Shown here: in pieces, positions 1 to 64,000 of the stretch
Position numbering within the stretch: position 1 is the first letter of the stretch
Layout: every line of letters starts with the position of its first letter
DNA from: Candidatus Dormiibacterota bacterium
GTDB taxonomy: Bacteria; Chloroflexota; Dormibacteria; Aeolococcales; Aeolococcaceae
Assembly (NCBI GenBank): GCA_963709585.1
Contig: CAVPXI010000005.1
Coordinates: forward strand, 32,001 to 96,000
Length of the DNA stretch: 64,000 nt
Reading direction: 5' to 3'
Program-made: the position numbers and the translations under genes
Notes under the pieces: model-generated
What the model saw: the letters and a program-made list of their open reading frames with translations, nothing else
Told to the model about the DNA's origin: nothing
The model's database searches: none

Positions 1-1763
1 TTGCCGACCTTGGCGACGAGGAACCCGCTGGTCACCTGCCATAGCTTGTTGGCGAAACGCTGGTACGACGCGATGCGGTCCTCGTCGAATCGCATGTCCT
101 GGCCGCTGGTTCCCACCGCCGCCGCCCACGCGCGCACCGCGTCGGCGCCGAACTTGTCGATGAGGTCGAGCGGGTCGATGGTGTTGCCCTTCGACTTGCT
201 CATCCGGGATCCGTCGATCGCCTGGATGGTGCTCGTGATCAACACGTCGGTGAACGGATTGCGGTCCGTGAACTTGAGCCCCGTCATGATCATTCGGGCA
301 ACCCAGAGAAAGATGATGTCGCGTCCGGTGACGAGCACATCGGTGGGATAGAACTTCTCGAGCTCCGCTGTCTGCTCCGGCCAGCCGAAGATCGCAAACG
401 GCCACAAGCCGCTGCTGAACCAGGTGTCGAGCACATCAGGGTCGTGGGTCAGCGCCGTGTTCCCACACTCGGGGCACTGCACCGGCGGGTCGATCCAGGC
501 GAACCGATGCCCGTTGCCACACGTCGACACCGGGATCGCGTGCCCCAGCCAGATCTGCCTGCTGATGCACCAGTCCTTGATGTTGCGCATCCAGTGCAGA
601 TACACGTCGGTGTATCGCGCGGGATGGAATGCGATCTCGCCACTTTCGACTGCACCGATCGCCGGAGCCGCGAGCGATGCCATGCGCACCCACCACTGCT
701 CACTCACGAGTGGTTCGAGCACGGTGCCGCATCGGTCGCAATGACCCACCTCGTGGGTGTACGGCTCCTCTTTGACGAGCGAGCCGATTGCCCGGAGCGC
801 ATCCGCGACCGCCGTCCTCGCCTGTTCGACGGGCATGCCGTGGAACTGTGGCAGCGAGGGCACGTCCATGGTCCCGTCGAGCGCGATCACGTTGATGATC
901 GGGAGTGAATGACGCGCCCCGATCTCGTAGTCGGTCGGGTCGTGACCCGGGGTCACCTTGAGCGCGCCCGTGCCGAACTCGGGACGCACTGCGGCATCAG
1001 CGAAGATCGGCACCACCCGCCCCGTCAACGGCAGGGTGACGTGCTTGCCGATGAGTAACGTGTAACGGGGGTCGTCGGGCGCAACCGCCACCCCCGTGTC
1101 GCCGAGCATCGTCTCGGGACGCACCGTGGCGACGGTGATGTCCAGACCACCCTCGACCGGATACTTGAGGTAGTAGAGCGGGTCGGTCTGCTCCTGCCAG
1201 TCGATCTCCTCATCGCTGATGGCGGACGCACAGCCCGGGCACCAGTTGACGATTCGCGGGCCTCGGTAGACGAGCCCTTCGTCGTAGAGCGCCTTGAACA
1301 CGAACCGGATGGCGCGCACGTACTGGTCGTCGAGGGTGAAACGAGAACGCTCCCAGTCGCACGTGTATCCCATCCGTCGCATCTGCTCGTAGATGCGTCC
1401 GCCGTACTCCTCATACCACGCGTCGACTCGCCTTTGGAAGGCCGCTCTGCCCAACTCCTCCTTCGAGGTTCCCTCGTCGTCGAGCTGCCGCTCGATGACG
1501 TTTTGGGTGGCGATGGCGGCGTGGTCGGTCCCCGGGCACCACTCGACCTCGAAGCCGCGCATCCGCCGCTGGCGGCACAGCGTGTCCTGGATGGAGAACG
1601 TCGATGCGTGGCCCATGTGCAGCGCGCCGGTGATGTTCGGGGGCGGAAGCGCGATGACAAATGCGGGCTTGGTGCTGGTGACATCGGCATGCCCTACTTC
1701 GAGCTCTCTCCAGCGCTCACGCCACCGCGGTTCCACGCTGGACCAGTCGAAATGTTTTTCCAT
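1..1763 (-). CDS. valS: Valine--tRNA ligase (3' end runs off the window)
   Basis: Manual translation: MEKHFDWSSVEPRW, PPPNITGALHMGH, PGTDHAAIATQ, GTGALKVTPGHD, WCISRQIWLGH, DVLDTWFSS, RMSKSKGN, all in one frame from ATG 1763 (alternative ATG 1787). Confidence 0.96.
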   Translation of the reverse strand, partial: MEKHFDWSSVEPRWRERWRELEVGHADVTSTKPAFVIALPPPNITGALHMGHASTFSIQDTLCRQRRMRGFEVEWCPGTDHAAIATQNVIERQLDDEGTSKEELGRAAFQRRVDAWYEEYGGRIYEQMRRMGYTCDWERSRFTLDDQYVRAIRFVFKALYDEGLVYRGPRIVNWCPGCASAISDEEIDWQEQTDPLYYLKYPVEGGLDITVATVRPETMLGDTGVAVAPDDPRYTLLIGKHVTLPLTGRVVPIFADAAVRPEFGTGALKVTPGHDPTDYEIGARHSLPIINVIALDGTMDVPSLPQFHGMPVEQARTAVADALRAIGSLVKEEPYTHEVGHCDRCGTVLEPLVSEQWWVRMASLAAPAIGAVESGEIAFHPARYTDVYLHWMRNIKDWCISRQIWLGHAIPVSTCGNGHRFAWIDPPVQCPECGNTALTHDPDVLDTWFSSGLWPFAIFGWPEQTAELEKFYPTDVLVTGRDIIFLWVARMIMTGLKFTDRNPFTDVLITSTIQAIDGSRMSKSKGNTIDPLDLIDKFGADAVRAWAAAVGTSGQDMRFDEDRIASYQRFANKLWQVTSGFLVAKVG

Positions 1764-1794
1764 TGGGCGATTGAGTATATGGGCCATCCGGGTG

Positions 1795-2382
1795 TCACTC
1801 GCCCGCGGGGATGGTCGCGCCGGATTGCACGTTGCGCCATTCGGGGGTGAAAGGTGAGCCGGCGTAGACGAGCTGCGGGGTCGAGGTGGCGAGCCGAGCG
1901 GCCGCCGCACCCTCCCCCACCGCGGGAAAGCTCGCCGGAGCAGCGGGCCCCTGCGCCGAGATATCGGCGACCGAACCGAAGTATGCCCGACCGCCGCAGC
2001 CGACATAGAACGCGACCAGCCCGATGAGCCGCGTCGCGCTGCCCCCCGTCTCCGGGGCGGCGAGCGGCACCACCACCGCGGCCGGCTGCCCGGCGGCGGC
2101 GGCGGCCACATCCACCGGTTCCTGCGGTGTCGCACCGTCGAGGTTCGGGCTCACCACAGCGGCCGCGTTCTCACCCACCAGAGCTAGTGCCGCGAGGTTG
2201 TTCGAGTCGAATGACTGATCGAAACCTCCGAGCGCGCGAAGCGATGCGGACAGGCTCGGTGCCGGAGCGGCGATGGCGCAGCCGGGGGTGGTGTTGGTGA
2301 TGACATGCGTGAGCGTGATCAGGGTCACCGCGAAGAAGATCACCACGGCCGCCGCGCCCAGCGCGATGGCCCGGCGGCTCAC
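1795..2382 (-). CDS. Hypothetical exported or membrane-anchored protein
   Basis: 195-aa ORF directly after clpX; N-terminal hydrophobic helix; Ala-rich. Confidence 0.7.
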   Translation of the reverse strand: MSRRAIALGAAAVVIFFAVTLITLTHVITNTTPGCAIAAPAPSLSASLRALGGFDQSFDSNNLAALALVGENAAAVVSPNLDGATPQEPVDVAAAAAGQPAAVVVPLAAPETGGSATRLIGLVAFYVGCGGRAYFGSVADISAQGPAAPASFPAVGEGAAAARLATSTPQLVYAGSPFTPEWRNVQSGATIPAGE

Positions 2383-2384
2383 GC

Positions 2385-3674
<1,290 letters not shown>

Positions 3675-3726
3675 CGCATACCCCTTGGATTGTCCGAATT
3701 CCTGTCACGACCGGCCGATCACGGCA

Positions 3727-4428
3727 TCAGGCGTGTGCTGTCGCACCGCCACCCGCCTGGGGTGCCTCGGTCTCGGGTGGCGCGCCGGGCGGCCGTCCAC
3801 CATTGCTGCTCTCACCGTTCGGTGCCCCACCGCTCTTGATGCGGCCCTGGATGATCTCGTCGATGAGGCCGTAGTCCTTCGCCTCCTCGGCGCTCATGAA
3901 GAAATCGCGATCGGAGTCGTGGTTGACGACCTCGATCGGTTTGCCGCTGTGATGCGCGAGGATTTCGTCGAGGCGACGGCGCACGCGGAGGATCTCCTGC
4001 GCATGGATCTGAATGTCGGTCGCCTGGCCGCTGAATCCGCCCGACGGCTGATGGATGAGCACGCGGGTGTTCGGAAGGCTGAGACGCATGCCCGCCGAGC
4101 CGCCGGCGAGCAGGATGGCCGCCATCGAGGCGGCGATGCCCATGCAGATGGTGCCGACGCGCGGCTCGACGTACTGCATGGTGTCGTAGATGGCCAGCCC
4201 GGCATACACCGAACCGCCCGGCGAGTTGATGTACAGCCAGATGTCCTTCTCGGGATCCTCGCCGGCGAGGAACAGCAATTGCGCCATGACGACGTTGGCG
4301 ACCTGGTCGTCGATGGGCGTCCCGATGAAGATGATTCGGTCTTTGAGCAACCGCGAGTAGATGTCCATCCCGCGTTCGCCCCGATTCGTGGTCTCGATGA
4401 CGTACGGGATCAGATTGGTCGGATTCAT
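3727..4428 (-). CDS. clpP: ATP-dependent Clp protease proteolytic subunit
   Basis: [47 protein letters not shown]; start set at ATG 4428. Confidence 0.97.
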
Positions 4429-4454
4429 ACCTTTTCCATTATAGGTGGCCTTTT

Positions 4455-5342
4455 TTAGTCGCGCAGTCGAAAGCCATAGACGGCCAGGCTCAACATCAAC
4501 GCCCCGAAGGCGACGAGCACCGCCTCTTCGGTCCAAACCGAGAGGGGATGACCGAACAGGCTCAGCCCCAGCCTGTCGAGGATTTGTGACGGCACCCCTG
4601 ATGCGCTGAGGACGGCGCGACGGAGCGCGTCGATCCCGTAGCTCGCCGGGTCGAATCGCGTGAGCACCGAGAGCCACACGGGTAGGTTGCCGCCGAGCGG
4701 GAACAGCGCCCCGGCCAGGAAGAACATCGGCATCATCAGGAAGTTCATCACCATCTGGAAGCCCTGCATAGTGCGCATGCGCGCCGCGACCGCCACGCCG
4801 AGCGCGCTCAGAGCGAATGCGAAGAGAAAGATCATCGGGATCAGTTCGACCACGCCGAGGAACGTCAACTTCACGCCCACCAGCGGAGCGAGGATCAGGA
4901 TGACCAGACCCTGGAGCATCGCCTGGGTTGCGCCCCCGAGCGTCTTACCGATTGCAACCGCCGAACGATGAATCGGCGCGACCAGCACCTCTTTCAGGAA
5001 ACCGAACTCACGATCCCAGACGATGGACATCGCGCCGAAGATCGACGTGAAGAGCACGGACATGCCGATGATGCCGGGGAAGATGAACTGGACATACTGC
5101 AGCGATGACCCGGTGCCGCCGAACCCGCTCGTTGTGCCCCGCAGAGTCGAGCTCAGCCCGCTGCCGAAGACGAAGAGAAAGAGAATCGGTTGCGCGAGCG
5201 ACGCGACCAGGCGCATACGGTCCCGTCCGTAGCGGATGAGATCGCGCTTCCAGATGATGTAGATCGCGCGCAGCGTCGCGCCACGGACATTCACCGTCTG
5301 TGCGCGCGGCACGAACGGCGCGGACAGCACCTGTTCGCTCAT
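4455..5342 (-). CDS. ABC-2 type transporter permease (DrrB-like)
   Basis: Multiple TM segments, [15 protein letters not shown] motif; overlaps the stop of the ATPase gene. Confidence 0.9.
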
Positions 5343-6325
5343 CGGCGTCCCCCTCCCCATATCCTGCCCATGTTTCGCATCGTGTCCAGCGACGTGCTGC
5401 CCTGCTCCCGAATGGCGCGACCGGTGAGCTTGAGAAACACGTCGTCGAGGCTGGGACGGCGCGCGCTGACCGCGCTGATCGGCACGGTCAGCTCGGAGAA
5501 GAGACGGGGCATGAACGATGCGGAATCGGGAACCTCGACGCGCAGCGTGCCATCGACCTGCGCCGTCTCGAGATGCATGACGCTGCGGATCTGATCGGCA
5601 GCGATCGCCATGTCCGGGGTGGTGATGCTCACCACGTCACCGCCCACCCCGGTCTTGAGCTCCGCGGGCGTGCCGAGAGCGACGATCTTTCCCTGGTCGA
5701 TGATCGCGATGCGATCGCAGAACTCGGCCTCGTCCATGTAATGCGTGGTCATGAAGATGGTGATGTGCTCGCGGGAGCGGACGGCGTGCAGGTAGTCCCA
5801 GATCTTGTTGCGCGTCTGTGGATCGAGACCGAGAGTCGGCTCGTCGAGGAAGAGCACCTGAGGGTAATGAAGGATGCCGCGTGCGATCTCCAGGCGACGC
5901 CGCATCCCGCCGGAATACGTGAGCACCGTCGATTCGGCGCGGTCGGTGAGCTCGACGATCGACAGTGCGTCGTCGATGCGCTGCTTGCGGGTCGCGGCGG
6001 GCAGACCGTACAGGTAGGCGTGGAAGTCGAGGTTCTCGCGGGCGGTGAGCTGGCCGTCGAGCGACGGGTCCTGGAACACGAGGCCGATGCGCGCACGGAC
6101 GGCGCTGGGATCCTTGAGCACGTCGATGCCGGCCACTTGGGCGACGCCCGAGGTCGGCCGCACCAGGGTGCAGAGGATGCTGATCGTCGTCGACTTCCCG
6201 GCGCCGTTGGGCCCGAGAAACCCGAAGATCTCGCCGGGACCGACCTCGAGGTCGATGCCGCGGACCGCCTCGACCTTCCCGTAAGTCTTGACGAGGTCGC
6301 GAACGCTGATCACCGGCTGGCCCAT
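5339..6325 (-). CDS. ABC transporter ATP-binding protein (DrrA-like)
   Basis: GPNGAGKS, YSGGMRRRLEIA, LFLDEPT, TTHYM, PSLDDVFL. Confidence 0.93.
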   Translation of the reverse strand: MGQPVISVRDLVKTYGKVEAVRGIDLEVGPGEIFGFLGPNGAGKSTTISILCTLVRPTSGVAQVAGIDVLKDPSAVRARIGLVFQDPSLDGQLTARENLDFHAYLYGLPAATRKQRIDDALSIVELTDRAESTVLTYSGGMRRRLEIARGILHYPQVLFLDEPTLGLDPQTRNKIWDYLHAVRSREHITIFMTTHYMDEAEFCDRIAIIDQGKIVALGTPAELKTGVGGDVVSITTPDMAIAADQIRSVMHLETAQVDGTLRVEVPDSASFMPRLFSELTVPISAVSARRPSLDDVFLKLTGRAIREQGSTSLDTMRNMGRIWGGGRR

Positions 6326-6364
6326 GCCCGGGACAGCTTACCCACGCATGCCGGGGACCATGCC

Positions 6365-7696
6365 TCAGGTGGCGACGAAGTTGGAATCGTCCGGGGTGAC
6401 GATCTCGAGCAGCCGCTGCCCGGCCGCGCGACGGCGCAGGTCGCGGCGTGCGAGGTCCTCGAGCCGCCTGCGTTGGGTGGCATCGACCCGCCGGCCCTCG
6501 GCGACCGCCCGGGCCTCGCGCTCCACCTGGTTCTCGTCGACCTCGATCCCCTCGGCGCCCGCGAGCGCGTCGAGCGCCAGTTCCAGCCGGACCCGGCTGG
6601 TCGCCGATTCGCGACGCTCGGCGCGGAGCGCCGCCACGTTCTGCCCGCTCATCTCGAGATAGCGGTCGAGCGGCAACCCGAGCGAGCCAAGTCGGTACTC
6701 GAGATCCGCAAGCTGGCGCTCGATCTCACGCTCGATCATCGCCTCGGGGACATCGACCCGGACATGGTCGCGGAGTGCCTCGAGTGCGGCACCCTCGTGG
6801 CGCTCGCGATCCTGGTCAGCCGCCTCGACCGCGAGCGCGGTGCGGTAGTGCTCGCGAAGGTCTTCGAGGGTCGGCCCGTGACCATCGAGCACGGCGAGCG
6901 CGTCGTCCTCAGGGGGTAGGGTGCGCTCGCGGACGGCGTGCACGGTGACGTCGATCGTGACCGTCGCGCCACGGAGCTCCTCCTGGCGGTAGTCCTGGGG
7001 CAGGGTGGTCTCGAAGGAGCGCGACTCCCCGGCCGTGAGCCCGATGACTCCATCGACGATCGCCGGGATCACCACCTCACGATCCAGCTCCAGCTCGCGC
7101 TCCTCGCCATCACCTCCGGTGAGCACCTCTTCGCCGCGACGCATCACGAGCGTGCACCGGATGACGTCCCCGGCCTGAGCGGCTCGGTCGACGTCGGCAA
7201 GCTCCGAGTGACGCCGGCGTGCTTCAAGGATCGCCTGATCGACGCTCTCCTCGGTGATCTCGGTCGTCTCCATCGGGACCCGCAGCGTCAGGTAGTCGCG
7301 CAGGTCAACCTCGGGCTTCACGGTGACCGTGGCGGTGAACTTCAGCGGCTGGTCGCGCTCGAGCTCGCCGAGATCGAGCTCGGGATCGCCGACCGGCTCG
7401 ACGCCGGTCTCATCGACGGCGCGCCGGTAGAGCTCAGGCACCAGGTGATCGACGGTCTCGTGGCGGATCGTCTCCCAGCCGACCGCACGCTCGACCATGG
7501 CGGCGGGCGCCTTGCCGGGGCGGAATCCTGGGATCCGAACCCGCCCCGCGAGCCGGCGCAATGACGCCTGGACCGCCGCCTCGACCTCGTCCGCGGTGGC
7601 CTCGACCTGGAGGGCGACCTGCGAAGCGGCCTTGCGCTCGAGGGTGACGGTCATTGATGGACTCTTGCCCGGAGTGTCGGTCATCTGGGTACTCAT
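6365..7696 (-). CDS. tig: Trigger factor
   Basis: IPGFRPGKAP ribosome-binding signature; lies after tRNA-Leu and upstream of clpPX; start ATG 7696 or 7654. Confidence 0.93.
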   Translation of the reverse strand: MSTQMTDTPGKSPSMTVTLERKAASQVALQVEATADEVEAAVQASLRRLAGRVRIPGFRPGKAPAAMVERAVGWETIRHETVDHLVPELYRRAVDETGVEPVGDPELDLGELERDQPLKFTATVTVKPEVDLRDYLTLRVPMETTEITEESVDQAILEARRRHSELADVDRAAQAGDVIRCTLVMRRGEEVLTGGDGEERELELDREVVIPAIVDGVIGLTAGESRSFETTLPQDYRQEELRGATVTIDVTVHAVRERTLPPEDDALAVLDGHGPTLEDLREHYRTALAVEAADQDRERHEGAALEALRDHVRVDVPEAMIEREIERQLADLEYRLGSLGLPLDRYLEMSGQNVAALRAERRESATSRVRLELALDALAGAEGIEVDENQVEREARAVAEGRRVDATQRRRLEDLARRDLRRRAAGQRLLEIVTPDDSNFVAT

Positions 7697-7718
7697 GTTT
7701 CTTGCTGGGTGAGCGCCG

Positions 7719-7801
7719 TGCGCGGACCGAGAACTCGAACTCGGACGGGTCACCCCACGGGATCCTAAGTCCCGCGCGTCTACCGATTCCGCCATCCGCG
7801 C
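7719..7801 (-). tRNA. tRNA-Leu(TAG)
   Basis: GCGCGGA/TCCGCGC acceptor stem, CGGGA-CTTAGGA-TCCCG anticodon arm, long variable arm, T-arm CCGAG/CTCGG with one extra T in the loop; no encoded CCA. Confidence 0.93.
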
Positions 7802-7915
7802 CCGGTCGGTCGAACCGGCCAGTGCCAGTGTAGCTGCGAGGAAACGGTCGCTGGACAACCCCTCTCCCGCTGCCTACTCTAGGTGGCATCCCCAACCCGA
7901 AGACGGAGGATCTGG

Positions 7916-8158
7916 ATGGAGCTGAATCACCTGACCGCAACGGCAGGCCCGCAGGAGGTCGTTGCGAAGATCGACCAGAAGGCGCTCCGGCTGTCGGCGC
8001 TGCTGCGGGAGATAGACAACCACCCCATCGAGCTGGAGACCGTGCTTCGGGACCAGCTCGATGACGTTCTGGAGATGCTGGCGTGCAGGATCGCCGCCAC
8101 CAGGACGCTGCTGCACCGATCCAGCCTCGAGTTGACGGGGGCCGGATCCCCCATATAA
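7916..8158 (+). CDS. Small hypothetical helical protein (80 aa)
   Basis: GGAGGA RBS 5 nt before ATG 7916; host-like codon usage. Confidence 0.6.
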   Translation: MELNHLTATAGPQEVVAKIDQKALRLSALLREIDNHPIELETVLRDQLDDVLEMLACRIAATRTLLHRSSLELTGAGSPI

Positions 8159-9717
8159 CGGGCGTCGTACGGCGCCTCGGGACGGCGGCTGCAGTAGAGG
8201 CTGCTGCCGCCGTCCTGATCGTTATCGCCGCGATCCTGGCGCGCTTCTGGGCGCTCCAGACCCAACCCGGTGGTCTCTACCCGGACGAGGCCGCCGAAGG
8301 CCTCAGCGCCCAGAGCCTGCTGACGATCCCGGGATACCACCCGGTGTTCTTCAACAGCGACGGCGGCCGCGAGGCCCTGTACGCGTACATGGTCGCAGCC
8401 GTCTTCAAGGTGTTCGGGTCGTCGGTGCTTACGCTGCGCGGCACCGCCGCGGCCGTCGGCGTCGCCGGGGTCATCGTCACCTACCTCGCCGTCCGCCGTT
8501 TCGGCCGGGGTCCGGCGCTGCTCGCGATGGCATGGGCCGGCGGATCACTCTGGATGATCGCCGTGTCCCGCGATGGCTTCAGGAACATCCTGACGGTGCT
8601 CGTCGGCGCAGCCGCGCTCGCGGCCTTGCTGCGCTGGGGAGACAGGCCCTCCCGATGGACCGCCGCGCTCGCCGGGATTGCGGTGGCCCTGGGGTTCTGG
8701 ACGTATCAACCGCTGAAGTTGCTGCCGTTGCTTGCGATCCTCTGGCTGGCCTGGATGCACGCCCGCGACCGTGAGCGGTTTCTCACCGTCCGCGCGACCT
8801 GGCGATGGGCGACGGTGGGGTTTCTCGTGGTCGTGGCGCCGATGGTGTACACGGCCATCACCGACTTCTCGGCGTACTTCGGTCGCGCCGCGTTCGTCTC
8901 GGTCTTCAACAGCGGATCGATGTCGACGGACAGCTACCCGGCGCACATCCTCAAGACCCTCGGCATGTTCCTCCTCACCGGGGATCCGAACCCACGTCAC
9001 GACGTGTCGGCCCTGCCACTCCTGGGGCCCGTGCTGGTGGTGCCGTTCCTGCTCGGCATCTGGCACTGCTGGCGGCGGCGAGACGACCAGGGATACGCGC
9101 TGGTGCTGCTCGGACTTCCCGTGTTCCTGATCCCTCCGCTGGTTGCCAACGAGGGCGGCGCCCCCCACTTCCTCCGATCGCTCGGTCTCGCGCCCTACGT
9201 CGCCGCCTGCATCGGCCTCGGCTGCCTCGAGGGCATCGCGATCCTCCGGCGGCTCGTCGCGAGCAACGTTCGCACCGAGCAGCGCGTATCGCAGACGGGC
9301 TGGAGCGTCTGCGCGATCGCGGCGACCGGCCTCGGCGTGGCTTCGGCGGTGACCTACTTCAACCGCCCGCTGATCGATCGCTACACGGCCTTCACCTTCG
9401 CCGACGTCGCCCTGGCAAATGCCGCCGTGGACAACTCGACCGACGGCGGACCATCCACGCTGGTCATCCTCGACGGCTACGACGCGATGGACGTGCAGTT
9501 CCTTGACGCGGGCCGCGTGCCCACCATCGTCGCGCCGATGACCAGGGTCGCGAACGTCGCCGTCTACTCGCTGATCGTCGCCCCGTCGCGAGCCGACATC
9601 GCGGCCGCCGTCGGCGCGGGCATCGCCGCAGAGGCTCAGGTGGGCGCGACCGATCCTTATGGCAACCCGGTCGTCTTCGACGTCGTACCCCAGGCGGCGG
9701 TTCCCACCCTGCCCTGA
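8083..9717 (+). CDS. GT39/ArnT-PMT family membrane glycosyltransferase (start uncertain)
   Basis: P-G-L-Y-P-DEA acidic motif after TM1, many TM helices. Confidence 0.8.
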   Translation: MQDRRHQDAAAPIQPRVDGGRIPHITGVVRRLGTAAAVEAAAAVLIVIAAILARFWALQTQPGGLYPDEAAEGLSAQSLLTIPGYHPVFFNSDGGREALYAYMVAAVFKVFGSSVLTLRGTAAAVGVAGVIVTYLAVRRFGRGPALLAMAWAGGSLWMIAVSRDGFRNILTVLVGAAALAALLRWGDRPSRWTAALAGIAVALGFWTYQPLKLLPLLAILWLAWMHARDRERFLTVRATWRWATVGFLVVVAPMVYTAITDFSAYFGRAAFVSVFNSGSMSTDSYPAHILKTLGMFLLTGDPNPRHDVSALPLLGPVLVVPFLLGIWHCWRRRDDQGYALVLLGLPVFLIPPLVANEGGAPHFLRSLGLAPYVAACIGLGCLEGIAILRRLVASNVRTEQRVSQTGWSVCAIAATGLGVASAVTYFNRPLIDRYTAFTFADVALANAAVDNSTDGGPSTLVILDGYDAMDVQFLDAGRVPTIVAPMTRVANVAVYSLIVAPSRADIAAAVGAGIAAEAQVGATDPYGNPVVFDVVPQAAVPTLP

Positions 9718-9764
9718 CCGGCAGGTCACGCACCCCGTGCGAACGCGGATCTATGGTGGGATCG

Positions 9765-11231
9765 ATGCTGCGCGGCTTTGCGGGGAAGATCTGGCTGATC
9801 ACGGGCCTCGGTCTGGTTGCACGCCTTGCGCTGCTCGGGTATCAGCCGCTCTGGCGTGATGAGGCCTTCACCGCGCTGGCGGTGCAGCGTCCACTCGGCT
9901 CGATGATCGACGTGGTCCGCAACGACAGCGCACCGCCGCTCTTCTACCTGGTGGAGCGACTCTTCGCGGTGGTGTCGACCAGCCCCGCAATGCTCCGTCT
10001 GTTCCCCGTCCTGGCCGGGACGGCGGCGATCCCGCTGCTGGCGGCGCTCGGACGTCGGGTCGCGGGCGACGCCGGGGGCCTCTGGGCGGCGGTGATCGGC
10101 GCCGTGGCGCCGGCACTGATGGTGAGCTCGCTCGACGCGCGCATGTACGTGCTCGCGACCACGCTGGTGCTCGCGTCGACGCTCTGCCTGCTGGGTGCGC
10201 TCGACCGGCCGTCGCCGCTGCGCTGGGCGCTCTACCTGGCGATGTCGATTCTCGCTGTGTACACCGTGTACTTCGCGGTCTTCGCCGTGTTCGCCCAGGT
10301 GGTCACCGTTGCGCTGCTCCACGGGCGGCAACGGCGGGGCACGATGGTGCTTGTCGGAGCACTCGCCGCCCTGACCCTTGCGACCCTGATTCCTTGGATC
10401 GTCGCCGCACGCGCGCAGCTCGACCACAGCGTCGGCGCGTTCTGGGTACCGAGATTGAGCATCCGCAGCGTCTTCGGTGGCCTCGAGCAGTTCTTCACGG
10501 GCCCACCGATCAACAACTGGGTGGCCGGGTTCGCGGCGGTGCGAGCGCTGGAGCTCGCCGGAGACGCCGCCGGCTGCCTGGTGCTGATCGCGTTGGTGGT
10601 GAACCGAAAGCGGCTCGGCGCGGCCGGCGCGCAGGCCGCAGCCTTCCTTGGAATCGCTGTCGCAATCGGCGTGGGCGTGATGCTCCTGGCCAGCTTCTAT
10701 CACCCGCTCGAGGATGGGAAATACCTGAGCGCCGCGTGGGCGCCACTGTATCCGCTGCTCGGTGCGGGGCTCGCAACCCTGCCGTGGCGGCGAGTCGCGG
10801 TCGGTGCCGCAGCGGTGACTACGGCCGTGGCCGCCAGCACCGTCCTGGTCATCACCAATCCCGAGACTCCGCTGGCGGTTGCCGCGATCGCGCGGACCTC
10901 GGCTCCGGCACCGGTGGTGACCGCGTATCCCAGCGAATACCTGCTCGTCCTGTACTACGCCGACCACGACGTCGCCGCGAGGGCGCACGCCGTGGCCACA
11001 ACGGTGCCGTGGTTCTGGGGCACGGCGGTCTATCCATCGGACGGCGCGCTGCACACCGTGGCCCAACTATTGTCCGGCGCTGCGCCGCTCTGGTACGTCT
11101 ACGAGCCGGGCGATCCGCTGCCGTCGCCGCGAGGCGGATACACGGTTTCGAATGTCCGCTGCTGGACGGGGGTCTGTGTCACCATGCTCAACCCTTCTGT
11201 TGCCGTCGCATCGCGCGGGGGATCCGGCTAG
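9765..11231 (+). CDS. GT39/PMT-like membrane glycosyltransferase
   Basis: LWRDEAFT, DSAPPLFY, LR, DARMY motifs; many TM helices. Confidence 0.82.
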   Translation: MLRGFAGKIWLITGLGLVARLALLGYQPLWRDEAFTALAVQRPLGSMIDVVRNDSAPPLFYLVERLFAVVSTSPAMLRLFPVLAGTAAIPLLAALGRRVAGDAGGLWAAVIGAVAPALMVSSLDARMYVLATTLVLASTLCLLGALDRPSPLRWALYLAMSILAVYTVYFAVFAVFAQVVTVALLHGRQRRGTMVLVGALAALTLATLIPWIVAARAQLDHSVGAFWVPRLSIRSVFGGLEQFFTGPPINNWVAGFAAVRALELAGDAAGCLVLIALVVNRKRLGAAGAQAAAFLGIAVAIGVGVMLLASFYHPLEDGKYLSAAWAPLYPLLGAGLATLPWRRVAVGAAAVTTAVAASTVLVITNPETPLAVAAIARTSAPAPVVTAYPSEYLLVLYYADHDVAARAHAVATTVPWFWGTAVYPSDGALHTVAQLLSGAAPLWYVYEPGDPLPSPRGGYTVSNVRCWTGVCVTMLNPSVAVASRGGSG

Positions 11232-11253
11232 CTCGCGGGACAAGGAGGAACAG

Positions 11254-11664
11254 GTGAAAGGCTTTCGTGACTTTCTCAACCAGGGCAACGTGGTTCAGCT
11301 CGCCGTGGCGTTCGTGGTCGGCGCTGCGTTCGGGGCCGTGGTCACCGCACTCGTGGTCGACATCATCAACCCGATCATCGCCATCCCCTTCGGCAAGCCG
11401 AACTTCGACGCGCTCGTGCTGACCGTCAACGGCAGCAAGGTCAAGTACGGCACATTCCTCACCGCGGTGATCGCGTTTGTGCTCATCGCGGCAGGCGTGT
11501 ATTTCGTCTTCGTCGTGCCATACAACAGGTTGCAGGCACGCACGCGGTCCGCGAGGCCCGGCGAGTTGAACACGCGAGCCTGCCCCGAGTGCCTGACGAT
11601 CATCCCCAAGGCGGCCCGCCGCTGTTCGGCATGCACCGCGGCGGTCGAACCTCAGGCGGCGTAA
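11254..11664 (+). CDS. mscL: Large-conductance mechanosensitive channel with C-terminal Cys4 motif
   Basis: GFRDFLNQGNVVQLAVAFVVGAAF; AGGAGG RBS before GTG; CPEC..RCSAC tail. Confidence 0.93.
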   Translation: MKGFRDFLNQGNVVQLAVAFVVGAAFGAVVTALVVDIINPIIAIPFGKPNFDALVLTVNGSKVKYGTFLTAVIAFVLIAAGVYFVFVVPYNRLQARTRSARPGELNTRACPECLTIIPKAARRCSACTAAVEPQAA

Positions 11665-11670
11665 CCGAGC

Positions 11671-12111
11671 GTGCCAGAGCTCCACACGGCTCACCTCGAC
11701 GAGCTGCCGCCGCGGACCCTGCTGGCGATCCTGGCGGTCCGTCAGGACGTCTTCGTGGTCGAACAGAGCTGCGCGTATGCCGATATCGATGCTCGCGACG
11801 CCGAGGCGCAGACCGTGCATCTGTGGATCGAGGATGACGATGGTCGCGTGGTGAGCACGCTGCGGCTATTGAGCGACGGGGACCGCGGACATCGCATCGG
11901 ACGCGTGGCGACCCTGCCGGCGTTTCGCGGACGCGGGTACTCGGGTGCGCTGCTCAGGCGAGCGATCGAGCTGTCTGGGCCGCCGATCGCGCTGAGCGCT
12001 CAGGCGTATCTGGTCGAGTGGTACGCCCGCTTCGGATTCGAGGTCTCCGGCGAACGCTGGGTCGAGGACGGCATCGAGCACGCGCCGATGCGCCTCGAGG
12101 TCAGTCGGTGA
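11671..12111 (+). CDS. ElaA-family GNAT N-acetyltransferase
   Basis: RQDVFVVEQ, IGRVAT..RGRG, SAQAYL..WYARFGF, EDGIEH. Confidence 0.9.
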   Translation: MPELHTAHLDELPPRTLLAILAVRQDVFVVEQSCAYADIDARDAEAQTVHLWIEDDDGRVVSTLRLLSDGDRGHRIGRVATLPAFRGRGYSGALLRRAIELSGPPIALSAQAYLVEWYARFGFEVSGERWVEDGIEHAPMRLEVSR

Positions 12112-14544
12112 CGATGTTGACGATGCGGTCGACGACCGCGAACACCCTGCGCGGCGCGCGCCCGTCGAGCAACTCCACGACCCGCGGGTGGGCCAGCGCC
12201 AGCGCTGTCAAGGTTTCCTCGGACGTGCCCGCGTCGACCTCGAGCTCACCCCGACGCTTGCCGTTGACGGTGATCGCCACACTCGCCCGCAGCGGAGCGG
12301 CAAGCTCGGCGTCGTAGGCCGGCCACGTGCCGCGCTGGTGGACCGAGCTGTCGTGCCCGGTGCGCTCCCAGAGCTCCTCGGTCACGAACGGCGCGAAGGG
12401 CGCGAGCAGTTTCAACAGGGTCTCGGCATCGATGCGCCGCGCGGTGCCTGCCGAGCACTCGTGGTCGAGGTCGCGCGCGAACTCCATGAGGTACGCGATC
12501 GCCGTGTTGTAGCGAAGCTCGGCGATGTCGTCCTCGACCTGCTTGATCAGGCGGTGGCGCCGCCGCTCCTTCACCTCGTCACCGGCGTCGCCGCCGGTCG
12601 CGAGCTGGGTAGCACGCCACGTCCGGTTGATGAAGCGGGTCATCCCGGCGATGCCCTTGTCGCGGAAGTCGCCACCGAGCGTGTACGGCCCGAGATACAT
12701 CATGAAGAGACGCACGGTGTCCGCGCCGTAGCGCTCGATGTACTCGTCCGGGTTGAGCACGTTGCCCCGGCTCTTCGACATCTTCGCGCCGTCCATGATG
12801 ATCATGCCGTGAGCGCGGAAGCGAGTGTACGGCTCCGCGACCGGGACGAGGCCCATGTCGTGCAGGGCACGCATCACGAAGCGCGCGTAGAGCAGGTGGC
12901 GCACCGCGTGCTCGTTGCCACCGATGTACATGTTGACGGGGAGCCAGGTGTCCGTCCGCTCCTTGTCGAAGGGAACATCGTCGAAGTCGGTGGACGGATA
13001 GCGCAGGTGGTACCACGCGGAGTTCGAGGAACGTGTCGCTGACGTCGGTCTCGCGCCGCGCCGGCTCACCGCACTTTGGGCACGGGACGTTGACCCACTC
13101 CTCCACGGTCGCAAGCGGCGAGAGACCCGTGCCCCGCGGCCGGAAATCCTCGACATCGGGAAGCAGGACCGGGAGATCCTCCTCCGGGACCGCGACCGGG
13201 CCGTCCTTGGGACAGTGGATGATCGGAATCGGCGGGCCCCAGTACCGCTGGCGTGAGATCAGCCAGTCGCGCATCTTGTACTGCACGCTGGGTTGCCCGC
13301 GACGCAGCTCGCCCAGGCGCTCGATGATGCGCCGCTTGCCATCGTCGGATGTCGCGCCGGTGAACTCGCCGCTGTTGACCATCGTGCCCGCGCCGCTGTA
13401 TGCGCCCTCGGCGACATTGCCGCCATTGATGACCTCGACGATCGGCAGCGAGTGCGCACGCGCGAAGGCCCAGTCGCGTGCGTCGTGCCCGGGGACGGCC
13501 ATGATCGCTCCGGTGCCGTACCCGCCGAGCACGTACGGAGCGGCCCAGACCGGAAGATGCGCTCCGGTCAGCGGATGGATGGCGTGCGAACCGAGCTCGA
13601 ATCCGATCGAGAAGTCGGGTTCGGCGGCGGCCGGCGGGAATTTGTTGCGCCACGCGTTGACCTCCCCCATGCGCTCCGGGGCCACGAAGTCCTCGAGCTC
13701 GGGGTGGTCGGCGCCGATCACCAGGAAGGTGGCGCCGAAGAGCGTGTCGGGACGCGTGGTGTACACGCTGATGTCCTTGCGCCGGCATCCTTCGAGATCG
13801 AACAGGATGGTTGCCCCCTCGCTCCGCCCGATCCAGTTGCGCTGCATGGTTTTCGTCGACTCCGACCAGTCGAGCGTGTCGAGCGCATTGAGCAATTCCT
13901 GCGCGTAGCGGGTGATCTTGATCCACCACTGGCGGAGATATCGTGTCTGCACCGGCGTGTGGCAGCGCTCGCAGCGACCCTGCTCCACCTGCTCGTCGGC
14001 GAGCACGGTGAGGCACGACGGACACCAGTTGACCGCCCCTTCGCGCCACTCGATGAGCCCGGCGTTGAAGAGTCGGACGAACAGCCACTGAGTTCCAGCG
14101 GTAGTACGAGGGCTCCGCGGTGTTGACCTGGTGTCCCCAGTCGAACATGGACCCGATTCGGGCGAGCTGGTTCTCCCGGAAGTTGGCGACCGCGCGGCGC
14201 ATAACGACGGCAGGATGCTCGCCGATCTTCATCGCGTAGTTCTCGGAGTGGATGCCGAAGGCGTCGAACCCCATCGGCTCGAACACGGTGTCACCCATCA
14301 GACGCCGCCAGCGGCCGTAGATGTCACCGCCCGCGAACGGGATGATGTGACCGACGTGCAGCCCCTCGGCGGAGGGATACGGGAACATCATCAGGTTGTA
14401 GAAGGGGTGCGCGGGCTCGTCGAGCTCGGTGCGGTAGTCGCCGCGCTCGTCCCAGATCCGCCGCCAGCGTGCCTCGACGGTGGTGTGGTCGTACACGTCG
14501 AGGTGGCCGGGACCGGGCCCGATCGGGGCGGTGACGGTGTCCAT
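12101..14544 (-). CDS. leuS: Leucine--tRNA ligase, with two apparent +1 frameshifts (~14092 and ~13022)
   Basis: MFPYPS..LHVGH, NWIGRSEG, YTTRPDTLFG, DWLISRQRYWG, KMSKSRGN spread over three frames; removing one base at each GAACTC restores YYRWTQWLF and DTFLDSAWY. Confidence 0.95.
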
Positions 14545-14647
14545 GACAGAAAGGGTATCCCGAGTCCGAGCCCAGCCCAAACCGACGCTGGATCTGGACA
14601 GCACCGGTCAGGGCGCTGCGGCGGCCGCGAGTACACTCCGAGCGCTC

Positions 14648-15847
14648 ATGGAACGAGACCCGTCACCGATCGAGATTCGCGACGCGCAGGGTGAGGCCGA
14701 GCTCCGGCGCTTCGCCGAGATCGACGCGGAGTTGTTCGCCGGTCGAGCCGCGAACAACATGCGCTGGCTGGCCGCCGCCGAGCCGCACGCGCCGCTCCGG
14801 CTGGCGCACACCGAAGGCGAGGTGGTCGGTGGGTACATGCTCTTCCCTGCCGGTCAGTTCTTCGGCGGGAGGTCGGTACCGGCGTCGGGAGTCACCGCGG
14901 TTGCGGTGCATCCCGCCTGGCGGCGCCGCGGGGTTGCCGCGGCATTGATGCGCGACTGCGTCGCCCTGGCGCGCGAGCAGGGAGCCGCGCTGGCGCCCCT
15001 GCACGCCGCGACAGTCCGGCTCTACCGGCGCTGGGGTTGGGAGGTCTGCTCTGAGACACTCCGGCAGATCGTGCGCACCCCTGCGCTGACCGGATTCTCC
15101 GGCTCGGGGCGGGTCCGCCCCAACCCCGACCGCGCGGAGGTCGAGGCGATGCGGCGTGCCCATCTCGCGCAGTGGGACGGTCCCCTCGATCGACCCGACT
15201 GGTTCCTCTTCGTGGAGTGGGATCCGGGCGACCCGGAGACGCTCCGCTTCGAGTACGGCTGGTACGAGGTGGACCGGCTCACCGGCTACGTGCGCTACGA
15301 GTTCGAGCGTCAGCCCAACGGCTGGATCCGGCTGCTTGTCTCGGAGTTCATCGTCACAACGCTCGACGCCCTTCGTGGTCTGCTCGGATTCCTCGGCGGG
15401 CAGGAGTTGCTGAGCCGCGATGTCGTGTTCGTGCACTCCGCGCTGGTCGACGCGTCGCCGCTGCTGTGGTTGCTGCCCGAGCCGCACCGCGATATCAAGG
15501 TGGAGGGCTTCCTCTGCTGGATGCAGCGCATCGTCAACATCGATCTGGCGATGACCGCGCGAGGCTGGCCGGGGCGAGCCGCCGGTCGTGCGGAGCTCGA
15601 GGTGACCGACCCGGTGACCGGCGTCGAGCGCGTGGTGCTCGAGGTGGAGAGCGGGTCCGCCCGGGTGACACCCGGCGGAGGAGGAGAGATTCGATGCGGT
15701 GTCGGCGCCCTCTCCGCGTGGTACTCGAGCGCGCTCCGAGCGCAGGATGCCGTCCGGCTGGGCCTGATGGAGGGTGAGCCGTCCGCAATCAGCGCCATGG
15801 ACGGGCTGATCGCCGGGGGCCTTCCCTGGATGCCCGACTTCTTCTGA
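14648..15847 (+). CDS. Eis-family GNAT acetyltransferase with C-terminal SCP2-like domain
   Basis: VAVHPAWRRRGVA acetyl-CoA motif, LYRRWGWE, WMQRIVN, C-terminal PWMPDFF. Confidence 0.85.
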   Translation: MERDPSPIEIRDAQGEAELRRFAEIDAELFAGRAANNMRWLAAAEPHAPLRLAHTEGEVVGGYMLFPAGQFFGGRSVPASGVTAVAVHPAWRRRGVAAALMRDCVALAREQGAALAPLHAATVRLYRRWGWEVCSETLRQIVRTPALTGFSGSGRVRPNPDRAEVEAMRRAHLAQWDGPLDRPDWFLFVEWDPGDPETLRFEYGWYEVDRLTGYVRYEFERQPNGWIRLLVSEFIVTTLDALRGLLGFLGGQELLSRDVVFVHSALVDASPLLWLLPEPHRDIKVEGFLCWMQRIVNIDLAMTARGWPGRAAGRAELEVTDPVTGVERVVLEVESGSARVTPGGGGEIRCGVGALSAWYSSALRAQDAVRLGLMEGEPSAISAMDGLIAGGLPWMPDFF

Positions 15848-15856
15848 GCGACGGCG

Positions 15857-16990
15857 ATGCCTGACGCCACCGTGCCGCGGCTGCGCGTCGCCCGCCTGCG
15901 CTCGCAGCACCTCACCGACGACACGCGTGTGGATGGGGATGTCGCGACGGTTGTGCGCGCGGTGTGCGCGCTTCAGGCGCAGGCGTTCGACGCCGCGCGA
16001 CATCAGGTACGTGTGCGCACCGAGGGACTCACCGCCTCCGCGGTGGATCGCGCATTCGAGCAGGAGCGATCGGTGGTGCGAACGTGGTTGATGCGCGGAA
16101 CGCTGCATCTCTGTGCGGCGGACGACCTGCGCTGGTTGATCGACGTCTTCGGACCCGCCGTCAACCAGTTCGGGGCGAGCCTGCGCATGAATCTCGGCCT
16201 CGACGACGCGACCTGCGCTCGCGGCGTCGCGGTGATACGCAAGGCGCTTGCCGGCGGTCCGATGGCGCGGCGGCAGCTGCGCGAGCGTCTGGTCGGCGCC
16301 GGCGTGCTCGCGGAACCGGTCGGCCAGACGCTGCTGCATCTGATCTACCACGCCGCGGCGCTCGGTATCGTGTGTTCCGGACCGCGCATGGGTCGCGACG
16401 ACAGCTTCGTGCTCCTCGACGACTGGGTGCCGCAGACGACGGGCCCGCGGGGTGCGGCTGCGCTCGCCGAGCTCGCCCGGCGGTATTTCGCCGCCTACGG
16501 GCCCGCGAGCGAAGCGGATTTTTACGCATGGACCGGCCTGCGTTCTGCGGTCATTCGCTCAGCGATGGCGGCCATCGGTTCGGAGTTGGTGGAATTCCCG
16601 GGCTCGATTCGGGGCCTCTGGACGCTCGGACCGGCTGCGGATGCCGAGATCGTCCGGCCCACCGTGCGGCTGCTCGGTCACTTCGACACGTTCCTGCTCG
16701 GCTACCGGCGGCGCGAGCATCTCGGCGGAGCCGACGCTGAGGCATGGATCCACGATGGCGGCGGCGGCTGGATCCGTCCGGTCATCTGCGTCGACGGTTG
16801 GATCGCCGGTGGATGGCGAATGGAACGGCCCTCGGGGCAGATCGAGGTCACGGTCATGCCCTTCGATCGGATCGGCCGCCGCGCCGACCCCGCGATTGGT
16901 CGCGAGGTCGCCGCGATCGGCCGTTTTCTGGAACGGCCGGCGCGCTGGTCCCGCGGGCCCTTGGTAGGCTTCAACTCCGCGCCGACGTAG
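15857..16990 (+). CDS. AlkZ-like (HTH_42) winged-helix DNA glycosylase
   Basis: ALQAQ catalytic QxQ motif, RTWLMRGTLH, RYFAAYGPA, LLGHFDTFLLGY. Confidence 0.85.
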   Translation: MPDATVPRLRVARLRSQHLTDDTRVDGDVATVVRAVCALQAQAFDAARHQVRVRTEGLTASAVDRAFEQERSVVRTWLMRGTLHLCAADDLRWLIDVFGPAVNQFGASLRMNLGLDDATCARGVAVIRKALAGGPMARRQLRERLVGAGVLAEPVGQTLLHLIYHAAALGIVCSGPRMGRDDSFVLLDDWVPQTTGPRGAAALAELARRYFAAYGPASEADFYAWTGLRSAVIRSAMAAIGSELVEFPGSIRGLWTLGPAADAEIVRPTVRLLGHFDTFLLGYRRREHLGGADAEAWIHDGGGGWIRPVICVDGWIAGGWRMERPSGQIEVTVMPFDRIGRRADPAIGREVAAIGRFLERPARWSRGPLVGFNSAPT

Positions 16991-17052
16991 CTCAGTGGTA
17001 GAGCAGCGGTTTCGTAAACCGCTGGCCGGGAGTTCGAATCTCCCCGTCGGCT
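16981..17052 (+). tRNA. tRNA-Thr(CGT)
   Basis: GCCGACG/CGTCGGC acceptor, AGCTCAGTGGTAGAGC D-arm, GCGGT-TTCGTAA-ACCGC anticodon arm, GGGAG-TTCGAAT-CTCCC T-arm. Confidence 0.96.
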
Positions 17053-17110
17053 CACGTATTTTTGGCGTTTGTGACAGGCCTTCCGTTCGGATCCGCCTGA
17101 AACTCGCGGT

Positions 17111-17983
17111 CTACACCCGCCGCGCCGCGACCACGAGCGACGTTCCCATGGGAACCGGAAGATGCCGCCCCCAGCTCCGCTCCGCGCCCATGACCCCGTC
17201 ACCCACGATCTGCGCGGGTCGGGATGCCTGACCCAGTGCCCGGACGTACTGCGCATTTGCGACCTCGGGATGCCGTCGCACCCCAAGGCGCCAGGGAAGC
17301 GAGCGGCCGACGAGCAACAACGGCGTGGCCGCGGCGAAGTGGTGATTGACGTAGGTAGGCCGAAAACCGGTGCGACGCAGGAGCGTTGTCAGGGTGCGTC
17401 GTCGGTAGCGACGGTAGTGTCCTGCCACCACATCGGCCTCGCTCCACAGCAGTGGAAACGCCGGGACCGAAGCCACGAATAGCCCGCCTGGCATGAGGAC
17501 CCGATGAATCTCGCTCATCAGCCGGGACGGGTCCTCGAGATGCTCAAGGACATCAAACGCGCCGACGGCGGGAAGGGACTCGGGTGGCAACTCGAGCTCC
17601 TCGAGGCTGGCACGCACGACATGCCGAATACCGCGTGACGCAGCTCCGAGCGAGCCCGCCTCCCCAGGTTCGACCACGACGGCCGTGATGCCGACGCCCT
17701 CCAGGTAGCGTGACACAACGCCATTGCCAGCTCCGACTTCCCACACTGCCGGCGGCGCACCCGCTCGGCGGATGACATCCGCAATGATCTCGTTGCGCCA
17801 GCGAAACCAGAGACTTCGATCCTCGACGCTGAGCAGCGATCGATGCGCGGTTGCGGAGAATGCAGTCGGGTTGATCTCGCCCCTCCCCATCCAGACGCCG
17901 TCAACAAGAGTGGCATGGTCGGCGATCGACCAGCCAAAATCGTTCCGAAGCCGCGCAAACTCAGGAGCTGTGCTTGACGACAT
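17111..17983 (-). CDS. Class I SAM-dependent methyltransferase (glycan-cluster type)
   Basis: EVGAGNG, FDVLEH, VPAFPLLWSEADVVAGHYRRY. Confidence 0.88.
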   Translation of the reverse strand: MSSSTAPEFARLRNDFGWSIADHATLVDGVWMGRGEINPTAFSATAHRSLLSVEDRSLWFRWRNEIIADVIRRAGAPPAVWEVGAGNGVVSRYLEGVGITAVVVEPGEAGSLGAASRGIRHVVRASLEELELPPESLPAVGAFDVLEHLEDPSRLMSEIHRVLMPGGLFVASVPAFPLLWSEADVVAGHYRRYRRRTLTTLLRRTGFRPTYVNHHFAAATPLLLVGRSLPWRLGVRRHPEVANAQYVRALGQASRPAQIVGDGVMGAERSWGRHLPVPMGTSLVVAARRV

Positions 17984-18070
17984 CGCGAGGGACTCTACGA
18001 CTGCCCGGTCCAACTCGTACTTCGTGGGACCCCGTTCGACGGTCTTCGCACCAGAGGTACTCTCGACCGG

Positions 18071-19024
18071 ATGACTGAGGCATCCCTTCGACTGAGTGTG
18101 GTGATCCCCGTTTACCGCTCCGAGTTCGCACTGCGGATACTTTGCGAACGGATCACCATGTCGCTCGCCGATCTGGATGGCGGCTACGAAATCATCTTCG
18201 TCGACGACCGAAGTCCCGACGGATCATGGAAGCTGATTGCCAAGCTCGCGAAGGAGTTTCCCGCCGTGAAGGCCGTGCGTCTGAGTCGAAACTTTGGTCA
18301 GCACTACGCCATCACGGCAGGACTCGACCTCGCCAACGGCGATTGGGTCGTGGTCATGGATGGTGACCTCCAGGACCGCCCCGAGGAGATTCCGAACCTG
18401 CTCGCGAAGGGTGAGGAAGGCTTTGACATCGTGCTCGCTCAACGTGTCAAACGAGCAGACGCGCTCCGCAAGCGGGCATCCTCGGTCATCTTCTACAAGT
18501 GCTTCTCGCTGCTCTCCGGCTTCTCGATGGATCCCTCCGTCGGAACGTTTCGCATCATGCGGCGCCCGGTCGTCGAAGCGCTCCGCTCGATGCGTGAAAG
18601 TCGCCGTCTCTTCGGAGGCTTCGTTCAGTGGGTGGGCTTCGAGACCGGTTATGTCGAGGTTCAGCATGACCCCCGTGTCGAGGGCAAGTCGTCGTATGGA
18701 TGGCGAAAACTCCTGAAGCTCGCCCTGGACGGGATCGTGGCCTTCTCGAACCGGCCGCTGTACCTCTCGATCGCGATCGGCTTCCTCTTTTCCGTCGCCT
18801 CGGCGGTATATGGTCTCTCCCTTGTGATCGGATTCCTCATCGACCGCAAGATCGGGATATCGGGCTGGCTCAGCACGATGACGGTCACGTCGTTCATCGG
18901 AGGTCTGGTCCTGCTCAACCTCGGCATCGTCGGGATCTACGTCGGCCGCATCTACGACGAGACCAAACGGCGACCGCTGTACGTGATCGACGCCATCCTG
19001 CCCACGAGCGCTGAGCGATCGTAG
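18071..19024 (+). CDS. GT2 polyprenyl-phosphate glycosyltransferase (GtrB/ArnC-like)
   Basis: VVIPVY, VDDRSPD, SRNFGQH, MDGDLQD, two C-terminal TMs, RPLYVI. Confidence 0.92.
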   Translation: MTEASLRLSVVIPVYRSEFALRILCERITMSLADLDGGYEIIFVDDRSPDGSWKLIAKLAKEFPAVKAVRLSRNFGQHYAITAGLDLANGDWVVVMDGDLQDRPEEIPNLLAKGEEGFDIVLAQRVKRADALRKRASSVIFYKCFSLLSGFSMDPSVGTFRIMRRPVVEALRSMRESRRLFGGFVQWVGFETGYVEVQHDPRVEGKSSYGWRKLLKLALDGIVAFSNRPLYLSIAIGFLFSVASAVYGLSLVIGFLIDRKIGISGWLSTMTVTSFIGGLVLLNLGIVGIYVGRIYDETKRRPLYVIDAILPTSAERS

Positions 19025-19026
19025 CG

Positions 19027-20205
19027 ATGCCAGAGTTTTCTCGGGTCGTGACCGACGCTGGAGAGGCGATGTCCATCAAATACAACATGATGGTCTACGA
19101 CCTGCAACGGCAGGGGGTGGACATCCTGGTGATGAGCCTCGGCGAGGCGTTCTTCGACATCCCGCTGCTGCCGATGGACGAGCTGCCCTATCCCGCTGTC
19201 AATCACTACTCCAGCTCGCGGGGGATCCCCGAGCTCAGACAGCGACTCTCCACGTACTTTCACGACGAATATGGCGTTGACTTCGATCCCGACACGGAGA
19301 TCCTGATCACCGCCGGCTCCAAGGCTGCGATCCACATGACGCTCATGTCGATCCTCGACCCCGGCGATGAGGTGCTCTACTCCGAGCCTGGATGGGTGAG
19401 CTATCCCGAACAGATCAAGTTGTGTTACGGCGTTCCGGTCAGCCTCCCCTTCGATCACACGGTGGCCGAATACGAGCGGTACATCACGGAGCGAACCAGG
19501 GCCATCATCGTGACCAGCCCCCACAACCCTCGGGGCCTCGTGCTTTCTGAGGCCGACCTGCGGCAATTGGTGGCGGTGGCGAAGAAGCATGACCTCTGGC
19601 TGTTGAGCGATGAAGCCTACAGCGACTTCCTCCTGGACGGATCCTTCGTCTCTGCGGGGCGCCTGGACCCGGACAAGGACCGGGTCGTGATATTCAACTC
19701 GATGTCGAAGAACTTTGGGATCTCTGGCTGGCGTGTGGGGTACGTCATCGCCAACGAGCAGCTGATCAACAGGGTTCTCAAGGTCAATCAGCACCTCATC
19801 ACATGCCCGGCCACCATTCTCGAGTACTACCTCGCTCGGTACTTCGACACTCTCCTGGAGGTCACGAAACCGCAGATACGCGAGGTGGTGAAACGCCGCG
19901 AGCACCTCGCCGGCTACATGCGCGAGATCGGGCTGTCGGCGCTTCCAGGAGGAGCGACCTTCTACTTCTTCGTCTCTCTTGGTGCGTCGCAACTGCGATC
20001 AGAAGAGTTCGCGACGCGCCTCCTATATGAGCAACACATCAGCGTGGTACCGGGCGTGGGCTACGGGCCGTCGTGCAACTCCTTCATACGCGTCTCCATC
20101 GGAACCGCGAGCCTGGAAGAGAACATGCGCGGACTAGCCGCCATCAGGGCGTTGATCGACGACACTTCATTCTCGCCTCGGGTCTCTGCGTCTGATGGCC
20201 GGTAG
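19027..20205 (+). CDS. PLP-dependent class I/II aminotransferase
   Basis: YSSSRGIPELR, SPHNPRG, SDEAY, NSMSKNFGISGWRVGY. Confidence 0.9.
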   Translation: MPEFSRVVTDAGEAMSIKYNMMVYDLQRQGVDILVMSLGEAFFDIPLLPMDELPYPAVNHYSSSRGIPELRQRLSTYFHDEYGVDFDPDTEILITAGSKAAIHMTLMSILDPGDEVLYSEPGWVSYPEQIKLCYGVPVSLPFDHTVAEYERYITERTRAIIVTSPHNPRGLVLSEADLRQLVAVAKKHDLWLLSDEAYSDFLLDGSFVSAGRLDPDKDRVVIFNSMSKNFGISGWRVGYVIANEQLINRVLKVNQHLITCPATILEYYLARYFDTLLEVTKPQIREVVKRREHLAGYMREIGLSALPGGATFYFFVSLGASQLRSEEFATRLLYEQHISVVPGVGYGPSCNSFIRVSIGTASLEENMRGLAAIRALIDDTSFSPRVSASDGR

Positions 20206-21389
20206 CAGATGGGTGCACGTGCTTGGTGGTGGCGAATGGCAGGTGCCGACCATCAAGCTCGCCAAAGCCTCTGGCTACCGGGTGTTGTGCACCGACATCT
20301 ACTCCGAGCGTCCAGGGTACGCCTACGCGGACGAGCACGTGGTCGTCGACATCGCTGACAACGTGGCAACCCTGGAGATAGCCCAGCGGGCGCGTATCGA
20401 TGGGATCATCTGTGACACGACCGACGTCGGTGTCCCCACTATGGCCTACGTCGCGGAGCAGATGGGCCTCCCTGGAATCGGATATGAGACGGCACTCAAC
20501 TTCACCAACAAGTTCCTCATGCGCGAAATCACCAGCGCCGCGGGGGTACCCAACCCGCCGTTCCGGCTGGTGGGCGACCGGGGAGATGTGGTCGCAGCAG
20601 CCGCCGACATCGGGTTCCCTCTGGTCGTCAAACCCGTGGCCAGCCAGTCGAGTTCGCGGTGTCCACGTCGTGCGCACCGCAGATGCCCTGGAGTCCGCGT
20701 TCGAGGAGGCGTCACACTACGCTCGCAATGGTCAGGTCATTGCAGAAGGCTTCATTGACGGGACCGAGGTTACCGTCGAGGGCTATTGCCTCGAGGGTGA
20801 GCCCCTCATCTCCGGCATCTCGGACAAGGATCACTTTGCGCACAGGCCGGAGGTGGCCAACCGCATCACCTATCCCGCCGATCTGCCTCCGAGCGTCATG
20901 GCCCGGATCAGGGAGGTGAACACCGCAGTCGTCCAGTCACTCGGGCTTCGCACCGGGGTGACGCACGCCGAATACATGGTGGCAGGGGGCGAGGTATATC
21001 TGGTTGAGATCGCCGCGCGCGGCGGTGGCAGCCGGATCCACACGCACATCGCTCCCTACCTCGCCGGCGTCTGCATTCCCCAGCTGTATCTTGACTTCGT
21101 CATGGGCGGGATGCCCACGGCTCGACCTGACGGTGTGGCGCGCGCCGCCAACCTGGCTTTCTTCGCGTTTCCTGCCGGGACGGTGACCGGGATCGATGGC
21201 GTTGCGGAAGCCGCGACGCTGCCAGGGGTCGAAGAACTGCACCTGGAATTCGCGGTCGGGGACAGGCTCGAGCCTCCGGATGACGACCGTTCTCGGCCCG
21301 GCTATGTGGTTGTCTTCGGCGCGAACCGTGCCGAGGTTCTCAGCATCACCGCGGACGTTTTCGAACGGGTCCGGGTGACCATCGCATGA
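20195..21389 (+). CDS. ATP-grasp domain protein (apparent +1 frameshift at ~20653)
   Basis: LGGGEWQ, NKFLMRE, FPLVVKP..SQSSRGV after repair, EGFIDG.EVTVE, HAEY, EIAARGGG. Confidence 0.85.
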
Positions 21390-22171
21390 TCGTCGACTGC
21401 CACACACACATCTACGAAGCCGGACGCGGGGGTCCGTTCGATATTCCTGCCAGCGCCGACGCCCTCGTCCGTGACATGGATGCATGCGGCGTGGACATCT
21501 CAGTGGTGCTGCCGCTGCCCGGCACGGCGACCAATGCATTCGTCCAGGCGCAATGCGCTCGTTTTCCCGACCGCTTGGTCGGCCTCTATACGCCGGAATT
21601 CGAGAACCCGAGCACGACCATCACCAAGATGGAGCAGTTCTTTCAGGAGCACAACCCGCCCGGATTCAAGATTCACCCACGCGTTCAAGGGATCCGCGTC
21701 ACCGACGTGATTGTCCGCGACGTCCTCGCCTGGGCGAGCGAGCGATCGTTGACGGTTCTGTTCGACGTCTTCCCGTACGGCCCCAGCATGGCTGATCCCT
21801 TGCTGCATCCCCTTGCGTATCACACGCTCGCGCAGGAGATGCCGGACCTCACGATGGTCCTGGCTCACGCCGGCGGTTACAAGGTCCTGGAAGCATTCGT
21901 GGTGGCAAAGATCAATCCCCGTGTCCATCTCGATGTGTCCTTCACGCCCATCTACTTCAAGCAGTCATCTGCGGCCGCCGACATCCCGTTTATCTGCGAG
22001 CGCCTCCCCGACGGCCGCGTGCTGTACGGGAGCGACTTTCCCCACGTCCGCCTTGGCGAGGCGCTGGAGAGTGCGCAGCAGTGGGCCGGCTCCTTCACTG
22101 ACGCGAAGAGGGCGTCGCTCTTTGGAGACGCGGCCGCCGCGCTGTTTCGGATTTCGCGGAGGGGCGCGTAA
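21386..22171 (+). CDS. Amidohydrolase_2 family metal-dependent hydrolase
   Basis: IVDCHTH, KIHP, LAHAG, YGSDFP. Confidence 0.88.
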   Translation: MIVDCHTHIYEAGRGGPFDIPASADALVRDMDACGVDISVVLPLPGTATNAFVQAQCARFPDRLVGLYTPEFENPSTTITKMEQFFQEHNPPGFKIHPRVQGIRVTDVIVRDVLAWASERSLTVLFDVFPYGPSMADPLLHPLAYHTLAQEMPDLTMVLAHAGGYKVLEAFVVAKINPRVHLDVSFTPIYFKQSSAAADIPFICERLPDGRVLYGSDFPHVRLGEALESAQQWAGSFTDAKRASLFGDAAAALFRISRRGA

Positions 22172-22206
22172 TTCACGGACACGAATCGCCGAGTCACGAG
22201 GGCGCA

Positions 22207-22890
22207 ATGCTGGACGTGGACGTGGGTGAACTGCGCGAGCGGTACAGGCGGCGGTTCTCGCAGTACGGCTATGACCCCAGGACTCTCGGGTGGAACGCCG
22301 GAAGCCAGCGGGTCCGCTTTGAAGCGGTCCTCGAGGGCCTTCGTGAGGAGGATTACCCTTCCGTTCTCGACGTGGGATGTGGGTTCGGTGATCTGCTCAC
22401 TGTCCTCCGCGCTCGTGGATGGCGGGGACGGTACACCGGCATCGATCTCGTTCCCGAGCTGATCGATGAGGCGCGCCGCCGCCACGCCGACGACGGCGAC
22501 GCTTCCTTCGCATGCTCGGAGATCACGGCGATCGCCAGGGAGCACACATCAGCCATGGCGGTGGCGATCGGGATCTTCAACCACCGTCTGCATCGGGACA
22601 ACATGGAATTCGTGCGCGAGATGATCGCCGTCATGTGGGCATCGAGCACGGAGGTGGTGGTGTGCGATTTCCTCAGTACCACCTCGGAACCGGACCGGCG
22701 CAGAGATGACCTGTTCTACGCGGACCCAGGCGCGCTGCTCGCGGAAGCGCACGTCCACTCCAGGCGAGCGATGCTCCACCACGCGTACATGCCCTTCGAG
22801 TTCCAGGTGAAGATCTGGCACCACGACGAGTTCCGGAAGGACATGCCGGTCTTCGCGCCGTACGACCATGGTGACCCGGTTGCACCGTGA
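22207..22890 (+). CDS. Class I SAM-dependent methyltransferase
   Basis: LGW..SQRVRF, VLDVGCGFGD, YTGIDL, GIFN, HAYMPFEF. Confidence 0.88.
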   Translation: MLDVDVGELRERYRRRFSQYGYDPRTLGWNAGSQRVRFEAVLEGLREEDYPSVLDVGCGFGDLLTVLRARGWRGRYTGIDLVPELIDEARRRHADDGDASFACSEITAIAREHTSAMAVAIGIFNHRLHRDNMEFVREMIAVMWASSTEVVVCDFLSTTSEPDRRRDDLFYADPGALLAEAHVHSRRAMLHHAYMPFEFQVKIWHHDEFRKDMPVFAPYDHGDPVAP

Positions 22891-22914
22891 TCGATGACGC
22901 GCTGGAGCAGAGAA

Positions 22915-24063
22915 CTATCCAGGAACTCTGAAGCTGCGCACCGCCTCGATAACCGTGGTGACATCGCCGTCTTCCATGTTGGTGTAGAACGGAAGGCGGA
23001 GCAGTCGCTCGCTCACGCTCTCGGTCACCGGGCAGTCGGCCACGGGCTGGAGGCGCCGCCCGTACGGGGACAGATGCAGCGGCTGATAGTGGAAGACCGC
23101 GAGGATCCCGGCGGCCCTGAGGTGGCTGAGCAACGCGTCCCGCGAGTGGGCGGACGGCATCAGCATGTGGAAAAGGTGGTACGGCGTCTCGCAATCCGAC
23201 GGTATCGACGGCATCTGGACATCGTTGGCATCTGACCAGTCGGCAAGCTCGTCGTCGTAGCGGTGCCAAATGGCGCTCCGGTGCTCCAACACCCAGTCGC
23301 GGTCCTCGAGTTGGGCGAGCAGCATCGCGGCAAGCAGATCCGAGGGTAGGTAGCTCGAACCCACATCGACCCATGTGTACTTGTCGACCAGACCGAGGAA
23401 GAACTGGCGCCGATTCGTTCCCTTCTCGCGGATGATCTCCGCTCGCCCGATGTACGCGGAATCGTTGATCACGATCGCTCCCCCCTCGCCGCAGGAAAAG
23501 TTCTTGGTTTCGTGAAAACTTTGGGCGGCCATGACGCCGAACGTTCCCAGCAGTCGCCCGCGATAGCGACCGAACAAGCCGTGCGCGTTGTCCTCCACGA
23601 TGGGGACGCCGTGCCGCGCTGCAATCTCGAGGATCGGGTCCATCTCGCACGCAACTCCGGCGTAGTGCACCGGCACGATCGCACGGGTCCTCTCGGTGAT
23701 CAGAGCCTCGAGCCTGCTCTCATCGAGGTTGAGGGTGTCGGAGCGGATGTCGATGAACACCGGGGTCGCTCCACGGAGCACGAAGGCATTCACAGTCGAG
23801 GAGAACGTGAATGAGGGGACGATGACCTCGTCACCCGGTCCGATGTTCAGCAGGAGGGCCATCAACTCGAGTGCGTGCGTGCCGGATGTCGTCAGCCGGA
23901 CAGTCGAGCCACCGAACAGGTCACCGAGGAGATCCTGGCATCTCTGCGTAAATGGGCCATCACCGGAGAGGTGCCCGCTGTGAAGCGCCGCGGCGACGTA
24001 CTCGTCGACCAACCGGGTTTGGGTCGGGCGGTTGAACGGGATCCGCAGCGAAGGAGCGCTCAC
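22915..24063 (-). CDS. rffA: dTDP-4-amino-4,6-dideoxygalactose transaminase (RffA/WecE; DegT family)
   Basis: SGDGPFT, TTSGTHALE, VHYAGVACEM, SFHETKNFSCGEGG, REKGTNR, VDKYTWVDVGSSY, AVFHYQPLH. Confidence 0.9.
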   Translation of the reverse strand: MSAPSLRIPFNRPTQTRLVDEYVAAALHSGHLSGDGPFTQRCQDLLGDLFGGSTVRLTTSGTHALELMALLLNIGPGDEVIVPSFTFSSTVNAFVLRGATPVFIDIRSDTLNLDESRLEALITERTRAIVPVHYAGVACEMDPILEIAARHGVPIVEDNAHGLFGRYRGRLLGTFGVMAAQSFHETKNFSCGEGGAIVINDSAYIGRAEIIREKGTNRRQFFLGLVDKYTWVDVGSSYLPSDLLAAMLLAQLEDRDWVLEHRSAIWHRYDDELADWSDANDVQMPSIPSDCETPYHLFHMLMPSAHSRDALLSHLRAAGILAVFHYQPLHLSPYGRRLQPVADCPVTESVSERLLRLPFYTNMEDGDVTTVIEAVRSFRVPG

Positions 24064-24069
24064 CCCGCT

Positions 24070-24345
24070 ATCCTGCCGTCACGACGACCGCATCAGCGTC
24101 GCTGAACACGACGTGGCCAAGTCCGATAACGGCCGGATCGTGGCCGCTGTGAATGCGATCGATGAAGTGACCGTCGGGATCCCATTGCGGATGGGATCGT
24201 AAGGCTCGATGAACACCTGACGCTCCGAGAAAGCTGAGTAGTAACAATACCGGCCATCTGTCCTCAGCGGGGCGATCCCGTGGTTGTTGACTGCGACCAC
24301 GGCTTCGACGGACGAGTGCTCGCCAAGCCAAGCGAGCGCGGCGGA
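24070..24345 (-). pseudogene. Remnant of the C-terminal soluble domain of a GT-C-like membrane protein
   Basis: Reads AALAWLGEHSSVEAVVAVNN...YCYYSAFSERQVFIE; no N-terminal membrane domain; frame decays. Confidence 0.45.
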
Positions 24346-24362
24346 GCACTGGGGGTCAGGAT

Positions 24363-24956
24363 CTAATGCGGCTGCCCTAAGGTCGCTGCTCCCGTCGGCG
24401 CATCATTACTGTTCAGCGGTGACTTACGGCGCTTCTTCCGCGGCCGATTACGCCATTGCTCCCAGGCCACAGCCTTCCGGATGCACCATCCGCTGCTTGC
24501 CAGAAAGCCGTATTCCAACCCATATAACCCAATGAAGAAGATGGGGTTGACCGGTCTCCCCCCGTCGACCACAACATGGAAGAAGAGTGCGCAGGACGCA
24601 CTGAACGCTGCGAATAAGAAGAAGCCGACCACCCACAGGCGCATGGGCGCTGCCGATGCCGCGGATCCGACCTCTCGGGGAACGAGACGCTTTCGCATCG
24701 GCACAAGAGTCAGCGCACTCGGGTAGGTGGCGACGATCGCGGCGGTCACGAGCGAGCTGGTGGTGAAGCCGTCGCCGTTGCTGAAGCCGAAGGCGACGGT
24801 GAGTCCAACCCAGAGTGGAAGTGCACTCCCGAGGAGGACAGCACCCGGCCAGTAGCGCACACCCGCGTCCCATCGCGGGGTCGAGAACTTGCCCGGCAGG
24901 GGGTATGAATCCCAGCGGGGTGGCCCTTGGCCCTCGACCTTCCCACCCTCCTTCAT
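24363..24956 (-). CDS. Hypothetical 4-TM membrane protein
   Basis: 197-aa ORF, four hydrophobic stretches, basic tail; more AT-rich than the core genes. Confidence 0.6.
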   Translation of the reverse strand: MKEGGKVEGQGPPRWDSYPLPGKFSTPRWDAGVRYWPGAVLLGSALPLWVGLTVAFGFSNGDGFTTSSLVTAAIVATYPSALTLVPMRKRLVPREVGSAASAAPMRLWVVGFFLFAAFSASCALFFHVVVDGGRPVNPIFFIGLYGLEYGFLASSGWCIRKAVAWEQWRNRPRKKRRKSPLNSNDAPTGAATLGQPH

Positions 24957-25016
24957 AACATCCCGAACGATAGCTCACCAAAAAGGGTAAAGAGGATGAC
25001 CTGGTGCGAAGCTGGA

Positions 25017-25454
25017 TCAGGAGATCGGCGGCGGTAGCGCTGGCGGTGCGGCCGGGGGCACGCCTCCCGCCCATATGTAGCGGTCCCAGAGCCCGTTGAG
25101 GTGGCTTTGGTAATACAGCGGGTAGAGGGTGAAGATGAAGGCGAGCAACAAGCCAAGGCCGCCCGACGCCCGACTTGGACTGCCACCAACCTCCTCCATT
25201 CTCGCGATGCGCTTGCCTGTCCTGTAGATAGTCACCAACGGCGGAATAACGAGGATGGCCCCAGGAATGAAGGCCAGCACTGACAGCGCGGGCTTTATGG
25301 AGTCGTCCCGGAGAAAACGACGCGCCTCATCATTGACCTTGTAGATCCAAACGTACGAGTAAATGCCGAGCGTAATGAAGGGCAAGCCGAGCCACACCGC
25401 GACGATGTTGCGTTTCTTGTAGGTCTGATTTCCGATCACGACCGTCTGCGACAT
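25017..25454 (-). CDS. DUF4234-like membrane protein
   Basis: KRNIVAVWL..ITLGIY..WIYKVNDE...YYQSHLN pattern; ATG 25454 with AGGGGA RBS. Confidence 0.75.
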   Translation of the reverse strand: MSQTVVIGNQTYKKRNIVAVWLGLPFITLGIYSYVWIYKVNDEARRFLRDDSIKPALSVLAFIPGAILVIPPLVTIYRTGKRIARMEEVGGSPSRASGGLGLLLAFIFTLYPLYYQSHLNGLWDRYIWAGGVPPAAPPALPPPIS

Positions 25455-25540
25455 TGGGGTCCCCTTTACGAGCCCGCTGGCAAGGCGCCGAGCGTGCTGG
25501 CCGGAGTCTAGTGGGATCGCCGGCGCCACGGGGGAAGTTG

Positions 25541-25735
25541 TCAGCTGGGAGGCGGTGGACCCTTCGTGATTGGGAACGATATCGGACCGATGCGCGAGAG
25601 CACATAGAATCCGATCGCGAAGAGCGCGAGTGCCAATGCCGTCCGGGAGAGCACCCCATTCGTGGTCAACTCGACCACTCCCGCGACCAGGAACAGCGTG
25701 AAGCTGACTACGATGCAGAAGTCCTTGAATGTCAT
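25541..25735 (-). CDS. Small 2-TM hypothetical protein
   Basis: 64 aa, GGAG RBS, two hydrophobic helices. Confidence 0.5.
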   Translation of the reverse strand: MTFKDFCIVVSFTLFLVAGVVELTTNGVLSRTALALALFAIGFYVLSRIGPISFPITKGPPPPS

Positions 25736-25963
25736 GGCTCCGTCTCCCTATTCGTGAACATGACCACAGCTTAGGGCTCCAGGGATAGCTCGGAGTCCGC
25801 TGACCAGGACGCCGCGCAGGCCGCGGCGCAGAAGGCGGCCAAGAAGGCCAAGGCTTCGGGGCGGGCCCGGGTGATCATCGCCGACACCGGGATGTGATGC
25901 CGTAACCGGGCCACACCTGCGTAGAGCCCGCTGGCATACAGTGCCCGTCACGGAGGACGAGGC

Positions 25964-26446
25964 ATGATCGGTGCACGGTTGCGGCGCCTGGCGTGGTCGG
26001 TTGTGGTCGTGGCGCTGGTGGGCTGCGGCGGCACCGTCACGAGCGGCGGAACCCCGGCAACCAGCGCGAACTACGTCCAGCAGTACGCAAATGCCGGGGC
26101 CGCGCTGGACACGGCGACGACCACATGGGACACGCTCGGCCAGTCGCTGGTCGTGGCCGGCACGAACACCGTTGCCAACGAGGCGCCGATCGACGCCGCC
26201 TACGCCCAGGCGCTGCAGGCGTTCAGCACCACGCTGCTCGGCATCCAGTTCCCAGCCTCCACCCAGAACGATGTCCGCGCGGTGGTCAACGCGGCGGCGA
26301 TCGTGCGCCGCGACCTCGCCGGCGTCGCGAGCGGCGCGGTCGCAACCGCTCAATTCGTGAGCGATGAGTCCAACCTCCAGGCGGCGATCAACCTCGTGCA
26401 GCGGGATCTCGGTCTGGGTTCGAGCACCCCGATTGCCGGTGGGTGA
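25964..26446 (+). CDS. Putative lipoprotein
   Basis: Signal peptide with LVGC lipobox; helical Ala-rich body; GAGG RBS. Confidence 0.7.
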   Translation: MIGARLRRLAWSVVVVALVGCGGTVTSGGTPATSANYVQQYANAGAALDTATTTWDTLGQSLVVAGTNTVANEAPIDAAYAQALQAFSTTLLGIQFPASTQNDVRAVVNAAAIVRRDLAGVASGAVATAQFVSDESNLQAAINLVQRDLGLGSSTPIAGG

Positions 26447-26482
26447 GATGCCGGCGGAACGAAGCCTCGCCTGACGGCTCGA

Positions 26483-27244
26483 CTAGAAGAGGAGGTGGAG
26501 CGCAAACGCAACGCCGAAGACGACGACGACGGTGCGCAGCACCACCGGACTCAGACGGCGTGCCACGGTCACGCCGATGAAGCCGCCTGCCGCGCTCATC
26601 GGGAACATGACCAGGACGGCGATCCACGACACCGGCCCGAAGAAGGCGAAATAGACGGCCGCGACCACGTTGATGATCAGCGACATCATGCCCTTGAGCG
26701 CGTTGATCCGCTGCAGATCGTCGCGGATGAACAGTCCGAGCACCGCGAGCATCATCACGCCCAGACCGGCGCCGAAAAAGGCGCCGTAGACACCGCCGAG
26801 AAACTGCGCCGCCGCGAGCACGGGCGAACGGTGCTGTTCGTGTTCCGGGCGACGTGCGCTGACCCGCGACGTGACCACGGGCTGAAGCAGGAGCAACCCG
26901 CATGCGCCGAGGATCAGCCACGGGACGACAGCCGCGAACACGCTCTTGGAAGTGCGCGTCAGCAGGATCGCGCCGACGATCGCGCCGGCGACGCTGATCG
27001 GCCCGAGAAAACGCACCCGCTCGCGTTGAACCTTGAGCTCCGCCCGGTAGGCGACGCTGCCGCCCGCGTAACCCGGAAGCAGGCCGAGCGTGCTCGTGAC
27101 ATTTGCGGTCAGCGCCGGGAAACCGAGCAGGAGCAAGGCCGGAAACGACAGGAGGGTTCCTCCTCCGGCGACTGCGTTCACCGCGCCGGCAACCAGCGCC
27201 GCGGCCGCGACCAGGAGCAGCCGTGCGGCGTCGAGATGGATCAA
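26483..27244 (-). CDS. TauE/SafE family sulfite exporter
   Basis: AGAVNAVAGGG, GVYGAFFGAGLG, NALK motifs. Confidence 0.88.
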   Translation of the reverse strand: MIHLDAARLLLVAAAALVAGAVNAVAGGGTLLSFPALLLLGFPALTANVTSTLGLLPGYAGGSVAYRAELKVQRERVRFLGPISVAGAIVGAILLTRTSKSVFAAVVPWLILGACGLLLLQPVVTSRVSARRPEHEQHRSPVLAAAQFLGGVYGAFFGAGLGVMMLAVLGLFIRDDLQRINALKGMMSLIINVVAAVYFAFFGPVSWIAVLVMFPMSAAGGFIGVTVARRLSPVVLRTVVVVFGVAFALHLLF

Positions 27245-27918
27245 GGGTTGCCGGGCGCGATCCTCGCGCGTGCGGCGGCCTCTCGCAGCCCAAGAATGTC
27301 GGCACTCAGCTCGCCGGCGGCGAGGCGCGCTCGGATCTCGCTCTCGTGCGCGACGCGGTCCAGTACCCCGCGAGCCATCTCGACGGCCGACGCGGCGGCG
27401 ACGCAGACGACCCCGTCGTCATCGGCGACAATGACATCACCGGGCTCGACCTCCTGCCCCGCGCATACCACGGCGCGATTCACCGCTCCCGCACCATGTT
27501 TGGTCGTGCCTTGCGCCGTGATCCACCGTGACCAGACGGGGAAACCCATCGCGCGCAACTCGGCCACGTCGCGCACCCCCGCATCGATGACGGCGCCGAT
27601 CACTCCGTGGGCCCGTAGCGACGTCGCAAGCAGCTCCCCGATGACCCCGGCGTTCCTCGGCGGCCCGGTCGCAACGACCAGCACATCGCCCGGACGGCAG
27701 TGCTCGACCGCCATGTGGATCATCAGGTTGTCCGCCGGTGGGCAGAGGACGGTCACCGCCGGACCCGCGATACGGATGCCCTGCTGGATCGGGCGAATCG
27801 CCGGGTCGAGCAAACCTGCTCTGCCGAAGGCCTCATGTGCGGCGGCGACGCCGTGGGCGGCGAGGGTGGCGACGGCCGCGGACCAGTCCGCCTCCAGCGA
27901 CCGATCACCGCCCGACAT
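27241..27918 (-). CDS. RraA-like HMG/CHA aldolase (LigK-like)
   Basis: AGPAVTV, DNLMIH, GELLA, DAGVRD, PGDVIVADDDGV. Confidence 0.87.
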   Translation of the reverse strand: MSGGDRSLEADWSAAVATLAAHGVAAAHEAFGRAGLLDPAIRPIQQGIRIAGPAVTVLCPPADNLMIHMAVEHCRPGDVLVVATGPPRNAGVIGELLATSLRAHGVIGAVIDAGVRDVAELRAMGFPVWSRWITAQGTTKHGAGAVNRAVVCAGQEVEPGDVIVADDDGVVCVAAASAVEMARGVLDRVAHESEIRARLAAGELSADILGLREAAARARIAPGNP

Positions 27919-28823
27919 CAGGCCGGTGACGCGACCACGATGTTGCGAAGCTTCCCGATGCCCTCGATCTCCGACTCCATAACGTCGCCAGGCTGCAGGT
28001 ATTCCGGTGGGGTTCGCGCAAAGCCAACTCCCTCGGGGGTGCCGGTCGCGATCAGCATCCCCGGGAGCAGGGTCATGCCGACCGACAGCCACTCGATGAT
28101 CGCGTCCACGGGGTAGATCATGTCGCGGCTGTTGGCATCCTGCTTCACCGAGCCGTTGATGCGCAGCTCAAGGTGCAACGACTGCACGTCGGCGATCTCG
28201 TCGCGCGTCAGCACCCACGGGCCCACGGGGCAGGATCCGTCAAGGCTCTTCCCCTTGAACCACTGACCGCCCCAGCCGTTCTGGATGTCGCGTGCGGTGA
28301 CATCGTTGAGCACGGTGTAGCCGAAGACATGGTTGAGCGCGTCCTGGCGCTTGATGTTGGCGCCGCGACGTCCGATCACGACGCCCAGCTCGACCTCCCA
28401 GTCGATCTTGGTGCTCACCGACGGGTCGATGCGGATGTCGGCGTACGGGGCAGCGATGGTGGTGATCGCCTTCGTGAAGATGGTCGGCGGCCCGACCTCG
28501 GCGTTCGAGGCGCGTGCGGTCTCCTCGGCATGCTTCTGGTAGTTGCGACCGATCGCGAGCACGTTCCCTCGCGGCGGGTCGAACGGCGGAAGCAGGGTCA
28601 GGTCCGCAAGCTTGCGAATCGCGCTCGCCGGCGCTGACGACGCCAGGACGCGCAGGCGATCGACGCCCTCCTCGCCGGCGTCGATCACACCGAGAACGGT
28701 TGCGGGCAGCGGGGCCGAGCCAGCGCCGTTGGCGGCGGCGACGTCGACAATCTCATCGGGTGCGCCGTCGCGTCCGACACCCAGGCGCGGCGTACCACCA
28801 TCGCCAAACATGAGCAGTTTCAT
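27918..28823 (-). CDS. Fumarylacetoacetate hydrolase family protein
   Basis: IGRNYQKH, FTKA, DWEVELG, NDVTARD, GKSLDG, TGTPEGVG. Confidence 0.92.
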   Translation of the reverse strand: MKLLMFGDGGTPRLGVGRDGAPDEIVDVAAANGAGSAPLPATVLGVIDAGEEGVDRLRVLASSAPASAIRKLADLTLLPPFDPPRGNVLAIGRNYQKHAEETARASNAEVGPPTIFTKAITTIAAPYADIRIDPSVSTKIDWEVELGVVIGRRGANIKRQDALNHVFGYTVLNDVTARDIQNGWGGQWFKGKSLDGSCPVGPWVLTRDEIADVQSLHLELRINGSVKQDANSRDMIYPVDAIIEWLSVGMTLLPGMLIATGTPEGVGFARTPPEYLQPGDVMESEIEGIGKLRNIVVASPA

Positions 28824-29365
28824 ACCGTGTTCGCCTCCGAGCCGGACGCTGAGCTGAACTCGTCGCCGCTCCCAAAAACAGTTCCTCGAAATCCTGGCGA
28901 TCGAGGAGTTCGCCGGGTTGACCTTCCATGCGAATGGATCCGGACACCAGAACCGAGGTGTACGCCGCGATCTCGAGCGCGGCCCGGGCGCGCTGCTCGA
29001 CGAGCAGCACCGCCTTGCCCAGCGCCCCAAGTCCGCTGACCTGCTCGCGCAGCAATTTGTCGGCGAGTTGCGGCGCGAGGTTGGCCGTCGGCTCGTCGAG
29101 AATGAGCACCCTGGGATCGAGCATGAGCACGCGCGCGATCGCGAGCATCTTGCGTTCGCCGCCGCTCAACTTGTCGGCGCGACGTTTGAGCATCGGCTCG
29201 AGCGCGGGGAAGACTCCGACCACCTCCGGCACGCGCGCGCGGATGGTTGCGGCAGGCAGCACGTACCCGCCCATCTCCAGATTCTCGAGCACCGTCAAAG
29301 GCTCGAAGATGTCCTGCACCTGCGGCACGTATCCGACGCCGCGCCGCGCCAAGCCATCCGCGCCG
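28753..29365 (-). pseudogene. 5'-truncated LivF-type branched-chain ABC ATPase
   Basis: GVGYVPQ, LTVLENL, LSGGERKML, LDEPT, LVEQ present; Walker A and start codon missing. Confidence 0.8.
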
Positions 29366-29922
29366 CCCGCGCCGTGCTTGACCAGGAAGGCCTCATCGTC
29401 CGCGAGCCGCATCGGGGAGCCCGCGTCCGGCTGATCTCGGCGCGAGAAGCGCTCGAGATCGAGCAGGTGCGCAACGCGCTGGAGCGATTGCTCGCGCGGA
29501 GTGCCGCGGGACGTGCGACCAGCGGTGACCTGGCCGATCTTCGCGACATCCTCGCGGCGATGGCCGAGCGCCTCCGCGAGGCCGACGCCTGGGGCTACAT
29601 GCAGCTCAACCCGCAGCTGCACCGGCGGATCTGGAAGATCTCCGGCAACGAGGTCGCCACCAAGATGCTCATCACCCTCAAGTCGCAGAGCATCCGGTTC
29701 CAGTACGGCACCATCCTCCGGCCCGGCCGTCCCGAGCAATCGCTTCGGGAGCACGAGGCGATCGTTGCCGCGATCGCGGCGCACGACCCCGATGCCTGCG
29801 ATGCCGCGATGGCGGTCCACCTCGGCCACGTCCTCGAGACGCTGCGGTGGGCGATCGAGTTGCAGGAACGCCAGCGGCCGTGGTCGGCGTTACGGGAGCC
29901 GGCGCTCGACGCTCAGCCCTGA
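29350..29922 (+). pseudogene. 5'-truncated GntR/FCD transcriptional regulator
   Basis: AIRAARAVLDQEGLIVREPHRGARV (end of wHTH) plus FCD motifs LH..I, EHEAIVAAI..HD, MAVHL; N-terminus missing. Confidence 0.8.
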
Positions 29923-30282
29923 GGTTTAAGGAAACGAGCTCGCTCGAGTTCCACGAGCCGAAGGCCGCGACGTGGTGGCGGGAGCTCGTTGAGCTGGCAG
30001 CCCGCGGGCCGCGTGTCCAGCGTCGCGGAGTCCGGCTCGAAGCGCCGCCGGATCGCGGAGCCTCGAACTGAGAACCCCTGGGCCACTGCGATCCGGTCAC
30101 GAATGGTGAGCAACATCGAGGCTCCTCAACACGCGATACGCGAGCATGATCCGAACGTCCGACGGAAGTCCAACGATAGCACCCGTTTCGAGTTGTTACC
30201 GGCGCGCGTCCGTGAGTGCGCCGGGCAGATCAAAGCTGCCGACTATCGACACGCGGTCGGGCGCCGTAGCAAAATACCGCGC

Positions 30283-30480
30283 GTGAAACCATCGAACACG
30301 GCGCTGCAGATTCGGTGCGTTCGCTGCGGCGGGACGAGGATGCTTCCGCTGACCGTCCACTTCCCGCGAGCGGAGTACGTGCAGATGCGGCGCTTCGCCC
30401 ACCCGGTGCGTGCGGAGCTGAAGTGCATCGCCTGTGGGCACCGCCACGTCGCTCATCCCCGCGTCCTCCTCCCCGGCTGA
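30283..30480 (+). CDS. Small Cys4 zinc-ribbon-like protein
   Basis: RCVRCGG...KCIACGHRH in a 65-aa ORF from GTG 30283. Confidence 0.5.
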   Translation: MKPSNTALQIRCVRCGGTRMLPLTVHFPRAEYVQMRRFAHPVRAELKCIACGHRHVAHPRVLLPG

Positions 30481-30528
30481 GCCGTAGCCTCGACCGCGCG
30501 GTCACCCGCCTCCGGTCAGAATGGGCGG

Positions 30529-31365
30529 GTGGCATCGGAGAAGTTCACCGTGCAGCGTGGCACCGCAACCCTTGCGGGTGAGCGCTGGCCGGGCGGCGGA
30601 CAGCCCGTGATCCTGCTCCACTCGGGTGTCACCGATCGCCGCTCCTGGTACGCGGTCGCGGACGCGCTCCAGCCCCAGAGCGATGCCGTTGCGTACGACA
30701 TGCGCGGCTATGGGGAGACGTCGGGGGTCACGTACGGCTTCTCGCACCTCGATGACCTCGAGGCCGTGCTCGACCAGGTGACCACCGGACCGGTCTGGCT
30801 GGTGGGGAGTTCGATGGGTGGCGAGTTAGCGATCGACGCCGCGCTGGCAATGCCTGAGCGCGTCGCCGGGATGGTGCTGCTCGCCCCGGCGGTGAGCGGC
30901 GCTCCCGAACCGAGCGTGTTCGACGCGCCCACTGATCGACTGGTCCGCATGTGGGAGGCCGCGCAGACGTCGGGCGATATCGACGAGATCAACCGGATCG
31001 AGATGTGGCTCTGGCTCGACGGGCCGAGCTCGCCCGAGGGGCGCGTGGCCGGACCGGCTCGAGCGCTCGCCCTCGCGATGAACGCGATCGCGCTGAAGAA
31101 CGAGATCCCCGAGGAGTCGGGAAAGAGCGGCATAACGGCGTGGTCGAGGCTGGAGGAGATCAATGCCCCGGTCACGGTCGGGTGCGGCGACCTCGACCTG
31201 CCGTTCATCATCGCGCGTTCGAAGGAGCTGGCCGACTGGCTTCCCAAGTCACGCTTTCACGTGTTCGAAGGTATGGCGCACCTCCCCTATCTCGAGCAGC
31301 CGGCGGTGGTCGCGGAGTTGATCAGCTCGGCGATCCGCACCCCATGGGTCACGACCCCGGCGTGA
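30529..31365 (+). CDS. Alpha/beta fold hydrolase
   Basis: LLHSG, YDMRGYGE, GSSMGG nucleophile elbow, AHLP. Confidence 0.9.
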   Translation: MASEKFTVQRGTATLAGERWPGGGQPVILLHSGVTDRRSWYAVADALQPQSDAVAYDMRGYGETSGVTYGFSHLDDLEAVLDQVTTGPVWLVGSSMGGELAIDAALAMPERVAGMVLLAPAVSGAPEPSVFDAPTDRLVRMWEAAQTSGDIDEINRIEMWLWLDGPSSPEGRVAGPARALALAMNAIALKNEIPEESGKSGITAWSRLEEINAPVTVGCGDLDLPFIIARSKELADWLPKSRFHVFEGMAHLPYLEQPAVVAELISSAIRTPWVTTPA

Positions 31366-33331
31366 TCGTCACGTAGGTGGCGATCGCCACGCCGGTCGCA
31401 GTCGTGGCGAGGATGTCGTAGCGGGTCGCTCCCGCGGGAACCGTGGCGTCGGCAACGAAGTGGCCGATGGGGTCGAGCCTCCGGCTCACCAGAATCGTCG
31501 GGGTGCCACCCGGAGGAGTCATGCCGATGGTCGTGGTCGCGATCTGAATCTCGCTCGTCTCGTTCGAGCTCGTGAAGAACGTGACGTGAAACTCGTCAGC
31601 GCCGGCCTTGTCGGGGTCGATGTACACCTGCGCGAGCCAGCCGCTCTGGAGCTGGATCGAGTACAGGGTCGGTAGCCCGCTGAAGCGTGCGGCGACGACG
31701 ATCGGCGCCGGGGTGATGGTGGTCAGCTGGAGATGGACCTCGGCGGAACGCTGGGCATTCTCGATGATCACCGCGACCTCCCAGATCCCGGCAATCGCGA
31801 GGTTGCCTCCACGCGCGGTGAAGGTCCCGTCGGATTGACGCTTGAGCGTCAACGTCAACTCGCCGAGTTGCGGCCGCAGCGGCTGCGTGAACTCGAGCTC
31901 CACCGAGCCCGCGTGAACAGGTGCACCTGTGTCGTAGTCGGTCACGCGCAAAGCGAAGTTGTTGAACCCGGCGGCCCCAGGTGACACGACGAGGCGCACC
32001 TTGACGGTGGTGGCGAAATCGCTGCCGCTGATAACGAGTTGGCTCGATTGCGCTGTTGCCGCCACAGCGGTGGACGCGACCGGCGGTGCAACATTCACGA
32101 GTGTCGCGGCGACGAGCACAACCGCCGCGCCGATCACGACCTCCGTCGATCCGACCCGACGCAGTCCGCGCAGCACGGTCGACGAGTGGGGTACGTTGCC
32201 GAAGCGATTGATCGCGCCGAGGCCGGCCAGTACAAGAAACAGCGCCACCTTCACCAACACCAGGACCCCGAAGGCGGTGCCGAACAGCTGGCCGATCGAT
32301 CCGATTTCGATGACGGCGCGGAACGTGCCGGTCAGCGCGACGATCACGATGGCGATGCCTGCGATCGTTGAGAAACGGCGGACCCCCCGACCTTTGACGC
32401 CCGACGGTTGGCCCCGTACAGCGAGGAGGAGGGTCAACAGCCCGCCAATCCAGGCCCCGCCCACCAGGGTGTGGGCCCACTGCGCAACGAGGTTGATCGC
32501 CACCGGCGTCTGCGCTCCCGCGTGGCTCGCAGCGACATCCACCCACATCGAGGTCGCTGCGCCGAGGCCCGCCAGGGCGAGAGCGGCACGCGATGCGACC
32601 GAAGGTGCAATCGACATGACGGCGACAGCCATGCCGGTTACCGCGATGGCCGCGACGCGCTCGACAGCGATCATCCCGAGCGACGTCGAGAACAGGGAGC
32701 CGAAGCTCACGCCCGCAGCCTCGCGTTGCGCTTCGACGATGCCGGCGACCCCGAGTGCGCCTGCCAGCCACAATGCGCCGAGCGTTGAGGTGGCGAACTT
32801 CGGGATGTCTCGCAGCGCAATCAGGCATGTCGATGCTACGCCCACGATCCCCATCACGCCGATGAAGAAGAGCCATCGCGCGACGACCGCCAGCACAGAC
32901 GGCGGCGGCGAAACAACCGACTTGCTGGCGCGCGTGTTGGCGCTCGCGGCGGACTCGCCAACACCAAACGCGTATGCGCCGGTGGCGAGGTGACCATCAG
33001 TCTCAGACACAGTTTTCCATGTCACCGTGTACACACCGTTGCCGATCGGCCTGAGGGGGACCTCGAGCTCCAGCGGGTGACCCGGGACGACGACCGTCGG
33101 GCCGGCGTCGACGCTCACCCCTGAGCTGTTGATCACGGTGATGCTGGAAAGCTTCGGGTCTGGCGTTTCACCGAACGTGATCTCCACAACTTTCGGTGCG
33201 GTCTGGACCTCGGCGCCCTCGGGCGGAATCGCGCTCTGCGGCAGCGCATGAGCGGCCGCGGTCAGGGGCAGCGCAAGAGCTGCCCCGACCGCCATCGTCG
33301 CGGCGACGATGAACGACCGCCGTGCCCGCAT
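31349..33331 (-). CDS. CopC-CopD fusion with C-terminal YtkA/FixH-like Ig domains
   Basis: Signal peptide then H-A-L, YTVTWKTVS..DGH; CopD TMs with SHA, H...WIGG, RFS; C-terminal beta domains (G.WEV.V). Confidence 0.87.
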   Translation of the reverse strand: MRARRSFIVAATMAVGAALALPLTAAAHALPQSAIPPEGAEVQTAPKVVEITFGETPDPKLSSITVINSSGVSVDAGPTVVVPGHPLELEVPLRPIGNGVYTVTWKTVSETDGHLATGAYAFGVGESAASANTRASKSVVSPPPSVLAVVARWLFFIGVMGIVGVASTCLIALRDIPKFATSTLGALWLAGALGVAGIVEAQREAAGVSFGSLFSTSLGMIAVERVAAIAVTGMAVAVMSIAPSVASRAALALAGLGAATSMWVDVAASHAGAQTPVAINLVAQWAHTLVGGAWIGGLLTLLLAVRGQPSGVKGRGVRRFSTIAGIAIVIVALTGTFRAVIEIGSIGQLFGTAFGVLVLVKVALFLVLAGLGAINRFGNVPHSSTVLRGLRRVGSTEVVIGAAVVLVAATLVNVAPPVASTAVAATAQSSQLVISGSDFATTVKVRLVVSPGAAGFNNFALRVTDYDTGAPVHAGSVELEFTQPLRPQLGELTLTLKRQSDGTFTARGGNLAIAGIWEVAVIIENAQRSAEVHLQLTTITPAPIVVAARFSGLPTLYSIQLQSGWLAQVYIDPDKAGADEFHVTFFTSSNETSEIQIATTTIGMTPPGGTPTILVSRRLDPIGHFVADATVPAGATRYDILATTATGVAIATYVTITPGS

Positions 33332-33333
33332 CG

Positions 33334-34062
33334 CTACGGGCTCCTGCGGCGCAACCCTATCGCCAGATTGAGTGCGCTGAGGAGCACCGCCACGATGATC
33401 GCGATGATCGCGAGTGTTGTTGCCCCTGAGGCGCTCGTCTTCGCGTCGCCGGCCGTTGTTGACGCGGACTGTGCGCTCACCAGCGCACTCGCCGCGCGCT
33501 GGCTTACGGCGCTGACCTTGGTTGCAACGGCCGCGGCTGCCGGTATGACCACCGGGAACTGGACAGCGCTCGAATCCGCGATGGAGTCGAACGTCGTCGG
33601 GCCGGACGAAATTGTCTGGTTGACTGGGACGCCGTTGATGGTGCCGAAGACGCGAAAGGTGTACGTCCCGACCACGGTCGGGATGAGCGCGTAGTCGTAT
33701 TCGTCGCGCCTGCCGTTACCGGTATCAGAATCGTAGAGGGGCACCGGGCAGAACGGGCTACTCGTCGTGCTCCCCACCGTCACCGTGACCTGGAGATCGG
33801 GATGCGTGCAATCCTGGTTGAGCGTGCTGACGGGGGTCCCGATTGGGTTAGTGGCCGACGGGATGTCGACGAATACCTGGATCGCGTTTGGGGCGCCGAC
33901 GTAGGTGTCGGTGCCGCCGGCAGGCTCGAATTGCCATCCGATTGCAATCCGGTACTTCCCCGCCGTGAAGACGTAGTGCGCCGATGCGACTGCGAACGAT
34001 GTTGCCAGTGCGAGCAGCGCCGCGGCGACAACCGCGAGCGCTCGGAGGCTGGTTTTCCCCAC
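33334..34062 (-). CDS. Exported protein with predicted mature N-terminal His and C-terminal TM anchor
   Basis: AVASA^HYVF, IGWQFEP, IPTVVGTYTF; AGGAGA RBS; in an operon with copCD. Confidence 0.75.
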   Translation of the reverse strand: MGKTSLRALAVVAAALLALATSFAVASAHYVFTAGKYRIAIGWQFEPAGGTDTYVGAPNAIQVFVDIPSATNPIGTPVSTLNQDCTHPDLQVTVTVGSTTSSPFCPVPLYDSDTGNGRRDEYDYALIPTVVGTYTFRVFGTINGVPVNQTISSGPTTFDSIADSSAVQFPVVIPAAAAVATKVSAVSQRAASALVSAQSASTTAGDAKTSASGATTLAIIAIIVAVLLSALNLAIGLRRRSP

Positions 34063-34118
34063 GTGATATCTCCTCGTTGGTGAACGATCGAAGGTGAGCC
34101 GAAGCTCACGGACGTCGG

Positions 34119-34823
34119 TCAGATGCCGAGGAGCAGCGGCGGCGGCCTTCGCCAGAGATGCCGTCCCAGCCGGTCGAGTGGGGTGACGGCGAGAGCACGT
34201 GGACGGGGAACGACGACGGGTGCGCTCCGCCGGCGCCTGACGATGGCGCGCAGGAGTGCCTCCACCCGCTCGACGGCGACCTCGCGGCGGTGGAACAAAA
34301 CCTGGCAGATGCGGACCACGCAGGCGAGCAGCAGCGACACGTAGAGGTGGACGAGTGGGGCGGCCCAGTGGATCCCGCTGATCGCGCCCAATCCTGGCGC
34401 CGGCTGGGAGCGCGCCACCGCCTCCACGTTCTCCTGGACGAGGTACAGGGCGATCTGGGCGGCCGCGAGCGGCAGCCAGATGGCCGCCAGGCGAGTTCCC
34501 GGCGTCGATCGGGGCGAGCGCGCCCCGGCCCCGCTATCGGCTCGTCCGCGCCAGATGCGGCGCACGCCCGCCGCGGCGCGGTCGAGTCGGTCGTTCAGCG
34601 CCTGCCACGCTCGCGCCAGGCGGAACGCGAAGACGGCGCCGAGCACCACAAGGGCGCCGGCCACCGGGAGCATGTAGGCGTGGACCGGGTTGGTTATGGA
34701 CTCGACGATGCCGGCCAGCCCCCAGACCCGGAGGTACTCGACCGTGTGGCCGATGAACAGTCCAACCAGCGCGAGGAGCACGCCGCCTGATGCGGCAACC
34801 CTCGTCTGCCGATGTGCGATCAC
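34119..34823 (-). CDS. Membrane protein with His/Glu motifs heading the copper operon
   Basis: GHTVEY, VHAYM, QENVE, IHW in TM context; C-terminal RPPP. Confidence 0.65.
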   Translation of the reverse strand: MIAHRQTRVAASGGVLLALVGLFIGHTVEYLRVWGLAGIVESITNPVHAYMLPVAGALVVLGAVFAFRLARAWQALNDRLDRAAAGVRRIWRGRADSGAGARSPRSTPGTRLAAIWLPLAAAQIALYLVQENVEAVARSQPAPGLGAISGIHWAAPLVHLYVSLLLACVVRICQVLFHRREVAVERVEALLRAIVRRRRSAPVVVPRPRALAVTPLDRLGRHLWRRPPPLLLGI

Positions 34824-34950
34824 GCCGGGAGCATACGCTCGCCCAGGCGGGTCAAGCGAGCCATAATTGGCGCCGCGCCCGGCCGGCCGATGGTCGCCGG
34901 CGTGCGCGAATCTGCCGTCAAGCACCCGTTGCCGAGAGCGAGGATTGCGG

Positions 34951-35607
34951 ATGAAACCCTCGGGGAGCCTCGGAGCCCTCACTCGATCCAAGCGCGGGCA
35001 GGCGCTGATCGTTTCCCTCGCACTTGCGGGTGGGCTTGGCATCGGGGCGCTGATGTCCATGACGGTGCACCCGCGCGCCGCGACCACGAGTGCCCCATTG
35101 GAGATCACGCCCTCTGCGAACATCATCGGCTCGCCACTGACACGCCAGCCGACGCCTCCGCTGACGGGGCTCGTCGACCAGAACGGCCAGCCAGTTTCAC
35201 TGGCAGACGAGAAGGGCCACGTCGTGCTCGTGGCATTCATGGACCCGCTGTGCGTCAACCTCTGCCCGCTCCTCGGTCGTGACATCGTCGCCGTGGAGCA
35301 GGCACTGCCCAAGGGGATGAATCCAGTTCTGCTCATCGTCAGCGTCGTCGCCGACCGCACGTCGGCGGACGTGGCGCAGTTCATCCGCACGAACCTCACA
35401 ACCAAGTGGGATCCCGGCTGGCACTGGCTGCTCGGACCCGACGCCGAGCTGAAGATCACCTGGTTGAAATGGGGTGAGCCGATCGAACCGCCGCACACCA
35501 ATTACCTCGAGGTCATCGACCCACAGGGGTACGTCCGCGTGATCTACCCAGCGCCGCTCTTTGTGAGCGATGTCGTGCACGCGATCACGGTGGTAGCGCA
35601 CGAATAG
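34951..35607 (+). CDS. SCO1/SenC family copper chaperone
   Basis: N-terminal TM, LVDQNG, CVNLCP (CxxxC), WHWLLG, distal HT..L.VIDPQG. Confidence 0.85.
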   Translation: MKPSGSLGALTRSKRGQALIVSLALAGGLGIGALMSMTVHPRAATTSAPLEITPSANIIGSPLTRQPTPPLTGLVDQNGQPVSLADEKGHVVLVAFMDPLCVNLCPLLGRDIVAVEQALPKGMNPVLLIVSVVADRTSADVAQFIRTNLTTKWDPGWHWLLGPDAELKITWLKWGEPIEPPHTNYLEVIDPQGYVRVIYPAPLFVSDVVHAITVVAHE

Positions 35608-35617
35608 CCGCTGAGGC

Positions 35618-35669
35618 AAGCCGCAACAGCGAGGCACAGTTGAGAGGAAGGCCGCTTTTGCGCTAAGGT
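35618..35669 (+). promoter_or_regulatory. Putative sigma-70 promoter and operator of the mod operon
   Basis: TTGAGA (35640-45), 18-bp spacer, TAAGGT (35664-69); two GCCGC-N4-GCG boxes 31 bp apart. Confidence 0.45.
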
Positions 35670-35677
35670 CGCGGCCT

Positions 35678-36097
35678 ATGCCGACGTACAAGATGGGTCA
35701 GGCCGCCGATCTCCTCGGCGTGAGCGTCGATACGGTTCGTCGCTGGGCCGACGCCGGACGCATCGATACGGTGCGCACCGAGGGCGGCCACCGGCTGGTC
35801 GACGGCGTCGCTCTGGCGAGGTTTGCCGTCAAGCTCGCCAGCAATCACCCGGCCGTGCCCGTGACCGAATCGGCGCGCAATCACTTCCTCGGGCTGGTCA
35901 CCGACGTTGCCACCGACGGCGTGATGGCGCACGTCAAGCTTCAGGCGGGGCCGTTCCGGGTCAGCTCATTGATCAGCAGCGAGGCGGTCGCCGAGCTCGG
36001 CCTCGAGCCCGGAATGCTCGCCGTCGCTTCCGTCAAAGCCACCAACGTGGTGATCGAGCTGCCTCCACCCGCAGAGCCACAACCGAGGAAGACGTGA
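35678..36097 (+). CDS. MerR/excisionase-HTH plus TOBE molybdate-responsive regulator
   Basis: AADLLGVSVDTVRRWAD; SARN and VKATNV TOBE motifs. Confidence 0.9.
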   Translation: MPTYKMGQAADLLGVSVDTVRRWADAGRIDTVRTEGGHRLVDGVALARFAVKLASNHPAVPVTESARNHFLGLVTDVATDGVMAHVKLQAGPFRVSSLISSEAVAELGLEPGMLAVASVKATNVVIELPPPAEPQPRKT

Positions 36098-36876
36098 AGC
36101 TCAGAAGTCGCACGATCCTGCTTTCTGGCACCGCGGTAATCGCGCTTGCGGCGTGCGGCTCGAGTCCATCCAGCGGTCCGTCAGCCTCGCCCGATCCACT
36201 CAGCGGGTCGATCACCGTGTTCGCCGCGTCCTCACTGACCTCCACGTTCAACACGGCGGAGAAGGGTCTAGAACTCGATCATCCCGGCTTCGCGGCTCAG
36301 TATTCCTACGGCAGCTCGCAGACGCTGGTCACCCAGATCATCAACGGCGCGCCGGCCGACGTCATCGCGACAGCGAACACCACCACGATGCAGCAACTTG
36401 TCGCCAAGGGACTGGTCAACACCCCGCAGGCCTTCTGCAAGAACAAGCTCGAAATCATCGTCGCGCCAGGAAACCCAAAGAACATCAAGACCCTCGCCGA
36501 CCTCGCCACTCCAGGTCTCGCCGTCGTCCTCGCCGCGGCCGGCGTTCCTGTGGGCGACTATGCGGCCAAGGCCCTGAAGGCAGCGCACATCACGCTCACG
36601 CCGAAGTCACTCCAGCTCGACGACGCAGTCGTGGTCGAACAGGTCGAATCCGGTAATGCCGACGCGGGCCTGGTCTTCGTGACCGACGTCGTCAGCGCGG
36701 GCAGCAAGGTCACCGGCGTCCCGATACCCGATGCGCAGAACGTGATCGGCACGTATGAGATCGCCGCGCTGAAGGCGAGCACGAACGTGGCGGCAGCCGA
36801 GGCGTTTGCGACCTCGGCGGTGTCGGGCGACGTGCAGACCCAGCTGCTGGCTGACGGGTTCTTGAAGGCCTCATGA
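36094..36876 (+). CDS. modA: Molybdate ABC transporter substrate-binding lipoprotein
   Basis: LAAC lipobox, VFAASSL, GSS..L..QI..GAPADV, VPVG.YA, ADAGLVF.TD. Confidence 0.93.
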   Translation: MKLRSRTILLSGTAVIALAACGSSPSSGPSASPDPLSGSITVFAASSLTSTFNTAEKGLELDHPGFAAQYSYGSSQTLVTQIINGAPADVIATANTTTMQQLVAKGLVNTPQAFCKNKLEIIVAPGNPKNIKTLADLATPGLAVVLAAAGVPVGDYAAKALKAAHITLTPKSLQLDDAVVVEQVESGNADAGLVFVTDVVSAGSKVTGVPIPDAQNVIGTYEIAALKASTNVAAAEAFATSAVSGDVQTQLLADGFLKAS

Positions 36877-37673
36877 CCCGGGGCGTCACGCGACGCCCCC
36901 TTGTCGGTCTCCTGATCCCGGCCGCGGTGGCGGTGCTGTTCATCGCGCTGCCGCTGATCGGACTGCTCGTCCACGTCGACTGGAGCAACCTCCCGTCGCA
37001 GCTGGTGTCAGCCGATGTGCTCACCGCCCTCCGGCTCTCCCTCGAGTGCTCGATCATCGCGGTGGCGATCTCGCTGGTGATCGGTGTCCCGCTGGCGTAT
37101 CTGCTGGCGCGCACATCGATTCCGGGACGCCGGTTGCTCCGCGGGCTGGTGACCCTGCCACTCGTGCTGCCACCAGTGGTCGGCGGGATCGCATTGCAGA
37201 CGGCCCTCGGCCGGACCACGCCCGTCGGGACGGTGCTGGACCACTTCGGGATCGTGCTTCCGTTCAGCACCGCTGGGGCGGCGATCGCCGAGGCGTTCGT
37301 CGGCTTTCCCTTCCTGGTGATCACCGTCGAGGCCGGGCTCCGGCAGCGCGACGACAGCTTCGAGGAGGTCGCCGCGACCCTCGGTGCCCGGCCATGGCGG
37401 CGGTTCTGGCGGGTGACCATGCCTCTGGCAGCGCCGTCGATCGCCGCCGGTGCCGCACTCTGCTGGGCCCGGGCATTGGGCGAGTTCGGTGCCACGATCA
37501 CGTTCGCGGGGAGTTTTCCGGGAACCACCGAAACGCTCCCGATCGCCGCCTACAGCTCGTTCGAAGGGTCGGGACAGATCGGCATGGCGATCACGCTGTC
37601 CCTCCTGCTGCTCGCGATCTCGGTCCTGGTGCTGGTTGTGCTGCGTGACCGCTGGCTCGGTGCCCTGCGGTGA
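36873..37673 (+). CDS. modB: Molybdate ABC transporter permease
   Basis: LPLVLPPVVGG, ARALGEFGATITFAG. Confidence 0.93.
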   Translation: MTRGVTRRPLVGLLIPAAVAVLFIALPLIGLLVHVDWSNLPSQLVSADVLTALRLSLECSIIAVAISLVIGVPLAYLLARTSIPGRRLLRGLVTLPLVLPPVVGGIALQTALGRTTPVGTVLDHFGIVLPFSTAGAAIAEAFVGFPFLVITVEAGLRQRDDSFEEVAATLGARPWRRFWRVTMPLAAPSIAAGAALCWARALGEFGATITFAGSFPGTTETLPIAAYSSFEGSGQIGMAITLSLLLLAISVLVLVVLRDRWLGALR

Positions 37674-38723
37674 CCCTTCACGCGCGAAGTCCGCACCCAG
37701 CTTGGAACGCTCGGTCTCGATTGCGATCTCTCGGTCGACGCCGGGGTCACGGTCGCGGTGCTCGGACCAAACGGTGCCGGCAAGACGACCCTGCTCCGGG
37801 TGATCGCGGGGCTGGTGCCGGTCGACGAAGGACGGGTCGAGTGTGACGGAGCCGTGTTCGAGGACACCGCCACCGGCGCGTGGCTGACGCCTGAAGCGCG
37901 CCGGGTCGGATTCGTGTTCCAGGACCATGGACTGTTCCCGCACATCAGCGTGCTCGACAATGTCGCCTTCGGTCTGCGTGCCCGCGGCGTCGATCGGAAG
38001 ACGGCAAACGCGAAGGCGCACGAGTGGCTCGCGCGGGTGGAGCTCGCGACATACGCGACGAGCCGCCCGTCGGTGCTGAGCGGCGGCCAGTCGCAGCGGG
38101 CGGCGCTGGCGCGCGTCCTGGTCACCGAACCCCAGGCACTGCTGCTCGACGAACCGCTTGCCGCCGTCGACGCCTCGGGACGCCTCGAGCTTCGCCGCGC
38201 GCTTCGCGAGCACCTCTCCTCATTCGCCGGTGTGCGTCTGATCGTGACCCACGATCCGCTCGAGGCGGCGTCGCTCGCCGAGCGCGTCGTCGTCCTCGAG
38301 GATGGTCGCGTCACCCAGGAGGGAACGTTCGGCGAGGTGTCGGCGCGTCCGCAATCGGCATGGATCGCCCGGATGGCAGGGCTGAACCTGCTCCGCGGCG
38401 CAGTGTCGGACGGCACGATCCTCCTCGATGACGGTTCCCGTCTCACCGTGGCCATCGACATCCGGGGCCCCGCGCTGGCAACCATCCACCCTCGTGCCGT
38501 GGCCCTGTACCGCCAGGCCCCGGAGGGCAGCCCGCGCAACGTCCTGCGCTGCAAGGTCGCCGGGGTCGACCCGGAAGGTGACCGCTGGCGGATCCGCCTC
38601 GACGGCCCTTTCCCTCTCGTCGCTGAAGTGACTCCGGGGGCGGCCGCGGATCTGCGCCTCGCTGAGGGAGGCGAGGTGTTCGCGGTGGTCAAGGCAACCG
38701 AGATCGACGTCTATTCCCTGTGA
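37670..38723 (+). CDS. modC: Molybdate ABC transporter ATPase with TOBE domain (apparent +1 frameshift at ~37688)
   Basis: GPNGAGKT, LFPH, LSGGQ, LLDEP, SPRN, VKATE; the coupled GTG 37670 comes in frame when one A of GAAGTC is removed. Confidence 0.9.
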
Positions 38724-38783
38724 GCCTACGCGTGAGCTCGTCGCGGCTTGACCGCACTGCCGCGAACTCGTCACCCTGGGTGC

Positions 38784-39677
38784 ATGAGCGGACCGGCCGA
38801 TGCCGCGCAGCCGGCTTCGGTCGACGCGATCGTCGACCTGCTGGCGGCGAACGATTACCTGTGCGACCGGCGGCTGGCGACGGCAATCCTCGTGGCGATG
38901 CGCATCAACAAACCGCTCTTCCTCGAAGGCGAAGCCGGGGTGGGCAAGACCGAGGCGGCGCGGGCGCTGGCCGCCGGTCTCGGGGCCCGCCTGATCCGTC
39001 TGCAGTGCTACGAGGGCATCGACCTCGCCCACGCCGCGTACGAGTGGAACTACGCGCGCCAGTTGCTCCATATCCGGCTGGTCGGCGAGCGCGAGGATCG
39101 CGCCCGCGCCGAGCAGGACGTGTTCGGGCCGGAGTTCCTGCTCCGGCGTCCGCTGCTCGACGCCATCGACAACCACGACGCAGTCGCGCCGGTGCTGCTC
39201 ATCGACGAGATCGACAGGTCGGATGAGGAGTTCGAGGCCTTCCTCCTCGAGATCCTCGCCGACTTCGCGATCAGCATTCCCGAGCTGGGGACCATCCGCG
39301 CGGCGCATCCACCGCTGGTGATCCTCACCGGGAATCGCACACGCGAGGTCCACGACGCGCTCAAGCGACGCTGCCTGTACCACTGGATCGACTACCCGGA
39401 CCTCGAGCGTGAGGTTGCCATCGTGCGCGTCCGCGCACCCGAGGTCTCTGAACGGCTCGGCCGTCAGGTTGCGGAGGTCACCCAGCGACTGCGGGGACTC
39501 GATCTCTACAAAGTGCCAGGAGTGGCAGAAACGGTTGACTGGGCGCGCGCGCTCGCCGCTCTGGGGCACACCGATGCGACGCCCGCCGCGCTCCGGGAGA
39601 CCATGGGTGCGGCGATCAAGCACCAGGAGGACGTCGAGCGCAGCGAGGAGGCGATCGCGGAGCACGCGGGGCTGTGA
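38784..39677 (+). CDS. coxD: MoxR-type AAA+ ATPase CoxD
   Basis: EGEAGVGKT, RLQCYEG, YEWNY.RQ, LIDEIDR.DEEFEAFLLE, HDALKRRC. Confidence 0.88.
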   Translation: MSGPADAAQPASVDAIVDLLAANDYLCDRRLATAILVAMRINKPLFLEGEAGVGKTEAARALAAGLGARLIRLQCYEGIDLAHAAYEWNYARQLLHIRLVGEREDRARAEQDVFGPEFLLRRPLLDAIDNHDAVAPVLLIDEIDRSDEEFEAFLLEILADFAISIPELGTIRAAHPPLVILTGNRTREVHDALKRRCLYHWIDYPDLEREVAIVRVRAPEVSERLGRQVAEVTQRLRGLDLYKVPGVAETVDWARALAALGHTDATPAALRETMGAAIKHQEDVERSEEAIAEHAGL

Positions 39678-40885
39678 TCGGTCACGCTCCGGATCCAGTC
39701 GAGAGCGTGACGCTCTTCGCGCGTCTGCTCCGCGACGCGGGCCTCACCACCGGTCCGCAGCGCGTCCGCGACGCGTGCGAGGCCCTGCTCGCGATCGATC
39801 TGGAGCGGCCGGACGAGGTCCGCTATGCGCTGCGCGTGGTGTTCGTGACCCGGCGCGAGGAGGGTCCCGTGTTCGACGCGGCGTTCGATCTCTTCTTCTC
39901 CCGGCCGGGCGGCGAAGGCAAGGCCGGCTCCATCCCCGGACGCAGCCGCCCGCTGGCGCTGGATCCCAAACAGGCACTCGCCTGGATGAACGCCCTCGGT
40001 CTGTCGTCGCCCAGCGTTGCCCGTGAGATCGAGGGACCGCCGGCCTCGAGCACCGGGTACAGCGCCGAGGAGTTGCTCCGCCGGCGCGACTTTCGCGAGA
40101 TGAGCTGGGACGAGCTCGCGGCAGTGCGCCGGCTGCTCCGCCAGTCGCCGTGGCGAGTCGCGGAGCGACGGACCCGGCGCCTGCGCGCCGATCGTCGCGG
40201 CACCGTGGAGCTCCGCCGCACCATGCGAGCCGCGGCGCGCCAGGGAGGCGACGCGCATCGCCTCGCCCGCGCGAGCGCGCGGACCAAGCGCCGGCCGATC
40301 GTGATCCTCTGCGACGTCAGCGGTTCGATGGATCGGTACTCGCGTCACCTGCTCGTCTTCGCGCACGCGATCGGCAGGCGCGAGCGCGTCGAGACTTTCG
40401 CGTTTTCGACACATCTGACCAGAATCACGCATCTGCTCCGTCACGGCGACATCAACTCGGCGCTCGATCACGTCGCGAGCCAGGTGCACGACATTGGCGG
40501 CGGGACGCGCATCGCCGACGCCCTGCACACCTTCCAACGCGACCATGCGCGCCGCGTGCTCGGCCACGGCGCGGTGGTCCTGATCATCAGCGACGGCTGG
40601 GATCGGGGTGACCCCGATCAGCTCGGTCGCGAGATGGCCCGTCTCCGCCGCAGCTGCCACCGGCTGATCTGGCTCAACCCGCTGCTGGGCAGCTCGGCAT
40701 ACCTGCCCGAGACGCGTGGGATGGCGGCGGCGCTCCCCCACTGCGACGACTTCCTGAGCGCGCACAGCGTCGAAGCGCTCGACGCACTCGGAAAGTTGCT
40801 TGCTCAGCTCCCGCGACGCGTCAGCCGTTCGCCTCGCGGCGCCGGCGACGGGCTCGCCGGGCGCGACGGAACAGGAGCAGGCTGA
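39674..40885 (+). CDS. coxE: VWA-domain CoxE-like protein
   Basis: CDVSGSM MIDAS, FSTHLTRIT, GGTRIA, ISDGWDRG, WLNPL. Confidence 0.88.
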   Translation: MIGHAPDPVESVTLFARLLRDAGLTTGPQRVRDACEALLAIDLERPDEVRYALRVVFVTRREEGPVFDAAFDLFFSRPGGEGKAGSIPGRSRPLALDPKQALAWMNALGLSSPSVAREIEGPPASSTGYSAEELLRRRDFREMSWDELAAVRRLLRQSPWRVAERRTRRLRADRRGTVELRRTMRAAARQGGDAHRLARASARTKRRPIVILCDVSGSMDRYSRHLLVFAHAIGRRERVETFAFSTHLTRITHLLRHGDINSALDHVASQVHDIGGGTRIADALHTFQRDHARRVLGHGAVVLIISDGWDRGDPDQLGREMARLRRSCHRLIWLNPLLGSSAYLPETRGMAAALPHCDDFLSAHSVEALDALGKLLAQLPRRVSRSPRGAGDGLAGRDGTGAG

Positions 40886-41585
40886 CCAATCCCGCGAACG
40901 CCATCGCGATCGTCTGAGGCCGCACCTTGATCCGGCTGATGCGCTCCTTGGCCACGGCGCGGCCGAGCGCCAACGCGTCGATCGCGGCGGGTGCGGATGC
41001 GGCCGGCGGCGGGGTGAATCCGGAACTGGATGCGGCCGGCGAGCGGGTGGGTCCGGCGGCGGAGGCGGACGACGAGGCGCTCGATCCCGCGCTCGATCCC
41101 GCCCCGGAGTCAGTGGCGGCCGGCGCCGCGCCGGGTGCCGGCGCCTCGAGCTTCGACTGGATGCACTCGGCAGCCTGTCCAACCAGGTGACGTGAGACGT
41201 CCTCCATGATGCCGCGTCCGAATTGAGCGACCCGCCCGACGACGGTGAAGTCGGTGGTCAGCGTCACCTTCGAGCTCTCGCCGTCGGCGGCGACCGCCAT
41301 GATCGTCGTGGCCTGGGCGGTGCCGGAGCCGGTGGTTTCGCGCCCTTCCGCCTCGAGGGTCGCCGTGCGCGTCGCGGAGTCGCGCGAGGTGATCCGGGCG
41401 GTGCCGTTGTAGTTCACCGTCACCGGTCCGACCTTGATCTTGACCTTGCCCTTGAAGGTGTTGGTGTCGACCACCTCGGAGAGCTCGGCGCCGGGAACGC
41501 AGCTCACGACGTTGTTGACGTCGAGCAGAAACTCGTACACGCGATCGGGCGCCGCCTTGACGGCGAAGGAGTTCTCGATTTGCAT
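40821..41585 (-). CDS. coxG: CoxG (SRPBCC) with Ala/Ser linker and C-terminal TM
   Basis: CVPGAEL, KVGPV, GRVAQFGRG. Confidence 0.88.
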   Translation of the reverse strand: MQIENSFAVKAAPDRVYEFLLDVNNVVSCVPGAELSEVVDTNTFKGKVKIKVGPVTVNYNGTARITSRDSATRTATLEAEGRETTGSGTAQATTIMAVAADGESSKVTLTTDFTVVGRVAQFGRGIMEDVSRHLVGQAAECIQSKLEAPAPGAAPAATDSGAGSSAGSSASSSASAAGPTRSPAASSSGFTPPPAASAPAAIDALALGRAVAKERISRIKVRPQTIAMAFAGLVSLLLFRRARRARRRRREANG

Positions 41586-41656
41586 TCCCGGAATTGTGCG
41601 CCGCACGCAGGCATGCCGGCTTGTGGCCTTCGGCGGTGGAAGTGGATACTCATGTC

Positions 41657-42733
41657 ATGCGAGATCTGCTTCCGACGCTCGACGAATGGAGCGAGAGCGA
41701 CCCGCTGGTTGCGATCGCGACCGTCGTGGGCACCTCAGGTTCGACCCCACGGCCGATGGGCGCTCGCCTCCTGGTGAGCCGTGACGGTCGCATGGCCGGC
41801 TCGGTGAGTGGCGGGTGCCTCGAATCCGCCGTGGTGCTCGAGGCTCAGGCGACGATCGCGGGCGATGCCCCACCGCGCCTCCTCCACTACGGGATCAGCG
41901 ACGAGATGGGCTGGTCGGTCGGCCTGTCCTGCGGCGGCGAGGTTGACATCTTCGTCGAGACGCTCGAGGGCGACGGGTCGGATCCGGTGCTCGAGGAGGT
42001 CCGGCGGGCGATCGAGACCTCGCGACCGGTCGCTTTGCTCACCGCCCTCGACGGTGAGCACGCCGGCAACCGAGCCGCGGCCACCGCCGACGGCGGCCTG
42101 GTCGGCAGCCTCGGTGGCTCGTCGACGGTGACCGAGGCGGTTGCCGCGGCGCGACCGCGGATCGCGTCAGGCCTTCCCGGGGTCGAGGAGATCTCGGGCA
42201 CGCGGGTGTTCGTCGATCCGATCGTTCCCTCCCCGCAGCTGGTGGTCATCGGGGCGGTGCACATCGCCGTCGCACTCACCACCATGGCGCGCGCCGCGGG
42301 GTTCACGGTATCGGTGGTCGACCCTCGCACGGCCTTCAACAATCTCGAGCGCATTCCCGACGCCGACCGCCTGGTCACCGCGTGGCCGGACGAGGCGTTG
42401 CCCCACTTCGATCTCGGACCCCGTGACGCGGCTGTGTGCCTCGCCCACGATCCGAAATTCGAGGACCCGGCGCTCACGGCGCTGCTTCGCACCGAGACCG
42501 GGTATATCGGCGCGATCGGCAGCCGCGGAACGCACGCCAAGCGGGTGGCGCGGCTTCGCGAGGCGGGGTTCAGCGACACAGACATCGCGCGCATCCACAG
42601 TCCGGTCGGGCTCAACCTCGGAGCGGCGACGCCCGAGGAGATCGCCATCGCCATCCTCGCCGAGATCGTTGCGGTGCGGCGCGGCCGCAACGCGGGATCG
42701 CTGTCCGCGCTCCCCGCAGCGCCGGTCGGGTGA
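41657..42733 (+). CDS. XdhC/CoxI family Moco-insertion chaperone
   Basis: GSVSGGCLE, GLSCGG, HDPKFE, YIGAIGSR, PVGLNLGA.TPEEIA. Confidence 0.9.
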   Translation: MRDLLPTLDEWSESDPLVAIATVVGTSGSTPRPMGARLLVSRDGRMAGSVSGGCLESAVVLEAQATIAGDAPPRLLHYGISDEMGWSVGLSCGGEVDIFVETLEGDGSDPVLEEVRRAIETSRPVALLTALDGEHAGNRAAATADGGLVGSLGGSSTVTEAVAAARPRIASGLPGVEEISGTRVFVDPIVPSPQLVVIGAVHIAVALTTMARAAGFTVSVVDPRTAFNNLERIPDADRLVTAWPDEALPHFDLGPRDAAVCLAHDPKFEDPALTALLRTETGYIGAIGSRGTHAKRVARLREAGFSDTDIARIHSPVGLNLGAATPEEIAIAILAEIVAVRRGRNAGSLSALPAAPVG

Positions 42734-43785
42734 GACTGGAGGTCCTTCCCGGCTCCGCGGTCGACGGCCCCTCGGCGCGTTGGGCCGGAGCCGTCCTCTG
42801 CCGCGACGTCCTCGACGGCAGCGCCCACCCGGTGCTGAACAAGGGAGCCGTGCTCGCCTCCGGTGACGCGCAGGCCCTGCGCGACGCCCGTCCTGATGAA
42901 CTGCACGTGCTCTGGCTCGACGAGGGCGACGTCGGCGAGGACGCGGCCGCGACACGCATCGCCGCCGCCGTCGCCGGCTCCGGGACCGCGGCCCGGACGC
43001 CGGTCGAGTCCCAGGCGCGGTTGGTCGCGGCGTGGCGCGGGACCGTCGAAGTGGACGTCGAAGCGCTCGCAGCCGTGAATGGCATCGACGGCGTGACCGT
43101 CTTCACGGTGCCCGACGGCCTGCACGTCGACGCCGGCAGAACGCTGGCGGGGGTCAAGATCACGCCGCTCGCAATCGACGAACGGTCGCTCAAGCAGGCG
43201 GAGCGCGCGGCACTCTCGGCGGCCGGTGGTGCCGGCATCGTCCGCGTCCGCCCGTTCCTCCCGCTTCGGGTGGCGGCGATCGTGCGCCAGCAGCTGACCG
43301 ACGACGCCCGCGCTCGGTTCGAACGATCGCTCGGCATGCGTAGCGCATGGTTCGGCGGCACCACCGAACCCGCGAGGTATATCGGCGACGACCCCGAAGA
43401 GGTGCGCCAGGCCCTTGTCGATGCCGCCAGCTCGGCGGATATCGTCCTCGCCGTCGGCGTGGCCTCCGTCGACCCGCTGGACGTCACCTGGCAGAGCCTG
43501 CTCGCCGCCGGGGCGACATCGATCCGGCGTGGCCTGCCGATGCATCCAGGGAGCAGCTACTGGATCGCAGAGCTGCTCGGCCGGACCGTCATCGGGGTGG
43601 CCTCATGCGGAATGTTCTCGCGCCGGAGCGCGCTCGATCTGCTCATCGCCCGGCTCCACGCCGGTCTTCCCCTGGATGCGGAGTACCTGGCGTCGCTCGG
43701 CCACGGCGGCCTGCTCGGCAGGGAGGCCGCGTGGCGGATCCCTCCTTACGAGGTCGCCCTCGCCGACGATCCCGACGAGGACTGA
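42730..43785 (+). CDS. Stand-alone molybdopterin-binding (MoeA/MogA-like) protein
   Basis: GAVLCRD..LNKG, EDAAA, VKITPL, SVDPLD, PMHPGS, LGHGGLL; GTG overlaps the upstream stop. Confidence 0.7.
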   Translation: MRLEVLPGSAVDGPSARWAGAVLCRDVLDGSAHPVLNKGAVLASGDAQALRDARPDELHVLWLDEGDVGEDAAATRIAAAVAGSGTAARTPVESQARLVAAWRGTVEVDVEALAAVNGIDGVTVFTVPDGLHVDAGRTLAGVKITPLAIDERSLKQAERAALSAAGGAGIVRVRPFLPLRVAAIVRQQLTDDARARFERSLGMRSAWFGGTTEPARYIGDDPEEVRQALVDAASSADIVLAVGVASVDPLDVTWQSLLAAGATSIRRGLPMHPGSSYWIAELLGRTVIGVASCGMFSRRSALDLLIARLHAGLPLDAEYLASLGHGGLLGREAAWRIPPYEVALADDPDED

Positions 43786-45035
43786 GCAGCCGCAGAACGG
43801 CCCCGGAAGTCGCAGGCGACCCGGCCGTCCTTGATCACGAGGCGGATGTGGCGCGGTTCTGCGAGGCTGTCGATGTCGGCGAGCGGATCACCGCGGACCG
43901 CGACCACGTCGGCGAGCCTGTCGGCCTCGAGCACGCCGAGGTCGGGGCGTCGGAGCAGTTCCGCCGGCACGCTCGTCGAGGCCACGATCGCCTGCATCGG
44001 GGTCATGCCGCAGCGGACCATCTCGCTGACTTCGCGGAGGTTTCTTCCGTGCGGGCCGACCGCCGCGTCGGTTCCCATCGCGACCTTGACGCCTGCGGCG
44101 ATCGCCGCGGACACCGCTGCGCGGTGGAGCGCTCCGATCCGCTCGGACTTCGCGATCATCTCCGCCGGAAGCCCGCCACCGCCCTCCTTCGCGCCGGCGA
44201 TCACATCCCCGGGCGCGACCAGTGTCGGGACGAGGTACGCGCCTTTCTCCTTCATCAGCGCGATTCCCTCCTCGTCGAGCAGGCATCCGTGCTCGATGCT
44301 GGTGACGCCGGCAAGCAGCGCGTTGCGAATCCCGGCTGCGGACATGGCGTGCGCCATGACCCGCTTGCCGACCACGGCGGCCTCCTCGACCGCGACGCGG
44401 ATCTCCTCGACCGAGAACTGCGCGTGATCGGGCAGATCGCCGGGGCTCAGCACGCCGCCGCTGGTGCACAGCTTGATCCAGTCCGCACCCGCCTGGAGGA
44501 CCTCTCGGACCTTGCGTCGCATCCCGTCGACGCCGTCGACCACGCCATGGGGCACATCGACCTGCGCCGTGAGCCCGACTCGTGCGCCGCACGGCATGAG
44601 GTCGTCACCGTGGCCGCCGGTCTGGCTGAGCAGGCTGACCGCAAGTTCCATGCGGGGCGCCGGGAAATAACCGGCCTCTGCGGCAAGGCGGACGCCGACC
44701 GGGGTGTGGCCCGCGTCGCGCACGGTGGTCACGCCGGCGGCGAGGGTCCGAGCGCAGTTGGGGACCGAGTTGAGGAGGCCCAGCGACGGTGGCGTCATGA
44801 GAATGCGCACGAGATTGGTGCCCGCGGCAGCGAGGTGGACGTGCATGTCCATGAACCCGGGAAGCAGCGTGAGATCGTCGTCCTCGAGCACCTCCGCGTC
44901 GGCTGGGATGGTCAGCGACGAGCGGGCCCCTGCCGCGGTGATCCGCCGGTTCTCCATGACGACCGCGGCGCGCTCCACGGGGTCGCGCCCGCTGCCGTCG
45001 ATGAGTTGCTCGGCGACGATGACGAGTGCTGGCAA
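43746..45035 (-). CDS. Metal-dependent amidohydrolase (prolidase-like subgroup)
   Basis: PGFMDMHVH, GVTTVRD, TGGHGD, IKLCTSGG, AHA, SIEHG, GTDA; GGAGG RBS before TTG. Confidence 0.88.
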   Translation of the reverse strand: MPALVIVAEQLIDGSGRDPVERAAVVMENRRITAAGARSSLTIPADAEVLEDDDLTLLPGFMDMHVHLAAAGTNLVRILMTPPSLGLLNSVPNCARTLAAGVTTVRDAGHTPVGVRLAAEAGYFPAPRMELAVSLLSQTGGHGDDLMPCGARVGLTAQVDVPHGVVDGVDGMRRKVREVLQAGADWIKLCTSGGVLSPGDLPDHAQFSVEEIRVAVEEAAVVGKRVMAHAMSAAGIRNALLAGVTSIEHGCLLDEEGIALMKEKGAYLVPTLVAPGDVIAGAKEGGGGLPAEMIAKSERIGALHRAAVSAAIAAGVKVAMGTDAAVGPHGRNLREVSEMVRCGMTPMQAIVASTSVPAELLRRPDLGVLEADRLADVVAVRGDPLADIDSLAEPRHIRLVIKDGRVACDFRGRSAAAQSSSGSSARATS

Positions 45036-45085
45036 CTCACCTACCTCCGGGATCGCGAACTGGACCGACCGAGGCTAGCAGAGCG

Positions 45086-45688
45086 TCAGCCGGGGTCAGC
45101 GGCGAGCCGCTCGTAGTCGTCGCGGGTGTCGATGTCGATCGGATGGCCGCCGGGGCGATCGGCCGCGAGCGCCGCCACGAGCTCCGGGTGCGCCCGCACC
45201 AGCGCCCGGCAGCCGACGTCTCCCTCGAGCGCGTCGATGTCGCCCCAGAGCTCGCGAGCGAGCACCACCGGCGGATGCAGCAACCCGTCGAAGCTGAGCG
45301 CCGCCGAGGGCAGCCCGGAGGCCGCCTGAGTCTCGAGGAGGCGGTCGACGAGCTCAGCGCTGACGTCCGGTTGATCGCCGAGGATGACGACAGCCCGCGA
45401 TACGTCGGCGCTCAGGCCAGCGATTCCGACCCGCAGCGAGGTGCTCATCCCCTCGGCATGCCGGGGATTGAGGATCACCCGCGCACGCCCGAACCGCACC
45501 GACTGCCGGATCTCATCGGCGTGCGCTCCGAGGACGACCACGACCTCGTCGAGCCGGGAGTCGCATGCCGCGGCAAGGGCCGCTTCGAGGAGCGGCCTGC
45601 CGTGCAGGCGCAGCAACTGCTTCGGCTCCCCCATCCGTCGCGAAGCCCCGGCGGCGAGGACCACCCCCGCCGACTTCGAGGCGGTCAC
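45086..45688 (-). CDS. mocA: Molybdenum cofactor cytidylyltransferase (MocA/YgfJ family)
   Basis: LAAGASRRMG.PKQLL, GMSTSL, LGDQP, HPPV, GDVG, DIDT; located in the cox operon. Confidence 0.82.
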   Translation of the reverse strand: MTASKSAGVVLAAGASRRMGEPKQLLRLHGRPLLEAALAAACDSRLDEVVVVLGAHADEIRQSVRFGRARVILNPRHAEGMSTSLRVGIAGLSADVSRAVVILGDQPDVSAELVDRLLETQAASGLPSAALSFDGLLHPPVVLARELWGDIDALEGDVGCRALVRAHPELVAALAADRPGGHPIDIDTRDDYERLAADPG

Positions 45689-46663
45689 TCAGCCGGCAGT
45701 CGCGCGCAGGAACCGTGCCGGGTCTGCGACGAACTGCTCCCGGCATGCCGAGCAGCAGAAGAAGTACGTCTGCTCCTCGTGGGTCGCCTGGTGCGCGGCA
45801 TCCGCGGTGTCGACGGTCATGGCGCACACCGGGTCGACTGCGAACCCGGCGAGCGCGGCAGGCGCGGGAACAGGGTTCGCGGTCATGCGCTCGTGTCGGA
45901 GCGCGACGACTTCGGCGAGCGCGTGGAGCGCGATCTCCTCCTGCGCCCCGGCACGCCGTTCGCCGGCCGGGGCGCGCACCCTGGCCAGCTGCGCATCGGA
46001 CACGCCGCGCCCGCGGAGCGTGCCCACCACGGCGGCGGAGCGGCGAACGCTCGCCACCAGCGCGATGTCCGCGGCCGTCAGGCTCAATGCGGCCTCCAGG
46101 GCGTCATCGTCGTAGTGGCCCATGGTCGCGACCACCACCCAGCAGTCCTTCTCGTGAGCGAGCGAGCTGAGGTCGAGGCTGTCGACCACCCGGTCCGCCC
46201 CCGGAAAGTCCGCGGCGTGCGCCCCGGGATGGATGGCGCAGGTGCGGAAGCCGAGCACACGACCGAGCTCGATCAGCGTCCGGGCGGCCGGACTCCCGCC
46301 GATAACGGCGAGGAGCGGCCTCGGCAGGTGCGGGTCGATGAAGATGTCGAGCGTCCCGCCGCTCGGGCAGGTCGTCGCCACGGTCAGCTCACCACCCTCC
46401 CGTGTCTCGAGCGCCTCGACGTCCGGCCGGATGCGAACCATTCGCGGCAATCCGTCGCTCATCGAGACGAGCGCCTCGCGGCGCACCAGCGCGTCGGAGC
46501 AGCTGCCGCCGATCCACCCGTGCAGCTCGCCGTCGTCGGTGATCACCGCCTTGTCGCCGGGATGTGCCGACGTCGGCGACTTGGTGCGCACCACGGTTGC
46601 GAGCGCGCACGGACGCCCCGACGCGGCGTTCTCGGCGAGCAGGGTCAGGAGGCCGCCGTCTAT
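45689..46663 (-). CDS. coxF: XdhC/CoxF family protein fused to a C-terminal YHS domain (start uncertain, possibly ATA)
   Basis: GWIGGSC, TCPSGG, VATMGHYD, EEIAL; tail DPVCAMTVD...YFFCCSACREQF. Confidence 0.82.
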   Translation of the reverse strand: MDGGLLTLLAENAASGRPCALATVVRTKSPTSAHPGDKAVITDDGELHGWIGGSCSDALVRREALVSMSDGLPRMVRIRPDVEALETREGGELTVATTCPSGGTLDIFIDPHLPRPLLAVIGGSPAARTLIELGRVLGFRTCAIHPGAHAADFPGADRVVDSLDLSSLAHEKDCWVVVATMGHYDDDALEAALSLTAADIALVASVRRSAAVVGTLRGRGVSDAQLARVRAPAGERRAGAQEEIALHALAEVVALRHERMTANPVPAPAALAGFAVDPVCAMTVDTADAAHQATHEEQTYFFCCSACREQFVADPARFLRATAG

Positions 46664-49038
46664 TCGGTCACCCCCTTGCTGCGCAGCGCGGCCCACACCT
46701 TGTCGGAGGTGACCGGCATGTCGATGTTGGTGATACCGAGGTGCGACAGCGCGTCGATGACCGCGTTCACGTACGCGGCCGGCGACCCGACGGTTGCCGA
46801 TTCGCCGACGCCCTTGGCGCCGATCGGATGGTGCGGCGACGGTGTGACCGTCTCGCCCAGCTCGAAGCGGGGCGTCTCCCACGCGGTGGGGATCAGGTAG
46901 TCCATGAAGTTGGAGCCGATGCAGTTGCCCTCGTCGTCGAAGGTGATCAGCTCCATGAAGGCGATGCCGTAGCCCTCGGTGAGGCCACCGTGGATCTGTC
47001 CCTCGACGATCATCGGGTTGATGCGTACCCCGCAGTCGTCAACGGCAACCATGCGGCGCACCTTGACCTGACCGGTGCCCTTGTCGATGTCGACCACGAC
47101 CAGGTAGGTTCCGAACGGGAAGGTCATGTTCGGCGGGTCGTAGTAGGTCACCCCCTCGAGTCCCGCTTCGAGGCCCTCCGGGAGGTTGGTGTACGCGGCG
47201 AAGGCGATGTCCTGGATGGTCTTGATGTTGTCCGGTGAGCCCTTGACGTGGTACTTGCCGTGATCGAACTCGATGTCGGCCACGTCCGCCTCGAAGAGAT
47301 GCGCGGCGATCAGCTTGCCTTTGTCGCGCAGCTTGCGCGAGACCATCGCCGTGGCGGCGCCGCCCACCGGCGTGGACCGCGACGCGTATGTGCCCAAGCC
47401 GAACGGCGTGTTGTCGGTGTCGCCCTCGCGGACCTCGACGTCGGACGCAGGGATGCCGAGCTCTTCCGCAACGATCTGCGCGAAGGTCGTCTCGTGCCCC
47501 TGGCCCTGCGACTTCACCCCGAGCTTGAGGATCGCCTTGCCGGTGGGATGGACGCGCAGCTCGGCCGAGTCGAACATGCGCAACCCCGCGATGTCGTAGT
47601 CCTTGCCCTTGCCCGCACCGACAACCTCCGTGAAGCTGGCGACGCCGATGCCCATCAGCTCGCCCCGGGCGCGCTTCTCGGCCTGCTCCTTGCGAAGCTC
47701 GTCATAGCCGAGCATGTCGAGCGCGACCTGCATCGCCTTGGGGTAGTTGCCACTGTCGTACTCGAAGCCCGACGCCGACTGATACGGAAACGCCTCGGGC
47801 TGGATGAAATTGTTGAGGCGAGTGGTCACCGGGTCCTGACCCAGCTCGACGGCGGCGCTCTCGACCAGTCGCTCGATGAAGTACGACGCCTCGGTGACTC
47901 TGAAGGAGCATCGGTACGCGACCCCTCCGGGCGCCTTGTTCGTGTACGCGCCGTCCGCCACGATGTGCGCGGCCGGAATGTCGTAGGAGCCGGTCACGAT
48001 GTGAAAGAGGCCCGCCCGGAACTTGCTCGGCTGCGCGTCCGCGAAGAAGGCCCCGTTGTCGCTGAGCAGATGCACGCGGAGTCCGATGAACTTCCCGTTC
48101 TCATCGATGGCGATCGAGCCGTCCATGTGATAGTCGCGCGCAAACCCGGTTGAGATGAGGTTCTCTGTCCGGTCCTCCACCCACTTCACCGGACGTCCGA
48201 TCAGCAACGACGCCGCGGTCGCGACAACGTATCCCGGATAGATCGGCACCTTGTTGCCGAAGCCACCACCGAGGTCCGGGGAGATGATCCGGATCTTCTC
48301 CTCGGGCAGCCCGGCGACGATCGCGAAGAGGGTTCGATGCGCGTGCGGTGCCTGACTGGTCATGTAGATGGTCGCATTGCCGGTCACGGGGTCAAGGTCG
48401 GCGACGCACCCGCACGTCTCCAGCGGCGACGGGTGGCAGCGCGGGTAGAAGGTGGAGAGGCTCACGACCTTGGCGGCCCGCGCGAACGCCGCGTCGGTCG
48501 CGTCCTTGTCGCCGGCTTCCCAGTGATAGATCTTGTTGTCGGTTTGACCGTCCTTCTCATCGCGGATCACCGGAGCGCCCGGCGCGATTGCCTGCTGCGG
48601 CGTGGTCACCGCCTGGAGCGGCTCGTAGTCGACGCTGACCAGCGCCGCCGCGTCCTCGGCGATGTACTTGGTCTCGGCGATGACGCAGGCAACCTCCTGA
48701 CCCTGGAAGCGGACCTTGTCGGTGGCGAGCACGGCCTGGGTATCGCCCGACAGCGTGGGCATCCAGGCGAGCTTGTGCTGCGCAAGCAGCTCGCCGGTGA
48801 CCACCGCGATCACGCCGGGTATCGCCATGGCCGCGCTGGTGTCGATGCCGCGAATGCGCGCATGCGCATAGGGGCTTCGCACCACGACCATGTGGAGCAT
48901 CCCCGGCAGGACGACGTCGTCGACGTAGTGACCCTGACCGTGGATGAACCGCGCGTCCTCTTTGCGGGCGAGCGAGACGCCGATGCCTCCCATCGCCTGA
49001 CGCGCGGCTTCGATTGCTTCCTTGCTGTCGACTGCCAT
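46660..49038 (-). CDS. coxL: Aerobic CO dehydrogenase large subunit, form I
   Basis: AYRCSFR active-site motif (~47899-47919), GGGFGNK, QGQGHETT, AKGVGES. Confidence 0.97.
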   Translation of the reverse strand: MAVDSKEAIEAARQAMGGIGVSLARKEDARFIHGQGHYVDDVVLPGMLHMVVVRSPYAHARIRGIDTSAAMAIPGVIAVVTGELLAQHKLAWMPTLSGDTQAVLATDKVRFQGQEVACVIAETKYIAEDAAALVSVDYEPLQAVTTPQQAIAPGAPVIRDEKDGQTDNKIYHWEAGDKDATDAAFARAAKVVSLSTFYPRCHPSPLETCGCVADLDPVTGNATIYMTSQAPHAHRTLFAIVAGLPEEKIRIISPDLGGGFGNKVPIYPGYVVATAASLLIGRPVKWVEDRTENLISTGFARDYHMDGSIAIDENGKFIGLRVHLLSDNGAFFADAQPSKFRAGLFHIVTGSYDIPAAHIVADGAYTNKAPGGVAYRCSFRVTEASYFIERLVESAAVELGQDPVTTRLNNFIQPEAFPYQSASGFEYDSGNYPKAMQVALDMLGYDELRKEQAEKRARGELMGIGVASFTEVVGAGKGKDYDIAGLRMFDSAELRVHPTGKAILKLGVKSQGQGHETTFAQIVAEELGIPASDVEVREGDTDNTPFGLGTYASRSTPVGGAATAMVSRKLRDKGKLIAAHLFEADVADIEFDHGKYHVKGSPDNIKTIQDIAFAAYTNLPEGLEAGLEGVTYYDPPNMTFPFGTYLVVVDIDKGTGQVKVRRMVAVDDCGVRINPMIVEGQIHGGLTEGYGIAFMELITFDDEGNCIGSNFMDYLIPTAWETPRFELGETVTPSPHHPIGAKGVGESATVGSPAAYVNAVIDALSHLGITNIDMPVTSDKVWAALRSKGVTE

Positions 49039-49523
49039 CACGCTACTCCTGCGGTGTTCTCGGCAGCTTTCGCAGCCGCGGCATGCTGGATCGCCTTGAC
49101 GATATTCATGTAGCCGGTGCAACGACAGATGTTGCCGCTGATCCCCCAGCGGATCTCATCCTCGGTCGGATGAGGATTGCTCTCGATGAGCGCCGCACCG
49201 ACGAGCATCATCCCGGGCGTGCAGAAGCCGCATTGCAGGCCGTGCTCCGCGTGGAATCCCTCCTGGATCGCGTGCAGCTTGCCGCCCTGTGCAAGACCCT
49301 CGACCGTGGTGATGCTCCTGCCCTCGACTTGCGCGGCGAGCACCGTGCAGGATTTCACCGGGCGCCCGTCGAGCAGCACCGTGCAGGCACCGCAGTTGCT
49401 GGTGTCGCAGCCGATGTGCGTCCCGGTCATGCCCAGCCTGGTGCGAATGAAATCAACCAGCAGCGTTCGTGGCTCCGCCTCGGCGCTGCGCTCGGCCCCG
49501 TTCATGGTGACCGTGATCTTCAT
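49038..49523 (-). CDS. coxS: CO dehydrogenase small (2x[2Fe-2S]) subunit
   Basis: [26 protein letters not shown]. Confidence 0.96.
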
Positions 49524-50398
49524 GCCGCTGCTCCCTGCGCACGATTGATCGCGGTGTGCAGGCCGCGCTGCACGAAGACCCGTGCAACATCGCGCTTGTA
49601 CTCCGCACTGCCCCGGATATCTGCTTTTGGTTCGGCAGCCTCACCGGCAAGGCGGGAGGCTTCCGCGATCACCTCGTCAGACGGCGCCTGACCCACAAGC
49701 GCTGCCTCCGCCGCAGTCGCCTTGATGCTGTGCGCACCGACGGCGCACAGCCCGATACCGGCGGTCGCGATTCGACCCTCGGCGTCGAGCACGACGTGGA
49801 CGGCGGTGGCGACGCTGGCGAAATCGCCGACCTTGCGCTCGAGCTTCAGGTATGTCCCTCCCGACCGTCCCGCGACGACCGGGATCCGGATCTCGGTCAT
49901 CACCTCGTCGGCGTGCAGGCCGGTCGTGAACGGCCCCTCGAAGAAGCCGGCAGCCGGGAGAACGCGCTCACCGCTTGCCGCCCTGACCACGAATTCGGCG
50001 CCGACCGCGAGCATCACCGCGCCCCAGTCGCCGGCGGGATCGGCGTGGCAGATCGAGCCGCCGACTGTCCCCATGTTGCGGATGAGCGGATCGGAGATGA
50101 GCGGCGCCGCGTCCAGGAGCACGTCGAGCGTGCCGCGCAGGTCGGTGGCGCTCTCGACATCGCGATGACGGGTGCGCGCTCCGATACGCACGTGCCCGTT
50201 TTCCCGGCCAATTCCCTCGAGTTCATCGACTCTTCCGATATCGATGACGATGACTGGAGCCGCAAATCGCAGTTTCAATAATGGGATCAGGCTCTGCCCT
50301 CCGGCAAGCACCTTCGCGTCATCGCCGTGCTGGCTCAACAGGCTGAGCACTTCGTCCAGCGCCCCCGGCGCAATGTAGTCGAACGCGGCAGGGAACAT
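49520..50398 (-). CDS. coxM: CO dehydrogenase medium (FAD) subunit
   Basis: [28 protein letters not shown]; GGAGG RBS. Confidence 0.95.
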
Positions 50399-50592
50399 CC
50401 AGAACCTCCGGGATTTGAACCCAATTACTCTCTCGATGTGTCCGCCAACGGACAGGGCACAGCGTACGCCTCGAAGGCAAGCCATCGAAATAGCCATGTG
50501 CTGCACCGCCGACAGCGGGAATACCCGCCCCGCAGCCGCGACTATGATGGTTGCCGGACTCCCGACGAGGGTGGAGGATGAGAACCCAAACG

Positions 50593-51825
50593 ATGTTGAC
50601 GCACGCCGTTTCCACCGACCTCGAATCAGTCGCCAGTGCGCAGCGGCGTCTGCTCGACCAGGTCGGCGTGCTTGCACCCGAGACAGTCAGCCTCGATAAG
50701 GCGCTGGGACGTGTCCTCGCCGAGCCGATCTCGTCGCGGTCCGAGCTCCCCGGGTTCGACAACTCGGCGATGGACGGATACGCGGTGCGCTCGCGCGACA
50801 TCGCGCAGGCGACGCCACGCGCGCCCGTCCGCCTTCCCGTCGCCGGGGAATCGCGGGCGGGGTCGGTGCCCGATGCGCACGTCGCGGGGACCGCGATGCG
50901 GATCATGACCGGCGCGCCGATGCCGGATGGTGCGGACACCGTGGTCCGCCAGGAGGACGCGTCACGAGACGGGGCGCTGGTGCTCATCGAGGTCGCGACC
51001 CCGCTCGGCACCAGCGTTCGCCCGCACGGCGCGGACATGCGCGCCGGAGACACGGTGATCCTGCCCGGGCAGCCACTGACCAGCATCGACATCGGGGTCG
51101 CCGCCGCACTGGGTCACGACCGTCTGCGTGTCGGGACGAGACCACGGGTCGCGCTGCTCGCGACCGGGGATGAGCTGGTCCCGGCGGGCACGCCCCCCGG
51201 GCCGGCACAGCTCGTCGACTCCAACTCCCCGATGCTCACCGCGGCCGTCCTCGAAGCCGGTGGTATTCCATCGTTCCTCGGCATCGCGCGCGACTCGAAG
51301 GACTCGGTGCGCGCGATGCTCGAAATCGCGTCGGCATCGGACCTCGTGGTGAGCAGCGCGGGCGTCAGCGTCGGGGACCATGACTGGGTCCGCGAAGTCG
51401 TCTCGGAGCTGGGAACCATCTCGACCTGGCGGGTCGCGATGCGACCGGGCAAACCGGTGCTGATCGGAACGCTCCGTGACGCCGTGTTCATCGGCCTTCC
51501 CGGGAACCCGGTCAGCAGCTCGGTGACGTTCGAGCTGTTCGCGCGTCCGGTCATCCGCCGGATGCAGGGTGCGAACGAGCTGCACCGGCGGCGCATGCTC
51601 GTCCGGGTTGGCGAGGAGATGAGCAAGCCCGCCGGACTGGAGACATACACACGCGCGGTGCTGCGCGTGACGTCAGACGAGGATCTGCCCCACGCGCACA
51701 GTTCGGGCGACCAGGGGTCGTCGATGCTCCGGTCGCTCACGCGCGCGGACTGCCTGCTCGTGCTGCCGGCGGAACTCGAGATCGTCAAAACCGGCACCGT
51801 CGTCGAGGCGATCCCCTTGCGATGA
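50593..51825 (+). CDS. moeA: Molybdopterin molybdotransferase MoeA
   Basis: FDNSAMDGYA, IMTGA, TGDEL, DSNS, GVSVGD, MRPGKP, LPGNPVS. Confidence 0.95.
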   Translation: MLTHAVSTDLESVASAQRRLLDQVGVLAPETVSLDKALGRVLAEPISSRSELPGFDNSAMDGYAVRSRDIAQATPRAPVRLPVAGESRAGSVPDAHVAGTAMRIMTGAPMPDGADTVVRQEDASRDGALVLIEVATPLGTSVRPHGADMRAGDTVILPGQPLTSIDIGVAAALGHDRLRVGTRPRVALLATGDELVPAGTPPGPAQLVDSNSPMLTAAVLEAGGIPSFLGIARDSKDSVRAMLEIASASDLVVSSAGVSVGDHDWVREVVSELGTISTWRVAMRPGKPVLIGTLRDAVFIGLPGNPVSSSVTFELFARPVIRRMQGANELHRRRMLVRVGEEMSKPAGLETYTRAVLRVTSDEDLPHAHSSGDQGSSMLRSLTRADCLLVLPAELEIVKTGTVVEAIPLR

Positions 51826-52855
51826 CGACGGTGACTGCGTTGCCCGACGTGACCATCGGCACGGACCGGTTCAGCCGATCACTCCGCGACGTGCGTATCT
51901 CGGTCACCGATCGCTGCAACTTCCGCTGCCCGTACTGCATGCCCAAGGCGCGCTTCGGGCCTGGATATCGATTCCTGCCTCGCGCCGAGGCGCTCGAGGC
52001 GCGCGAGATCGTGCGGCTCGCAGGGGTGTTCGCGTCGCTCGGCGTGACCAAGATTCGCTTGACAGGCGGCGAACCGCTGCTTCGCACCGATCTCGCCGAG
52101 ATCGTCGAGGGCATTGCCGGCCTGGGCGTGGCGGATATCGCGCTGACCACCAACGGCGCGCTGCTCCGGCGCTGGGCGGTCCGCCTTCGCGAAGCCGGCC
52201 TGCATCGAGTCACGGTGAGCCTCGAACTCGCTCGACCCGGCCGTCTTCACCGCAATGAGTGATTCCCGAATCGAGGTGAGCGAGGTGCTCGACGGGATCG
52301 CCGCCGCACGCGACGCCGGCCTTGCGCCCGTCAAGCTCAACTGCGTGGTGCAGCGCGGGGTGAATGAGGACGGTCTGCTCGATCTCGTCGCCTTCGCCCG
52401 CCGCGAGGGCTTGGGCCTCCGCTGCATCGAATACATGGATGTGGGCGAGACCAACGGTTGGCGGATGGCGGACGTCGTGAGCGGCGAAGAGATCCTCGCG
52501 CGGGTGCGACGGGTTTATCCGCTCCTCGAGGAGGCGCCCGATCCGACCGCGGTCGCCCGGACGTATCGCTTCGCTGATGGCAACGGAGACCTCGGGGTGA
52601 TCACGTCGGTGAGCCGCCCGTTCTGCGGCGACTGCACGCGCGCTCGAACTCGGCGTCGACGGCAAGCTCTACACGTGCCTGTTCGCGACCGCCGGCGTCG
52701 ACCTGCGCGAACCCATGCGTTCGGGTGCCGACGACGACGCGCTCCGTCGCATCGTCGCCGAACGCTGGAAGCGGCGCGACGATCGTTACTCCGAGTTGCG
52801 CGGGCTCGGCATCGCCGAGGGCGAACGCATCGAGATGTCGTACATCGGCGGTTGA
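51822..52855 (+). CDS. moaA: GTP 3',8-cyclase MoaA (two apparent +1 frameshifts, ~52226 and ~52648)
   Basis: CNFRCPYC, TGGEP, VSLDSLD (repaired), FCGDC.RAR..DGKLYTCLF, C-terminal MSYIGG. Confidence 0.93.
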
Positions 52856-52858
52856 CCG

Positions 52859-53551
52859 ATGGATGACGTCACCGTGCTGGTCTTCGGTCCGCTGCGTGAG
52901 CGTGTCGGCGCCGCCGAGGTCCACGTCGCCGGTGCCACCGTGCAGGAGGTGTGGGACGAGCTGGTGCGCCGTCATCCCGCCGCCGCGGTCGACGCCGGGT
53001 CGGTCCGCGCGGCGCGCAATCTCGGCTACTGCGAGTGGAACACAGCGGTTCGCGGCGGTGACACCATCGCCTTCATCCCACCGGTTGCGGGCGGCAGCGA
53101 CGACGCGGCGTCGGTGCGGGTCTTGATCACCGACATTCCAATCGACATCGCGGCGGTGATCGCAACGGCGGGCACCTCGCGCGATGGTGCGGTCGCGACC
53201 TTCATCGGCAGGGTTCGTGATCACAGTGACGGCGTGGCCGTGGAGCGCATGGATTACGAGGCATACGCCGAGATGGCCGAAGCCGAGATGCACCGGATCG
53301 GCAGTGAGCTGCTCGCGCGCAGCGGGATCAGCACCATCACCATCGTGCACCGCACCGGTGCGCTGCTGGTCGGCGACGCGAGCGTGCTCGTGGTGGTGAC
53401 CGCGCCGCACCGGGACACTGCATTTCCAGCGTGCCAGGAGGCGTTGGAGCTCATCAAGATGACCGTACCGGTGTGGAAGCGGGAGCACCGTCCCGATGGC
53501 GCGCGCTGGGTGGATGCCCGCGATCGCACCGCAGACGAGGCGACCGTGTGA
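52859..53551 (+). CDS. MoaD-MoaE fusion (MoaX-type molybdopterin synthase)
   Basis: ThiS/MoaD domain ending PPVAGG continues in frame into MoaE (F.GRVR, YEAY, HRTG, PHR, PVWKRE). Confidence 0.9.
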   Translation: MDDVTVLVFGPLRERVGAAEVHVAGATVQEVWDELVRRHPAAAVDAGSVRAARNLGYCEWNTAVRGGDTIAFIPPVAGGSDDAASVRVLITDIPIDIAAVIATAGTSRDGAVATFIGRVRDHSDGVAVERMDYEAYAEMAEAEMHRIGSELLARSGISTITIVHRTGALLVGDASVLVVVTAPHRDTAFPACQEALELIKMTVPVWKREHRPDGARWVDARDRTADEATV

Positions 53552-54042
53552 TGGTGCAACGCCTCTCCCACGTTGACGAGGCAGGTCGCGCGCGCATGGT
53601 CGACATCAGCGACAAGGCGGTGACCCAGCGCAGCGCGACCGCGCGGGGTCGGGTTCGATGCAGTTCGGAGGCGGTGCAGCGGATCGCCGCCAACGCGATC
53701 GCGAAAGGCAGCGTGCTCGACACCGCACGCATCGCGGGCATCATGGGTGCCAAGCGCACCTCGGACCTGATCCCCCTCTGCCATCCGCTTGCGCTCCGCC
53801 ACATCGACGTCGACCTGCGCGTCGACACATCCGACACTCCCGGCGTCCTGATTGAGGCGACCGCGCGTGTCGAGGGCGCGACCGGAGTCGAGATGGAGGC
53901 CCTGACCGCCGTTGCCATCGCGGCGCTCACGGTCATCGACATGATCAAGGCGGTGGACCACTGGGCATCGATCACCGACGTCACCCTGGTGCACAAGGAG
54001 GGCGGGCGAAGCGGGTCGCTCGACCGGCCCGAAAGGGGTTAG
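53551..54042 (+). CDS. moaC: Cyclic pyranopterin monophosphate synthase
   Basis: LSHVD..GRARMVD, LIPLCHP, TGVEMEAL, KEGGRSG. Confidence 0.95.
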   Translation: MVQRLSHVDEAGRARMVDISDKAVTQRSATARGRVRCSSEAVQRIAANAIAKGSVLDTARIAGIMGAKRTSDLIPLCHPLALRHIDVDLRVDTSDTPGVLIEATARVEGATGVEMEALTAVAIAALTVIDMIKAVDHWASITDVTLVHKEGGRSGSLDRPERG

Positions 54043-54593
54043 TTCGCGGGGCTTGCCTGAGCGGCGTGTCGCGTCTCGCCCGAGATGAGCGCGAGCGCGT
54101 GCGGCAGCGCCGGCCAGACCGCGTCGAGGCATTCGGCCACGGCGGTGGGACTCCCGGGCAGGGACAGGACCAGGCAGTTCCTGGTGACACCGACGACCTG
54201 GCGTGAGAGCATCGCGTGCGGCGTTGACTTGAGGCCCTGGTGGCGCATCACCTCGGCCATCCCCGGAACCTCATAGTCGAACAATGGGAGCAGCGCCTGC
54301 GGCGTCACGTCGCGAGGACCGAGACCAGTGCCACCGGTGAGAATGAGAATGTCCGACTTGCCGGCGCACTGCTCGACGGCGGCTCGGATCGCGTCGATGT
54401 CGTCGGTCACACTCTCGCGCCCGACGATATCCGCGGGGAGGAGCGCGAATCGCGCGACGATAACATCGCCGCTGCGATCGTCGGCATCGACGCCGCGACG
54501 GCTGTCGCTGACGGTGATCTCCGCCCCACGCCAGCGCTTGTCCTCGGTCAGATCACGCATCGCGAAGGATCCGCTCGTGTCCGGCGTAGACAT
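54039..54593 (-). CDS. mog: MogA/MoaB molybdopterin adenylyltransferase
   Basis: TVSD, DRSG, TGGTGLGPRDVTP, LSR, LPGSP. Confidence 0.9.
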   Translation of the reverse strand: MSTPDTSGSFAMRDLTEDKRWRGAEITVSDSRRGVDADDRSGDVIVARFALLPADIVGRESVTDDIDAIRAAVEQCAGKSDILILTGGTGLGPRDVTPQALLPLFDYEVPGMAEVMRHQGLKSTPHAMLSRQVVGVTRNCLVLSLPGSPTAVAECLDAVWPALPHALALISGETRHAAQASPAN

Positions 54594-55374
54594 TCATATG
54601 CTCACCGCGAAGAAAGCCTATCAAGGTCATCCCGGAGTCAGCCGCGAGCTCCACGGCGAGGCTCGACGGCGCCGAAACGGCCGCCAGTAAGGGGATCCCG
54701 GCCATCAACGACTTCTGTGTCAACTCAAAGCTGGCGCGCCCGGACGCGAGGATGATGTGCGAGCGGAGCGGAAGCCGTCCCTGCGTGGCCGCCCATCCGA
54801 TGACCTTGTCGAACGCATTGTGGCGACCGACATCTTCACGCAGGCAGAGCAGCCCACCGGCACGGTCGAACAGTGCCGCGGCATGCAATCCCCCGGTGCG
54901 CGAGAACTGCCGCTGCGCCGAACGCTGTATTGCGGGCAGGCCAAGCAGGAGTTCGGGCGAAACGCGCAGCGGGTCGCCGGCCACGTCGTACGCCGACTTG
55001 GTGCGCACAGCCTCGATGCTCGCCTTGCCGCACATGCCGCACGATGACGTCATGTAGAACGCGCGCGGCGTCATATCCCGGGAAGCCGCGGCGTCCGACA
55101 GCGTGACCTCGACGACGTTCAGCTCACCGGTGGCGGCCGCCGCGTCGGGACACATCCGCATCCCCGCGATCTCGCCCGCTCCACCGGCGATGCCCTCGGT
55201 GATCAGGAAGCCGGCAACCAGGTCGAAGTCGTCGCCGGGGGTGCGCATCGTCACCGAGAGCGAGACGCCCCCGACCCGGATCTCGAGCGGCTCCTCGGTG
55301 CTGATTTCGTCGCTCCGCCAGGTCACGCCTCCGCCGGCTGCAACCTCCATCACACGCCGGTGGCGCACGGTCAT
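54553..55374 (-). CDS. fdhD: Formate dehydrogenase accessory sulfurtransferase FdhD
   Basis: EEPLEI, MRTPG, SSCGMCG, TGGLHAA, REDVGRHNA.DK, SGRASFE, SAPSSLA. Confidence 0.94.
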   Translation of the reverse strand: MTVRHRRVMEVAAGGGVTWRSDEISTEEPLEIRVGGVSLSVTMRTPGDDFDLVAGFLITEGIAGGAGEIAGMRMCPDAAAATGELNVVEVTLSDAAASRDMTPRAFYMTSSCGMCGKASIEAVRTKSAYDVAGDPLRVSPELLLGLPAIQRSAQRQFSRTGGLHAAALFDRAGGLLCLREDVGRHNAFDKVIGWAATQGRLPLRSHIILASGRASFELTQKSLMAGIPLLAAVSAPSSLAVELAADSGMTLIGFLRGEHMNVYAGHERILRDA

Positions 55375-55450
55375 GGCGACCACGATAGCGACCGCGTGTC
55401 GGGATGGCGGGTCCCGCGCCCCACGGCCATCCGCCAAGATCACCCGCGAC

Positions 55451-55741
55451 ATGACCAACGCACCCAATACAAACGATCTGCTCGCCAGGCTGGCGTCGGC
55501 ATTGAGCGCGGCTCGAGGCTCGGCCGGTGCCGTGCAACCGGTCGATCCCGCCGGACGCGCGCGGCTGCTCCGCATCGCCCGCGACGTCGCGCATGCGAGC
55601 GAGCGGCAGAACGCCCCGCTCGCAGCCTACCTGACCGGCCGGTTCGTCCAGGACGCCGTCCGCTCGGGCGTCTCCGAGGCCGACGCTCTCCAGCAGGCGG
55701 AGTTGGTGGTCCGTACCCTCATCGGGGATGGTGCCGGCTGA
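55451..55741 (+). CDS. DUF6457-like small protein
   Basis: LLRIARDVAH..ER..AP..AYL.G pattern typical of the MobA-associated domain. Confidence 0.7.
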   Translation: MTNAPNTNDLLARLASALSAARGSAGAVQPVDPAGRARLLRIARDVAHASERQNAPLAAYLTGRFVQDAVRSGVSEADALQQAELVVRTLIGDGAG

Positions 55742-56357
55742 CCTCGGCGAGGTCCTGCGGAGTGTTGACATTGCGGGTGAAGCGGTCGGAGATGCCCGCG
55801 TCGCGCCACTCGCTCTCGGTGAGGCGCACCGCCTCCGACTTCTCGATCAGACGCCGCAGCGATCGATCCGACCCGGCGAGCGCGGCCTCCGCCGCGGCGA
55901 GCATGGACGTGGCGTAGACGGCATGGAGCGGCTCGATGCCGCGAGCCGTCTCGCACACCGCCACATCACCGTCGCCGATCCTCGCCGCCAGCATCCGGAT
56001 GAGACGCGGATCGATCCATGGGAGGTCGACGGCCACGACCGCGAGCAGCCGGTGCGGTGATGCGCGCAACGCCGCGACGAGCCCGCCGAGCGGCCCGGCT
56101 CCGGGCACAGGGTCAGCGACTGAGAGCCGCCCTGCGACGCGGCCGGGTGCATCCCCAGCGGCGATGAGCACGGGATCGCACACCGCATCGAGACGGGCGA
56201 GCGCGCGCTCCAGCAGCGTCGTTCCTTCGAAGGTGATGGTCGCCTTGTCGACGCCCATTCGCGCGCTGCGACCGCCGCACAGCACCACCCCGGCAAGCCC
56301 GGGGATCGCGAGGACACCGTCGCGCCGGCGCGCCTGGGGTGATTCCACTGGGCGCAA
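55719..56357 (-). CDS. mobA: Molybdenum cofactor guanylyltransferase
   Basis: LCGGRSARMGVDKA, GPLGG, VDLP, EPLHAVY, NVNTP. Confidence 0.9.
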   Translation of the reverse strand: MRPVESPQARRRDGVLAIPGLAGVVLCGGRSARMGVDKATITFEGTTLLERALARLDAVCDPVLIAAGDAPGRVAGRLSVADPVPGAGPLGGLVAALRASPHRLLAVVAVDLPWIDPRLIRMLAARIGDGDVAVCETARGIEPLHAVYATSMLAAAEAALAGSDRSLRRLIEKSEAVRLTESEWRDAGISDRFTRNVNTPQDLAEVSRHHPR

Positions 56358-56395
56358 CCTTACGCAACGCCACCGTCCTGAATCTCACCGGGGGG

Positions 56396-56430
56396 AGGGG
56401 CGATATCTGCGCAGTCGCAGGATCGCCTTC
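56396..56430 (-). terminator. Putative stem-loop downstream of the pilin gene
   Basis: GGCGAT.CTGCG-CAGT-CGCAG.ATCGCC inverted repeat immediately after the pilin stop; no U-tract. Confidence 0.35.
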
Positions 56431-56433
56431 GCC

Positions 56434-56646
56434 CTACGCGTTCAGGCCGTTGCTCACGTTCGAGAAGACGTTGTTCGTCTGGTGTCCGACGACGCCGACC
56501 ACGACGATCACGAAGATTGCGATCAGGACCAGGACGAGCGCGTACTCGACCAATCCCTGACCACGTTCGTCATCGCGCCGCCGGCTGGTGGGAACGGTCA
56601 TCGACCTCACCAGGGCTACCAACGCTGGGAAAAATGCCGGGATCAT
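56434..56646 (-). CDS. Flp family type IVb pilin
   Basis: ERG^QGLVEYALVLVLIAI prepilin/Flp motif; start ATG 56646 or 56601. Confidence 0.88.
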   Translation of the reverse strand: MIPAFFPALVALVRSMTVPTSRRRDDERGQGLVEYALVLVLIAIFVIVVVGVVGHQTNNVFSNVSNGLNA

Positions 56647-56754
56647 GTCGAAAGCATCATTCACGCGTGGCGGCCAGACGTTGTGATTGGGTGACGAGCT
56701 TGTTTCGGTGCTGGCCAACGAAATCGCGCTCGTTACGCCTGCGTTACCCCGAGA

Positions 56755-58335
56755 TCAGCGTGCGAGTTCGGCGCTCTTGATTGCCGCCCCGTAACCGTCG
56801 GGCAGCGGCCGCGGCGGCTGGGGACCCACGTACAGCGCGGAGGGACGGATCAGCCTGTTGTTGGCGGCCTGTTCGGCGATCGCCGCGGTCCAGCCGACGG
56901 TGCGGCTCGAGGCAAACGTGGGGGTGAACATGTCGGGCGGGATGCCGACGCTGTTCATCACCACCCCCGCGTAGAACTCCACATTCGTGTAGAGGCGCCG
57001 ACCGGGTTTCAACTCGTTGAGCACGCGCAGCGCGGTCCGCTCCACCTGGACGGCGAACTCCGCCTGCGGACCGCCCAGCTCGATCGCCACCTCGCGCAGG
57101 AGCGTCGAGCGCGGGTCGTCGGTCTTGTAGACGCGATGGCCGAAGCCCATCAGGCGCTCACCGGACGAGATCTCGTGGCGGAGGTACTCCTCGGCTTTGT
57201 CCGGGGTGCCGATCGCATCGAGCATGGCAAGCGCCCTCGATGGCGCACCCCCGTGGAGCGGGCCGGCCAGAGCACCGATCGCCCCGGTGAGCGCCGACCC
57301 GATGTCGGACCCCGTCGACGTGATCACGCGCGCCGTGAAGGTCGACGAGTTGAACCCGTGGTCCATCGTCAGGATCAGGTACTGCTCCAGCGCGCGGATC
57401 GCCCGGTCGTGGGGCCGTTCGCCGGTGAGCATCTGGATGTAGGCGCCCACGTAGCCGAGGTCCGGGTCCGGCTCAACGGGTTCGAGGCCGAGATGGTGGC
57501 GGTGCAGCCGCATCAGCAGCACCGGGACGATCGCCGCCATCTTCAGGCATTCCCGGCGGACCTCGTCCGCGGGGATGTCGAGCGTCGGCTTCTGCTCGAG
57601 GGCCGCCCCCGCGAGTGACACGGCGGAGCGAAGCGCCATCAGCGGCGTATACCCGGGCAGCGCCGCGATCGCGGGGAGCAGGTCCGCGACCGTGTCGGGA
57701 ACCGAGCGCGCCTCAACCGCGAGCTTGGTGAACTCCTTCAACTGGGCGTCGTCGGGCAGCTCACCTTCGACGAGCAGATGCCATACCTGCTCGAACGAAC
57801 ACCGGCGTGCCAGCTCGGTGGCGTTGTAGCCCCGGTAGTGGAAGAACCCCTCCTCGCCGCGAACGTCGCCGACCGAGGTCTCGGCTACAGCCACGCCCTC
57901 GAGGCCCCGGGGCGCGAGCCCGGGAGGGGCAGAGCCCGCCGGCTGCACCTCTTCGATATGCGCCACCCGGACCACATGGCGGATCGACAGGATTCCCGCG
58001 ACCCGGTCGCCGTCCATCACCGGCAGGTGGCGGAAGCGGCGCTCTCGGAAGAGCTCGAGGCCCTTCTCCACGGTGTCGGTCACCGACACCGTGATCGGGT
58101 CCTTGGTCATGACCTCTTCTACCTTGGCGGTGCCCGGGTCGACGCCGTGCCCGACCGAGCGGAGCAGGTCCCGCTCACTCAGCATCCCGCGCAACCGGTC
58201 CTGCTCGTCCAGGACGGCGGCGGCACCGACATTCGCGCGGTCAAGGATCACCGCAGCCTCCGCCAGGGTGATCGTGGTCGGCACGACCACCGCCGGCTTG
58301 TGCATCACGTCGGCGACGGTCAGCGAGGCGGTCAC
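56755..58335 (-). CDS. Tandem-CBS domain plus citrate/2-methylcitrate synthase fusion
   Basis: ~125-aa CBS pair (GMLSERD, FRHLPV, GILSIR), then GLEGV, DHGFNSSTF, GPLHGGA, GFGHRVY, DPR, NVEFY. Confidence 0.9.
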   Translation of the reverse strand: MTASLTVADVMHKPAVVVPTTITLAEAAVILDRANVGAAAVLDEQDRLRGMLSERDLLRSVGHGVDPGTAKVEEVMTKDPITVSVTDTVEKGLELFRERRFRHLPVMDGDRVAGILSIRHVVRVAHIEEVQPAGSAPPGLAPRGLEGVAVAETSVGDVRGEEGFFHYRGYNATELARRCSFEQVWHLLVEGELPDDAQLKEFTKLAVEARSVPDTVADLLPAIAALPGYTPLMALRSAVSLAGAALEQKPTLDIPADEVRRECLKMAAIVPVLLMRLHRHHLGLEPVEPDPDLGYVGAYIQMLTGERPHDRAIRALEQYLILTMDHGFNSSTFTARVITSTGSDIGSALTGAIGALAGPLHGGAPSRALAMLDAIGTPDKAEEYLRHEISSGERLMGFGHRVYKTDDPRSTLLREVAIELGGPQAEFAVQVERTALRVLNELKPGRRLYTNVEFYAGVVMNSVGIPPDMFTPTFASSRTVGWTAAIAEQAANNRLIRPSALYVGPQPPRPLPDGYGAAIKSAELAR

Positions 58336-58432
58336 GCTGTCAGTCTAGCGCTGCGCGCCAGGGACCTCGGCGCCGTACGCGTCTCCGCGGCCCTGCGCGG
58401 CGAGGCGCCGGAGCGTCACGATCTGCGACCAC

Positions 58433-59894
58433 ATGACAGGCGCTCGACCCACTGGCGACATGGATCCGGTGGCGTACCGGCACGCAGCGCACCGCGTCGC
58501 CGATTGGACCGCCGACTACCTCCGGGACGTCGAGCGCTTCCCGGTGCTGAGTCCCACCCAGCCGGGAGCGGTGCGGCGTGAACTGCCCGTGGCGCCGCCC
58601 CCGAACGGCGAGCCGATCGAGACGGTGCTCGCCGACGTCGAGGAGCTGCTGATTCCCGCAACCACGCACTGGCAGTCCCCGGGGTTCATGGCGTACTTCG
58701 CGTCGAGCGGATCGGGGCCCGGGATCCTCGGCGAGACGCTTGCCGCGGCGTTCAACGTCAACGCGATGCTCTGGCGGACCGCCCCGGCAGCGACCGAGCT
58801 CGAGCAGGTGACCCTCGACTGGCTTCGCCAGATGGTGGGGCTGCCGCAACCCCGCTTCGGGGTTATCAACGACACCGCCTCGACGAGCACGCTCTACGCG
58901 CTGGCAGCAGCGCGCGAGGCCCAGACCGACCTGCGCATCCGCGAACTTGGCATGGCGGGACGTCCCGACATGCCGGCGCTGCGCTACTACGCATCCGCCG
59001 AGGCGCACTCATCGGTCGAGAAAGCCGGCATCGTGCTGGGCACCGGCACAGAAGGGCTGCGTCGGATCCCGGTCGACGAGCGATTCCGAATGGACCCCGT
59101 AGCGCTGCGCCAGGCGATTCACGAGGACATCGCCGCCGGGATCCGCCCGTTCGCGGTTGTCGCCACCGCGGGCACCACATCAACCACCAGTGTCGATCCG
59201 ATCCCGGCGATCGCGTCGCTCTGCGAGCAGCATGGATTGTGGCTCCATGTCGACGCGGCCTATGGCGGTGCGGCCGCGATCGCTCCCGAGCTGCGCTGGG
59301 TGCTCGACGGTGCCGACCGCGCCGAACTCGATCGTCGTCAACCCGCACAAGTGGCTCTTCACACCGATCGACTGCAGCGTCCTCTGGACGCGGCGTCCCG
59401 ACGTCCTGCGCGAAGCCTTCTCGCTCGTGCCGGAATACCTCACCACCACCGATGGGTCGGAGCAGAACGCCCCCAACCTCATGGATTACGGAACGTCACT
59501 CGGCCGCCGGATGCGGGCGCTCAAGCTGTGGATGGTCATCCGCCATTTCGGGACCGACGGGCTCGCTCAACGCATTCGCGAGCACTGCGAGTACGCGTCA
59601 ATGCTCGCGCGCTGGATCGAGGGTGAGCCCGACTTCGAGCTGCTCGCGCCCGCGCCACTGAGCGTCGTCTGCCTGCGCGCACATCCTCCCGGCCTCGACA
59701 ACCCGGGAACACTCGACGCGCTCAACCAGCGCATCGTCGAGCGCATCAACATCGGTGGACGGTTCTTCGTGAGCCACACAAAGCTGCGTGGCGAGTACGC
59801 AATCCGCGTCGCATTCGGCGGCGTGCGACAGGAGGAGCGTCACGCACGCGGAGTGATCGCGGCGTTGCGCGGCGCCATGGACGATGTAGGATGA
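58433..59894 (+). CDS. Group II PLP decarboxylase (aromatic-L-amino-acid decarboxylase-like; apparent +1 frameshift at ~59326)
   Basis: THWQSP.FMAYF, PAATELE, AHSSVEKA, GTT, HVDAAY, ADSIVVNPHKW (repaired), LGRR.RALKLW. Confidence 0.9.
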
Positions 59895-59900
59895 GACGCG

Positions 59901-61047
59901 ATGTTCCGCGCCCTTGGGGCGAGACTCACCCTCGACCATAAGGGGGTGACCGGAGCTGCGCTTTTCGAAGCGGCAGCCCAGCGAATCTGGCTCTGGGCGA
60001 CGAGTGGTCTTAAGACTGCAGCGGATCATGTGAGCGAGGGCGAGCTCCAGGAAGGCGATCTGCACGTGACCGTGCTGCGCTGCGACAGCGGCAATCGATC
60101 GCTGTGCCGTGTCGCCGTCCAGCGGCCGGACGAGTGGGACCGGTCGATACTCTGGATCACCACTGTCGACGCCGTGCGCACCGGTGACACGGTGGCGGTC
60201 GGTGTCTCGGTCGAGCAGGACATGCGTTATATTCGCGTGCCACCGTCACCGCTTGTTCCACCGCTGGTTGCCTTGCTCCACGATTTCGTCAATGACGGAG
60301 CAACCGCTGGATCGCAACGGCTTCGCTCGACGCCGGAGGCGGTGCTGGGCTCCGAGCAGATCGACTCCTTCGTGCACTCGTGCCTCCTCGACCCGGGACG
60401 ACGCCTCCCGGTGGTGGTCTTCAGTGCCAAGAAAGAGGAGGACGGCGTGTATCCAACCGAGGCCGGCAATCCGTCGCTGACGGCCCGCGAACTCTGCGGG
60501 CTCGCGCACGTCTTCGTCATGCCACGAGTTCGAGGACTCACATCGCCTGACCAAGCGACTCGGGATGCTCTCGGTGTACGACGGTGCGGTGCGCATCTAC
60601 TGGCCGCGGTTCCGGTTGAGCGACCCGCCTCCGCGTCACCCGTTGCATCTCCGTCAACGGCTCAACACCGCGAGTGGGCCGGCCATCATTCGTCGGGTGG
60701 TCGAGGCGGGCGCACGTTCGTATCGCCCACCCGACGGCACCGCGACCCTGCTTGCGACGCGCTGGCGGGATCGAGAGCAGGAGCGCATCGCGGCGATCAT
60801 CGATGATCCCGACCTGGCCCGGCAGGCATCGCTGTTGCGCGACGAGCTGCTGCGTGTCATCGATGCCAAGGTTGCGCTCGAGCACGAGATGGAGACGCTG
60901 CGTCATCAGCTGGTCCGCTCCACGGAGCGCACCGACGAACTCGATACGCAGCTCACCGGTGTCCGGGCGGCGCCTGCGACGTCGACCGAGCTCACCGGCA
61001 AACCGGCGGCGCCGAGCCACGATGCGGTCACACCTGACGGCGGCTGA
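59901..61047 (+). CDS. Conserved hypothetical protein with C-terminal coiled coil (apparent +1 frameshift at ~60529)
   Basis: Two ORFs join when one T of GAGTTC is removed; RRLPVVV, LCGLAHV, SVYDGAVRIYWP..D...HPL. Confidence 0.7.
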
Positions 61048-61053
61048 CGGTCG

Positions 61054-61956
61054 TCAACGACTCGAGCGCGCGTTCGTCCGTGGCACTCGGCCGGAGACGA
61101 CGCGAGTGACCCCGAGCTCGTCCTTCGTCCAGCTCACGTCGACTAGTCCGGCGGCGCGCAGCGTCGCCTGAGTGCGCCGCGACAGGTAGGTACCGACCTC
61201 GACGAGCAGAACACCGCCCGGTTTGAGCCAGTCGTACGCGGCATCGGCGAGTTTGCGCACCAACCCGAGACCGTCATCGGAGCCGTCGGTGAGCGATTGG
61301 AGCGGCTCGAAGGCACGGATCTCTCGGGGCAGTTCCTTCAGGTCCCGGCGGAGCACATACGGCGGGTGGATGGTGAAGACATCGATCGCACCACACAGCC
61401 GGCGCGGGAGCGCGTCGAGGAGATCGCCGGCGCGGAAATGCGCATTGCCGAGACCGAGACGTCGGGCGTTGTCCCTTCCGAGCGCCGCGGCGTCCGGGGA
61501 GATGTCCACGCCCCAGACATCAGCGTTGCGCACCTCGTTGGCGACGGCGAGCGCAACCGGACCGGCACCGGTCGCCACGTCGACGGCGACCCGCGGCCCG
61601 CGCCGTCGGCGCAAGGCCCTGACCGCCTCCTCCGCAAGCAACTCGCTCGATGCTCGTGGCACGAACACGCCTTCTCTCACCAGCAGATCGAGTCCCCGGA
61701 ATGCGTAGTGCCCCTTGATGCGAGGAATCGGCTCGCCGTTGACACGACGCGCAACCATCGCCGCGTACCGCTTCTTCGACGTGCGGTCGAGCTCGCGATC
61801 GAGGAGCGCCCGCGTCAGCTTTCGCCCGAGCACCTCGGCCATCAACTCCTCGGCGTCGTAGCGGCCGAGGTTTCGGTCCCAATGGTCGATGGCCGTCGAC
61901 TTGTCAATCTTGCGTATGGCTTTGTCGATATGTTCGGTGACGGTCGTGGCGGGCAT
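61054..61956 (-). CDS. HemK/PrmC family methyltransferase
   Basis: RR..GEP..I.G...F, VFVPR.SSE, DVATGAG, HPPY, EP..L..G.DGL, EVG. Confidence 0.85.
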   Translation of the reverse strand: MPATTVTEHIDKAIRKIDKSTAIDHWDRNLGRYDAEELMAEVLGRKLTRALLDRELDRTSKKRYAAMVARRVNGEPIPRIKGHYAFRGLDLLVREGVFVPRASSELLAEEAVRALRRRRGPRVAVDVATGAGPVALAVANEVRNADVWGVDISPDAAALGRDNARRLGLGNAHFRAGDLLDALPRRLCGAIDVFTIHPPYVLRRDLKELPREIRAFEPLQSLTDGSDDGLGLVRKLADAAYDWLKPGGVLLVEVGTYLSRRTQATLRAAGLVDVSWTKDELGVTRVVSGRVPRTNARSSR

Positions 61957-62006
61957 GGCCCGCGCATGGTAAGCGCTCGTATGGCCGGCACGCGCACCAT
62001 GGTCGA

Positions 62007-62201
62007 GTGCACGCGACGCCGCCCCCGCCCGCAGGCCTCTGCGCGTCGTGCATCAACGCGCGGCTGGTCACCGGCGCGCGCTCCGTCTTCGTGCGTTGTG
62101 GACTGGCCGACACCGACTCGCGGTTCCCGCGCTACCCGTCGCTCCCCGTGCGCCGGTGCGACGGGTACATCAGCGCACCTGCTCAGGCAACCCGCTGCTG
62201 A
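62007..62201 (+). CDS. Small Cys-rich conserved hypothetical protein
   Basis: GLCASC...FVRC...RFPRYPSLPVRRCDGY. Confidence 0.65.
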   Translation: MHATPPPPAGLCASCINARLVTGARSVFVRCGLADTDSRFPRYPSLPVRRCDGYISAPAQATRC

Positions 62202-63286
62202 CCACGACCCGGCGCGGGGCGCTCGCGATGGGGCAGGTACGAACGATCGCCGATCCAGGGCGCCGGCGGGACCCCGAGCCCCTTGGTCACATAGTTGAGC
62301 CAGGCGCCGTACTTGCTGCGCAGCGTGCTGAACTCCTGCCACGCCCTGTCCACGTTGTGCAGCTGATATCCCGCGTGCTCGAGGCGGCCGTACGCCTCCA
62401 CGAACTCCTCGCGCTCCACTCCCGGCACCGCCTCGCCTTCGTATCGAAAGTGATCGCGCATGTCGGCGACGAAATGCGCGCCGACCTTGTGCATGAGCCG
62501 CGCATGACCCACCGGTCCTCCATCCACGGTGGTGAGCACGAGTGTCGCGGCGTCCATCACCGCGCCGAAGGAGTTGGCCCACGCCTCGTTGTCGTGACTC
62601 GACCGGAAGTAGAAGAGCAACGGGTAGGAGAGATGGCTCTCGATGACGTCCACCGTCCACAGGCGCCACTCATCGAAGGTCGCGATCAGCTGCTCGGGCA
62701 TCGCGTCCTTGGCGCACGTCTCGAGAATTTGGACCCCGGAAGGCGGTGCGCCGGCGAGCGCGTCGAGCGCCACCACCGCCGTCTCGCGTCGCTGGAAGGA
62801 GCTGAAGAGCGAGAACAGCAGGCTGATCACCAGGGCGAACAATCCGAAGCCACTCGCCGCTTCGATGGCCGCGAAGGTTCGCGTCGCCACCCCGGTCGCC
62901 TCGATGCCGGCGACCGAGAACGCGAGCATCCGGCCCGTGGAGAAATAGAGCGTGGTGCCGAACGAGTCGGGCTGCGGCTGCAGGCCGTCATGAAGCCCGC
63001 TGAAGATGAGTGCAAACCCGAGGATGAGCGCGAAGCCCCAGAGCACGAGCAGCGCCACCAGCATCATGGGCGCGAAGGCGGCGAGTGCGGTCTCGCGAGT
63101 TTGGAGCTTGCCGGGGCGCTCCGCGACCTTGCGCCAGGCGCGCCACCCACCACGAATGAGCGTGAAGCTCAGACGCACCCGACCCACCGCCGGCCGCGGC
63201 ATCACCACCGACTGGAAGACGTCGTAGATGGTGACCAGCACGATCACGGCTCCGCCGCCGATCTCGAGGCCGTCGACGACGCTCAC
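62183..63286 (-). CDS. Membrane protein of the 'potassium channel family'-like group with degenerate pore
   Basis: DVFQSVVMPR, TM-LYFS-TM (EAASGFG), IESHLSYP.L.YFRS.H, MDAA; start GTG 63286. Confidence 0.75.
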   Translation of the reverse strand: MSVVDGLEIGGGAVIVLVTIYDVFQSVVMPRPAVGRVRLSFTLIRGGWRAWRKVAERPGKLQTRETALAAFAPMMLVALLVLWGFALILGFALIFSGLHDGLQPQPDSFGTTLYFSTGRMLAFSVAGIEATGVATRTFAAIEAASGFGLFALVISLLFSLFSSFQRRETAVVALDALAGAPPSGVQILETCAKDAMPEQLIATFDEWRLWTVDVIESHLSYPLLFYFRSSHDNEAWANSFGAVMDAATLVLTTVDGGPVGHARLMHKVGAHFVADMRDHFRYEGEAVPGVEREEFVEAYGRLEHAGYQLHNVDRAWQEFSTLRSKYGAWLNYVTKGLGVPPAPWIGDRSYLPHRERPAPGRGQQRVA

Positions 63287-63305
63287 CTGTACGCAGCCCG
63301 GGGGG

Positions 63306-63515
63306 TCACGGCTCGAGTTCGCGACGCATCTGGGCGATCTCGGCGCGCACTTCCTGCAGCGCCTCCTCGTCCTCGGAATCGACCGCAACCCGGCGCATCG
63401 CGGCGAGCTCCGCAATCGCCGTATCCATCGTTTCGATGGTATGCGGCGGGTCGTCCCATCGTCTCGAGAGCAATCGCAACGCGAGGCCCCTCGCCTGATC
63501 GGCGATCTGGCTCAC
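63306..63515 (-). CDS. Small hypothetical helical protein
   Basis: 69-aa ORF co-oriented with its neighbours; host-like codon usage. Confidence 0.5.
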   Translation of the reverse strand: MSQIADQARGLALRLLSRRWDDPPHTIETMDTAIAELAAMRRVAVDSEDEEALQEVRAEIAQMRRELEP

Positions 63516-63578
63516 GCGGGACGTACGAAACGCAGCTGGGCTAAGTCCGCGGCCATTCGCCGGATGGTACGGCGGTGG

Positions 63579-64000
63579 TCACACGCCTCGTTTCGCCAGC
63601 ACCAGCACAGTCGAATAGTGGTACGTCATGGTGCCCCCGAGCGCGTCGACGGCCTCGCCAAGGGCGTCGAGGAGCGCACGCCGCTCGAGGTCAGGCAAGC
63701 GGACATGATCGCTGTGGGTGGCGATGAAGTCGAGCCAGCCTGCACGGCCGTAGACCGTCTCCCACGAGAAGGTGCGAGTCGCAATCTCCGTGAACACTCC
63801 GCTGTTTTCGAACTGCGTCATCCGATCCATCGGTTCGGCCGGCGGGTTCAGCGCGATGTTGGTCTTGGCGAGCCCTGGGGCGAGGCGCGTGTACACGGCG
63901 TCGAACGCCCGCGCGGCATCCTCGTCCGGCCGGCCGCGATTCCAGAACACGCCGAGGTATCCCCCCGGTCGCAGCAACGAACCCGCCTTGGCCACGCCCC
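63579..64000 (-). CDS. Class I SAM methyltransferase, C-terminal part (5' end outside the window)
   Basis: LLRPGGYLGVFWN, ATHSDH..L motif. Confidence 0.8.
   Translation of the reverse strand, partial: GVAKAGSLLRPGGYLGVFWNRGRPDEDAARAFDAVYTRLAPGLAKTNIALNPPAEPMDRMTQFENSGVFTEIATRTFSWETVYGRAGWLDFIATHSDHVRLPDLERRALLDALGEAVDALGGTMTYHYSTVLVLAKRGV

Follow-up and report, generated by a model that had tools for sequence, protein, structure and literature searches.

MlyI, PleI and N.BstNBI are type IIS GAGTC systems, whose asymmetric word needs one methylase per strand. The other close comparison is with the GANTC methylases CcrM and M.HinfI, a family in which specificity has drifted among GANTC, GAWTC and GADTC (according to the accessible text of PMC8919816). 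On the sequencing side, the accessible text of PMC6591954 describes consensus errors that arise under default base-calling models wherever a methylation motif was absent from their training, with about 70% of consensus errors falling in Dcm motifs (CCWGG) under the then-current default models, and that of PMC11610603 reports that R10.4.1 assemblies still contain modification-induced, strand-specific errors biased towards C-to-T and G-to-A. In the papers searched, supplements aside, +1 insertions at GASTC did not turn up, the errors described there being mainly substitutions, and for the phylum of Candidatus Dormiibacterota we found no published methylome (the name "Dormibacter" did not occur in the papers retrieved).

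Here, we describe a set of one-base insertions in a genome of this phylum, starting from one window (the whole stretch of 64,000 nucleotides analysed). They resemble the nanopore errors at methylation motifs, as these are presented in the accessible parts of PMC6591954 and PMC11610603, in that they fall on one short word, persist in the consensus, are taxon-specific and are absent in independent reads, and they differ in that a frame-breaking +1 insertion is dominant and the word is GACTC/GAGTC. The motif is new; the artefact type is already known, and no new mechanism is involved. As would be expected for a CcrM- or M.HinfI-type methylase, both adenines of a palindrome-like GA-N-TC frame are affected, but unlike the GANTC specificity of those enzymes there is no error signal at GAATC/GATTC-derived words, an absence of errors that does not show an absence of methylation.

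One-base insertions in the window

The first-pass annotation had listed nine hexamers as carrying an extra base, and a direct check of the letters found all nine at their positions. On the reverse strand, GAACTC at 7731..7736 lies in the T-loop of a tRNA-Leu gene (7718-7801), which with the extra base counts 8 nt (TTCGAGTT) instead of 7; in syntenic DNA, three relatives have GACTC and an 83-nt gene at this site and a fourth (G008) has GACTTC. On the same strand, leuS, which is single-copy in the genome, is struck twice by GAGTTC, at 13020..13025, where the gene is split, and at 14090..14095. At both places the base is absent from 4 of 4 relatives and the Pfam match breaks, and codon usage points the same way (a codon score of about 21 at the first lesion, the codon-score scan at the second). 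Repair in silico at 13020 restores FLDSAWY and at 14090 YYRWTQW, and the two repairs together give an 834-codon frame.

The remaining sites are on the forward strand. GAGTTC at 20650..20655, in an ATP-grasp / L-amino-acid ligase gene, sits on an island missing from the relatives, and its support consists only of the codon-score scan (28.1) and a split ATP-grasp/L-amino-acid-ligase family match; repair gives a 410-codon frame with SQSSRGV. Near the start of modC (an ABC ATPase with a TOBE domain), GAAGTC at 37686..37691 is, as had been proposed, the only case in which the A of the GAGTC strand is duplicated; 3 of 3 relatives are without the base, and the ABC_tran match of the deposited gene begins only at profile position 16. 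The moaA gene carries GAACTC at 52224..52229, where the Radical_SAM domain is interrupted at profile position 112, and again at 52646..52651, within the Mob_synth_C domain. GAACTC at 59324..59329 splits the Pfam match of a PLP-dependent decarboxylase exactly at profile position 258, and its repair restores ADSIVVNPHK, while removing one base from GAGTTC at 60526..60531 gives a hypothetical gene (59901-61047) a 383-codon frame. For each of these last four sites, 3 of 3 relatives lack the base.

These domain interruptions come from a profile search of the window frames, and the in silico repair deleted the base at the eight coding sites, 20650 among them, leaving out the tRNA site. The conserved motifs that one-base deletion had been predicted to regain were recovered in this way for FLDSAWY, YYRWTQW, SQSSRGV and ADSIVVNPHK, and VSLDSLD was read from the frames. 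Intact copies of the word coexist with corrupted ones, also as had been claimed: GACTC is present at 60535, and GAGTC at 52207..52211, only 13 nt upstream of a corrupted site, is one of 75 intact GACTC/GAGTC words in the window.

An alignment of the window with the syntenic regions of four relatives from the same genus yielded 11 private 1-nt insertions, each backed by all of the relatives covering that place (three or four). Eight of the 11 coincide with the listed hexamers (7732, 13023, 14091, 37688, 52225, 52647, 59324 and 60527), although such hexamers occupy just 510 nt (P = 2.6e-15). The other three (3721, 7881 and 14638) are intergenic, and the claim that every +1 insertion falls at GACTC/GAGTC therefore stands for the gene-breaking insertions but not for these three.

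Contigs from four public runs (X1-X4, from three studies), compared with window positions 41500-61000, cover four of the sites, and the extra base is absent at 52225, 52647/8, 59325 and 60529. It is missing from X1, X2, X3 and X4 at the first moaA site, from X2, X3, and X4 (at 52648) at the second, from X1 to X4 in the decarboxylase, and from X1, X2 and X4 in the hypothetical gene, which X3 does not cover. For X1 and X2, which are near-identical to the window, the sole indels listed are the single bases missing at the motif (52225, 59325 and 60529 in both, 52647 in X2), and records 15 and 16 of X2 show no other difference from the window. X3 and X4 come from related strains and lack the base at 3 of 4 and 4 of 4 sites, respectively. 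The one exception is X1, which has no deletion at 52647 despite a depth of 17.4. Because run contigs, some of them otherwise identical to the window, lack the base, the insertions are assembly errors and not pseudogenes, a conclusion that the first-pass annotation had reached, that is virtually certain in our judgement, and that agrees with the absence of the base from all relatives, the single copy of leuS and the different extra base seen at the same tRNA site in another assembly.

The motif across the genome and the genus

The association with this word extends to the whole genome. In an unbiased ranking of all 6-mers by the share of occurrences at which a one-base deletion regains codon-usage continuity, GAACTC/GAGTTC came first, with 134 of 2519 occurrences (5.3%) vs. 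0.75% overall (z = 26.6, P = 2.7e-67), evenly divided between its two orientations (66 and 68). The 6-mers at ranks 2 and 3 overlap it, and GAAGTC/GACTTC forms a weaker second class (39/1993, P = 1.4e-7). The eight one-base variants of GAACTC that were tested stay at or near background (0-1.9%), and doubling of G or C (GGACTC, GACCTC, GACTCC) gives 0.7-0.8%, which indicates that only the two adenine positions are affected. Counting frameshifts by motif, as the first-pass annotation had suggested, also set GAACTC apart from GAAATC (6/896) and GAATTC (5/439), both at background, so that a GANTC enzyme is not indicated by the errors. The mirror ranking, by base additions that regain frame, returned mainly ATGA/GTGA gene-boundary words and no word derived from GACTC. 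Overall, 130 of the 587 deletion-type events in the genome contain GAACTC, against about 22 expected. The error thus tracks the word GACTC/GAGTC, with doubling at two adenine positions only. Detectable errors affect about 3% of true GACTC/GAGTC sites genome-wide (9/84 in the window), and they depend on the flanks, reaching 77/649 (11.9%) for CGAACTCG vs. 0-5% elsewhere.

Errors of the same kind occur elsewhere in the genus. Among private 1-nt insertions of few-contig relatives, 7 of 36 in G008, 2 of 29 in G012 and 3 of 39 in G003 are at the same words, the motif sites having been chosen by eye from the insertion list, and at the tRNA-Leu site G008 reads GACTTC where the window reads GAACTC. 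A comparison of 27 named loci surrounding the methylase gene was a weak test: in the 12 loci assigned to long-read assemblies from their record titles, the motif accounted for 2 of 12 private 1-nt insertions, and in the 14 short-read loci for 0 of 2. For the window's own assembly, the only hints of a long-read origin are its 24 contigs, its completeness of 88.8%, and the tendency of same-genus genomes with 2-6 contigs to lower completeness (69-91) than many-contig ones.

Candidate methyltransferases and the probable cause of the errors

A search of the genome for methyltransferases, another step that the first-pass annotation had recommended, returned two beta-class (PF01555) DNA methyltransferase genes about 2 kb apart on contig C7, matching that family at 144 and 95.5 bits (gathering cut-off 26.7). 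Their catalytic (D/S)PP(Y/F)-type motifs read VDPPF in P0001 and TDPAY in P0002; N4-cytosine methylases usually have SPP(Y/F), and the D in the D-P-P/A-F/Y motif of both candidates we take to mark the adenine type. An orthologue of one gene is present in 40 of the 41 genus members searched, and most of these also carry a paralogue at a distance of 2.3-2.8 kb. Typical restriction systems are mobile, whereas this pair is a fixed feature of the genus. Around the pair lie dihydropteroate-synthase-like, acyl-CoA dehydrogenase, SAM methyltransferase and MMPL genes, and an acyl-CoA dehydrogenase and a small-molecule methyltransferase lie between the two on the other strand.

In their beta class, DPP(Y/F)-type motif, orphan state and conservation within the lineage, the candidates resemble CcrM and M.HinfI. 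They are unlike CcrM in being two genes and not one, in the length of one of them (only 264 residues), and in their scores with the CcrM equivalog model NF050803, which at 73.3 and 76.9 bits lie far below its cut-off of 830. Two methylase genes close together would suit the needs of a type IIS GAGTC system, but among the locus neighbours we found no nuclease domain beside or between them. With the CcrM cut-off missed and no restriction enzyme adjoining, neither the "CcrM-like" nor the "MlyI/PleI-like" label given in the first-pass annotation is established. The other two DNA methyltransferases in the genome are a C5 methylase and a type I HsdM; no orthologue of either was found in the four relatives searched, with no match in the error-bearing G003 and best matches only 30-37% identical in two of the other three.

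Taken together, we read the extra bases as errors in the consensus of a long-read assembly and not as mutations. The organism would N6-methylate GASTC, or the wider GANTC, at the adenine of each strand, and the methyl-adenine signal would be one that the base-calling model had not learned. The base caller or polisher would then sometimes double an adenine, mostly turning GACTC into GAACTC and less often GAGTC into GAAGTC, and the error would prevail in the consensus at only a minority of the sites, chiefly where the context is C-GACTC-G. The C7 pair would be the best candidate enzymes. We consider methylation the most likely cause because an adenine-type methyltransferase pair is conserved across the genus, because the other two DNA methyltransferases are not common to the relatives with the same errors, and because motif errors of this kind have been linked to base modification in published studies. 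That a base modification at GACTC/GAGTC causes the errors is probable; that the mark is m6A, with one or both candidate genes as its source, we regard as evenly balanced. More tentatively, and with less than even confidence, the orphan pair, conserved across the genus and part of the family, might methylate both GASTC strands as a CcrM-like core system that arose outside Alphaproteobacteria and narrowed its specificity.

The alternative that survives best, although we think it unlikely, is a bias of the base caller or polisher for GACTC in certain flanks, which would act in any organism independently of DNA modification. The strong flank dependence and the minority of sites affected are what such a bias would produce, the error-bearing relatives were presumably made with similar technology, and no relative devoid of such methylases, which we sought as a negative control, was found. 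A general GACTC error should however be seen in benchmark genomes, and we found no report of one in the papers searched; the accessible parts of PMC6591954 and PMC11610603 attribute much motif-bound consensus error to modifications missing from training data, and the doubling is confined to the two adenines that a GASTC/GANTC adenine methylase acting on both strands would modify. It is less probable still that the word is modified otherwise than by m6A, for example through N4- or C5-methylated cytosines of GACTC/GAGTC, and that the doubled A reflects merely the placement of the error. The inserted base need not equal the modified base, the beta class includes N4-cytosine methylases (8s9n and 1boo among the structure matches of the candidates), and the genome does hold a C5 methylase; yet the candidates' catalytic motif would be of the adenine type, that C5 methylase has no match in error-bearing G003, and doubling is restricted to the two adenine positions. 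Finally, it is highly improbable that the insertions truly exist in the organism, whether as pseudogenes, as a hotspot of site-specific slippage or through programmed recoding or editing at GAACTC, since their presence in the deposited sequence and the X1 exception at 52647 are set against otherwise identical contigs without the base, a single-copy leuS struck twice, about 130 sites genome-wide at one word, different errors at one tRNA site in different assemblies, and a tRNA T-loop that ribosomal frameshifting cannot rescue.

Implications for long-read genomes and substitution-type differences

In this genome of 3.5 Mb, about 130 of the detectable reading-frame breaks trace to a single five-letter word, and the genes struck include leuS, a tRNA, moaA, modC and a subunit of a type I restriction system; the same kind of error is present in at least three same-genus assemblies. 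Without correction, such errors create spurious pseudogenes, split proteins and depress completeness scores; most would be cleared by comparing each GAACTC/GAGTTC and GAAGTC/GACTTC with short reads or with relatives. The word also predicts a testable methylation motif (GASTC, with the adenines of both strands) and two candidate enzymes. Were the methylation reading true, the error pattern would reveal, at no extra cost, an epigenetic system that is fixed in an uncultured lineage, and the frameshift words in existing long-read genome catalogues could be searched for the methylation motifs of uncultured organisms without raw signal.

Besides the insertions, the first-pass annotation had missed substitution-type errors at the same motif. 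The window reads GAGTT at 50219..50223 and at 55700..55704, where the contigs of X1, X2 and X4 read GAGTC (T>C at 50223 and 55704). The adjoining G may sometimes be called as A, in which case GAGTC would appear as GAGTT, and these two differences are of the C-to-T / G-to-A type described in the accessible text of PMC11610603.

Extra bases at nine sites of the window

All nine hexamers in which the first-pass annotation had placed an extra base (at 7731, 13020, 14090, 20650, 37686, 52224, 52646, 59324 and 60526) are present in the window, as are two intact sites that it had quoted. The window covers positions 32001-96000 of contig C5 in G000, an assembly of 3.52 Mb and 24 contigs whose G+C content is 67% and whose completeness is estimated at 88.8%. 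The hexamers read GAACTC (n = 4), GAGTTC (n = 4, the other-strand form of GAACTC) or GAAGTC (n = 1). The first falls in a tRNA-Leu gene (7718-7801, ARAGORN). For the coding sites, Pfam confirmed the gene names with matches that are interrupted at the lesions: the decarboxylase match is divided at profile position 258, the two moaA domains end at positions 112 (Radical_SAM) and 79 (Mob_synth_C), the LeuRS match of leuS comes in three pieces, and the ATPase match of modC begins only at profile position 16. Scripted removal of the base at the eight coding sites restored the motifs FLDSAWY, YYRWTQW, SQSSRGV and ADSIVVNPHK, as had been claimed, and gave an 834-codon leuS frame. Overall, 9 of the 84 motif sites in the window are corrupted. 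A possible tenth lesion at 22923 (GAACTC, score 16.3) was rejected as a gene-boundary false positive: the DegT-family gene that ends there is intact at its 3' end.

Alignment with relatives singled out eight of these positions. Against seven same-genus genomes (84-88% identity), leuS carries only two insertions of 1 nt private to the window, at 13023 and 14093. The unpublished genomes G021, G026 and G030 contribute to none of the conclusions. Across the whole window, compared with four syntenic congeners (G003, G008, G012 and G016), there are 11 such insertions, each private against at least three of the three or four relatives covering it, and eight of these correspond to the annotated sites (P = 2.6e-15 for 8/11 within the 85 such hexamers, i.e., 510 of 64,000 nt). 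The other three (3721, 7881 and 14638; private against 3-4 relatives) are intergenic and off the motif, and may be real or an error of another kind. At 28856-28861, where an ABC-ATPase gene meets a fumarylacetoacetate-hydrolase gene, the window has 1 nt less than two of the congeners in a GAGTC-type word (GAACTC, vs. GAGACTC in G012 and GAAACTC in G008). A protein-to-DNA search pointed there to a broken 563-codon frame, a result to be read knowing that high-GC DNA aligns well in any frame, and the site may represent either a motif-linked error of deletion type or a genuine indel.

The window is collinear with the four congeners except from 17053 to about 26000. This island of ~9 kb, missing from 4/4 syntenic relatives, directly follows a tRNA-Thr gene (16981-17053) and encodes a GT2 glycosyltransferase, class I/II and DegT-family aminotransferases, an L-amino-acid-ligase/ATP-grasp gene, an amidohydrolase, two SAM methyltransferases and a DUF4234 gene. 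It resembles a strain-specific island next to a tRNA gene, with a role in modifying sugars or peptides. Site 20650 (codon score 28.1; a 410-codon frame once repaired) lies within it and has no counterpart in the relatives.

Frame-repair ranking of words across the genome

To rank words genome-wide, each position was scored for whether removing or adding one base connects two arms of 60 codons, each with a good coding signal (codon log-odds trained on 367 long open frames), and all 6-mers were then ranked by the share of their occurrences containing a frame-repair position. A scan based on GC3 only had been dropped, since hundreds of thousands of positions passed its lower cut-offs, equally for both repair types. 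The codon score reached at least 15 at all but two of the eight known coding lesions. The first-pass annotation had proposed a count of frameshifts by motif, and this placed GAACTC/GAGTTC at the top of all 6-mers (134/2519, 5.3%, vs. 0.75% overall; z = 26.6, P = 2.7e-67), followed by CGAACT and AACTCG, both of which overlap GAACTC; GAAGTC/GACTTC was also enriched (39/1993, P = 1.4e-7). Controls were low throughout: 0-1.9% for eight one-base variants of GAACTC, 0.7-0.8% for words in which the G or one of the Cs of GACTC is doubled, 0.7% for GAAATC and 1.1% for GAATTC. The list of 6-mers repaired by adding a base consisted mainly of ATGA/GTGA gene-junction words with none derived from GACTC, which leaves no matching deletion-type motif.

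Among 587 deletion-type repair events, GAACTC accounted for 130 (about 22 expected) and GAAGTC for 36 (about 17 expected). The two strands were balanced for GAACTC/GAGTTC (66 vs. 68), and the flanks preferred were a C before and a G after the word (CGAACTCG, 77/649, 11.9%). Across the genome, corruption is detectable at roughly 3% of true GACTC/GAGTC sites, and 4327 sites remain intact. The highest frame-repair score (43-44) belongs to the hsdR gene of a type I system, divided into two frames at a GAGTTC (contig C10, position 10762), a split that is probably the same artefact.

Motif sites in other assemblies and public runs

Private 1-nt insertions at motif words also occur in three few-contig congeners, with 7/36 in G008, 2/29 in G012 and 3/39 in G003 when clear cases were chosen by eye from the insertion list; the count for G016, over 17 kb, was 0/5. 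The tRNA-Leu site reads GACTC in G003, G012 and G016, GAACTC in the window and GACTTC in G008; hence the extra base differs between two assemblies at a T-loop position that is conserved.

Parts of window 52000-61000 were present in 20 public runs (one search), two soil runs of the same study holding 85% and 77% of its words. Contigs from four runs (X1-X4), which represent three studies, were compared with window 41500-61000. In the near-identical X1 and X2, the indel table consisted of one base left out, at motif sites only: 52225, 59325 and 60529 in both, and 52647 in X2, X1 showing no deletion at 52647 at a depth of 17.4. Two X2 records (15 and 16) have exactly one gap, at a motif site, and zero other differences from the window. 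X3 and X4, which are related strains, are without the base at 52225, 52647/52648 and 59325, as is X4 at 60529, where X3 has no cover. The extra base is thus without support from independent data at the four sites covered by these runs, of which those with most window words may be the window's own sample of origin. This supports the earlier contention that the nine lesions are artefacts and not pseudogenes.

Substitutions were also seen among the best-supported 40 of 1034 substitution rows. At 50223 and 55704, the window has GAGTT where X1, X2 and X4 have GAGTC, i.e., the C-to-T / G-to-A type of modification-induced error described in PMC11610603. Four other single-base differences between the window and all four runs in the same 40 rows (43950, 47167, 48829 and 53321) lie outside GACTC/GAGTC, and may reflect either divergence between strains or consensus errors of another kind.

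Candidate methyltransferases and the origin of the extra bases

A search of the genome identified four DNA methyltransferases: two beta-class PF01555 genes (contig C7, 583009-586979, with VDPPF and TDPAY motifs), a C5 methylase on contig C4, and an HsdM (831 aa) on C10, a 34-kb contig of lower G+C where a defence cluster (4805-12843) comprises an Mrr-type nuclease, then HsdM, HsdS and the split HsdR. No Dam-type match was found in G000, and no Eco57I-type match above the cut-off. The type I system was rejected as the source, as its motif would be bipartite and it is not common to the relatives, and so was the C5 methylase. Neither HsdM nor the C5 methylase has a match in G003, which carries the errors; of the three remaining relatives searched, two have matches, with an identity of only 30-37%.

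The nearest solved relatives of the PF01555 pair are M.RsrI, CcrM, M.MboIIA and unnamed methyltransferases. Against the CcrM equivalog model both proteins, at 73 and 77 bits, fall well short of the 830-bit cut-off. All but one of the 41 genus members searched have an orthologue of the 264-residue gene, mostly with a paralogue 2.3-2.8 kb away. Outside the genus, the orthologue occurs in two of four further genera within the family and, among 116 other phylum genomes sampled, only in a single weak case (35% identity). Given this conservation and the lack of HsdM and C5 matches in G003, the pair is the only methylase content found common to the error-bearing assemblies. The two genes stand in a housekeeping neighbourhood with ~2 kb between them, occupied by genes for an acyl-CoA dehydrogenase and a small-molecule methyltransferase on the opposite strand; a nuclease was not found near the pair.

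At GACTC/GAGTC, the bases doubled are only the two adenines that an enzyme acting on both strands of GA-S-TC would modify, which together with the conserved pair fits the idea that methylation is involved. We thus infer that the extra bases were likely caused by methylation. The m6A methyltransferase previously postulated has candidates in the two PF01555 genes, and m6A at GASTC or GANTC is plausible; the errors fit either motif. A generic base-caller bias in place of modification is improbable, if not negligibly so, and all five same-family genomes searched have PF01555 methylases, none being methylase-free.

Modified motifs are a documented source of such errors. Three studies report that Dcm motifs accounted for about 70% of consensus errors with default base-calling models and that a taxon-trained model removed them (PMC6591954), that R10.4.1 assemblies retain strand-specific errors at modified sites (PMC11610603), and that native DNA exceeds amplified DNA in insertion and substitution rates on one platform (2026 preprint, 10.64898/2026.01.14.699587). 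Our literature search, supplements aside, met with no published account of +1 errors at GACTC/GAGTC; publications on GAGTC with m6A or methylomes mostly concerned RNA-m6A, plus CcrM variants of a marine metaepigenome, with nothing on this lineage. GACTC/GAGTC adds a new insertion-type motif to an already known class of assembly error. The finding has practical value for annotation and provides a methylome prediction, open to test, for an uncultured lineage.

Sorting 27 named loci of this lineage, all at the methylase gene, by assembler style gave too few events to weigh, the motif accounting for 2/12 private 1-nt insertions in presumed long-read assemblies vs. 0/2 in presumed short-read ones. 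In four few-contig relatives (G006, G008, G046 and G047), the 264-residue gene is itself matched in two pieces. Estimated completeness tends to be lower (69-91) in same-genus genomes of 2-6 contigs than in many-contig ones, as would be expected if frameshift errors in long-read assemblies disrupted marker genes.

Follow-up and report, generated by a model that had tools for sequence, protein, structure and literature searches.

The window, a 64,000-nucleotide stretch of DNA from a Dormibacteria soil bacterium, carries the genes for a form I CO dehydrogenase (CODH), for molybdate transport (modABC) and for Moco synthesis in one block, adjoined by a copper module (31349-56357). Every gene named in the initial annotation was found at its coordinates using Pfam, NCBIfam and Pfam at weak thresholds. 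Two genes were absent from that list: the membrane protein at 34119-34817 and the amidohydrolase at 43746-45035, both on the minus strand. The features are as follows.

31349-33331, minus: YcnJ-like CopC-CopD-YtkA fusion, 660 amino acids (PF04234, 64.4 bits; PF05425, 63.9 bits)
33334-34062, minus: HisN, exported beta-sandwich protein; signal peptide followed at once by His; transmembrane anchor at the C-terminus
34119-34817, minus: polytopic membrane protein of no known family, judged from its translation; first gene of the copper trio (putative start)
34951-35607, plus: divergent SCO-like protein with a predicted thioredoxin fold and an N-terminal transmembrane anchor (PF02630, below cut-off)
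35678-36097, plus: modE-like regulator, MerR/excisionase-type helix-turn-helix and TOBE/Mop molybdate-binding domain (PF00376, PF03459; TIGR00638, Mop)
36094-38723, plus: modA, modB and modC, molybdate ABC transporter (TIGR01256; BPD_transp_1; ABC_tran with TOBE)
38748-39677, plus: coxD, AAA+ ATPase (AAA/AAA_5)
39674-40885, plus: coxE, VWA protein (PF05762 VWA_CoxE, 213 bits)
40821-41606, minus: coxG (PF06240, 72.6 bits)
41594-42733, plus: XdhC paralogue 1, Moco-insertion type, without YHS (PF13478, PF02625)
42436-43785, plus: MoCF_biosynth-domain ("MoeA-like") protein, weak domain (PF00994, 29.8 bits)
43746-45035, minus: amidohydrolase, probable passenger gene (PF01979, 156.9 bits)
45086-45688, minus: mocA-like cytidylyltransferase (PF12804)
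45689-46696, minus: XdhC paralogue 2 with C-terminal YHS/TRASH (PF13478, PF02625; PF04945 YHS, 33.5 bits)
46660-50401, minus: coxM, coxS and coxL, form I Mo-Cu CO dehydrogenase (TIGR02416; Fer2_2; FAD_binding_5 with CO_deh_flav_C)
46660-49041, minus: coxL within the preceding (AYRCSFR in the translation; TIGR02416, 1219.6 bits, cut-off 991.15)
50551-54042, plus: moeA, moaA (with two frameshifts), moaD-moaE fusion and moaC (Pfam)
54039-56357, minus: mog/moaB-type gene, fdhD and mobA (PF00994; PF02634; PF12804)

The assignment of coxMSL to form I, with AYRCSFR and in the order M-S-L, stands: the motif can be read in the translation, the TIGR02416 cut-off is passed, and the genes are transcribed in that order with coxD, coxE, coxG and XdhC-type accessory genes nearby. 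A coxL paralogue on contig C14 reaches 746 bits with the same model, below its cut-off. The stop codon of coxD overlaps the start of coxE. XdhC paralogue 1 scores 223.9 bits with NF045664, below the cut-off of that model. The start of the MoCF_biosynth protein is uncertain because its reading frame overlaps xdhC; the protein is kept in the genus and in genome G224 (58% identity). The amidohydrolase was detected neither in genus locus L052 nor in G224. For the mocA-like protein, TIGR03310 is the best NCBIfam match, at 133.1 bits below the cut-off of 186.45. The form I CODH locus is real, and it includes two XdhC proteins, mocA, coxD, coxE, coxG, molybdate uptake and a full Moco pathway.

Directly downstream of coxL, the second XdhC gene encodes XdhC_CoxI and XdhC_C domains followed by the YHS domain; its homologues are 335 residues long and have identical architecture. 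Besides this locus, 14 form I loci were scanned with Pfam, and in 10 of them the fusion likewise adjoins coxL. The protein is a candidate CoxF-type copper donor with a predicted metal site; it adjoins form I coxL in most sampled lineages and is the best candidate for a donor specific to CODH.

On the opposite strand, the regulator and modABC form a tight run, with four-base gene overlaps at 36094-36097 and 36873-36876. ModA passes its model (TIGR01256, 92.6 bits; cut-off 62.5), and the true start of modC is probably upstream of 37758. The modE-like gene is preceded by an element composed of TTGAGA, 17 bases and TAAGGT, kept with or without the SCO-like gene in front, and the SCO-like gene has a separate conserved CATAAT element of its own. 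In both arrangements seen in the genus, the copper trio stays divergent from, and adjoining, modE-modABC-coxDE, with a common intergenic region of 123-200 bp. A promoter scan returned no sites and terminator-like sites numbered 5, against 3.5 expected; no regulatory site was identified by the scan.

The Moco genes bear out part of what had been proposed for them, namely that cofactor synthesis is encoded in the cluster. FdhD scores 320 bits with NF001943 (cut-off 269), and the best matches of MobA (PF12804) are MobA models. By tblastn, moeA, moaDE, moaC, mog, fdhD and mobA, the queries used (moaA was left out of them), are each single-copy in the genome; the block is therefore the organism's general Moco pathway rather than one dedicated to CODH. 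Two of the products, MobA and FdhD, work for enzymes with bis-MGD rather than for CODH.

The copper trio comprises the CopC-CopD-YtkA protein, HisN and the membrane protein, the SCO-like gene standing apart. All three domains of the first protein lie in one polypeptide. CopC and CopD score above their cut-offs, and YtkA is borderline below its own (25.7 bits, cut-off 25.9), while passing it in the orthologues of G224, G151 and G225. A His directly follows the AAA of the signal peptide at the predicted cleavage site, and T-D-G-H occurs later in the CopC domain, offering putative ligands; we take a mature N-terminal His with Asp/His to be the Cu(II) site of this domain. A second CopCD paralogue is encoded elsewhere in every genus genome examined, leaving room for the cox-linked copy to specialise. 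CODH belongs to a small set of copper enzymes located in the cytoplasm, which is where CopD-type import would deliver the metal, so a supply role would be logical.

HisN is without a Pfam or NCBIfam match in the window protein and without a Pfam match in 58 family members. The family has 765 representative relatives (E ≤ 0.001), and His29 is invariant across the 58 aligned members. The AF2 model has a pLDDT of 90.9, with the copper protein CrdA as its best fold match (Z 10.2), and HisN also adjoins CopCD in G224, G077, G143 and G283. It is thus a candidate copper-binding partner of CopCD. Membership of the YcnI family was considered and rejected: DUF1775 was unmatched by the window protein at E ≤ 1 and by the 58 members at E ≤ 0.1. 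From its topology and N-terminal His, HisN may nevertheless act in the manner of YcnI although it lies outside DUF1775. HisN represents a widespread, unnamed, membrane-anchored family with an invariant N-terminal His, which would partner CopCD where Bacillus uses YcnI. The membrane protein had no match in a Pfam search; in the Atlas its neighbours come from Dormibacterota and Actinomycetota and are annotated as hypothetical, and its place next to HisN and CopCD is kept in the genus as well as in G224 (45% identity).

The identification of the SCO-like protein is weaker. Its sequence contains CVNLCP and a downstream His (PPHTNY), and CxxxCP with a distal His on a thioredoxin fold is presumably the SCO1/SenC motif; the PF02630 score, however, is 19.9 bits (21 in the genome scan), below the cut-off of 22.8, so that the SCO call made initially keeps its motif but not its family match. 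It is the sole PF02630 match in the genome, and the orthologue in the relative G030 scores 23.1 bits. In 5 of 20 genus loci, the orthologue heads a cytochrome c oxidase operon: in G030, G020, G004, G005 and G028, it is 68-71% identical and followed by COX2-COX1-CtaG-UbiA. In G030 the copper trio remains next to modE all the same; of the copper genes it is thus the SCO-like one that tracks with the oxidase, whereas the trio stays with modE. Elsewhere in the phylum, SCO and CopCD adjoin the oxidase assembly factor Caa3_CtaG: G225 has the order CopCD, SCO, Caa3_CtaG, and in G077 Caa3_CtaG is 3 kb from CopCD and HisN.

The linkage of the copper genes to coxL was analysed in 301 genomes of the phylum, 38 of which have a form I coxL above the TIGR02416 cut-off. 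The 37 besides this one are G035, of the same genus, and 36 outside the genus, all from one phylum. CopD is on the coxL contig in G035 alone, at a distance of 13.5 kb, and in none of the 36; nor does a SCO match come closer than 50 kb to form I coxL in any of these 36. In 14 of 14 such loci outside the genus, scanned with Pfam over 20 kb each, CopC, CopD, SCO1 and YtkA are absent. A CoxD-anchored scan of all phyla yielded just three form I loci from outside the genus, many contigs being short. Within the genus the arrangement recurs, in 14 of 20 loci and in all nine genus loci of the CoxD-anchored scan. The synteny of copCD/SCO with coxL is kept in most genus loci and in none of the 36 form I genomes sampled beyond the genus. 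An unrelated alpha/beta hydrolase adjoining CopCD is kept in all nine genus loci that extend that far; since this flanking gene is equally conserved, the synteny in the genus reflects descent.

The distribution of the copper pair across genomes is uncoupled from that of form I CODH. In the genus member G008 (completeness 79%), the copper module is whole, neither mod nor cox lies beside it, and no form I coxL passes the cut-off. Two family relatives, G143 (completeness 93%) and G283, carry the pair of HisN and CopD, form I coxL not being found; in another, G179 (completeness 91%), form I coxL occurs together with XdhC-YHS, and searches for CopD and HisN gave no match. In the genomes sampled, the link to the copper genes extends no further than one genus, and it has the look of general copper housekeeping.

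The best explanation, to which we assign a probability of roughly 0.65 as a whole, is that the region joins two units which descent has brought together in one Dormibacteria genus. Unit 1 (35678-56357) is the form I Mo-Cu CO dehydrogenase locus proper, in which XdhC-YHS and mocA come after coxMSL, with the operon-like regulator-modABC-coxD-coxE run opposite and the single Moco pathway attached. Its CODH-specific copper step would most likely be carried out by XdhC-YHS with CoxD and CoxE, as by CoxF in Oligotropha. Unit 2 (31349-35607) would be a general module for high-affinity copper acquisition and trafficking, composed of a YcnJ-like importer, HisN in the part of YcnI, the membrane protein without a family and a SCO-like chaperone; its main clients are probably respiratory haem-copper oxidases. 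Imported cytoplasmic copper is open to any client, so the module may also feed CODH, though it would be neither dedicated to nor required by it.

Alternatively, and in this genus only, the trio without SCO may have been recruited beside modE-modABC-coxDE. Through the divergent control region in common, copper import would rise with the maturation genes, and the imported cytoplasmic copper would be handed to XdhC-YHS and, with CoxD and CoxE, to CODH. The trio lies beside modE in both arrangement types whereas SCO moves, the short intergenic region contains conserved blocks, and the second CopCD paralogue could do the housekeeping. We regard this as unlikely, given the empty promoter scan with terminator-like sites near expectation, the trio in G008 away from both mod and cox, and a conservation that general synteny explains. 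If true, the recruited trio would be the first genetic handle on copper entry into the cell for Mo-Cu CODH, and would define a new N-terminal-His copper protein family of 765 representative clusters replacing YcnI.

Less probable still is the reading of the initial annotation, in which CopCD, HisN and SCO form a dedicated copper supply line of form I CODH and the locus encodes the whole path from environmental copper and molybdate to holo-enzyme. The adjacency in this genome and most of the genus fits such a role, as does the divergent promoter region shared by the trio and the mod-coxDE unit. CODH is an enzyme of the cytoplasm, and copper import is the activity of CopD-type proteins (PMC13344008, accessible part); there is also a precedent, in the accessible part of PMC5744179, of copCD beside, and induced with, thiocyanate dehydrogenase. 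The comparative data argue against the dedicated copper part nonetheless, largely on the grounds that the initial annotation had itself named as refuting it: outside the genus, the module is unlinked in all 36 of the form I genomes sampled and in the 14 Pfam-scanned loci, the SCO-like gene is with the oxidase in a quarter of the genus loci (5/20), G008, G143 and G283 have the module without form I coxL and G179 the converse, and unrelated flanking genes are conserved to the same degree. Atmospheric-CO oxidisers as a group, over the 36 genomes sampled in one phylum, are without a dedicated copper import line. To our knowledge, the copper route to the Mo-S-Cu site of aerobic CODH has been followed back only to CoxF, and that in a single model organism. 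At first sight the locus seemed to give the full answer, which the comparative data do not support.

Very improbable is a partly decayed locus, with real frameshifts in a single-copy moaA, no Moco made and CODH inactive: moaA is indeed read in three frames (two frameshifts against the intact orthologue of G030), with no second moaA evident in the Pfam map of the window, but its three pieces are all still 72-88% identical to the intact G030 protein, the remaining cluster genes are all intact, and at least two other genes are split likewise (the gene of a PLP decarboxylase, 58433-59894, as well as COX1, which is on contig C14), which points to indel errors in assembly.

For a link of CopCD to one specific copper enzyme, Thioalkalivibrio offers the model: the CopCD system is linked to and induced with thiocyanate dehydrogenase, as the accessible part of PMC5744179 has it, which is the type of link first proposed here for copCD and cox. 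The enzyme there is periplasmic and its induction was measured; for the present locus, the comparison across genomes speaks against a link of the dedicated kind.

The copper trio resembles ycnKJI of Bacillus subtilis, in which YcnJ is CopC-CopD-YtkA and YcnI is DUF1775. The three-domain importer architecture is identical, a putative N-terminal His and a D-x-H occur in the CopC domain, and the neighbour, HisN, is likewise membrane-anchored and extracytoplasmic with an N-terminal His. Unlike YcnI, HisN is not DUF1775, and in fold it comes nearest to CrdA and copper proteins of the P19 type; a YcnK-type repressor is absent here, and an extra membrane protein and the SCO-like gene are attached. 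In the accessible parts of the respective sources, when cells are starved of copper, YcnJ supports the oxidases Qox and Cta (PMC13344008), and YcnI and YcnJ exchange Cu(II) (PMC12154828). The SCO-like protein resembles SCO1/SenC, the CuA assembly chaperones, in its transmembrane-anchored predicted thioredoxin fold, CxxxCP, distal His and, through its orthologue, its place as first gene of a COX2-COX1 operon in the five genus loci; it differs in falling below the Pfam cut-off and in its position here, with the copper trio on one side and the mod-coxDE unit on the other.

Unit 1 compares best with the cox cluster of Oligotropha carboxidovorans, where copper reaches CODH via CoxF with CoxE (PMC4240915, accessible part). 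The M-S-L order, AYRCSFR, the AAA+ CoxD, the VWA CoxE and CoxG are alike, and in both an XdhC-family protein adjoins the structural genes; the one beside coxL here bears YHS/TRASH. In Oligotropha, coxD and coxE come after coxL, whereas here they are joined to the regulator and modABC, and mocA, the whole Moco pathway and the copper-uptake module adjoin the cluster.

All the genes named for this locus by the initial annotation are present between 31349 and 56357 of the window, as judged by Pfam and NCBIfam scans of open reading frames picked by codon-position G+C (the window has a G+C content of about 68%). CoxL scores 1219.6 bits against TIGR02416, for which the cut-off is 991, and contains AYRCSFR in translation; the structural genes are transcribed in the order coxM, coxS, coxL. 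Two genes were missing from that list, encoding a membrane protein and an amidohydrolase. The following features are relevant here:

31349..33331, minus strand: CopCD, 660 residues, with CopC, CopD and borderline YtkA domains (Pfam)
33334..34062, minus strand: HisN, an exported protein with a signal peptide ending in ASA, followed by a histidine, and a C-terminal transmembrane anchor
34119..34817, minus strand: membrane protein of no known family, completing a copper trio with CopCD and HisN
Between the trio and the regulator: SCO-like gene, a weak match to PF02630 (19.9 bits; cut-off 22.8), with CVNLCP and the later histidine present
35678..36097, plus strand: regulator (modE-like; HTH and TOBE domains), upstream of modABC-coxDE
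43746..45035, minus strand: amidohydrolase (Pfam)

HisN, the membrane protein and the SCO-like protein gave no match in an NCBIfam search, and for the membrane protein the protein atlas returned only unnamed clusters. Just outside this region, at 56755-58335, a citrate synthase carries two N-terminal CBS domains (Pfam), an unusual regulatory fusion.

The SCO-like protein is present in all 36 genomes of the genus that were searched. Loci of 20 kb around its gene were taken from 20 of these, with preference for long contigs, and in 14 the full order is kept, from the copper trio through SCO, the regulator, modABC and coxDE on to coxL. One genome (G008, 79% complete) has the copper module, including SCO, without mod or cox alongside, and no form I coxL above cut-off was found in it. 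The other five (G030, G020, G004, G005 and G028) have the SCO orthologue elsewhere, heading an operon that also encodes COX2, COX1, part of Caa3_CtaG, a thioredoxin-like protein and UbiA, so that SCO tracks the oxidase genes in these loci. In the four of the five that were tested, CopCD lies 11-15 kb from form I coxL, and in G030 the copper trio immediately adjoins the modE-like gene. A scan anchored on CoxD gave nine genus loci, three of them on contigs already sampled around SCO; all nine contain CopCD, the membrane protein and modAB, while HisN was detected in eight and SCO in four. An unrelated alpha/beta hydrolase adjoining CopCD is also kept in all nine genus loci that reach that far. 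As the hydrolase is equally conserved, the adjacency of copper and cox genes within the genus adds nothing beyond what synteny by descent would give.

Outside the genus the adjacency was not found. Form I coxL above cut-off occurs in 38 of 301 genomes drawn evenly from the phylum. Among the 37 other than the source genome, CopD is near coxL on the same contig only in G035, which belongs to the same genus; it is not near coxL on the coxL contig in any of the 36 form I genomes outside the genus, which include G224 and G179 of the same family and several complete chromosomes. In these 36, the SCO matches closest to form I coxL are 51-53 kb away. Pfam scans of 204 open reading frames in 14 form I loci outside the genus (20 kb around coxL) revealed no CopC, CopD, SCO1 or YtkA, only one multicopper-oxidase-like frame 6 kb off and, in G179, one ModC-like ATPase. 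At this G179 locus (L147, G179:C42, 15749-18281), this ATPase lies beside form I cox together with hypA and hypB, which encode hydrogenase nickel chaperones. A CoxD-anchored scan of all genomes found 71 loci outside the genus without CopCD, HisN, SCO, ModA or ModB (tblastn), a weak test beyond the phylum given that only three have the form I motif and many contigs are short. Sampling outside the genus thus comprises one phylum and this weak scan of all phyla, and several of the genomes compared are incomplete metagenome-assembled genomes. Unpublished genomes count only in the tallies of 36 genus and 301 phylum genomes and, in the case of G331 and G233, in the family and class search described below. 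No report of a link between cox clusters and genes for CopCD or SCO was found in the literature searched, a limited library.

Away from cox, SCO and CopD adjoin each other in G224, G151, G225, G184 and G316. The order in G225 is CopCD, SCO, Caa3_CtaG, and in G077 Caa3_CtaG lies 3 kb from a CopCD-HisN pair. In G224, of the sister genus, contig C2 carries the trio of membrane protein, HisN and CopCD, adjoined by an SCO-TlpA-like fusion, and the cox cluster, without modABC, is on contig C10. The fusion is a single long frame (L057, G224:C2, 8582-11374, minus strand) in which an SCO-type domain with CHDTCP precedes a TlpA-like thioredoxin domain with WCAPC. It adjoins a lipoprotein whose C-terminus is thioredoxin-like, and the copper trio lies beside them. 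CopCD is followed by a DUF4399 protein in G224 (L057, 14713-15165) and G077 (L064, 8754-9203), whereas the window has no DUF4399 there and the alpha/beta hydrolase takes its place.

Another 17 genomes from the family and class were searched with the HisN alignment and with CopD. G143 (93% complete) and G283 contain an adjoining HisN-CopD pair without form I coxL, while G179 (91% complete) contains form I coxL with XdhC-YHS, the paralogue described below, and no match to CopD or HisN. The copper pair and form I CO dehydrogenase are therefore each found without the other. G331 also has the pair without coxL, but is unpublished and was kept out of the argument.

Overlaps of four bases between modE and modA, modA and modB, and coxD and coxE, together with a gap of only 24 bases between modC and coxD, make it plausible that the regulator through coxE are on one transcript. 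In L056, L040 and L042 (from G030, G006 and G031) the modC-coxD gap contains about 2.6 kb of extra DNA compared with these 24 bases. In the 70-base spacer from SCO to the regulator, an element of TTGAGA, 17 bases and TAAGGT is conserved, and it is found ahead of the regulator also where a genome lacks SCO at that place. A different conserved block, CATAAT, belongs to SCO itself, so this gene seems to be transcribed on its own, set between two divergent units. A promoter and terminator scan of 31000-41700 was uninformative (no promoter-like sites; five terminator-like sites, with 3.5 expected). In the C-terminal half of coxG (window 41008-41091), contigs of two sequencing runs carry 37 other bases in place of 82. 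All the sequencing runs found consist of contigs and contain 7-12% of the sampled words; their pieces, of 250-615 bases and mostly 90-95% alike, come from relatives and are uninformative on transcripts, operons or co-expression. Among these relatives the coxG segment is a length-variable linker.

The source assembly (3.52 Mb, 24 contigs, 88.8% complete) has no copy of moeA, moaDE, moaC, mog, fdhD or mobA outside the cox locus (tblastn, whole genome), which makes the molybdenum cofactor block the general pathway of this organism. The enzymes served by MobA and FdhD are those with bis-MGD, not CO dehydrogenase. A form II-like coxS-coxL-coxM is found inside this block in G030, between mog and moaC (L055, G030:C1:2905000-2924999, 6970-10616), whereas the form II-like coxSLM of the source genome is on a separate contig, C14. 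Compared with the intact G030 orthologue, moaA (window 51822-52866), apparently the genome's only copy, is in three frames owing to two frameshifts, near 52240 and 52640, the pieces all being 72-88% identical to the G030 protein. Assembly indels are the likelier cause, because a PLP-dependent decarboxylase (window 58433-59894) and COX1 of the caa3-type operon (G000:C14:102956-104268; operon at 99.8-106.1 kb) are likewise split, each into two overlapping frames. The genome contains two haem-copper oxidase loci and, near dnaA, a second CopCD paralogue. The SCO-like gene is its sole PF02630 match; some genomes of the genus have two SCO matches, the second more canonical (G035:C18:746-1117, 69.4 bits against PF02630, at a contig edge), and no such second copy was found by the PF02630 scan of the 88.8% complete source genome.

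The XdhC paralogue encoded immediately downstream of coxL ends in a YHS domain (Pfam), and relatives also match the TRASH model. Its top 120 homologues are mostly of 335 amino acids and nearly all contain both the XdhC and YHS domains. The fusion adjoins form I coxL in ten of the 14 loci scanned with Pfam; those where it was not found are L148, L150, L152 and L157, the last possibly through a fault in calling the reading frame. In the Oligotropha model, as given in the available part of PMC4240915, the XdhC-family protein CoxF hands copper to CO dehydrogenase together with CoxE. By analogy, XdhC-YHS would be the natural candidate for a CO dehydrogenase-specific copper donor in the source genome. 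Among the papers listed in our literature search (20 of 27, from a limited library), none that mentions CoxF also mentions YHS.

The supercluster for CO dehydrogenase, molybdenum and cofactor synthesis is thus real, but the copper module is not borne out as the dedicated supply line for this enzyme that the initial annotation proposed. Its cox link is limited to one genus of those sampled, SCO tracks cytochrome oxidase genes, and a Bacillus homologue of the module serves respiratory oxidases, according to the available part of PMC13344008; on these grounds, gene arrangement and homology point to a general copper acquisition unit. The boldest reading left, that imported copper is facultatively supplied to CO dehydrogenase in this genus, seems to us unlikely.

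HisN belongs to no Pfam or NCBIfam family (window protein; for Pfam, also 58 members), is joined by 765 representative relatives at E ≤ 0.001 and occurs with CopCD in two or more families of the class. Across an alignment of 58 members, the histidine right after the signal peptide (His29), Glu46, Pro47 and Asn59 are invariant. The AlphaFold model is confident (pLDDT 90.9) and combines a beta-sandwich with a long helix and a transmembrane anchor; Foldseek gave no match to it in the PDB at E ≤ 0.001. With VIA-align, the copper protein CrdA is best (Z 10.2, rmsd 2.8 Å over 102 residues), followed by P19, HftA and Tp34-type proteins (Z 8.2-8.9), with CopC at Z 6.9. The CrdA and P19-type scores exceed the usual background (Z 7-8) only modestly, and a relation to the CrdA/P19-type fold is a lead rather than a classification. 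The domain architecture of CopCD is that of Bacillus YcnJ, with which YcnI exchanges Cu(II), as stated in the available part of PMC12154828. YcnI is a DUF1775 protein and HisN is not a member of that family, but its topology, N-terminal histidine and partnership with CopCD suggest that HisN works like YcnI, making it, by analogy, a candidate copper-binding protein.
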